From: an uncultured delta proteobacterium
GTDB lineage: Bacteria; Desulfobacterota; Binatia; JACPRU01
Direction: 5' to 3'
Assembly (NCBI GenBank): GCA_963745025.1
Contig: CAVUWD010000004.1
Location: forward strand, 1-37,122
DNA: 37,122 nt
The translations under genes and the position numbers were made by a program. Positions 1 to 37,122 of the stretch are shown here, one piece after another. Below the pieces are notes generated by a model. That model was given only the letters and a program-made list of their open reading frames with translations, did not search any database and was not told where the DNA came from. Positions within the stretch are counted from its first letter, which is position 1; each line of letters starts with the position of its first letter.

Positions 1-13
1 TGCCTTATGCGCC

Positions 14-97
14 CCGTAGAAACGGGGCGTCTCGTGTTTGGGCAGCGTCGGATATTGAGGCTTTACGTCAACTCGGCCGCCTATCCCGGCTATCCTC
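14..97 (+). repeat. 84-bp junction element, copy 1
   Basis: CCGTAGAAACGGGGCGTCTCGTGTTTGGGCAGCGTCGGATATTGAGGCTTTACGTCAACTCGGCCGCCTATCCCGGCTATCCTC; near-identical copies at 4557, 7268 (half), 13318, 15900 and 17587. Confidence 0.97.
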
Positions 98-781
98 TCG
101 AATCGTTTCGTGGGTTTGGCTCAAGATTCACGCGCTCCGGCCGTCGTTGGTCGGAGGGTGCCGCCCGCTGGAGTTACTGGACGTTCTCCCGGAGAAGACG
201 TGGAAAGTGCGCCATCGAGCCCGCCTCACTCCATTTGGAGTTCCGCTCGAAGCGGTGGTCGCGGAACGACTGCCGAGCGGTGCGTATTGACTGATGTCGG
301 AGGGCGCAGAGCAGCGTCGAATTATCGCAAGAGTCGAGAGCCCATGGTCGTCGCGGAGGAGTGAACCGATGGACTGCATGGTCGTCGGCGTTGTGTGTTT
401 CGCGCTCGGCTTCGCGGTCGTGTTTCGCTGGGGCGATTAGGACGCCGCCGCGCTCGACGCCGCCCGGAGTCGGGGCACGGTCTGCCGGCGCTCGCCGCTA
501 CCGTGACCTCGGGAAGCGAATCGAGCACGGCTTGCTTTCGCTGTACATGGATCCGAACGACGCGCGCGAGCGTGGGCGAGCCTATCCTCGCCAGCGCGGT
601 CGGTCACGTCTGGCGGAGTGATCGAGCGCGCCGCGAGCAGGACACGGCAGGATCAGGAATCCCCTCTTTGACGAGACCAAACAAAGGGGTAGCAGCGAGG
701 CACTCAGCGAAACGCGCTCAAGGCCGCGTTGACGAGCCACCGAACCAAGCCCATTATTCCATCGTGCCCCGCGTCGTGTTC

Positions 782-1288
782 ATGGGCGTGTTGGCGACGA
801 TGCTCGCCCTGTCCGCCCCTACGCAAGCGGCCATCTTCGCGTGGCGCGACACGGAAGGCGTCACCCACTTCGTGGACAACCTCGGTAATGTGCCTAGCGA
901 GTATCGCGAGAGTGTCGTTACATTCGTGAACGATTGGAAACGGCCGGCGCCAGCGGAAAGTGTGTCGCCTGCGCCGGCACCCGACCCGCCTGTGGTGCCG
1001 AGCGTGGTGATTATCGAGGCCGGCCCTACGAGCTTCGAGCGGGGTTTTTGGGAAGGGCTCCAGAGCGCGATGGCAGCGCAGCCGGCGCCGGTGGGCGTGT
1101 CGGTCGGCTCGATCGTCCAGAACGTACAAATCATTACACCACCACAGCTCGCCACAATGTTGCCCTTGTTCGGACCCGTCTTCCCCGTTCGCATGCGCCA
1201 GCATCGGAGGCACGTTTTCGCCCCGAGGTTTCGGGGTCGGTTCATCCACGGCCCGGCAGGTCCACCGCCGGGCGTTTTCTTTAGATGA
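782..1288 (+). CDS. DUF4124-like secreted protein with Pro-rich linker
   Basis: Signal-peptide-like N-terminus, then AIFAWRDTEGVTHFVDN (xYxWxDxxGxxHFxD-type motif); start codon uncertain. Confidence 0.65.
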   Translation: MGVLATMLALSAPTQAAIFAWRDTEGVTHFVDNLGNVPSEYRESVVTFVNDWKRPAPAESVSPAPAPDPPVVPSVVIIEAGPTSFERGFWEGLQSAMAAQPAPVGVSVGSIVQNVQIITPPQLATMLPLFGPVFPVRMRQHRRHVFAPRFRGRFIHGPAGPPPGVFFR

Positions 1289-1343
1289 ACTCGCATTCGA
1301 ACCCATTTGAGGGTCGCCAGTCGTAGACAAGGGAGGGTAAACC

Positions 1344-2099
1344 ATGAAGATCGTCGTCATCGGCGGCACCGGCCTGATCGGCTCGAAGACCGTCGCCATT
1401 CTGCGCCAGGGCGGCCACGAGGTCGTCGCCGCCTCGCCCAATACCGGCGTCAACAGCATCACCGGCGAGGGCCTCAAAGAGGCCATGGCCGGCACGCAGG
1501 TGGTGATCGACCTCGCCAATTCGCCCTCATTTGAAGACAGGGCGGTGCTGGAATTCTTCGAGACCTCCGGCCGCAACCTTCTCGCGGCGGAGGCCGCAGC
1601 CGGCGTCCGGCACCATGTCGCGCTATCCATCGTCGGAACCGACCGGACGCCCGACAATGGCTATTTCCGCGCCAAGGTCGCCCAAGAGAAACTGATCGAG
1701 GCCTCCGGCATCCCCTACACCATCATCCGCTCGACCCAGTTCCTGGAATTCCTCGGCGCCATCGCCGATTCAAGTGCGCATGGAAACGTGGTCAGGCTTT
1801 CGCCCGGCCTGTTCCAGCCCATCGCGGCGGACGACGTTGCTGCCATCGTCGCCGATGTGGCACTCGCGGCGCCGCGAAGCGGCATCGTCGAGATCGCCGG
1901 CCCGGAACGAGCACCGTTCAACGAAATCGTCGCCCGCTATCTGAAGGCGGTCGGCGACCCGCGTGAGGTCGTGCGTGACCCCGAGGCCCGATACTGGGGC
2001 GGCCGGGTCGAGGAGCACTCGCTCGTGCCGTTGGGCGAGGCGCGCCTCGGCCGCATCGGTTTCGACGAATGGCTCCGCCGCTCACAGGCAAGAGCCTGA
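1344..2099 (+). CDS. NmrA/atypical SDR family NAD(P)-binding oxidoreductase
   Basis: MKIVVIGGTGLIG Rossmann motif, YFRAK, RBS GGAGG upstream, 251 aa intact. Confidence 0.9.
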   Translation: MKIVVIGGTGLIGSKTVAILRQGGHEVVAASPNTGVNSITGEGLKEAMAGTQVVIDLANSPSFEDRAVLEFFETSGRNLLAAEAAAGVRHHVALSIVGTDRTPDNGYFRAKVAQEKLIEASGIPYTIIRSTQFLEFLGAIADSSAHGNVVRLSPGLFQPIAADDVAAIVADVALAAPRSGIVEIAGPERAPFNEIVARYLKAVGDPREVVRDPEARYWGGRVEEHSLVPLGEARLGRIGFDEWLRRSQARA

Positions 2100-2242
2100 T
2101 CCTGCATCCGAGGTACCAGGACTCACCCGCTGGCCGAGCGGCTGAGGTCTCGGCACGCGCACATCAGACTGATCGCACGGGCGACTCGATCGACAGGACA
2201 ACGAAAACTCGTTGCGCTTCGTTCTTCCTAGCGGCACTCCTG

Positions 2243-2608
2243 ATGCTCGCAGCCGTCCCGGCCGAAGCCGCAGACGTGAAGGAACTGTTCGCGATCGATC
2301 TCGCGGACTACCCGGGCAAGGAGGGTCGCATGATTGAGGTGTCGTATCCGCCGGGCGCACAAGACGTGGTCCATCGGCACGACGCCCATGCGTTCGTCTA
2401 CGTGCTCGAAGGCCAGATCGTCATGCAGTTGAAAGGCAAACCTGCCGTCACGCTCAAGGCAGGGCAGACGTTCTACGAGGGTCCTACCGATGTTCACGTC
2501 GTGGGGCGCAACGCCAGCAACACGGAGCCGGCCAGGTTCGTCGTGGTGCTGCTGAAGGCCAAGGGGGCTCCCATCCTCACGCCGGTGAACGAAGACTCGG
2601 ACAAATGA
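2243..2608 (+). CDS. Cupin domain protein
   Basis: HRHDAHAFVYVLEG...FYEGPTDVH cupin motifs; the signal peptide probably begins slightly upstream. Confidence 0.85.
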   Translation: MLAAVPAEAADVKELFAIDLADYPGKEGRMIEVSYPPGAQDVVHRHDAHAFVYVLEGQIVMQLKGKPAVTLKAGQTFYEGPTDVHVVGRNASNTEPARFVVVLLKAKGAPILTPVNEDSDK

Positions 2609-2669
2609 CGCTCGACGCCTTGGCTGTCGTAGGGCAATCGAAGGGCGAAGCGGCCGCGGAGGGCATTCC

Positions 2670-3065
2670 ATGGGGGACGATCTCGCCGAAGCTAACGTCA
2701 ATCGCTCGTATTCGCTCGCCGCGACGAGCATCGCGATCTTCACGTTCATACTGTTCTTTCTGTATCCGAGGTTCGAGAGCGGCGAGATCAACGCCTTACT
2801 GTTTCAAGCCACGTTAGTCGTGATGGGTGTGGCGACGTTCTCATTCGTGTTCGCGTCCTTCCACTACTACTGCTCCTCGCTTGGCAGCCCGATCGATGAT
2901 GCCGAGCGGGCTCTGTACTCCCAGCGAGCCGATCGCTTCTGGCTGCTCGGTTACACCCTGCTGTTCCTCGGTCCGAGCCTGATCCTCTTCTCGATTGGGC
3001 TTCTTGCCGTCGGCTCTGCGTGGTTCGCACTCTGGCTGGTGTACTTACTCTTCGTGATCCGCTGA
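2670..3065 (+). CDS. Small multi-pass membrane protein (C-terminus possibly frameshifted)
   Basis: GGAGG RBS and four hydrophobic segments. Confidence 0.6.
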   Translation: MGDDLAEANVNRSYSLAATSIAIFTFILFFLYPRFESGEINALLFQATLVVMGVATFSFVFASFHYYCSSLGSPIDDAERALYSQRADRFWLLGYTLLFLGPSLILFSIGLLAVGSAWFALWLVYLLFVIR

Positions 3066-3436
3066 CTTCCCCAGGATCCAGACCGCGCGGAAAGAGCTCT
3101 ACTCCGGTCCAACATTCAGCTGAGAACCCAACGTGTGGTTACTGTGCACCCGCCGAGCAGACCAGACCCTCCGAGCGGAGCAACGCACGAACCGCGGCAC
3201 CTTCAATCACTGCCACCCTGGGGTCTGCGCACGCCGTGGTAGTCAGCGGACGCGAGACACGCCGCGATGCGATGCCCGTCTTGCCACCGAGAATCGAGTG
3301 GCCCAGCGAGCGAATGCATTGGAACAAGGGAACATACAAAGCTCGTTAGTTTGCACGGTCCATCGAGCCACCGGCCGGTCCAATGCCTCGATGCAGCATT
3401 TGATGGGCAGCGGCAGCACAACGTCGCCGGGTCCGG

Positions 3437-3555
3437 CCACGCATGCGTTCCGAGGACGACCGCTGGTCGTCCCAATCTGCGCCGTGTTCGAGATCCGAGA
3501 CGGACGCATCGCCGCCTGGCGCGAGTATTTCGATCCGGCACTCTTCGCACGATGA
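3437..3555 (+). pseudogene. C-terminal fragment of a limonene-epoxide-hydrolase/SnoaL-like (NTF2 fold) protein
   Basis: VVPICAVFEIRDGRIAAWREYFD; no matching N-terminus. Confidence 0.65.
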
Positions 3556-3590
3556 TAGGCGTTGGAGTCGTATCCGCCTCAGGAGATTGC

Positions 3591-4508
3591 GTGCATCACC
3601 CTCATCCAATCCTGGTGACCGGCGCGGCGGGCAAGGTCGGAGCGATCGGCCCAGCCGTCACCAGGGCCCTGCTCGACCGGGGATTTAAAGTAAGAGCCAT
3701 GGTGAGGCGCGAGGACGAGCGCTCCAACGCGTTGCGCAGTCTGGGAGCCGATGTCGTCGTCGGCAACCTGCTCGATCTGTACGATGCGCACCGCGTGCTC
3801 GAGGGCTGCCGGCGGGTGTATTTCAGCATGTCGGTCGACTCGACCTATCTGGAAGCGACGACCAACATGGCCGTGGTGTGCAAGCACCACGGCGTCGATG
3901 CGTTCGTGAACATGTCGCAGATGACGGTCTCGCAGATGGACATCCACGCAACGACGGACAGCCCCCAGCACAAGCAGCATTGGCTCGCCGAGCAGGTGCT
4001 GAGGTGGAGCGGCCTTCCGGTGGTGTACATGCGACCAACGGCGTTCATGGACGTGTTTTTCCTGCAGGTTTGCGCCCCGACGATCAGGCGCAACGCGGCG
4101 ATCATGGTGCCGTTCGGATCGGGCAAGACCTCGCCGATTGCGGCGCTCGATGTCGCGCGATGCGTCGCGACGGTTCTCGCGGACCCCGCGCCGCACATCG
4201 GCAGGATCTACGAGCTGACCGGACCGAGCTCCAACACTCTGGCGCAGATCGCTGAACAGTATTCGGACGCGCTCGGCCGGAAGATCTCGTACGTGGACGT
4301 TCCTGTCGCGCCCTGGGAAGACGCGCTGCGGCAGTCTGGAATGTCGCCCCACGTCGCCGCGCATCTCATCACGATGGCCGCTTTGCACCGACAGAACCGC
4401 TACGACCGCCTGACCCGTGATGTCGAGAAGCTGACCGGCTCACCTCCGATGTCGATCACCGACTTCGTGCGCATGCACGCCGCAGAGTTCGCGCCGCAAG
4501 GAAGTTGA
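3591..4508 (+). CDS. NmrA family NAD(P)-binding protein
   Basis: ILVTGAAGKVG; AGGAG RBS before GTG at 3591; typical LRPT and YELTGP-like motifs. Confidence 0.88.
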   Translation: MHHPHPILVTGAAGKVGAIGPAVTRALLDRGFKVRAMVRREDERSNALRSLGADVVVGNLLDLYDAHRVLEGCRRVYFSMSVDSTYLEATTNMAVVCKHHGVDAFVNMSQMTVSQMDIHATTDSPQHKQHWLAEQVLRWSGLPVVYMRPTAFMDVFFLQVCAPTIRRNAAIMVPFGSGKTSPIAALDVARCVATVLADPAPHIGRIYELTGPSSNTLAQIAEQYSDALGRKISYVDVPVAPWEDALRQSGMSPHVAAHLITMAALHRQNRYDRLTRDVEKLTGSPPMSITDFVRMHAAEFAPQGS

Positions 4509-4510
4509 GC

Positions 4511-4556
4511 ATGGCAGGACGCTACCTCGAGGAGTTCGCGCCGGGGCAGAAGTTCG
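4511..4556 (+). pseudogene. N-terminal fragment of a MaoC-like dehydratase, cut by the 84-bp element
   Basis: MAGRYLEEFAPGQKF matches the MaoC N-terminal YxEDFxxGQxF pattern. Confidence 0.6.
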
Positions 4557-4637
4557 CCGTAGAAACGGGGCGTCTCGTGTTTGGGCAGCGTCGGATATTG
4601 AGGCTTTACAACTCGGCCGCTTATCCCAGCTGTCCTC
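4557..4637 (+). repeat. 84-bp junction element, copy 2 (81 bp, 3-bp deletion)
   Basis: Direct alignment to copy 1; lacks GTC after CTTTAC and ends TGTCCTC. Confidence 0.97.
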
Positions 4638-4706
4638 CTGCGCCCGCTGCCGGCCGTGAAGGTGAAGGGCCGGATCGCCGAGGTGGAGGTCTACGCCCTC
4701 GTCTGA
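4638..4706 (+). pseudogene. C-terminal tail of a class III adenylate/guanylate cyclase
   Basis: LRPLPAVKVKGRIAEVEVYALV* (VKG...V.VY motif). Confidence 0.6.
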
Positions 4707-4882
4707 GTCGCAACGACGGCCCATTCGAGTCGCGAAACTTCACGTTAGTGTCTAAGGGTGAATCTCGTTGGCTTGCCAGCCGGCTGGTGACCTTACTACT
4801 GATCAACCACCCTTGAAGCGCAGCGCACCAAGGGTCTATTCGAGAGCATCAGCTCTCGGCCTCGGCCCTCGGCCCAAGAATC

Positions 4883-5112
4883 ATGCGCTGCCCATCCTGC
4901 GGTTTCGAAAACGCGAGTGGCATAAAGTTCTGCGGCGAGTGCGGGGCACTGCTGAAGGTCAAGTGCTCGAGCTGCGGGTTCGCAACGCTCCGGGGATCAA
5001 GTTCTGCGGCGAGTGCGGGAAACCGCTCGCTGAGGTCGCGAAGCCAGGAGCGCCACCGGACCACCGCTCCTATACGCCGAAACACCTCGCCGAGAAGATC
5101 CTGACTTCGCGC
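4883..5112 (+). pseudogene. N-terminal fragment of a double-zinc-ribbon adenylate/guanylate cyclase
   Basis: MRCPSCGFENASGIKFCGECG, then a frameshift, then YTPKHLAEKILTSR and an abrupt end. Confidence 0.8.
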
Positions 5113-5245
5113 GATGTCCTCCGGAGCTCGCCGGGGACGAGAACGGTCGCGAGTGGCCCCACGGAAGTGGCACGGTGGAAAGGAGATCTCGAGCAACGTC
5201 GCCAGGGATCGGCCCGACGGCTCGGTGACACGCGGAACGTTCTCG

Positions 5246-6976
5246 CTACGCTGACGGGATCCCGAGGATCTTGTCGATGTTCTGGAGGAGCGTCGCGTCT
5301 CCGCGCGAGATGCGTTTGGCGTTCATCTCGACGACCAGCATCTGACGCTCGACGTACGCCTTCGCGAGCGGATTCTTCTCCGCCGATAGGCTCGCCTGCT
5401 GCAGGAACTCAACCGAGACGACGACGTCGATCACCATGTCGCAGAGCCGTTTGGCGTGAAGCAGCGCGTAGCTCGGGTCGCCCATCAGCGCCGGAAGCGA
5501 CTGGTTGATCCACTCGATCCCCTGCGCGACCTGTGCAACGAGGTCGGGGTAGCTGCCCTTGAGCCCTTCGAGCTCGGCGCGGAGCTGATCGAGGATCGCG
5601 AAGAGCGCCCCCTTGCTCATCTCCTTAAGCGCGAAGCTCGCCTGGATCTCGGACGTGCCCTCGTAGATCGTCGTGATGATCGAGTCCGAGTGATAGTGGC
5701 CGGCCGGCGTTTCCGACATGTAACCGATGCCGCCGTGGATCTGGATGCCGGCGCGTGTGACTTGGTTCGAGATCTCGGTGCCGAAGTACTTGCAAAGCGG
5801 CGTCAGGAACCGGGTGAGCTGCGTGTTGCGCTCGACCTCTTCCCGGAGCGAAGCGTTCTCGGGATCCTTCGCGCCGCGCTCCGTCTGGAGGTAGAGGCGC
5901 ATCGCCTCCGTGAGATCCATCATCGCGCACGTTCGGTAGAGCAGCGCGCGCGCCGCCTGGATGCTCGCCAGCATGATCGCGAGCATCGCCTTGACGGGCG
6001 GCTGATGGAGGATCGGCGCGCCGAACTGCACGCGGTCGGCGGCGTAGCCGCGCGCCTGCTGGTACGCGGCCTCGGCGATGCCAATGCCTTGCGCCGCAAC
6101 GCCGAGCCGCGCGCCGTTCATGAGATCGAGCATGGCGCGGAAACCTTGCCCTTGGGTGCCGAGAAGAAAACCCTCGGCGCGATCGAACTCGACCACGCAG
6201 GTCGGCGAGCCGTGGATGCCGAGCTTCTTCTCGGTGCGGAGGACCCGGACACGGTTCTGGCGGCCGTCCGGCAGCGTCACCGGGCAGAGGATCAGCGAGA
6301 GGCCGTTCGTCGTGCCCTTCGACTGGTCGAAGGTCTCGGCATCGCGCGCGAGAACGAGATGGATCGGCGCGCCGCCGTTCGTGATGAAGATCTTCTCGCC
6401 TTCGACGATCCACCGATCGCCTTCGAGCGTTGCGCGTGTGCGAATCGCGCCGAGGTCCGATCCCGCCTGCGGCTCGGTCAGGTCCATCGCTCCCTGGAGC
6501 TCGCCGGCGGCGAAGCGCGGCAGGTAGCGCTCGCGGATCTCGTCGGTCCCGTACTTCTGAATGTCGTGCGACACGCCGCCCTGTAGGCCGACGATCGTCA
6601 TCAGGCTCGCGTCGGCGCGTGCGACCATTTCGAGATAGGCCGAGTTGAGCAGCACCGGGAGACCTTGGCCGCCGTACTTGGGATCTAGCGTGAGACAGAC
6701 GAGCCCCGACTCGGCGAGCTTCCGATAGCCTTCGGCGATGTGCGGCGGGACCACGACCTTGCCGCCCCGGAGCTCGGCCGCTTCGTGCCAGTGCTCCTTC
6801 GAGCCCGCCTCGATGTCCTGACAGATCTCGCCGAGTGTCCGGAGGATCATCTTGTAGGTCTCGATCTCTCCCGCGACGTCGGCGGCGTCGGGGTTCCGGT
6901 AGTGGAAGTACCGCTTCCAGTCGACGCGATGATCGACGAAGAGCTCCATGTCGGGATTGAAGAAGTCGCTGGCCAT
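5246..6976 (-). CDS. Acyl-CoA dehydrogenase family protein
   Basis: MDLTEPQAGSDL, GEKIFIT, KLGIHGSPT, QIHGGIGY, IYEGTSEIQ; GAGGAGG RBS before ATG at 6976. Confidence 0.95.
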   Translation of the reverse strand: MASDFFNPDMELFVDHRVDWKRYFHYRNPDAADVAGEIETYKMILRTLGEICQDIEAGSKEHWHEAAELRGGKVVVPPHIAEGYRKLAESGLVCLTLDPKYGGQGLPVLLNSAYLEMVARADASLMTIVGLQGGVSHDIQKYGTDEIRERYLPRFAAGELQGAMDLTEPQAGSDLGAIRTRATLEGDRWIVEGEKIFITNGGAPIHLVLARDAETFDQSKGTTNGLSLILCPVTLPDGRQNRVRVLRTEKKLGIHGSPTCVVEFDRAEGFLLGTQGQGFRAMLDLMNGARLGVAAQGIGIAEAAYQQARGYAADRVQFGAPILHQPPVKAMLAIMLASIQAARALLYRTCAMMDLTEAMRLYLQTERGAKDPENASLREEVERNTQLTRFLTPLCKYFGTEISNQVTRAGIQIHGGIGYMSETPAGHYHSDSIITTIYEGTSEIQASFALKEMSKGALFAILDQLRAELEGLKGSYPDLVAQVAQGIEWINQSLPALMGDPSYALLHAKRLCDMVIDVVVSVEFLQQASLSAEKNPLAKAYVERQMLVVEMNAKRISRGDATLLQNIDKILGIPSA

Positions 6977-7027
6977 GGGACCCTCCTCGCGCTTGGATCT
7001 CATAGCATGATGCGTCACCTGTGGCGA

Positions 7028-7195
7028 GTGCGCATCGGCATCGACCTCGGCGGCACCAAGATCGAAGGCATCATTCTCGCTGACGACGGCCGCGAGATCG
7101 CGCGACGCCGTGTCGCCACGCCTCGCGGTGACTACGACGCGACGCTACGTGCCGTCGCCGAGCTCGTGGCGAAGCTCGAGCGCGGCGACGCGTGA
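7028..7195 (+). pseudogene. Truncated ROK family sugar kinase (about 55 codons)
   Basis: RIGIDLGGTKIE ATP-binding motif; far shorter than a ROK protein. Confidence 0.75.
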
Positions 7196-7267
7196 CCGAC
7201 CGGCGGCGAGCGTTAGCTCAGCCGTTCACGCGCGGCAAGGCACCGAGAGCGCCATGGACGGCCGCCA

Positions 7268-7309
7268 TGAGGCTTTACGTCAACTCCGCCGCTTATCCCA
7301 GCTATCCTC
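7268..7309 (+). repeat. 3' half (42 bp) of the 84-bp junction element, copy 3
   Basis: TGAGGCTTTACGTCAACTCCGCCGCTTATCCCAGCTATCCTC, with the same right end as the other copies. Confidence 0.93.
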
Positions 7310-7561
7310 CGGCGGTTCGGTCCCGCCGGACGTGTCGGTGCAAGCGCGTCGCTGCTTCGAGATCATCGAGCGCGCGCTCGCGCGGATCGACGACGTGGTT
7401 CGCACCCGCATGTTCCTCGTGGACGCCGCGGACGCCGACGCGGTGGGACGTGTCCACGGCAAGGTATTTGGGCCGCGCGTCCTGCGGCAACGATGGTGGT
7501 CGTGCACGGTCTCCTCGATCCGCGCTGGCGCGTGGAAGTGGAAGCGGAGGCCGAGATCTGA
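7310..7561 (+). pseudogene. C-terminal part of a RidA/YjgF family protein, frameshifted
   Basis: QARRCFEIIERAL...DVVRTRMFLVD...PAATMVVVHGLLDPRWRVEVEAEA. Confidence 0.8.
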
Positions 7562-7652
7562 GCGCCGTAAACCAGGCGGCGACGACTCCGGCTCGGCCGC
7601 GCTCGACGACATTTCCGAGCGCCGGAAGCAGCTTCGGCGACAGCGCTTGATT

Positions 7653-7682
7653 TTGACCGCCGCCCCCGCCCGGCGATACGCT
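7653..7682 (+). promoter_or_regulatory. Possible sigma70 promoter upstream of the cassette-like ORF
   Basis: TTGACC-18 nt-TACGCT. Confidence 0.35.
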
Positions 7683-7772
7683 GGCGGCAGGTGGTGGTAC
7701 CGAATTATCAGTGTGGAATTGTTAGCGCGTTATCCTGCAAAGCGCGCCAGCGAACTCGGATCAGAGCCTAGA

Positions 7773-8084
7773 ATGCGACAACATCTTCGATCGGGAATGT
7801 GGCTTCCTGTTTCATACTTGGGGCTCGTGGGATTCGCTGCTCTGTACCTCGGGTACCGCCTTCTTTTCGCGGTTGAGAATTCCGAATTCGCCGGCATGCC
7901 GCTCTTGCTGCTCTCATTGCCCTGGAGCGATTGGCTTGCGCCCATCGCTGGTAAGAGCCTGATCGGTGGGTGGCTGGGTTTGATCTCTGGCGTGTTGGTC
8001 AATGCCGTGATGCTTGGCCTAGTCGGTCGCGGTCTGACCTATCTATTCATCGTGGGCTCGGGTTCCGATGCCGGGACCGCCTAA
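7773..8084 (+). CDS. Hypothetical membrane protein, integron gene-cassette-like
   Basis: Hydrophobic ORF of lower GC; preceded by GTTAGCG at 7721; its TAA stop lies inside the attC R'' box GCCTAAC. Confidence 0.65.
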   Translation: MRQHLRSGMWLPVSYLGLVGFAALYLGYRLLFAVENSEFAGMPLLLLSLPWSDWLAPIAGKSLIGGWLGLISGVLVNAVMLGLVGRGLTYLFIVGSGSDAGTA

Positions 8085-8168
8085 CCCGGGGGTTGAGGGA
8101 CCAGCGCAACCCGTTCTTCACGGCCGGACGGCGTTGAGCGCCGGCCGCTCACCCGCAGGTCGTTACGA
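8079..8168 (+). other. attC-like recombination site
   Basis: R'' GCCTAAC; L'' GGGTTGAG pairs with L' CTCACCC leaving one extra base; long imperfect palindrome; R' GTTACGA; 90 bp. Confidence 0.7.
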
Positions 8169-8182
8169 TGCCGGGGAATACC

Positions 8183-8712
8183 ATGAAGCGCACATTCGAC
8201 CTCGAAGACATCGCGCATGAGATGAAGGCCGCTCAGGACCTGAGCAAGCAGATCGAGCCGCTCAGTGCGCGGTTGAGTGGATTCGACAATGCCGCGGCCT
8301 ACGAGGTGGCATGCTGATCCACCAGGCACGAATCCGCGAAGGTGCCTCGCCCGTCGGTCGAAAGATCGGCTTCACCAACCGCGACATGTGGCGCGTGTAC
8401 GGGGTCTGCGAGCCGATCTGGGCCTTCGTCTACGACTCGACCATCGTGTATCTCTCCGGTTCCCGCGGCGCGTGCCGTCTCGGGCGATTCACAGAGCCGC
8501 GCATTGAACCGGAGATCGTCCTGCACTTTCGGTCGGCGCCGCCGGTAAGCCACGACCCTACCGACATCCTCGCGTGCATCGACTGGATCGCCCACGGAAT
8601 CGAGATCGTGCAGTCGCATTTTCGAGACTGGAAGTTCCAGGCCGCGGACACCATTACGGATTGGGCGCTTCACGGCACGCTGCTGGTGGGTGAGCCGCAG
8701 AGCGTGGACTAG
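8183..8712 (+). pseudogene. 2-keto-4-pentenoate hydratase (MhpD/FAH family), frameshifted and 3'-truncated
   Basis: AAYEVA...VGRKIGFTN...EPRIEPEI...GIEIVQS. Confidence 0.8.
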
Positions 8713-8714
8713 CG

Positions 8715-8890
8715 CCGCGACCGATGCGACATTGATGATGCTTCATATGGGGTGCTGCATGACGCATCATGGCCCAGACGCCGAGGGTGTTGACCTCGAA
8801 ATGGCGGAGCATGCCGGCGGCCGGCAGATCCGTGATAGGCGGCATGTCGGCGACCACGCCGGCCGAGTTCACCAGAACGTCGATGCGGCT
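8715..8890 (-). pseudogene. Internal fragment of an SDR oxidoreductase
   Basis: RIDVLVNSAG...FEVNTLG...AAPHMK. Confidence 0.65.
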
Positions 8891-9125
8891 GTGGCGCCGC
8901 GCGGTGGCGAGCCCGCCTGATTGAAAGCCGTCGAACGAGGTCATGATCGAGAACGGTTCCGATCTTCGTCTTCACGACGTCATCATTGGCTAGAAATCCA
9001 CTTTGCCCTCAAGAAATCGAGAAATCGTCCGGATGGCCGCGGAGTCAACGAGTCAACCCTCTGCGCAGTCTCGATCGATTTCGTCAAGGTCACGTTCCGC
9101 TATTGACCGGGAGAATCGAACAACA

Positions 9126-9884
9126 ATGAGTAACGGAAACAAAGTCGCCCTCATCACCGGCGCAGGCACGGGCATCGGCAAGGCCTCGGCCAAGGCGTTG
9201 GCGAAAGCCCGCTACACGCTCGTGCTCGCCGGCCGGCGCAAGGAGCCGCTGGAAGCCGTGAAGAAGGAGATCGAGGGGACCGGCGGCGAGGCCATCGCCT
9301 TTGCCTGCGACGTCGGCAAGCCGGACCAGGTCAAGACGCTGTTCGCCGAGACCAAGAACGCCTTCGGCCGCCTTGACGTGCTGTTCAACAACGCCGGCAT
9401 GGGCGCGCCGCCGGTGCCGCTCGAGGACGTTCCTTACGAGAAGTGGATGGAGGTTGTGGCGGTGAACCTCACCGGCGTGTTCCTTTGCACCCAGGAGGCC
9501 TTCAAGATCATGAAAGACCAGACGCCGCGCGGCGGGCGCATCATCAACAACGGTTCGATCTCGGCGCACACGCCGCGGCCGCACTCGGCCCCCTACACCT
9601 CCACCAAGCACGCGATCACCGGCCTCACCAAGTCGACCGCGCTCGACGGCCGCCCCTACGACATCGCGTGCGGCCAGATCGACATCGGCAACGCGCTCAC
9701 CGAGCTCGCCGCGCGTATGGCCCAGGGCGTGCGGCAGGCCGACGGCTCGATCAAGTCCGAGCCCCTGATGGACGTGGAGCACGTGGGCGCCGCGGTGGCG
9801 CAGATGGCGAGCCTCCCGCTCGACACCAACGTGCTGTTCATGACCATCATGGCGACCAAGATGCCTTTCGTAGGCAGGGGCTGA
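9126..9884 (+). CDS. SDR family oxidoreductase
   Basis: [18 protein letters not shown] catalytic motif; intact. Confidence 0.93.
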
Positions 9885-9972
9885 TCGCTGTCCAGGCCAT
9901 GAGGTCTGTAGCTGGTCGAGCAGAAGGGTCCGGCGGCCGACGATCGCGACGTGCCCTCGGATATCTATTGAC

Positions 9973-12909
9973 GTGAGCGATTTTTTCCGCCTCGAGGCTC
10001 GCGTGCGCGAGATCGCGCACGATCTGCAGCGTCGAGCGGCCGGGCGGAGGCCGGCGATCTTCGAGCCACGCGACTGGCTCCGGCGGATGATCGAACAGTC
10101 GCTCGAAGACGAGCAGGTGCGAACGGCTCTGTTCCGCTTCGTCGACGTCTTACCGAGCCTCCGCGGGGCGCGCGACGTCGGCGCACACCTCGAGCAGTAC
10201 TTCGCAACCGTCGATCACGCGCTCGCAGGGCTGACGCTGCTCGCGCATACGCTGCATGCAGGCTGGTTGGTGGCGCCGATCGTTCGCAAGAACGTCAGGT
10301 CGCTCGCGCGGCGGTTCATCGCCGAGGAAGATCCCGAGACGTTGCAGCACGTGCTCGCGCACCTCCGTGAGGAGCCGGCGGCCTTCACGCTCGACGTCGT
10401 CGGAGAGGCGACGCTCAGCCAGGCCGAAGCGCTGCGCATGCTCGGACGCTACGAGGCGCTGCTCGCCGAGCTCTCCGCGGTGGCGGCGCGCTGGCCCGCG
10501 GATCCGCGTGTCGACCACGACGATCGCGGCCCGATTCCGCGTGTGAACGTGTCGGTGAAACTGTCGTCGCTCTACGCGCGGTTCGACCCGCTCGACGCGG
10601 AGACCGAGCGCGTCGCCGGCAAGCGCTTACGCCGATTGCTTCGTCAGGCGGCGCACGTCGGGGCCGCGATCACCGTCGACATGGAGCAGCACGCGTTCAA
10701 GGAGACCACGCTCGCGATCTTTCGCGCCGTGCTCGAAGAAGACGAGTTCCGCGCCGCGCCGGTGGTCGCCATCGCCCTGCAGGCATATCTGCGCGAGACC
10801 GCAACCGATCTCGACGCGCTTCTCGATTGGGCGCGGTCGCGAGGGCGGCGGATCGGCGTCCGGCTCGTCAAGGGCGCGTACTGGGACAGCGAGGTCGTCT
10901 GGGCGAGGCAGCGAGAATGGCCCGCGCCGGTCTATACCGACAAGGGCGAAACGGACCTGGCCTACGAGCGCCTGTCCCGCCGGCTGCTCGAGAGCCACGA
11001 CGCCGTCGACGCGGCGTTCGGCAGCCACAACCTGCGAAGCCTCGCACACGCGATTGCCTGTGCGCGTGCGCTCGGTCTCGCTTCCGGCGCGTACGAGATC
11101 CAGATGCTCCACGGAATGGCCGAGCCGCTGCGGCAGGCCCTCGTCGAGAGCGGCGAGCGCGTGCGCGTCTACCTGCCGGTCGGCGAGCTGATTCCGGGAA
11201 TCGCTTATCTGATCCGCCGCTTGCTCGAGAACACCTCGAACGTCTCCTTTCTCCGCGAGAGCTATGCCGAGGAGAAGGATCTCGAGCGGCTGATCGCGCC
11301 GCCGGCGCCGGCGCGCGATGCGGGCCCGGCGGCGACGACCGCTGGCTTCCGCAACGAGCCGCCGCGCGACTTCTGCCGCGAAACGGTCCGCGAGCGGTTC
11401 GGCGCCGCGCTCGACGCGGCTCACGCATCGGCCCGAGATCTGCGCCCGCTACACATCGGCACGGAAGAGGTTTTCGCGGAAGGGATTCTCGAATCGCGGA
11501 ATCCAGCCGACCTACGAGAAGTTGTCGGCCGCGTGCCGATCGCCGACAGAGCCATCGTGAATCAGGCGGCCGCCGCGGCACGAGAGACGCTCGCGGGGTG
11601 GAGCCGCGCGCCGATCGCGGATCGCGTCGCGGTGCTCTTGGCAGCCGCCGACGAGATGCGACGCCGTCGTGACGAGCTCGCGGCACGCATCGTTCTCGAA
11701 GTGGGCAAGGGATGGCGCGACGCCGATCACGAAGTCTGCGAGGCAATCGACTACCTCGAGTACTACGGCTCGCAGATGCGCGAGATCGGGGCGCGGCGAG
11801 CCACCCAGTCCTTACCCGGCGAGACGAACGAGGTTTGCTACGAGCCGCTCGGCGTCGTCGCCGTGATCTCACCGTGGAACTTCCCGCTGGCGATCACGAC
11901 GGGAATGGCCTCGGCGGCGCTCGTCGCGGGAAACACGGTGGTAGTCAAGCCTGCGGAGCAGTCACCGATCATCGGCGGGGAGTTGCACGCGATCCTGGTT
12001 CGCGCCGGCCTTCCGGCGGGAGCGATGAACCTCGTGCAGGGCGGCGGCGATGTCGGCGCTGCGCTCGTTCATCACGACGACGTCCGTGCGGTCGCGTTCA
12101 CCGGGTCGCGCGCCGTCGGGCTCGAGATCCTCCGTTTCGTCGCCGCCGTGTCGACGCGCGACGGATCTCTGAAGCGGGCCGTCTGCGAAATGGGGGGGAA
12201 GAACGCGATCGTCGTCGACGACGACGCCGATCAGGATGAAGCGCTGGCGGCCATCCTCGAATCGGCGTTCGGCTATCAGGGCCAGAAGTGCTCGGCGGCG
12301 TCTCGGCTGATCGTGGTAGGCGAAGACCCCCCGCTCGCGCGGCGGCTGGTCGAGGCGACGCGTACATTGCGGATCGGTCCCCCGGAAGACCCGCGAAACG
12401 CCGTCGGGCCCCTCATCGATGCCGAAGCCCGCGACCGCGTGCTCGCCGCGGTCGCACGCGCCGAGCGCGACGGCACGCTGCTGCTTGGCTCGGAGGGCCG
12501 CCCGACCAGCGAAGACGGCTACTTCGTGCCGCCGGCGATCGTCGCCGATCTCGACCGTCTCCACCCACTCGCGCAGGAGGAGATCTTCGGTCCGCTTCTC
12601 TGCGTGTTCACGGTGCCCGGCTTCGAAGAAGCGATCGCGCTCGCCAACGACACGCCCTACGGCTTGACGGGCGGCGTATTCTCGCGCTCGCCCGCTCATC
12701 TCGAGTATGCCCGGCGCGAATTTCGGGTCGGCAATCTCTATCTCAATCGAGGCGTTACCGGTGCCGTCGTCGGACGCCAGCCGTTCGGTGGTCTCAAGCT
12801 CTCAGGGGTGGGCTGGAAGGCAGGGGGGCAGGATTACCTGAAACAGTTCCTCGAATCGAGAACGGTGGCCGAAAACACGCTACGGCACGGATTTGCGCCG
12901 GAGACATGA
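9973..12909 (+). CDS. putA: Bifunctional proline dehydrogenase / L-glutamate-gamma-semialdehyde (P5C) dehydrogenase
   Basis: PRODH motifs VRLVKGAYWD, SHNLRS, YLIRRLLEN; ALDH motifs ISPWNFP, FTGS, EMGGKN, GQKCSA, EEIFGP; 978 aa. Confidence 0.96.
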   Translation: MSDFFRLEARVREIAHDLQRRAAGRRPAIFEPRDWLRRMIEQSLEDEQVRTALFRFVDVLPSLRGARDVGAHLEQYFATVDHALAGLTLLAHTLHAGWLVAPIVRKNVRSLARRFIAEEDPETLQHVLAHLREEPAAFTLDVVGEATLSQAEALRMLGRYEALLAELSAVAARWPADPRVDHDDRGPIPRVNVSVKLSSLYARFDPLDAETERVAGKRLRRLLRQAAHVGAAITVDMEQHAFKETTLAIFRAVLEEDEFRAAPVVAIALQAYLRETATDLDALLDWARSRGRRIGVRLVKGAYWDSEVVWARQREWPAPVYTDKGETDLAYERLSRRLLESHDAVDAAFGSHNLRSLAHAIACARALGLASGAYEIQMLHGMAEPLRQALVESGERVRVYLPVGELIPGIAYLIRRLLENTSNVSFLRESYAEEKDLERLIAPPAPARDAGPAATTAGFRNEPPRDFCRETVRERFGAALDAAHASARDLRPLHIGTEEVFAEGILESRNPADLREVVGRVPIADRAIVNQAAAAARETLAGWSRAPIADRVAVLLAAADEMRRRRDELAARIVLEVGKGWRDADHEVCEAIDYLEYYGSQMREIGARRATQSLPGETNEVCYEPLGVVAVISPWNFPLAITTGMASAALVAGNTVVVKPAEQSPIIGGELHAILVRAGLPAGAMNLVQGGGDVGAALVHHDDVRAVAFTGSRAVGLEILRFVAAVSTRDGSLKRAVCEMGGKNAIVVDDDADQDEALAAILESAFGYQGQKCSAASRLIVVGEDPPLARRLVEATRTLRIGPPEDPRNAVGPLIDAEARDRVLAAVARAERDGTLLLGSEGRPTSEDGYFVPPAIVADLDRLHPLAQEEIFGPLLCVFTVPGFEEAIALANDTPYGLTGGVFSRSPAHLEYARREFRVGNLYLNRGVTGAVVGRQPFGGLKLSGVGWKAGGQDYLKQFLESRTVAENTLRHGFAPET

Positions 12910-12974
12910 CCTCGGCTTTGGTTCTCACACCTGGAGCTGGAACGTGAGGTTCGTCTTAGCGATAATTGTGAAGC

Positions 12975-13231
12975 TTACGCGCGGCGTGCAGCGTGACGGA
13001 TGTGGCGCCCGTCGTGGATTCGTAGAGCAGCGGTCAGAGTCTGGAAGAGCGCTGGATCGTATTGCTCCCACGCTCTGGGTCCGATAGGTAAGCGGTCTTT
13101 CCTCCATCGGATCGCCCGTCGTCCGGTGTGAGCATCCAGCACACGCCGAGCCGAAAACCGGCGGCGGAGAAGCAGCGAAGCAACCCGTACCTCAAGTAAT
13201 CGTTGATGTCGCCGAAGTACTGGTTCTTCAC
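12975..13231 (-). pseudogene. N-terminal fragment of a conserved hypothetical protein (MKNQYFGDINDY...), frameshifted
   Basis: MKNQYFGDINDY...GVCWMLTPDDG continues in another frame (WEQYDPALF), then ends. Confidence 0.5.
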
Positions 13232-13317
13232 TTCGCGCTCGATTTCGGCGATCGCCCGGAACCCGGCGGCGGTGACTAACGGGCTCTCGTCGCTGTAGCC
13301 GCCCCCTGGGAGGGCGA

Positions 13318-13401
13318 CCGTAAAAACGGGGGGTCTCGTGTTTGGGCAGCGTCGGATATTGAGGCTTTACTTCAACTCCGCCGCTTATCCCAGCTATCCT
13401 C
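13318..13401 (+). repeat. 84-bp junction element, copy 4
   Basis: Aligns end to end; variants CCGTAAAAAC, GGGGGGTC and CTTTACTTC. Confidence 0.96.
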
Positions 13402-13497
13402 CGAAGAAAATTCTCGCTGTGGCGCCAACTGGACGTTGATGCTCTTGTTCGCCTCGGATGAGGAGAGGAAGTACTAGCGGCGACATAAGGCCCATCC

Positions 13498-13679
13498 CTA
13501 CGTCCCCAGCTTCGAGATGATACGGCCGATCGCGTAGCCTGCGGCCACGACGAAGGCCAGAGAGAGTAGAGGGTGCTCGTCGACGAAGGTCTGAATCCGC
13601 CGCTCCACAGCGGTCGGCTCGTTCGATCCCGCGTGGGGCTGCGCCGCGACCTTGCGCCGATCCTCGTTTCTTCACTCAT
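13498..13679 (-). CDS. ElaB/YqjD (DUF883)-like small membrane-anchored protein, one apparent indel
   Basis: IQTFVDEHPLLSLAFVVAAGYAIGRIISK* tail; ATG at 13679 is one base out of frame at an A-run. Confidence 0.5.
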
Positions 13680-13902
13680 CGCGATGCTTTTCTGCGAGCC
13701 GAGCGCTCGCTCCGCGGCGAAGAGCGAGGAACAGTCCGACCGTGAAGCCGCCGTAGAGGTATATCCAGCGCCCGGTCTCGAGCACACAGTTCGCCTGACT
13801 CTGAGCGGCTGCCGCGAGCTCCCCGACAGCATCCTTGAGCTCCTCGGCGCTGCTTGCGGCAGCCTCGCGAAGCCGCTCCTTCTCTTCCTCGACCACGCTC
13901 AC
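13672..13902 (-). CDS. Small hypothetical protein (helical N-terminus, C-terminal TM segment)
   Basis: EEEKERLREAAASSAEELKDAVGEL...LYGGFTVGLFLAL; overlaps the start of the next gene. Confidence 0.45.
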   Translation of the reverse strand: MSVVEEEKERLREAAASSAEELKDAVGELAAAAQSQANCVLETGRWIYLYGGFTVGLFLALRRGASARLAEKHRDE

Positions 13903-14018
13903 CGTTCGCCCTTTTCCGGTTGCGCTCGGCCCGGTTCCTTGCGTTTCGGCGACTGGTCTTCGCACCAATCCTTCGCGGCCTGGACACCGGTTGCGTGTGG
14001 GGAGGCTCGCCCCACCGC

Positions 14019-14047
14019 CCTTTAGTGGATAACACGTGTGTTGTCAA
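14019..14047 (-). promoter_or_regulatory. Candidate sigma70 promoter
   Basis: TTGACA-17 nt-TAAAGG on the minus strand in an AT-richer intergenic gap. Confidence 0.45.
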
Positions 14048-14172
14048 GCCAGCCCAGCATGATTTAGTGACTACAGCAAGGACCCAAATATCTCACTCCC
14101 ACAGGCACAAACACCAATAACCACCGCGACTTTCAGACCACCTTCACACTGGCAGAGCGCGGGAACTTCCGG

Positions 14173-15252
14173 CTAGAAGACGATCTTCGCTTCGAGGCCG
14201 AGGAACGCGGCGTACCGCTCGGCGGCCGAGGTGATCCGGTCTCGATCGGCGGGCGCCGGCTTGGCGAACAGCGCGAGCTCGATCGTCACGCCGGCCCGCC
14301 CGAGGGTGCGGCGCCAGGTTCCGACGACCCGACCGTCGACGACGACGCAGGGGGCGAGCATTCCGCCGCCGGCGTTGAGCCGATGGGCGTCTCGCGCGGC
14401 CAGCATGGCGGTGCGGTCCTTGTAAGCGACCAGATACTCGTCGAACGCCGGCAACAGGAACGCGCCGGCCGGCGCCGGGCCGCGTGTGCGCCCAGTCTCG
14501 CGGGCGCGCCAGTAGACCGCTCCGTCGAACTCGTCGGAAGCGAGCTCCGCTTCGACGGCCGCGAGGCCGGCCCGCGCGTCGGCCGGCCTCAACCCGGACC
14601 ACCAGGCGAAGTCGGCGGCGGTGGCGGGGCCCCGGCTGCGGAAGTACCGGCGCGCCAGCTCGGCCAGCGCCTCGTCCCGCGACAACGGCGCGCGCGTCGG
14701 CGGCGCCCGGTGGGCGAGCAGCGCCCAGGTCGCCTGCTTGCCGCGCGGCGCGCCGCTGCAGATGAGGGCGTGCAGCTCGGCGTGGCCGAGCAGGTGGGAC
14801 AGGCGCGGTCCGTCGACGGCGATGCCGGCCCCGCGAAGCGCCGCCCCGAGCTCGCCGCGCGTCAGGTGCGCGCCGCCGCGCAGGGCCCGCTCGATCGCCG
14901 TGTGGCTGCGCCGGAACGTGGCGGCGTCGAGGGCGAGCTCCCGATGACGCCTCGCCGCCCGGGTCACCAGGCGCGGCGCCACCAGCGGCAGCATCCAGTG
15001 CAGGTCGGCGGGCGTGACGAGCTGCCACGTCCACCGCATCACGTGGGTGCGAAGGATGTCCCCTTCGGCGAGGGCCCGGGTGATGGTCGCCTCGACCGCG
15101 CGCCCGCCGAGGCGAAGCCCCACCGCCCAGCGCGCGCCGGCCGCGTCCTGCGCCTGCATCGCGCCCATCCGGCTGACCAACTCGGCGGGATCGGTGAGCT
15201 CGGGCCGGGCGATCTGCTGCGCGGCCAGGCGCCTCGCGACGAGGATCGCCAA
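14173..15252 (-). CDS. Winged-helix HTH_42 (AlkZ/YcaQ-like) DNA glycosylase family protein
   Basis: MQAQD (QxQ motif), ILRTHVMRWTWQLV, GPATAADFAWWSGL, LLPAFDEYLVAY. Confidence 0.88.
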   Translation of the reverse strand: MAILVARRLAAQQIARPELTDPAELVSRMGAMQAQDAAGARWAVGLRLGGRAVEATITRALAEGDILRTHVMRWTWQLVTPADLHWMLPLVAPRLVTRAARRHRELALDAATFRRSHTAIERALRGGAHLTRGELGAALRGAGIAVDGPRLSHLLGHAELHALICSGAPRGKQATWALLAHRAPPTRAPLSRDEALAELARRYFRSRGPATAADFAWWSGLRPADARAGLAAVEAELASDEFDGAVYWRARETGRTRGPAPAGAFLLPAFDEYLVAYKDRTAMLAARDAHRLNAGGGMLAPCVVVDGRVVGTWRRTLGRAGVTIELALFAKPAPADRDRITSAAERYAAFLGLEAKIVF

Positions 15253-15256
15253 GGCC

Positions 15257-15899
15257 CTAGCTCCCGGTCGCGCCCTTCGCGATCTCCGTCGCGAACAGGC
15301 GGGCGAGGGCGTAGACGGAGATCTGGGGGTTGACGCCGAGGGCGGTCGGGAAGACCGAGCCGTCGGCGATCCAGAGGTTGTCGATGTCGTGGTGACGGCC
15401 GCGCGCGTCCACGACCGAGCGGCGCGGGTCGCTGCCCATCGGGCAGCCGCCCATCTGGTGGGCGGAGAACATCGTGTGCTGGTTGGGGCCGAAGGGGGCG
15501 TCGGCGATGTGGGCGATGTCGGCCTCGCTGCGGATGACGAGCGGCGTCTCGTGCAGGGTCATCACCTCGCGCGCGCCGGCGGCGAGCTGGAGGCGGGCCA
15601 TGTTGGCGAGGGCGTCCTTGGCCGCCTCGTGCAGGGAGGCATGGAGCGGGTAGCGGAGGCGGACGCGGCCGTCGCCGTTGACCGCCACCTCGCCCCCTTC
15701 GTCGTCGTGGTGGCCGTCGACGAGCAGGGCGATCGTGGCCTGCACGTAGGGGAGGCGCTCGGCCAGCTTGCGGTGGCTGTCGCCGAAGCCCGGGAAGGCG
15801 AGGGTGCCCAGCATCGGGTGGGTCGCGGAGGCCTCGAAGAAATAGCCGACCCGCTCGCCCCGATCCGCGAAGTGATGGACAGCCACCGACTGGGGGGCG
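15257..15899 (-). pseudogene. C-terminal third of a GMC family oxidoreductase, cut by the 84-bp element
   Basis: FSAHQMGGC, NLWIADGSVFPTALGVNPQ; the FAD-binding N-terminus is absent. Confidence 0.85.
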
Positions 15900-15983
15900 C
15901 CGTAGAAACGGGGCGTCTCGTGTTTGGGCAGCGTCGGATATTGAGCCTTTACGTCAACTCCGCCGCTTATCCCAGCTATCCTC
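15900..15983 (+). repeat. 84-bp junction element, copy 5
   Basis: Aligns end to end; variant TTGAGCC. Confidence 0.97.
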
Positions 15984-16313
15984 AGATTTACCTTCTCGTG
16001 CCACTTTCCAAGGACCGCGACAACATTTTTGGAGCCGGGGCGGAAGCGGCGTGATTCGTGGAGGCCCTCAGTTTGCCAGGAAAGGCAAAGTGTGAATTGG
16101 GCAGGCTAACTTGCCGGCGAAAACCCAGAGCAGTACCGCCCTAAATTGCTCGGCTTGCTTGCGGACGAGATCAAGAAGACGCGTGAAGCGCTAGCACCAC
16201 ATGGAAGTGTTAAGGTGGAGGGCCTTGAAGGTTCAGTCTTGGTGCGGCAAGCGGATGAACGAAACGTCGAGTTGTTCTTGCGTTACACACTCTCGATCAC
16301 GATGGAAAAATGA
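15984..16313 (+). pseudogene. 3' part of a lower-GC cassette-like hypothetical ORF
   Basis: Frame ending EQYRPKLLGLLADEIKK...LRYTLSITMEK* just before the attC site. Confidence 0.45.
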
Positions 16314-16345
16314 GCGGCTCAGGAAGCTATGCAGCGAGACATCAT

Positions 16346-16438
16346 GCTGAACAAGCCGGATGCAGCGAACCCCGCAATGGTGTCTCAGTTCCATGCCGGA
16401 CCTCCGTGGCGCGGGGCCGCTGATCCGGGACGTTCGGC
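16346..16438 (+). other. attC recombination site
   Basis: R'' GCTGAAC and R' GTTCGGC; CCGGATGCAGCG pairs with CGCTGATCCGG leaving one extrahelical G; CCCCGC/GCGGGG stem; 93 bp. Confidence 0.8.
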
Positions 16439-16447
16439 GGTGAACCC

Positions 16448-16699
16448 ATGAGACGGTGTCTGCCTGGGCCGCAGCCGGAGCATCGTGTTGGCGCCCTCCT
16501 CGCGGCCGTCTGCTTCGCTGCGACGAGCCTGTGCTCGGGTTGCAAGTTCGATTCGATCTCTACTCCTCCCGTGCCGGCGTCTTGTTCTGCGATCGGTGCG
16601 CAGTGTCAGCGGCCGGAAGGTCCGCTCGGTGTCTGCCAGGAAACGCGCTGCGCCCCTGGCTCACAGGCGCCCTGCTTCACATGCACGTCACAGCACTAG
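16448..16699 (+). CDS. Small Cys-rich putative lipoprotein
   Basis: Lipobox-like CSGC; SCSAIGAQCQRPEGPLGVCQETRC...CFTCTSQH. Confidence 0.55.
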   Translation: MRRCLPGPQPEHRVGALLAAVCFAATSLCSGCKFDSISTPPVPASCSAIGAQCQRPEGPLGVCQETRCAPGSQAPCFTCTSQH

Positions 16700-16707
16700 T
16701 GACCTCG

Positions 16708-16989
16708 ATGGCCTTGGTGGACCCGGAGACATTCGACGACAAAGACGTGGCGATCATCTATATCGCCGGTCGCCTGGCTGAGGGGAAGCGGGTCGAGCGG
16801 GTCTTTTCGGACAACGCCATCGACTATACCGTCGACATCGAACCGTTTCAGAAACACGTGCTCGGCATCCTTCCCATAGAATACGAAGGCGTCGGGTTCT
16901 ACGTCCTCGCCGGTCAGGCGGAATTCTGCCGTCGTCTGCTGCGCGACGCGGGCATAGTTCAGGGCCTGGTGGAGGAGGATGTTGTCTGA
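16708..16989 (+). CDS. Hypothetical protein (DUF2007-like size and pattern)
   Basis: Protein-like 93-aa frame MALVDPETFDDKDVAIIYIA...VGFYV. Confidence 0.55.
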   Translation: MALVDPETFDDKDVAIIYIAGRLAEGKRVERVFSDNAIDYTVDIEPFQKHVLGILPIEYEGVGFYVLAGQAEFCRRLLRDAGIVQGLVEEDVV

Positions 16990-17014
16990 GCTGGCGTTGC
17001 TTTCAATTCAGGAG

Positions 17015-17586
17015 TCAGTCCACACACAGCTCGGCGGCCGTTCCTGACTCCCCGAACGTGCAGAAGCAACCGAAGAGCGGACTTACCCGGCGCAGGTCCC
17101 TCGAACCGCCCCGCCACACTCCGCGGGTATCACTCCCTCTGCGACGCAGAAACCGCGGCAATCCTCGGGGGCGGAGCATGGACAGCCATCCTCCCGGTTG
17201 CACATGTACAGAACGGCACCGTTGAGAGTTCGCCTCTCCCCCAGCTTCCTCCTAGCCCGACGCAGGCGGCTTCGCTGCTCGCCTGCCGACACCCACTGAA
17301 ACGTTCTACAACGGCCGCGTTGCCGCACGGTTCGATGGTTTCGATGCGATAGCGCAACGCGAAGGCGCCGTCTGTGCGGGCGCAGCTCTCGCCACTTGGG
17401 CAGTCGGTATCAATCACGCACAGGCGGTCGGTGGTCACCGAGCAGTTGCCCCCGTCTCCACCAATCGCTGGCGTCTCGTACTCCATCAACCCACTCCCAG
17501 ACCCGAAGTCCGGGCTGGCGTAGGTGACGTTCACTTCGCCCGCGTTGTGGTGCGTGCCAGCGAGACAGTTCACGCCGTCGGCAAAG
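17015..17586 (-). pseudogene. C-terminal fragment of a Cys-rich secreted protein, cut by the element and frameshifted
   Basis: CSVTTDRLCVIDTDCPSGESC and further Cys clusters spread across two frames. Confidence 0.55.
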
Positions 17587-17669
17587 CCGTAGAAACGGGG
17601 CGTCTCGTGTTTGGGCAGCGTCGGATATTGAGGCTTTACGTCAGTCGGCCGCTTATCCCAGCTATCCTC
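17587..17669 (+). repeat. 84-bp junction element, copy 6 (83 bp)
   Basis: Aligns end to end; TCAGTCGG in place of TCAACTCGG. Confidence 0.96.
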
Positions 17670-17798
17670 TCCTGCCTGTTTCCTCAACTACCGCGAAGCG
17701 CGGATCTCGATTTCTCCTTCTCGATATCTCCTTCTCCTTGCGCCAAAGCACCCGAAGGGATTATCGCGTCCACTGCGGCGCAGGGCTGGAGCGTGACG

Positions 17799-18041
17799 TC
17801 AGATGGCCTTGTAGCTCACAGGGGGGCCGTCGGCGCGACCCAGCGAGAACTCCCCTTCACCTACGAGGAGAAGCTCGTCACGATGGAGGCGATGATCTCG
17901 CCCGTGACGCGGCCGAATGTAGGTTCCATTCGTGCTTCGATCCACGAGGTAATAGCCGCCGGTTCGTTGGATCACCTCGGCGTGGATGCGTGAGACGGCG
18001 CGGTCTTCGACGACGAGATCATTGTCGCGTTCACGGCCCAT
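17799..18041 (-). pseudogene. FHA domain fragment
   Basis: GR...NDLVV...VSRIHA...DRSTNGT FHA motifs. Confidence 0.75.
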
Positions 18042-18069
18042 GGACAGTCGTTCCTTTGTCTGGGATAAA

Positions 18070-18240
18070 ACGGGCGCGAAGAGCTACGAGCCCTTCCTCC
18101 ACGTCGAGCGCGCCGAGCTGGCCCGACTGAACGGTGACGACACCGCCTGTCAGCGCGAACTCCGCGAGGCGCACCGCCTGTTCACCGAGATCGGTGCCCC
18201 GATCCGCGCGGCAGAGGTGGCGAAGGAGCTCGAGGGATGA
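18070..18240 (+). pseudogene. C-terminal TPR-like tail typical of cyclase-AAA-TPR proteins
   Basis: GAKSYEPFLHVERAELARLNGD...RELREAHRLFTEIGA. Confidence 0.65.
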
Positions 18241-18496
18241 AGTGCGCACTTGCCACGCCGCGCTGCCCGAAGACGCCGTCTACTGCGGCCATTGCGGAAG
18301 CGCACTCCGATCGCAGCGGAAGTGTGCACAGCGTGGCAGGTCCAACTCCCCCGAGATGCGCTTCTGCCTCGGCTGCGGGGCCGCGCTGTCGCCGGCCGCG
18401 CCCGCGCGAGCGTCCCGAATTTACATAGCGAAGCACCTTGCCGAGAAGATCCTGACCTCCCGGAGTGCGCTGGAGGGCGAGCGCAAGCAGGTCACA
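18237..18496 (+). pseudogene. N-terminal fragment of a double-zinc-ribbon cyclase (frameshifted)
   Basis: YCGHCG...FCLGCG...KHLAEKILTSRSALEGERKQVT, then a break. Confidence 0.78.
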
Positions 18497-18623
18497 GGAT
18501 CGGCCCCGGGAGGCGTCTCCTCCGGCCATCCGCTGTACGAAGCCGCCACCCCCACATGCTCGGTACTGCCGAGGGCAGCTCATGTTTGCTAAGGTCGGTG
18601 AAACCACAGCGAAGGAGGCGGCG

Positions 18624-19523
18624 ATGGCGACGCGACTCGAAGATAAGGTGGCTGTGATCACCGGCGGCGGAAGCGGCATCGGCCGAGCGACGGCGTTGCG
18701 CTTTCTCGACGAAGGCGCGAGCGTGGTGGTCGCGGATCTCAACCGCAAGACAGGTGAGGAGACGGCGGCGATGGCGCGCGAGCGCGGGCACGGCAAGCGC
18801 GTTCGGTTCGTGCGCTGCGACGTGTCGATCGAAGCAGAGGTCGCGGCGGCCGTCGACGCGGCCACCCGAGAGCTGGGCAGACTCGACTGCATCTTCAACA
18901 ACGCGGGCGCTGGCGGCGCCTTCGGTCCACTCACCGAAGTCTCGGTCGAAGATTGGGACCGCACCTTCGCCCTCCTGGTACGGGGAGTCTTTCTCGGCAC
19001 CAAGCTGGCGGCGCGGGCCATGATCGAGCAGGGAAGTGGGGGGGCGGTCCTCAATACTGCTTCGATCGCCGGTCTTTCGGCCGGCGCAGGGGGGCACGCT
19101 TATTCGACGTGCAAGGCCGCAGTGATCAACTTCACGCGCTCTGCCGCCGTCGAGCTCGCTCCCTACAAGATCCGGGTGAACGCCATCTGCCCGGGCGCGA
19201 TTCTGACTCCGCTAGTCGGTCGCGGTCGGGAAGCGCAAATGGCGACAGTGTTCGAGCAGGGGCAACCGCTGCCGGTCACCGGGCGGCCCGAGCACATCGC
19301 GGCCGCCGCGCTGTTTCTCGCTAGCGACGACGCGGCGTTCGTCACCGGGGAGTCCCTAGTGGTGGATGGTGGCCTCACCGCGCTCGGGCCCGGGCTCTAC
19401 GACGGGCACAACCCTGCGGGCAACGCGATCATCGAGAGCGTCGCGCTGCACCATGGCATCACCGACGTTGCCCGGCTCGCGAACCTGCCGGCGGGCTACG
19501 ACGCGGGTACCGTTGAAGAGTAG
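18624..19523 (+). CDS. SDR family oxidoreductase
   Basis: AAGGAGG RBS, TGGGSGIG, FNNAG, YSTCK, IRVNAICPG. Confidence 0.92.
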   Translation: MATRLEDKVAVITGGGSGIGRATALRFLDEGASVVVADLNRKTGEETAAMARERGHGKRVRFVRCDVSIEAEVAAAVDAATRELGRLDCIFNNAGAGGAFGPLTEVSVEDWDRTFALLVRGVFLGTKLAARAMIEQGSGGAVLNTASIAGLSAGAGGHAYSTCKAAVINFTRSAAVELAPYKIRVNAICPGAILTPLVGRGREAQMATVFEQGQPLPVTGRPEHIAAAALFLASDDAAFVTGESLVVDGGLTALGPGLYDGHNPAGNAIIESVALHHGITDVARLANLPAGYDAGTVEE

Positions 19524-19574
19524 CCCCGGCCTATCCTTGCTGAGCGTGACAACGTCGCGGGACGCTCATGTCGG

Positions 19575-19762
19575 TAGTATTCGACGACGGCGGCGAGACC
19601 GATCGGCGGGAGAAGGATGGCCAGGCTCGTTCCCGTCGCTCGATGCTGCGAGAAGCCGGCCAGGTAGACGAGGGCGGGAACGATCAGCACTCCACCGCCG
19701 ATCCCGAACAATCCCGAGACGATCCCCAACACGGCGCCGATGAGCACGAAGAGCAGGTCCAT
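19575..19762 (-). pseudogene. N-terminal fragment of a TauE/SafE (TSUP) family transporter
   Basis: SGLFGIGGGVLIVPAL...ATGTSL. Confidence 0.75.
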
Positions 19763-19813
19763 GGGCCTCCGTTTCGGCAGCGCGCGTCTCGACGGCGGCT
19801 GAGGTAAGCTGTT

Positions 19814-20422
19814 TCAGTTCCCCGCGCTCGCCGTGAAGACCACCACGTTCACCCCCACCGGCGTCGCGGCCTCGATGGTCAGGCCCGCCTCGGCGAAGTG
19901 CGCGGCGTGCCCGCGCTCGGAGTCGAGACGCATCCCGAAGTAGGTCCCCGGGATCAGGCGCGCGACCAGGGTCCCGAGCATGAAGCGCCCGCCCGGCCGA
20001 AGAACGCGGCGGACCTCCTTCAACGCCGCCACCGGATCGGCGAGCCAATGGAAGGCGATCGCCGAGGTCACGAGGTCCATCGTGCCGTCGCCGAGCGGGA
20101 GGGCGTAGGCGTTGGCCTGGACGAGAGGGGGCGTTGCAGATCCCAGCCGGCGACGCGCGGCCTTGAGCATTCCCGACGAGACGTCGATCCCGGCGACGAG
20201 CGATTTCGGGTAGGCCCTCGCGAGGTCGTACGTCAGACGCGCCGTGCCGCAGCCGAGGTCGACGACGCAGCGCGGAGGCGGGTCGATCCGTCCGACCGCC
20301 GCGAGCACCGCGCGGTGCACCGGACGGTAGAGGAAGAACTGCAGGAGCGACCGGTCGTACGTCGGCGACCAGAGCTGGAAGTAGCTCCGCGTCAGCTTCT
20401 CGCCGAGCCTCTCGCGTCGCAT
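19814..20422 (-). CDS. Class I SAM-dependent methyltransferase
   Basis: VVDLGCGTA motif I, GIDVS, EVRRVLRPGG. Confidence 0.9.
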   Translation of the reverse strand: MRRERLGEKLTRSYFQLWSPTYDRSLLQFFLYRPVHRAVLAAVGRIDPPPRCVVDLGCGTARLTYDLARAYPKSLVAGIDVSSGMLKAARRRLGSATPPLVQANAYALPLGDGTMDLVTSAIAFHWLADPVAALKEVRRVLRPGGRFMLGTLVARLIPGTYFGMRLDSERGHAAHFAEAGLTIEAATPVGVNVVVFTASAGN

Positions 20423-20429
20423 GGTGGGC

Positions 20430-20505
20430 TCAGGCGCGCTCGACCATCACGCCCGTCCCGTAGCAGAGGACTTCGGTGAACCCCTCCATGACCTCGCGGG
20501 AGCGC
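20430..20505 (-). pseudogene. C-terminal fragment of a YbjQ/UPF0145-like protein
   Basis: SREVMEGFTEVLCYGTGVMVERA* (EVLxYGTxV motif). Confidence 0.5.
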
Positions 20506-20554
20506 ACGGTGATTCCTCGCACGATCCTGAAAACGCGGACGATCCGGAGCATCG

Positions 20555-20833
20555 TCACCCTCTTCGGAGGATCACGATCGTCACTCCCCAGCCACCGGAA
20601 TCTTCGCCGGCCAGCCTGAAGGAAGCGACCTCCGGCATTCGCCGCAGCACCGAGTGCACCGTCTCTCTCAGGATGCCGGTGCCCTTCCCGTGGATGATTC
20701 GCACCTGCAGAATCCCACCCATCAGACAGGCTCTCAGGTACTCTGCCACGAGGTCCTTTACCTCATCGGCTCGAAAGGTGTGGAGGTCCAGCGTCCCGTC
20801 GATCGGTATTTCGATTGGTTCAGGATCGTCCAT
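20555..20833 (-). CDS. Smr/MutS2 domain protein
   Basis: LDLHTF, IIHGKGTGILR, GGWGVT. Confidence 0.9.
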   Translation of the reverse strand: MDDPEPIEIPIDGTLDLHTFRADEVKDLVAEYLRACLMGGILQVRIIHGKGTGILRETVHSVLRRMPEVASFRLAGEDSGGWGVTIVILRRG

Positions 20834-20958
20834 GTCCCTGAGGTCGAAGCTCGGCTTTGGAGGGTCGATGTCGTGCCGGCGGGCCATTCGGAATTGAGAA
20901 TACACCGTTTACGATCCGCAACGTGACCCTCCTGGACATCCCTTCCTCGGAAACCAGA

Positions 20959-21576
20959 GTGACTCGTCGGACCCTACTCCTCGCGCTCACGGTCGTCACA
21001 CTGGGCCTCCTGCTCTGGCCGCGGAAGCCCGTAACCTGGCCGATCCGGAACGCGCCGCCAGGCGCCGGCCCGATCGTCTGTTTCGGGGACAGTCTCACTC
21101 GGGGCCACGGGGCGGAACCGAAGGAGAGCTATCCCGCGGTTCTCGCCGGTCTTCTCGGAAGAGAGGTTCTGAATCGCGGTCGCGACGGCGAGACCTCCGA
21201 GAGCGCGCTCGAGCGGCTCGACAGCGACGTGCTGGCCGCCGCGCCGAGCGTCGTCGTCATCACTCTCGGCGGCAACGACATGATGCAGCGGTTGCGGATC
21301 GAGGTTACCGTAGCGTCGCTCCGGAAGATCTTCGACCGGATCCTTTCGGCAAACGCGATGGTCGTTTTCCTCGCGATCCATCCGCCGTTCGTGGGCGATG
21401 AGCGGATGCACAGGGTCAAGGATCTCTGTCGCGAGCTCGATGTGCTCTACCTCGATTCGGTGATGAACGGGATGTGGGGGGATCGGAAGTTGATGTCCGA
21501 CAACATTCATCCGAACGCCGCCGGGTACCGTCTTATGGCCGAGCGAGCGCGTGACGCGCTCGAGGGGCGCCTCTGA
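20959..21576 (+). CDS. SGNH/GDSL arylesterase (TesA-like)
   Basis: FGDSLT, GETS, LGGND, DNIHPN. Confidence 0.92.
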   Translation: MTRRTLLLALTVVTLGLLLWPRKPVTWPIRNAPPGAGPIVCFGDSLTRGHGAEPKESYPAVLAGLLGREVLNRGRDGETSESALERLDSDVLAAAPSVVVITLGGNDMMQRLRIEVTVASLRKIFDRILSANAMVVFLAIHPPFVGDERMHRVKDLCRELDVLYLDSVMNGMWGDRKLMSDNIHPNAAGYRLMAERARDALEGRL

Positions 21577-21995
21577 AAGTGGAGGCATGCCGCCACCAGC
21601 TGCCGCCACCAGCTTGATCGCGGCAGCACGCTTCTGCGACGATCGCCCAGCGGTTCGTGCCGCTGATTACGTTCGCGGGGGCCCACTCCACGGGTCCCGG
21701 GAGATTCGCCAAGCATGATCCCCGGGTCCTACGCCGTCTGTACGATTTCCTTCGACGATCCCGACTCGGATGCCGCGACCTACACCCTCAACGCTCGGAC
21801 GAGCGCCTGATTGGCCTTTTGCCACGCCGCGGTTTTGCGTTGGTGACGAGTTCACTCGCGGCATTGAGCGCAACGTACGATACGGGTCACCGTCAGCGAC
21901 GGCCGTGGCGGCGATTGCCTCTCGTACGCCGTGCAACCCGGCCGCCATGAGAGCGAGCATACGGTCTACGCGGCTATTAGGCGCGGCGGCCGCGA

Positions 21996-22436
21996 TCATC
22001 GAACAGCCCGACACGTCCGGTATCTGCGCCTGTTCGTTGGCAAGCTCTCCCTCCGGAGTTTGAGTGACCGCCGCAGATACAAAGGACTGATTTCCAGAGC
22101 GTTGCAGATATTTTCGAATGAGAACGGCCAAGAGCAGTCGCTGGAGCGAAACCATTTCTCGGCCTCCCGGAACATTGGCACGCCGGGCCCGCTTTTCGTG
22201 TGAACGTGGCGTTGGAATGTTGCCACCGCCGCCTGGAGTACTGCCAACATGAGACGCCTCTCGGCGTGATAGCCGGAACCAACTTTTCGGCGCTCGAAGT
22301 ATTGATCAGGAAGCATGATTTCGGGGCTCCAAAGGCTCTCCGTAGAGTCCTCGACAAGAGCTTTCTGTGACCTTCCGGTCATCGGTCTGCGAAAGTCAGC
22401 TGTCGTCGCACTTCTTACGATCACCTCTCGGAACAT
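21996..22436 (-). CDS. Conserved hypothetical protein
   Basis: LPDQYF...ERRLMLAVLQAAV...WPFSFENICNAL...YLRR, a protein-like conserved pattern. Confidence 0.65.
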   Translation of the reverse strand: MFREVIVRSATTADFRRPMTGRSQKALVEDSTESLWSPEIMLPDQYFERRKVGSGYHAERRLMLAVLQAAVATFQRHVHTKSGPGVPMFREAEKWFRSSDCSWPFSFENICNALEISPLYLRRSLKLRRESLPTNRRRYRTCRAVR

Positions 22437-22458
22437 TCCGGCCCCCCACCGTCATTGG

Positions 22459-22815
22459 CTACGGCTTACAGAACGTGCGCACGTAGGCCACTAGGCCGCG
22501 GATTTCCTCATCGCCGAAGGCCCTTCCCCATGGTTGCATGTCAGCCGACAGGCCCGTGGACCCGCCCCCCTCTTTGATTACGCGAAAGAGTTTGTCGTCA
22601 GCCTCCTTCGACATGCGACCGCAGTCCGTGAAATCTGCGGGACGGGTCTTCAGTGTTCGCCCTGCCGTGCCGTTGCCGGTTCCCGATTCGGCATGGCAGG
22701 GCGTGCAAAAGGTACTGAAGTTGGACCGCGCGCTCGTGTCATCGGAAGCCATCGCAACAACGGATGTGACGAGCCAGGCACTCAGGGCGAGACGGAGATA
22801 ATTGGTGGATCGCAT
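22459..22815 (-). CDS. Monoheme c-type cytochrome
   Basis: Signal peptide, CTPCH heme motif, distal Met in MQPW. Confidence 0.9.
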   Translation of the reverse strand: MRSTNYLRLALSAWLVTSVVAMASDDTSARSNFSTFCTPCHAESGTGNGTAGRTLKTRPADFTDCGRMSKEADDKLFRVIKEGGGSTGLSADMQPWGRAFGDEEIRGLVAYVRTFCKP

Positions 22816-23077
22816 ATTCGACTCCCTCAGTTCCCCCCTTAATACGGGAGACCCGGAGCGAAGTTTCTGAAATGAACTTCAAGAAGGCTCATTTTAAGGG
22901 AGGCCGGCGAGCAGGCTTCGGTGGGCCCCCAACATGGAAGCGATCGGGCTGAAGCGCGGGAAATCAGTCGCGCATCGCGCGGCCGTCGACCTCACGGAAA
23001 GTGAACGGTTCCCGGCAGTTCGAATCCGACTCGAGGGGCGATTCGCATGATCGCCGGCCCGCGTTTCTCGATGATCG

Positions 23078-23350
23078 CTACCACCGGTAACGGAGTCGCC
23101 TGGCCTCGCGAGCTCCGCAGCCCCGGCGGAGGCGACAACCTCTACCCCTCTATCCTCGCTTTCGATGCGCGGAGCGGCGAGTAGAAGTGGCACTACCAGA
23201 CGACGCCGGGCGATAGGTGGGACTTCGATTCCGCTTAGCAACTGATCCTGGCGGACCTGAAGATCCGCGGAAAAGATCGCAAAGTCCTGATGCAGGCGCC
23301 GAAGAACGGCTTCTTCTACATACTCGACCGCAAGACGGGCGAGCTCCTCT
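23078..23350 (+). pseudogene. Internal fragment of a PQQ-dependent alcohol dehydrogenase with stops and a frameshift
   Basis: TGNG...[10 protein letters not shown]...KWHYQTTPGDRWDFD...[19 protein letters not shown]; two in-frame TAG codons. Confidence 0.8.
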
Positions 23351-23734
23351 TACGTACAGCCGCCTTGGATGGTCCCGATGTTGACGATAGCCACTACAAC
23401 CGCCGAGTCGACGTAACCCTCCGATCTCGGACTCTAATCAACCCTGCTACTTCTCGCACGGAACGCCCGTTTTTACCGACCTCCGTGTGGACTGTCCTGG
23501 CTCTCTTCGACGCTTGGATGGGAAAGTCACCCCAATCAAACTCTCGCGGTCGCCCGCTCGATCTACCTGAGACTACCCGAAGGAGCGAAACTCTGGGATC
23601 ATGGCAAAGAGTTTGCGGGGCTCAACCAGGAAGCCGTGAGAGCCGCTCTAGGCGTGGCGGCAGAAGGACCCCGACGCTTCGTTGAGGGGGACCGCCCTCG
23701 GCTCCCCGGGGAACAGCACCCAAGACCGATCAGA

Positions 23735-23812
23735 AACTCGGTCTGGACGGTGGGGCTTCGGGCGGTCCTCGACGGTGACCTTGCCCCTCTCGACGAAGCG
23801 GACGGCTTTCAT
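23735..23812 (-). pseudogene. N-terminal fragment of a Zn-dependent (MDR) alcohol dehydrogenase
   Basis: MKAVRFVERGKVTVEDRPKP; its ATGA overlaps the upstream LLM stop. Confidence 0.55.
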
Positions 23813-24861
23813 TCGGAGGTTTTTCCGTGCGACGAGCGGAACCGGGGCGTCACCTCGGCGCCGAACTGTCGGATGCAATCGAGGACGCGCTCCGGCGCTG
23901 GCCCCATCGGCAGACGGAAGCGCATGATCACGTAATCGGCACCGGCCGCCTCGGTCCACATGGCGAGTTGCTCGACGCATTCGTCGGGCGATCCCATGAC
24001 GAGGTAGTGGCGGAGCTTGTCGACCGTGAAGTCGGCCTCCGAACGGAACTCGTCGTTCGGCGAGAGGAGCTTCCAGCGGTAGTAGAAGAGCATCTCCTCG
24101 ACCCAGAGGGGGCCGAACGTACGTTCGGCCTCCTCTCGGGACGGTGCTACCCAGCCATCGCGCATGAGAACGACGAAGGGCTTGCGGCCGTGCTTGGCGG
24201 CCTCCTCGCGGTAGAGCTGAGCCTGCTCGCGAAGCTTCTCTATCGGCTCCCAGAACGGCAGGATCCCCCAGCCATCTCCGAGGCGTCCGGCGCGCCGGAT
24301 CGCCTCGGGATACGCGGCGCCGATCCAGAGCGGCGGCCCGCCCTCGCGATAGGGCTTCGGCGTGAGCATGACATTGTCGAGCTGGTAGCGCTTGCCGCGG
24401 AAGCTCCATGGCTCGTGCTTCGACCAGGCGAGGCGCAGGATCTCGAGGGATTCCTCGAAGCGCGAGAAGCGCTCGTTGTAGGGCAGCCCGAATAGCCGGA
24501 AGTAGTCGGGGTGGTAGCCGAGGCCGACGCCGAGGATGACGCGGCCCTTCGACAACAGGTCGATCATCGCCACGTCCTCGGCGAGGTGCATGGGGTTGTA
24601 GTAGGGCGGCTGCAGGACGAACGTGCCGAGGTCGACGCGAGAGGTGCGCGCCGCGTAGGCGGCGAGCAGGACGAGCGGCGGCGGGAACATCGTCTCCGTG
24701 CGGTGGTGGCGCTCAGGCAGGAAGAGGCCGTCGAAGCCCGCCCTCTCGGCCTCGAAGCCTTCGGTGAGGAGCTGGTCGGCGAAGCGCGCGCACGTGTCCC
24801 GCGAAGGCTCGGGCTGATTGTACGGGCCGCCGTGCGTGTCGGGCATATACGCGATCTTCAT
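23809..24861 (-). CDS. LLM class flavin-dependent oxidoreductase
   Basis: AERAGFDGLFLPERH, LAEDVAMIDLLSKGRVILGVGLGY, PPLWIGA. Confidence 0.92.
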   Translation of the reverse strand: MKIAYMPDTHGGPYNQPEPSRDTCARFADQLLTEGFEAERAGFDGLFLPERHHRTETMFPPPLVLLAAYAARTSRVDLGTFVLQPPYYNPMHLAEDVAMIDLLSKGRVILGVGLGYHPDYFRLFGLPYNERFSRFEESLEILRLAWSKHEPWSFRGKRYQLDNVMLTPKPYREGGPPLWIGAAYPEAIRRAGRLGDGWGILPFWEPIEKLREQAQLYREEAAKHGRKPFVVLMRDGWVAPSREEAERTFGPLWVEEMLFYYRWKLLSPNDEFRSEADFTVDKLRHYLVMGSPDECVEQLAMWTEAAGADYVIMRFRLPMGPAPERVLDCIRQFGAEVTPRFRSSHGKTSE

Positions 24862-24921
24862 GGCCGTTGCCTCCGGTTGATCCGAATCCGTTTCGCTTCT
24901 AGGTTCCTGCAATGAGCGGCG

Positions 24922-25439
24922 TCAATCCGACTTTTGCGCTTCGATGAGCTTCGCCTCGGGAAGCGCTTCACGGAGGTTGAGCCACATGTCGTGGGGAAGG
25001 CTGTCGCAGATTCCGATCGTCGCTCTCTCGAGGCCTCCTTCCCGCAGCCGGTCGACGATCGCGGCGTGGTTGATAGCTGCACCCCAGCGGACATCCTCGA
25101 TCACAGACTGCGCCGCCGCCTGCGCTGCGAAAGAGTAAGCGAGCGCGAAGACGGTCGGCTGCCCGTCGAGGGGGAAGACGACCACGCCATGGAGGATGTC
25201 GATGTAATTCGCGACGTAGATGAGGTTCGCGCTGGAGAGATACCCGCTGCTCATCATGATGAGGCAGTCGATCCCGCGGGCTGCCATGAGCCTGCGGATT
25301 TCCCGGTAGCGGTTTGGTATTCGGACTCTGAGAATCGGGGCCAGTATCGGGCGTTCTGCTCGCGGATGCGTGCCCAGCCCGAATCACCGTCCTTCACGCC
25401 AGGAGGATGGGGAACCATGGATCGTGCTGCCTGAGCCAT
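24922..25439 (-). pseudogene. N-terminal (creatinase-N) fragment of an M24/Xaa-Pro peptidase-like protein
   Basis: YWPRFSESEY, then a frameshift, then MAARGIDCLI...NLIYVANY; catalytic domain absent. Confidence 0.6.
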
Positions 25440-25569
25440 ACGAACCTCCTACGGCCACCTCGGATCGCCGTACCAAAGCGTTACCGCCGACACGTAGCCC
25501 CCCTCGACGAGCCGGGCAACGTTTTGTGCGGCCGCGCGATGTTGCGAAGGCGTATGGCTGTGCTCCACG

Positions 25570-25945
25570 ATGGTCGCGGTGTCCCCGAAAGAGCTCCGCC
25601 AACTCGTCAGCCGCTTCGAGGCCGAAGCAGCCTCACACCCTTGGCTCTACAAAGCCCGTGTCGTCGCTCTAGCTCTCCTTGGCTACGGTTACCTGCTCCT
25701 GATCCTCGCCTTTTCGGTAGGCCTGCCCGTTCTGTTCATTCTCGGGCTCTTCACCAGCGCGACGGCCGTGTTCATTCAGCTCGTCCTGAAGCTCGGCATT
25801 CCGCTCCTCGCTCTGGCAGCGGTGCTCGTGCGGTCGCTCTGGGTGCGGATCCCCGCGCCAGTAGGAATCCCGCTTCGCAAAGAACAAGCTCCGGCCCTCT
25901 TCGAGACGGCGAGTCGGCTGAGCCGCGATGTGCGTGCGAGGATTT
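25570..25945 (+). pseudogene. N-terminal fragment of an M48 family metallopeptidase-like membrane protein
   Basis: YKARVVALALLGYGY...PVGIPLRKEQAPALF; the HEXXH region is missing. Confidence 0.6.
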
Positions 25946-26374
25946 CGACAAGGATCCCGACCTCATGGACGAAGCTGTTCGGATAGAGCTCAGCTCGCTC
26001 CCGAGAGGAGCTGACGCAACGGGCACCGCCGCACTGATTCTACGCATGGCGGCGTGCAACCTCGCACGTTCTGCGGTGATGTTTTCCAATCCCGATTGCG
26101 AGCCATCGACCGAGGAAACGATCATCCAGGCGGCGCGTGCTGCTCTCGTCTCCGCTCTCGAGCTTGACTGGACCCCAGCCAGCATCTTACGGAGAAGCAG
26201 TCATGCAGGGATCAGGAGCCCCGGGTTCAAAATCAATTGGGCCGCTCATAAGCCCTGGTCATTCCCTACCTCGCCGTTCCGCTCACCATGCGGCCGCCCC
26301 TGGCGCATTCGCACGCCAGGCGGCATATGCTCCCTATCGTCACGAGAGACCAAATCCCCCCAAAAGGCGGGACT

Positions 26375-27491
26375 ATGAGCAGCCATATGCTTTCGAGCCT
26401 GGGGTTATGCACGGCGCTCGCTCTCCTCGCGTGCTCCAAGAGCGGAGATCGCGCTCCGCAGGATGCGGCTAGCAGCCCTGCAACGACCGCGGCGCTGGAG
26501 AAGCCGGCGCCTTTCGACAAGGGCCCGGTGAAGATCGCCCTGGTCCAGTACAGCGGCGCGGGTGATTACTTCGAGCAGTGGACCAAAGGCGCGCGGCAGC
26601 AAGCCGACTCCATCGGCTTCGAGATGCAGCTCCACGACGCGCAGGCCGATGACGCGAAGCAGGCCGCCGACATGAAAGCTGCGATAGCGTCAGGAGTCGC
26701 CGGCATCATCGTGGACCACGGCCGATCCGAGACCCTGTGCCCGCTGATCAACCAGGCTACCGATGCCGGCATTGCGGTCGTGGTGTACGATGTCAAGGTG
26801 CTCGACTGCGCTGCCAAGGCGGTCGAGACCAAGCAGAACGATGCCGATCTCGCCGGCCTGGTGCTCACCCAGATGGCGAAGGACATCGGTGATGGCGTTC
26901 CCGTCGGCTATGTGAACCCGTTCGTCATCGCTCCGCTCGAGCGGCGGGACCTCGTCTGGAAGAAGTTCGTGGCGGACCACAAGTGGAAGCAGAGGTTCGC
27001 CGTGGGGAAGTTCAGCCACGAGGTGGCGACCGACAACGCCAAGCTTGCCGACCGCGCGCTCAAGACGCAACCCGGGCGTGAAGGCGATCTTCGCTCCCTA
27101 CGACGAGCTCACCAAGGGCACGGTCTCCGCCATCGAGCAGAACAAGCTGGGCACCAAGGTGGCCGCGTACGGGATCGACATCTCGAATGCCGACATCGAG
27201 CTGATGACCAGGAAGGACAGTCCCTGGAAGGCGACCGCCACCACCGACCCGAGCGCAGTCGGCGCGGCAGTCACCCGCACGATGGCGCTCCAGCTGGCCG
27301 GTCAGCTCGGCAAAAGGGAAGTCATGTTCCCCGGCGTCCTCGTCACCCAGTCATTTCTCCTGGAGAACCAGATCAAGAACATGGACGACCTGCGGGCCAA
27401 GCTGCCGGAGCTCAACCTCGGCCAGCGTCGCCTCGGCTCCGTGGATCGTGTCGATGAGGTTCTGACCGTAGGCACGGGCGGGCCTCTCTAA
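26375..27491 (+). CDS. Sugar ABC transporter substrate-binding lipoprotein (Peripla_BP_4), one frameshift near 27065
   Basis: Lipobox LLAC; IIVDHG, VVVYD; continues in the next frame as NPGVKAIFAPYDE...YGIDIS. Confidence 0.8.
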
Positions 27492-27515
27492 CTTCAGGTG
27501 CTCGAGCCCCTCGCA

Positions 27516-27908
27516 TCACCGGCTCCCGACGAAGAGCTGTCTCGCCTCGTCGATCGCAAGCGTTGCTTCTTCGTCGGACAGCCGAATCGCGCGGTTCCCC
27601 GCACCCGGACGCCACGGCACGCAGTGCTTGCGCCACAGGCGGTGGATGACAGAGTTCTCCGCCGGCACTGGATAACTACCGAGGGCAAAGGCACGGCGAC
27701 GGCGTTGACCTTCGTCGAGGGCATCATGCTCATCGGCGATGCGGCGCAGGTCGGCCTTCAATTCGAACCCCGTTACGAAGTCCTGGTTGGCCCGAATCAA
27801 CAACGGGGCGAGCAGCCGATGGAGTCGGTCCTCCGAGGCGAAGACCATGCAGAACGGCAGATAGTAGAGGTACTGTAGATCGACCCAGTTCGTGGGGTTC
27901 CATTTCAC
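27516..27908 (-). pseudogene. Fragment of a hypothetical protein
   Basis: TNWVDLQYLYYLPFCMVFASEDRLH; appears 5'-truncated. Confidence 0.45.
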
Positions 27909-28051
27909 CAGGTTGCTGCGGTGAGAAGCCGAGGTGAGACGATAGGCGTCGACAGTGAGAACGGAGCGTGTTTAAGGGTGAATCTCGCTCCTCGCGGTTG
28001 AAACCTCACGGCAAGCGGTCCTAGGGTGCGAATGGTCCCCGAGGGCCCAGC

Positions 28052-28860
28052 ATGCGGTGTACGGCCTGCGGCTTCGAGAACGTCTCCGACGCGAGCTTCT
28101 GCGGCGAATGCGGCGCGTCGCTGACGAGCACGGTAAGCTGCCCTGCGTGCGGGCGGCCGAATCCGCCGAAGCAGAAGTTCTGTAACGGCTGTGGACAGGC
28201 ACTGGCTCGACCAGCTGATCGGGCCGCGCCGCCGAATCCCCGCTCCTACACACCGAAGCACCTCGCCGAGAAGATCCTGACATCGCGCAGCGCCCTGGAA
28301 GGTGAGCGGAAACAGGTGACCGTCCTCTTCGCCGACGTGAAGGGGTCGATGGAGCTCTCGGAGTCTATCGACCCCGAAGACTGGCACGCGATCCTCGAGC
28401 GATTCTTCAAGATCCTGACCGACGGTGTGCATCGGTTTGAGGGCACGATCAACCAGTACACCGGCGACGGGATCATGGCGCTCTTCGGCGCGCCGATCGC
28501 CCACGAGGACCATGCCCAACGTGCGTGCTATGCCGCACTCCGCCTTCAGCAGGAGCTGCGGCGCTACGCGGACGAGATCCGCCTCGAGCACGGCCTGGGT
28601 TTCTCGGTCCGAATGGGCCTCAACTCCGGCGAGGTCGTCGTGGGGAGGATCGGCGACGATCTCCGCATGGACTACACCGCGCAAGGACACACAGTTGGTT
28701 CCGAGATCGACCCGGAGGAATGGCACCGCATCATGGATCGCTTCTTCCAGATCCTCGCCGAAGGCGTTCACCGCTTCGAGGGCACGGTCAACGAGTACCG
28801 CGGTGACGGCATCATGGCACTCTTCGGTGCCCCGATCGCGCACGAGGACCACGCGCAGCC
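28052..28860 (+). pseudogene. Double-zinc-ribbon class III adenylate/guanylate cyclase, rearranged and truncated
   Basis: CTAC/CGEC/CPAC/CNGC, ERKQVTVLFADVKGS, GDGIMALFGAP present twice; AAA/TPR part missing. Confidence 0.88.
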
Positions 28861-28863
28861 CCG

Positions 28864-29160
28864 GTGCTCCGAAAGCTCGGCATCCGCCTTCGCGACTTTT
28901 ACTCGACGCGCGACACCTTCATCAGCGAGATGCTCCGGCGCGGCGAGAACGTGAAGGCGATCGCCGAGTACTGCGGAACCAGCGCCGCCATGATCGAGCG
29001 GAGCTACGGGAGCTACTTCCCGAAGGACCTCGACGGCGGCGTTAAGGCACTCGGAGGCTCCGGCATGAGAGCCGGGGGCAGGGCGAAAACCGGGACCTTG
29101 ACCGGGACCTCGGTGGCTCGCGCGGTCGGAGATGGTCTAACTACCGCGAACGATCAACGG
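28864..29160 (+). pseudogene. C-terminal remnant of a tyrosine integrase
   Basis: FYSTRDTFIS...IAEYCGTSAAMIERSY (box II region with catalytic Tyr); points at the 3' end of tRNA-Glu. Confidence 0.75.
29089..29110 (+). repeat. Tandem 10-bp direct repeat, possible integrase arm-type sites
   Basis: ACCGGGACCT-TG-ACCGGGACCT, about 60 bp from the tRNA-Glu 3' end. Confidence 0.6.
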
Positions 29161-29169
29161 AAAACGAAA

Positions 29170-29241
29170 TGGTCCCACGGGGAATCGAACCCCGGTTTGC
29201 GACGTGAGAGGCCGCCGTCCTAACCGCTAGACGATGGGACC
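29170..29241 (-). tRNA. tRNA-Glu (anticodon CTC)
   Basis: GGTCCCA/TGGGACC acceptor stem, GCGGC-CTCTCAC-GTCGC anticodon arm, GGTTCGATT T-loop; CCA not encoded. Confidence 0.95.
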
Positions 29242-29281
29242 GTGCCAGATTGTTTGCCGACTCGGCCGGGATCGCTCGAAA

Positions 29282-29354
29282 CTGAGGAGGGAGGACTCGA
29301 ACCTCCAACACCCTGATCCAGAGTCAGGTGTCCTACCAGTTGGACGACTCCTCA
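29282..29354 (-). tRNA. tRNA-Gln (anticodon CTG)
   Basis: TGAGGAG/CTCCTCA acceptor stem, CCTGA-CTCTGGA-TCAGG anticodon arm, GGTTCGAGT T-loop; CCA not encoded. Confidence 0.95.
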
Positions 29355-29413
29355 ACACCGCGGCCGACGCGGCTGGCCTTTTTTGGCAGACCTTACGCGC
29401 ATTTGCAACGCCC

Positions 29414-30535
29414 TCATGCGTTCGCCGAAATCGCATCCGCGGCGAGTGGCGTAAAACTGGGTGTGAAATGATTCGTGGAAATCGGCGGCGGGACAAGCGC
29501 CGCCCGTAGAGCCTGCGTCTTGTGTTCGTCGGAGACGTGCGTGTAGCGGATCGTCATCTCGATCCGGCGGTGTCCCATGAGCTCCTGGATCGTCCGCACG
29601 TCGACCCCCTTCATCGCGAGCCGGCTCCCGAAGGTGTGGCGCAGGGTATGAGGCGTGACATCTTCGCCAGGTCGGCCGCCGCGCAGGCCGAGCGGAAGAT
29701 GTTTCGGATCGAGCGGAAGGGCTTCTTCGAGCGGCTGACGAAGACGTGCGCGTCGGCCTCTTGCTTGCCTGAGCGGAAACGATGCTGGACGAGGGCTTCC
29801 TTCAACCTGTCGGTCATCGGGATCGAGCGCGTGTTCCCGTTCTTCGCATAAGCGCTCTCTCGACCGTGAGGACGCCGCGGCGAAAATCGAGCGCCGCCCA
29901 TCGGAGCGTGAGCGCCTCGGCTTTGATGCGTAGCCCGGCGTCGGTCCCGCAGAGGGCGATCGTTCGGAGTGGCTCGTCGGCCGCTTCGAGGAGCTTCGCT
30001 TCCTCGTCCCATTCGAGAAAACGGATCCGCCCTTCGACGCTCCTTGTAGCGCTCCACCCCCTCGACCGGGTTCGAGCCCTCGTAGAGCGGCGGCTTCTGC
30101 TCGCGGCACCAGTTGTAGAGCGCCGACAGCGACGCAAGCCGCCGATTCGCGGCGACCATACCGCGGCCGTCCTTCACGCGGCTCTGCTTGCAGGACTCGA
30201 GCTGACTCTCCGTGATCTCGCCGAGGCGCTTCCCGTCGAAATGCTTCCCGAGCACGCCGAGACACTCCTCGTGGAAGCGGAGCGTGTTCGGCCGGCGGTT
30301 GACGCCGACCCAATCGAGGAAGAGCTCCGCCGCTTTCTTGAGGGCGATGTCCTTCGGCTTCTTCCCGATGCCGGCCTCGCCTCTGAGAATCGCGCCACGT
30401 TTCACGCTGGCGATCTCACGGGCGACCGTCTTCGAGATGTTCTTCCCTGATCGTCACCACGTGGCGCTTCCCCTCATGGTAGAAGTCGAGCCGCCATGTT
30501 TTGCCTCTCTGATAGAGGCCGTCACCTCTTCGCAT
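29414..30535 (-). CDS. Phage-type tyrosine integrase with several frameshifts
   Basis: GGAGG then ATG at 30535 (MRRGDGLYQRGKTWRLDF); pieces across frames include AANRRLASLSALYNW, DAGLR, KNGNTRSIPM, TPHTLRHTFGSRL...LMGH...TIRYTH. Confidence 0.88.
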
Positions 30536-31146
30536 TTCTCACCTCCTGTTTTTCCGCGCCGCGCTCCCTTGTCCCTTTCTTTTCTTCTCTTCGCGGCGAC
30601 CGTTCGCTTCCCCTTTGCTTCTCGCCATGCGCGCATGTTCGCTCGGTTCAAACATTTCTTCATGCAGTACATCTGCTTGCGCTCCCGGTAGAAGATTCGC
30701 CGGCACTCGGGACACCGCTTCACCTTGTCGAATGGCTGCCGGCTGAGGAGCAACGCGAGCGTCGCCAGGAACACGTCGCGTGTCTTCCCCCGCACCAGCA
30801 CCAAGACGTGCGTCGATTTGGGGTCGATTCTGATCGGCATCATTTGTAATGACAACATGGTCGGGGCGGGTTCGTCGGCCGGTGCGGCCTCGCCGAGCAG
30901 GTCGAGGAGCGTCAGGAGCGTCGCTCGGACCTCCCGCTGAAGCGACCGAATTTCGCCTTCCGCTATGTCGAAATCGGACGCAATCGCGCAGACGCCACCC
31001 ATGTCCTCGGGCAAGGAGCCTTGCGCCCCCGGCGTCACGAATGCCCCGAGACGCTCCCTCAAAACCATCCAGCGACCCGGTGTCAGCTTGTCGAGATCTT
31101 CCTCCGCAAACTCCACCGCGAATCGAAGCCGCTCATCTGCTGTCAT
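30454..31146 (-). CDS. CGNR-type zinc finger protein
   Basis: VKRCPECRRIFYRERKQMYCMKKCLNRANMRAWR; true end may lie near the integrase start. Confidence 0.7.
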   Translation of the reverse strand: MTADERLRFAVEFAEEDLDKLTPGRWMVLRERLGAFVTPGAQGSLPEDMGGVCAIASDFDIAEGEIRSLQREVRATLLTLLDLLGEAAPADEPAPTMLSLQMMPIRIDPKSTHVLVLVRGKTRDVFLATLALLLSRQPFDKVKRCPECRRIFYRERKQMYCMKKCLNRANMRAWREAKGKRTVAAKRRKERDKGARRGKTGGEKCEEVTASIREAKHGGSTSTMRGSATW

Positions 31147-31242
31147 GCGCGCCCTTATGTCAGGTTTTTAATCGTTAAACAAGCCTATATTCCTGGAACA
31201 AGGGATTTCAAGATAAACATCCCTTTACACCGTCGTAAATCC

Positions 31243-31496
31243 ATGTCTATAGACGTGCGTATTGCGTATGAGGTGCATTCCGCAAGTCGTCTTCGCGAAG
31301 AGCGCCTGCGGCGTCAGTGGTCGCTGACGCGTTTGAGCGCCTTAACCGGCATCGCGTCGAGCGACCTCGGATGCTCGAGCGCGGATTGCGGCCCGCCTAC
31401 ACCGGATGGCAACAGCGCATCGCGCATGCCTTCAAGATACCGGCTGACGAGCTCTTCGCCGAATCGGAGGATGGCAATGGCGACGCCAGACTCTGA
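31243..31496 (+). CDS. Xre family HTH regulator (one frameshift)
   Basis: SRLREERLRRQWSLTRLSALTGIASSDL / LERGLRPAY...RIAHAFKIPADELF. Confidence 0.7.
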
Positions 31497-31776
31497 GCAC
31501 GCTGCACGTCGGCCGCCGCCGAAAAAGCGCAAGGGCGTCGCCACGGGCCCGCGCCGCTTCAACGGCGAGGCGATGGATGTCGCCGCCACGGCAGACGGGT
31601 TCTTCGGCGGCACCAAGAAGACCGTGTACTCCTTGGTCGCTCGAAGAAGGATTCCATTTCGCCGCATGGGTGGGCGCATCGTGATCCTCCGCAGCGAGTT
31701 GGTCGCCGATTTTCAAGCACTCGACGGATGCAGCGTCGAGGAGGCGCTCAAGAACGCGCAGCGGGATCCGGAATAA
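31477..31776 (+). CDS. Excisionase-like (HTH_17) DNA-binding protein
   Basis: GGAGG RBS; KKTVYSLVARRRIPFRRMGGRIVILRSEL. Confidence 0.75.
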   Translation: MATPDSEHAARRPPPKKRKGVATGPRRFNGEAMDVAATADGFFGGTKKTVYSLVARRRIPFRRMGGRIVILRSELVADFQALDGCSVEEALKNAQRDPE

Positions 31777-31778
31777 GC

Positions 31779-32557
31779 ATGATCGGCGAGCTCGACACAT
31801 GCGCCGTCTGCAGTCGCCGCCCTTCGCGGCTCGCAATCGTCGGCTACGGAGTCTGGCGGATCCGTTGCCAGTGCGGCACGCGGATCGAGAAGATCGTTGG
31901 CGACTCGAGCGAGGTCGGCGAGCCGCCACGGGTGCCGACCGAGAGAGAGCGTGCCACGGTCGACTTCATCAACGGCATCATCGCCGATTCGCTGCACGCG
32001 GCCGGCACGATCGTCCAAACCTATCTCGCCTCGCGAGGCATCACGACGATTCCGAGCACGCTTCGATTCGCGCCGAGATTACTCCACACGCCGAGCGACT
32101 CGTTTCTGCCGGCGATGCGGCACCTGTGTGACGTCAATGGCGAGGTGATCGGACTACACCGGACCTACCTTGCGTCCGACGGATCAGGCAAAGCCTTGAT
32201 CGTCCCTAACAGAATGATGCTCGGCAGGTGTGCCGGCGGCGCCGTACATCTGGCCGAGGCAACGCGAGAGCTCGGCGTAGGGGAGGGGATCGAGAGCTCG
32301 CTCAGTGCGATGGAAGCGACCGGAATGCCGGTCTGGAGTGCATTGTCGACGACGGGCTCGCGGCGCTCATCCTGCCGCCGAAGCCGCTCGCACGTCATGT
32401 CACGATCTTCGCCGACTCCGACGAGGCAGGGATTGCGGCGGCGAAAAAGGCTGCGGCGCGTTGGTGCGCGGAAATCCGGCGAGTCACCATTTCGCGCCCA
32501 GAGCAGCCGGGGCTCGATTGGAATGATCTCGTCGCTCGTGATGGAGCGCGAGCATGA
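31779..32557 (+). CDS. Toprim domain primase (DUF7146 + Toprim_3-like) with N-terminal Cys motif, frameshifted
   Basis: YLASRGI, GLHRTYL..DGSGKA, MMLG..AGGAV, GEGIES, then IFADSDEAG...DWND in the next frame. Confidence 0.8.
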
Positions 32558-34117
32558 GCGTCCAACCGTACCAAACGACCAACGGAGTTTTGCTGCCTGA
32601 GATCGTTACGAATCACAGGCAACTGCCTGAGGTGACAAAAGAGACGCTCGACGCGATCGAGCTCGCAAACAGTCCACCGACTTCTGTTCGTCGCGGAAGG
32701 GCGCTCGCACGGGTCGTCTTCAGCGCAAAGGGACATTATCCGCTGATCGAGGAACTGAACGAAGCGGCGCTCCGCGGCCACATTGCTCGCTCGGCTAATT
32801 TCTTTGCGCTCCGAGGCGGAGGGCGTACGGCAACAAACAAGAACTCGTCGGCGTACCTCCTCCGAAGGAAATCGTACAAGACGTCAAGACACTCACCTCA
32901 TGGCCGTTTCCGCCGATCGAGGGCATCGTTGAAACACCTGTGCTACGCCCCGACGGGACCATTCTCAGGAGTCCAGGTTACGATCCGCCAACTGGTCTTT
33001 ACTACGTGGCAGCAGAGCGCCTCGTGGTCCCACCAGTGCCGGAGAGTCCGTCCCGGCAAGACCTTGCGGCGGCGGTGACTCGCTTGAAGGAGATCTTTCA
33101 GGATTTCCCATTTGTGAACGTGGAGTCGCAGGCAAACGCGCTCGGGCTCGCCATAACAATCGTTGCGCGTCCGGCAATTGCAGGTCTCGTTCCGCTGGCT
33201 CTGATCGACAAGCCGTCCGCCGGTACCGGTGCCTCGCTGTTGGCCGCCGTGATGGCTCTAATCGGCACCGGGCGACCAGCGGCGACCATGACGGCTCCGA
33301 AGGGCGAAGAAGAGTGGCGGAAGAAAATCACCGCGACGCTGCTCGAGGCGCCGCCGATTATCTTGATCGACAACGTCTCCGCGACGCTCTCCGCGAGCAG
33401 CCTCCCGCAGTTCTCACTGCACAGGTCTGGCAGGATCGCCGCCTCGGTGCCAACGAGAATGTCGGCGTGCCTCAGCGAGCGATCTGGCTGGCTACGGGAA
33501 ATAACCTCCGGACCGCTGGCGACGCGGCGCGGCGCTCCTACTGGATTCGTCTGGACGCGAAACTTGCACAAGCTTGGAGGCGCGACCCCGAACAGTTCTT
33601 GCACCCGAATTTGCAACGCTGGCTACTCGAAAATCGCGGCAGGCTCCTTGCCGACGCTCTCACCATCGCCCGTGCATGGTTTGCGGCCGGCAGCTCGATC
33701 AACGGCACTCCCTCGCTCGGAACCTACGAAGAATGGGCATCGACCGTCGGCGGCATCCTCACCAACGCAGGCATAAACGGATTTCTCGGAAACCTCGACG
33801 AGCTCTACGCCGAGATAGATGACGAGGCGAGCGAGTGGGGACAATTCCTGACAGCTTGGCTCGACGTGTTCGGCAACGAGGCGAATCCGACCAGCGAGAT
33901 CGCCAAGGAAATCACGCGAGCCGATTCGACGCTCGCTAAGTCTCTTCCCACTCAGCTGTCCGACGCCCTCGAGCGATCAAAATCAACGTTCGCGAAGTCG
34001 CTCGGCGTCATCCTCAAGACCAAGAACGAGACACGCTTCGGAGCCGAGATGCTTCGATTGGAACGTGCGGTATTGCCTCACGGAAAAGTCCCCACTTGGA
34101 AGGTTACGAAAGGTTAG
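32554..34117 (+). CDS. Phage/satellite primase-associated P-loop helicase-like protein, frameshifted
   Basis: IEGIVETPVLRPDGTIL..PGYD, KPSAGTGASLL (Walker A-like), ILIDNV (Walker B), ATGNN, DAARR across three frames. Confidence 0.7.
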
Positions 34118-34252
34118 GAGGACCAAAAACGAATCCCCCCCTCGTATCGTCCGACGACCTGGCCGAACTAGCACGAGGACTCGTCAAAGACCCGACCAGA
34201 CTCCTCAAGGCGAGCGGCAAAGTCAGCTTCGAAAACACCGTGACCTCAAAAC

Positions 34253-34368
34253 GTGGTGGGAGTGATGCCAGTGGTTGGAGTTCCAACTACGCTTCTCTAG
34301 CTGAGTGCGTGCATTTTCATATGGGGTAGGGGTGTTGACACTCCAACCACTCCCACCACTCCAACCAC
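34253..34368. repeat. Iteron-like repeats, candidate replication origin
   Basis: Three tandem CTCC(A/C)ACCA at 34341-34367 and two inverted copies (GTGGTGGGAGT at 34253, GTGGTTGGAGT at 34271). Confidence 0.65.
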
Positions 34369-34852
34369 CTGAGGGGCCGAAGATGCCGACTCAAGGACGC
34401 CTCGCAGCGAGCACTTTTGGGTGGGACACATGACTAGCTATCATTCGCAAGACGCTTTTCCCCTTTATCTGCTGCGGCATTTCGACGGTCGGCCGGGAAG
34501 TGGCGGGAAACGGGGCGTGAATTGATCCCCGATCTACGGCACGAGGAACGCCTTTTCCCCTCGGCAGTCTCACGCACTGAAGGCGTTGAAGCGCGCCGTG
34601 AAGACGCTAGGAAGCCGCACGATCGATCAGCGAGCGCGAGTCGGGAAAGCGCTCGCCAATCTATCGCGACGACCTGATCGCCGATCTCGGTGGCGCCGAG
34701 AACGCAGAACGAGAGAACGAACCCTCGCTGAGGTGGATGGTGCAGAAGGACGAGGAGAAGGCGGCTGCTACCAATGGTGGAAACGACGGCGCCCCACAAT
34801 CGCGCACAGAGGCCGCACTTACAGAGAGCAGCGAACGAGGAGTCGACAAGCG

Positions 34853-35137
34853 ATGCCAACGACAAAGGCTGAGCGGGAGACGCTCATCACGTTCACCGAG
34901 GCGGACGACGCCGCGGTAGTCTATACTTTCCGCAAAAGTCTCTGGGCAGTCTGTGAGAGGGCAGGCGGTAGGCTGATTCGTTCAGGACGGCGAGAAAGCA
35001 TCGAGGAAAGTCGGGAGTATTTCTTGCCGCTCTCGGAACTGTATCGTGTGCTCAACCGATTGGGCTCGGAGTTACGTGACGAGTCGGAGCGGCGGGAAAA
35101 GTCGGCTGTTTCTGCGGAGGCGGAAGCGAGCGCGTGA
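34853..35137 (+). CDS. Hypothetical protein
   Basis: GAGGAG RBS; MPTTKAERETLITFTEADDAAVVYTF. Confidence 0.5.
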   Translation: MPTTKAERETLITFTEADDAAVVYTFRKSLWAVCERAGGRLIRSGRRESIEESREYFLPLSELYRVLNRLGSELRDESERREKSAVSAEAEASA

Positions 35138-35369
35138 CGATCCGAAACGCGAAAACGGACGGGCACGCGGAACGAACACCGCTCCGCGCCAGGCGCCCGG
35201 TGGAGCGCAGACCGCCACGATCAGCGAGAAGACGAGCGGCGCCAGTAGCCAGCCGTCGGCCCGGCTCGATGAGCTACTTCCCCGAGCGCCGTCCCTGCGG
35301 GCGACGAGATCCACGGCGCCCTGTGACCGCCGAGTGCTCGGAAAGGTTCTCTCGGCGGGACGGATGGTT

Positions 35370-35640
35370 GAGTGGTCCTCGTTCAGGCGCCGCCAAAGGG
35401 CGTGGATGATGACGCTTGACGCATCATCGGGATGATAGGGGTCGCACGCTTTCATCAGCCGCGTTCTTGCCCCACAGCCCGAACTGGTTTCGGATGTACA
35501 TCCCGAGTCCGAAGTGAGTCGTAATCAAGTCGCTTTCGGGTAGCTCGCGGAGCGCGCTCTTGTTCTCGTCGTTCATCTCCGAGAGCAGCCGTTCAACGGC
35601 CTCTTCGACCGTGCGTGGATAGGATTTCGTCGTATCCTTC
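35370..35640 (-). CDS. DUF6794-like protein (frameshifted)
   Basis: PRTVEEAVERLL...HFGLGMYIRNQFGLW / HPDDASSVIIHALWRRL. Confidence 0.65.
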
Positions 35641-35924
35641 GTCGCGCTTTTCCTTATCCGCGTTTCCAAATCCGTCCGGCGTCCAGGTTCCGCCGTCCCG
35701 AGCAGATCCCCGCGCACGGCGCGGATCGCGCACTAGAGCGCGCCTGAGGCCTCGGCCTTACCTGGATAGCCGAAGGACGGCCGCTTGGCGGGAAGAAGCT
35801 CGGCATGTTCGAGGATCAGGCAGAACGGGGTTGTCTTGGTCAGTGCTCGAGCACCAGAGCGCCTGCTCGTACCGCTCGGCGGCGGCGGTCAGAACCGAGA
35901 GCGAGCGTAGCGCTTGAGACGCGC

Positions 35925-36152
35925 TCAGCGCTGACCGCTACGTTCAGGAGGCAGGAACAAATCGGCGACCCGAACCTCCAAAGCCTTCGAGAGCCTCACG
36001 ATCGTCGAGAGTGCTGGGTCCCGCTTCCCGCGGAGGATCTGCGAGAGGTGCCCCTTGCTGAATCCGCTCTCTAAGTAGAATCGGTCCAAGGTGCCGTACT
36101 TCTCCTTCACCAGCTCCCTCAGCCGTCGCCGAAACAGCGCCTCCACGTCCAC
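35925..36152 (-). CDS. Xre family HTH regulator
   Basis: SGFSKGHLSQILRGKRDPALSTIVRLSKALEV. Confidence 0.85.
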   Translation of the reverse strand: MDVEALFRRRLRELVKEKYGTLDRFYLESGFSKGHLSQILRGKRDPALSTIVRLSKALEVRVADLFLPPERSGQR

Positions 36153-36519
36153 GCCGGCGCGGTAGCAGAAAGAGGCCGCGATAGTGTTTGCGTTCGCAAA
36201 CAGCGCCGTTCTAAACTTCGGCGCGGAGAAGGAGGCGAGCGGTGGCAGTCAGCCAAGCCGAGAAGCGGCGAAAGGAGATTCTGGCTGCGAAGCAGTCGGC
36301 GAGCGCAGAGCCGACCGCCCGGCTGAAGCCGAGCCCGCAGGACGACGACGCGCTTGCCAGGGACAGGTCCGTTGAGGACCTACTCCGGCGCCGGGATCGA
36401 GCGAAGGTGGTCGACGCCCTGACCGACCGCCTCCGCGATGAGCGGATCTTCGGTGGTATGCAGCCCGAGCGGTCTGGATGTCGGCGCTCGTCCCGGCTCG
36501 AGGAGGCATCCCGCGGTGA

Positions 36520-36785
36520 GTGATCTCCGTCCCTTGCTGGCTCAACTCTGGGACGCCGACGCCTCGAAACGCTCAAGCGCGATGCGAGCGATCGTCGAGG
36601 CACCGAGGACCAGCTACGACCAAAAGGTCGTCCAGGCCCTGGTCGGTGCACTCGATCACGATGACTACGAGATGCAGGAGTGGGCCGCCAGTGCTCTCAG
36701 CCGATGCAGGGACGACCGCCGCGTCGTCGAAGCCCTCTCCGCAGGCGGAGAGGGGGAGAGGGGTGCCCGAAGGGCGGGGAAATAG
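36520..36785 (+). pseudogene. HEAT-repeat protein fragment
   Basis: VVQALVGALDHDDYEMQEWAASALS...RVVEAL. Confidence 0.5.
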
Positions 36786-36901
36786 GGTGAGGCGAAAGGG
36801 CGAAAGAAACAACCTGTGTATTTCTACCGAAGTAGAACTATTGATGCATGGACGCTATATAAAACACCTATCCAACGTTTTCCCGGAAGAAATACAATTA
36901 T

Positions 36902-37122
36902 ATGGGGAAAAGACATGAACTGTTTGAAGCCCAATCATTGAGGACAATGGTCCGCATGTGCTGTAGGGGGCAGGGACATTGCAAATACGGCTTGTGCGCC
37001 GACTGCGCGCAGCTCATGGAATACGCTGAGCAGCGGATCCGCTCCTGCCCCCATGGTGAGAGTAAACCGGCCTGCAGGAAGTGTCCCACGCATTGCTATA
37101 AGGCCGATATGCGTCAGTCCAT
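36902..37122 (+). CDS. YgbA-like (nitrous-oxide-stimulated promoter family) protein, runs off the window end
   Basis: LCADCAQLMEYAEQRIRSCPHGESKPACRKCPTHCY. Confidence 0.85.
   Translation, partial: MGKRHELFEAQSLRTMVRMCCRGQGHCKYGLCADCAQLMEYAEQRIRSCPHGESKPACRKCPTHCYKADMRQS

Follow-up and report, generated by a model that had tools for sequence, protein, structure and literature searches.

How did a single 84-bp sequence come to lie, again and again and in one direction, between pieces of unrelated genes? The window analysed here, the whole stretch of 37,122 nucleotides, poses this question with five full copies of the element and one 3' half, all on the plus strand.

Copies of the element in the window

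Repeat and BLAST analysis of the window confirmed the coordinates and strands that an earlier note on this DNA had given for the six copies. Copy 1 (14-97) is full, and the contig starts 13 bases upstream of it; upstream bases 5-13 (TTATGCGCC) complete its first hairpin (stem 10-17/22-29). Copy 2 (4557-4637), also full, has a 3-nt deletion at a mid-site (element positions 53-60) and an A-to-G change at position 79, copy 3 (7268-7309) consists of element positions 43-84 only, and the full copy 4 (13318-13401) lies ~400 bp past the putA stop codon. Copy 5 (15900-15983), full and with its mid-site at 15952-15959, serves as the reference for numbering, and the full copy 6 (17587-17669) carries a mid-site allele 1 nt shorter (CGTCAG-TC). 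The spacings are 4543, 2711, 6050, 2582 and 1687 bp. As previously described, CCGTA opens all five full copies, TCCTC closes all six, and a C/G polymorphism separates copies 1, 2 and 6 (CTCGGCC) from copies 3, 4 and 5 (CTCCGCC). A repeat finder detected no terminal inverted repeats at the element ends, and the longest flank repeat among 45 full copies, from this genome and outside loci, was 3 nt; on both counts, which the earlier note had also made, the element was rejected as a MITE.

A natural repeat family

In this genome, blastn gave 34 hits for the element and a profile search 41 (E < 1e-3). Copies were likewise detected in three related genomes, in two genera of one family, bringing the total to 4 of the 41 genomes searched, and a shorter pattern matched 5 of the 201 genomes of the class, four from one family and one from another. 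After removal of 4 chance matches, metagenome contigs added 24 true copies with the same ends in 20 outside loci. Its presence in three related genomes and ~20 independent metagenome contigs shows that the element is no adapter and no artefact peculiar to one assembly; together with diverged subfamilies at ~80% identity, it upholds the earlier view of a natural, diverging repeat family and removes the alternative of an adapter or spike-in.

Several features of the data could have come from an assembly chimera made through a high-copy repeat: the window comprises an entire contig of 37 kb that begins next to a copy, contig C3 starts inside a copy and has 483 bases in common with the window before the two diverge, the genome bin has a contamination rating of 7.6%, and no examined record spans a whole copy. 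Yet clusters of the element lie deep within contigs of 0.6-1.1 Mb, and identical joints recur in independent assemblies and in contigs of other public runs. The joint between element and cyclase-domain end is present in three metagenome contigs, a 151-nt contig from run X2 extends across the right border of copy 4, and contigs from runs X1 and X3 extend across that of copy 5. With the diverged subfamilies and the restriction of class-wide matches to so few genomes also against it, this explanation, adapter or spike-in included, is already largely refuted and extremely improbable.

Gene fragments and mosaic blocks at the borders

Directly after copy 1 stands a block (99-276, plus strand) that resembles a methyltransferase 3' end (C17:38484-38661) at 84%. 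Copy 2 cuts a MaoC-like start (MAGRYLEEFAPGQKF; 4512-4556, plus strand), read by eye; the MaoC N-terminus claimed there is visible but extends over only 15 codons. A second such case, a MaoC-like start cut by a copy, was found in genome G063, which has one diverged copy. The sequence following copy 2 (4638-4767, plus strand) is indeed of cyclase origin, but what had been taken for a cyclase tail is the end of a catalytic domain, closing with LRPLPAVKVKGRIAEVEVYALV and a stop, and not the C-terminus of a long protein. To the left of copy 3, its partner sequence (7172-7267) resembles C11:634156-634251 at 92%, and the break itself shows no homology. A RidA-like fragment (7311-7478, plus strand; profile positions 34-93 of 121) begins directly after this half copy, as the claim of a ridA gene opened in its middle would have it, although its 23 bits fall under Pfam's cut-off of 27.3. 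The fragment adjoining copy 5 is, as reported, the C-terminal piece of a GMC oxidoreductase (15257-15886, minus strand; PF05199, E = 8e-25) that has no N domain, its 5' part being missing there; it shares a high-GC block (0.71-0.73) with an AlkZ-like gene (14173-15252) that lacks a counterpart in seven related genomes. The Cys-rich gene said to be cut by copy 6 has no Pfam match. After copy 6 comes a 401-bp block (17670-18070, plus strand) identical to C3:84-483, past which the window and C3 part.

The islands in which the element lies are rich in cyclase-STAND paralogues (dozens) and gene fragments. Joints without the element are common in them: cyclase-family pieces at 18064-18496 (plus strand), a C-terminal tail (amino acids 1128-1183 of a 1185-aa paralogue) followed by a zinc-ribbon N-terminus, are fused to an SDR gene (18465-19523) with no element between, and where the islands share blocks with two related genomes (93-96% identity), the element does not mark the block ends. 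The picture of the element as a stitch stands in so far as it behaves like a site joining unrelated DNA, but other stitches exist, the mosaic blocks (0.1-2 kb) mostly having borders without it.

Borders, truncations and folding

Borders are sharp in most copies, which are 93-100% identical, and the left one is fuzzy by 0-6 nt within TGCGCC. A hairpin occupies the left end and a palindrome lies near the right end; the central palindrome is not preserved in diverged copies. The mid-site gathers small indels and most truncations: of eight truncation points, five fall within positions 42-56, close to the palindrome apex. Our guess is that the mid-site forms a second fragile point. Fold stability (z-scores -0.6 to -1.5) supports no model of a folded site; RNAalifold gave no consensus structure on either strand for 54 distinct copies, and no compensating variants were seen by eye among the copies. 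Rfam matched none of the copies, and neither ARAGORN nor Rfam found a tRNA in the element, although tRNA fragments are attached to three of the copies.

The first hairpin, followed by TCTCGTGTTT, has the appearance of a terminator, as would be expected of a passive module (terminator-like hairpin plus palindrome) that once stood 3' of a gene, spread with duplications of cyclase clusters and became a place where fragility or short homology favours recombination, illegitimate as well as homologous, with no dedicated enzyme. Seven copies have 9-10 upstream bases (CTTATGCGCC) in common, three of these seven have a longer upstream stretch in common, and in two of the three this stretch runs from a truncated cyclase gene and a second hairpin. 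Of the 34 copies, ~10 have cyclase pieces within 500 bp on the right and 3 on the left; the truncations near the palindrome apex, the fuzzy left border and the mosaicism of the islands where the element is absent point the same way. We nevertheless consider such a module rather unlikely, as it leaves unexplained why dozens of unrelated flanks, on both sides and in two genera, meet the same two borders.

The mostly sharp ends and high identity of ~34-41 copies, the missing inverted ends and duplications, and the hairpin and palindrome toward the two ends also agree with a non-autonomous mobile element of PATE or IS91 type, mobilised in trans by a transposase, HUH or other, and rearranged later. 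Its insertion would be strand-specific, and later deletions and recombination between copies would have made the flanks unrelated. One full copy (C17:36924) sits precisely at the mid-site of a diverged copy, as self-insertion could produce. The search for empty-site alleles that the earlier note had proposed, however, returned neither an empty-site counterpart nor a contiguous flank pair for any of the 45 full copies. The fuzzy left border also tells against insertion, as does the left end, beside which no conserved target motif was found (the base before CCGTAG is C, G, A or T in the sets of 34 and 45 copies). We regard such a mobile element as an unlikely source of the arrays, if one to be taken seriously.

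One-sided exchange near the 3' end

Comparison of copies that have only one flank in common locates the exchange. All eight pairs sharing only the right flank, which derive from just eight copies and three right-flank groups and so form a small sample, differ at positions 1-78 and never at position 79 or beyond; both independent pairs sharing only the left flank differ solely at position 78 or at 80-84. Loci L029 and L044 have a left flank and a rare mid-site allele in common and differ at positions 80 and 83 (by eye). Among close relatives, one left flank is joined to three right contexts (C17:11269, L029/L038 and L044). Conversely, the cyclase-domain end after copy 2 recurs after four further copies whose left flanks differ, so that one right flank is joined to five left ones, and a contig of run X1 combines copy 5's right flank with the other mid-site allele. 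This pairwise pattern indicates that the element moves as a unit with its left flank and that new DNA is joined near GCTA^TCCTC, which would place the exchange point of copy 5 between 15978 and 15979 (plus strand). Positions 1 to ~78 are inherited with the DNA on the left, and TCCTC plus 2-3 bases with the DNA on the right.

Exchange at the element is one-sided, a feature beyond the reach of the earlier note, whose proposal that the element acts like a recombination site joining unrelated DNA is strengthened by the flank exchange and its linkage. Random later recombination, which the mobile-element account invokes, would not yield one-sided linkage, and a passive module does not explain an exchange confined to the final six bases, too short for RecA-type exchange.

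Co-oriented clusters in tRNA-linked islands

The single direction noted in the window extends across the genome, where most copies lie in clusters and 27 of the 28 copies in six multi-copy clusters match the direction of their cluster (~5e-6 under random orientation), far above chance and left unexplained by a passive module. For 8 of 11 clusters, orientation corresponds to the sign of local GC skew, which fits a mobile element. Five clusters or single copies (C4, C6, C11, C16 at 825 kb and C16 at 1103 kb) are each found 3' of a tRNA gene, oriented against the gene, and five different tRNA genes are involved. The window array lies on the 3' side of tRNA-Glu(ctc) and tRNA-Gln(ctg) (29170-29355, minus strand) and runs opposite to them, with an integrase fragment (29522-29665, minus strand) near the pair. 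The content of an island adjacent to tRNA-Leu(gag) differs in an outside contig that is 98% identical.

Integrative islands accrete in tandem at tRNA genes, and the att repeat of the tRNA type is the 3' part of the tRNA. The arrays are similar in lying 3' of tRNAs, with integrase fragments near and direct repeats separating unrelated DNA. A tRNA-type att site was rejected, the repeat not being the 3' part of the neighbouring tRNA and the tRNA genes being five different ones.

Candidate enzymes

That the window encodes no cognate enzyme was borne out, and no enzyme gene was found at a fixed position beside the arrays. Our guess, a weak candidate, is a family of 191-aa tyrosine recombinases consisting of the catalytic domain only. 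Relatives with at least 55% identity are present in 4 of 4 element-bearing genomes of the family versus 0 of 4 element-free ones, a comparison of two genera with three, kin to one another. This genome holds 11 recombinase copies or fragments, 8 of them no more than 20 kb from an element, and two recombinase genes have diverged element copies downstream, at ~0.5 kb and 1.1 kb. Full recombinase copies also stand in G001:C27 and G006:C7, where the surrounding 16 kb showed no element, and the recombinases of G063 are only 38% identical, as in control genomes.

None of 17 matches in the genome reaches the TIGR02249 cut-off for integron integrases (265 bits; best 73.9). The genome also has two Y1 transposase (Y1_Tnp) loci and one Y2 fragment, all far from every copy; no element occurs within ~2 kb of the transposase loci, the Y1_Tnp loci having only 13-nt chance matches nearby, and no reverse transcriptase was found. 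The transposase and reverse-transcriptase results count against a mobile element, and the distance from both Y1_Tnp loci led us to reject a RAYT-flanking repeat.

Comparison with known systems

Integron attC sites fold to bring together R and L boxes, with an unpaired central spacer and extrahelical bases; IntegronFinder clusters at least two one-strand sites less than 4 kb apart, and attC clusters lacking an integrase are termed CALINs (Cury et al. 2016, PMC4889954). All window copies are on one strand, and three of five spacings are below 4 kb. As far as that source describes them, attC arrays and CALINs are like the present arrays in their short sites (~60-140 bp), co-oriented with unrelated DNA between, in having neither inverted ends nor duplications, in the similarity of one host's sites and in the frequent lack of an integrase near the array. 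In integrons the crossover falls near the 3' end of attC, and the site remains with the upstream cassette; the exchange inferred here from a small linkage sample likewise falls near the 3' end, and the upstream piece keeps the site. There are also differences. The attC box consensus is RYYYAAC/GTTRRRY, and copies read by eye have no such motifs at their ends; the element also lacks a supported hairpin. Integron integrases carry an extra domain of ~35 residues near patch III, whereas this genome has no integron integrase and the 191-aa recombinase covers only positions 97-180 and 237-313 of the TIGR02249 profile, skipping the IntI-specific part. By this analysis, the geometry of the element resembles that of attC; its sequence, fold and enzyme appear not to be those of integrons.

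REPs carry a GTAG motif, and GTAG stands at the 5' end of the element's first hairpin. The element is also, like REPs and REPINs on the description of Bertels and Rainey (2011, PMC3116915), short, high-copy, non-coding, capable of hairpins, restricted to a lineage and devoid of an internal transposase. In contrast to what is described there, it is a single 84-bp unit and not two inverted REPs, several copies abut truncated coding sequence instead of being purely intergenic, and its clusters have kilobase spacing and a single direction.

A third group, the IS200/IS605 miniature elements (PATEs) and IS91/ISCR, lacks inverted ends and duplications, has hairpins near the ends and shows strand bias, and one-ended capture by IS91/ISCR pairs a constant end with variable neighbouring DNA. 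The element has all these traits, including one constant end, but no linked transposase, and both borders are fixed in most copies. An IS200/IS605-type miniature was rejected, as no fixed tetra- or pentanucleotide precedes CCGTAG in either set of copies.

A possible attC-like site outside integrons

The explanation that we favour, tentatively, takes the element for a natural, lineage-restricted recombination site of attC-like but non-integron kind, working one way within variable islands linked to tRNA genes. A site-specific recombinase would join circular or linear DNA carrying one site to a site already resident, at the fixed point GCTA^TCCTC near the 3' end, and each joining would add one more site in the same direction, building co-oriented arrays. 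Two further observations speak against it: the spacings in the window are large (1.7-6.1 kb), and the pieces between elements (0.5-10 kb) are, unlike integron cassettes, mosaics with genes on both strands and many truncated genes, and are not conserved as units.

It is doubtful, though conceivable, that the arrays are a complete cassette system distinct from integrons, with an 84-bp site, a crossover near its 3' end and a small tyrosine recombinase without a core-binding domain. Such a system would capture arbitrary DNA, pieces of genes included, beside tRNA genes and among fast-evolving cyclase-STAND genes. We know of no account of how integron cassettes are made; the near-fixed left border of the element on many unrelated sequences, often shortly past a gene start, might show this step.

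Even as a merely mobile or fragile repeat, the element would still mark rearrangement borders and be a warning for binning and assembly. It is a candidate for a new way to string DNA pieces together in uncultured soil and sediment bacteria. If driven by an enzyme, it would be a second, independent solution to the site-specific building of gene arrays, and would account for the reshuffling of variable islands with their dozens of cyclase-STAND paralogues and fragments.

Copies, clusters and orientation

The six window copies described in the earlier note were recovered by both a repeat finder and alignment, as five full copies (14-97, 4557-4637, 13318-13401, 15900-15983 and 17587-17669) and one 3' half copy (7268-7309); every one is on the + strand. 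Contig C4, which the window covers from end to end, belongs to a genome bin of 5.65 Mb in 20 contigs, rated 92.65% complete and 7.6% contaminated. Running BLASTN with copy 5 as query against the whole assembly, as the note had proposed, gave 34 matches, and a profile built from full copies gave 41 at E < 1e-3, rising to 56 when E values up to 1 were admitted. Besides single, unclustered copies, the element forms clusters on C4 (14-17,669; six copies, +), C17 (11-63 kb; eight, +), C16 (826-853 kb; five - and one +), C6 (480-523 kb; four, -), C11 (244-247 kb; two, -) and C8 (143-145 kb; two, -), and 27 of the 28 clustered copies follow the direction of their cluster. GC skew was rejected as the driver of this orientation, agreeing in just 8 of 11 clusters with tiny skews. 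Half copies were considered as attL/attR pairs and rejected, since no pairing was found within clusters; two of them are broken at the identical base (42|43), a coincidence to which we attach no meaning, its chance being ~28% by our arithmetic given eight break points.

Anatomy of the element

The element starts at its 5' end with a short hairpin, CCGT-AGAA-ACGG, extended to 8 bp by an upstream TGCGCC in seven copies and in the diverged ones. There follow a run TCTCGTGTT, a long imperfect palindrome, TGGGcAGCGtCGGAtaTTGA [GGCTTTACG] TCAAcTCCGcCGCTtatCCCA, and the 3' end GCTATCCTC, after which CG or TC usually comes next. The mid-site (positions 53-60) is hypervariable, with indels of 1-3 nt and the alleles CGTCAACTC, CGTCAG-TC, ---CAACTC and CGTCA-CTC. 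Diverged copies of ~80% identity have lost the palindrome and keep the blocks CCGTA.AAACGG, G.C.GATAT.G, TTACGTCAAC, GGCCGCTT.TCC and GCTATCCTC.

Readings of the element as a structured RNA or as a coding sequence were rejected. None of the five Rfam matches in the window at E up to 1 falls on a copy, ARAGORN found no tRNA in five related loci, none of four folded strands differed notably from shuffled sequence (z-scores -0.6 to -1.5), and RNAalifold predicted no consensus structure on either strand from 54 distinct copies. A possible GGATA/TATCC stem spanning the exchange point near the 3' end was discarded, as the variants GGAGAT, GGACAT, CAGATA and GCTAACC break it, by eye, without compensation. 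Several reading frames are open through the element, and main and diverged copies are alike at the peptide level; the 1-nt mid-site alleles disrupt every frame, and the coding reading was therefore rejected.

Distribution and natural origin

The related genome G001, of the same genus, carries seven matches, and the second-genus genomes G006 and G002 three and one, respectively; no match occurs in the remaining 37 genomes first sampled. A 20-letter pattern matched 5 of 201 genomes of the class, the same four plus G063, a member of another family with one diverged copy. A scan of species genomes returned six stretches, five of them in MAGs labelled 'uncultured delta proteobacterium' and one a chance match, and a scan of metagenome contigs returned 18, three of which are chance matches. 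The true outside copies share the two borders seen here. After copy 2 the element is joined to a block that codes for the last part of a cyclase catalytic domain, and this joint recurs in three outside contigs at 98% identity. Among contigs assembled from short words of other public sequencing runs (X1-X4), the right border of copy 4 is crossed by one from X2 and that of copy 5 by contigs from X1 and X3, reaching 57-66 bases into the element, with run shares of at most 0.24. An X4 contig diverging at 4558 from the window sequence possibly represents an uninterrupted MaoC allele. At the left border of copy 6 the overlap amounts to 29 bases, against a threshold of 31. None of the public-run contigs compared spans a whole copy, as could be expected had the array arisen as an assembly chimera or another artefact; given the recurring borders and joints, we consider such an origin very improbable and the element natural. 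A full-text search for a 21-base element string found no paper and Rfam no match, the prior-description search covering these two sources.

Flanks and borders

In 45 full copies for which both flanks are available, no flank repeat exceeds 3 nt, and the search for empty-site alleles suggested in the earlier note found the two flanks of these copies nowhere side by side in the genome or the fetched outside loci. No fixed motif accompanies either border, although by eye G is rare after TCCTC. These borders indicate that the element is not a simple insertion, and a mobile element devoid of terminal inverted repeats appears an unlikely description of it.

The flanks are often gene pieces. The C-terminal part of a GMC oxidoreductase and a RidA-like part, both claimed previously, were found again, together with a cyclase domain cut at GKIG, a cyclase beginning at ..EKIL and half of an IS256-type transposase. 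Three left flanks end a few codons past a gene start: in the window, the MaoC-like gene is cut after 15 codons (4512-4556), the MNSK.. gene of G001 after 4 codons, its intact form lying at C6:501922, and a G001 left flank consists of a ribosome-binding site and ATGATATG. Reciprocal products were sought and rejected, as the remainder of the MaoC-like and GMC genes adjoins no copy.

MaoC-like gene starts make up 2 of ~46 distinct left flanks, that of the window (4512-4556) and that of L079, an outside locus in G063 (G063:C67, 1364-1738, minus strand); the two genomes belong to different families, and the cut falls at a different codon in each. Pieces of tRNA also lie at borders: a tRNA-Ala-like 3' half fused to a half copy (L010, G006:C3, ~1500-1570), a T-arm-like piece at an element's right border (L009, G001:C22) and, bounding a diverged copy on its left, 26 bases of tRNA-Leu(taa) that run from the anticodon loop to the variable arm (C16:843790-843815). 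At C17:36855-36923 (compare C19:37068, C11:240177 and C3:9466) the left flank of a full copy is a diverged element that breaks off precisely at its mid-site (..GTTATGACAA|CCGTAG..), which looks like one copy placed into another. On the strand opposite the element at C6:522250-522590, inspection by eye alone suggested an excisionase-like helix-turn-helix ORF and then the first ~70 residues of a phage-type integrase, ending at the right border of a copy. A cyclase fragment is common to G001:C1 (~683900-684000, L058) and C16:1103500-1103620 at 93% identity. In L058 its cut lies 30 bases further on, and what comes before it is no full copy but a degenerate piece of the element's first hairpin, in inverted orientation.

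One-sided linkage and the probable exchange point

We compared copies that have one flank in common and differ in the other. Where the left flank is common (two independent pairs), the elements differ just at position 78, or at 80-84. Where the right flank is common (eight pairs among eight copies, in three right-flank groups), the differences lie at positions 1, 3, 11, 41, 43, 50, 53-59, 63, 67, 76 and 78, never past 78; an X1 contig likewise has the right flank of copy 5 but carries the other mid-site allele. In this small sample the element is thus inherited with its left flank as far as about position 78, and the exchange point falls within GCTA^TCCTC. We prefer a site-specific reaction mainly on these grounds: ordinary homologous exchange needs more than six bases, and a crossover at random could land anywhere in the 84 bp. 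That the element is a passive hotspot seems improbable.

The element within mosaic islands

A tRNA gene accompanies five of the clusters or single copies, each of which is located 3' of that gene and oriented against it; the genes are Glu/Gln in the window, Arg(tcg) on C6, Val(cac) on C11, and Leu(gag) and Leu(taa) on C16. Integrase genes or fragments are found near these clusters. An outside contig that matches 4 kb of core DNA plus tRNA-Leu(gag) at 98% identity has different DNA and two elements in place of the C16 cluster. Genes for ~1150-aa proteins of one family, comprising a (double) zinc ribbon, a cyclase domain, a STAND-type ATPase and repeats, abound in the islands; the family motif P[KR]HL..[KR]I occurs in 28 ORFs genome-wide, about ten of full length, and many members stand in head-to-tail tandem or are broken, truncated or internally duplicated. 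Pieces in the window lie at 4768-5508, 18064-18600 and 28025-28954, and in one gene the stretch 28693-28859 duplicates sequence that precedes it.

The earlier note saw the element as stitching unrelated gene fragments together. It does join unrelated pieces; however, the islands are mosaics of 0.1-2-kb blocks, most of whose borders lack it, and blocks common with relatives, encoding an acyl-CoA dehydrogenase (G001, 96%) and an NmrA-like protein (G006, 93%), have their nearest element 6-9 kb away in those genomes. The element is thus only one of several kinds of joint. The window SDR gene (18465-19523) directly follows a cyclase N-terminal piece with no element between, and the 94% identical gene of outside locus L029 (3592-4558) starts ~80 bp past an element; of the two strains, one thus has an element at this block border and the other has none.

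Elsewhere in the window, a 154-bp block (14022-14175) is 100% identical to C12:73959-74112, which lies ~85 bp outside an IS110-type element with four near-identical copies. This block borders a high-GC (0.71-0.73) AlkZ-like/GMC block that has no counterpart in seven related genomes. An inverted repeat at 34253-34368, with 52-nt arms 73% complementary and 12 nt apart, is built of short tandem words, and its sole Rfam match is a chance-level microRNA.

Candidate enzymes

The candidate that emerged is a 191-aa tyrosine recombinase consisting of the catalytic domain only (PF00589, E = 4e-33), whose best NCBIfam match, below the cut-off, is of XerA type (positions 92-261 of 263). It belongs to a ~2.9-kb module of four ORFs, namely a short ORF, a DnaN-like protein with an N-terminal extension (TIGR00663, E = 8.5e-44), an unknown ORF and the recombinase. 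The module is found at C17:42762-45674 and C11:266473-263542, which are 94.7% identical over 2.9 kb, and in diverged form at C6:498250-500893, and its homology begins mid-ORF. An element lies within 20 kb of 8 of 11 recombinase copies or fragments by our count, close homologues occur in all four family genomes with the element and in none of four without, and diverged elements lie ~0.5 and 1.1 kb downstream of two recombinase copies. Against a link, the module ends are not element-like, no element occurs in the 16 kb around the full recombinase copies of G001 and G006, and G063 has a diverged element, yet no close recombinase homologue. We regard this recombinase as a lead only.

Other enzymes were set aside: none of the five IS110 loci in the genome adjoins a copy, Y1 and Y2 transposases were checked and dropped, no reverse transcriptase was found in the genome, rated 92.65% complete, and no genome match to integron integrase exceeded the cut-off. 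At C16:843.9 kb, an ORF next to the diverged copy was initially read as the end of an integrase; it had no Pfam or NCBIfam match, and that reading was withdrawn.

Relation to known systems

The element departs in a tested membership feature from REP/RAYT, from IS200/IS605-type elements and from MITEs. Its geometry is like that of integron attC arrays, but it lacks three features that define integrons: box motifs, fold and IntI (PMC4889954). Because an attC-like geometry is combined with the absence of integron features, and the other memberships failed, we tentatively file the element as what may be a variant form of site-specific array-forming site, attC-like in geometry.
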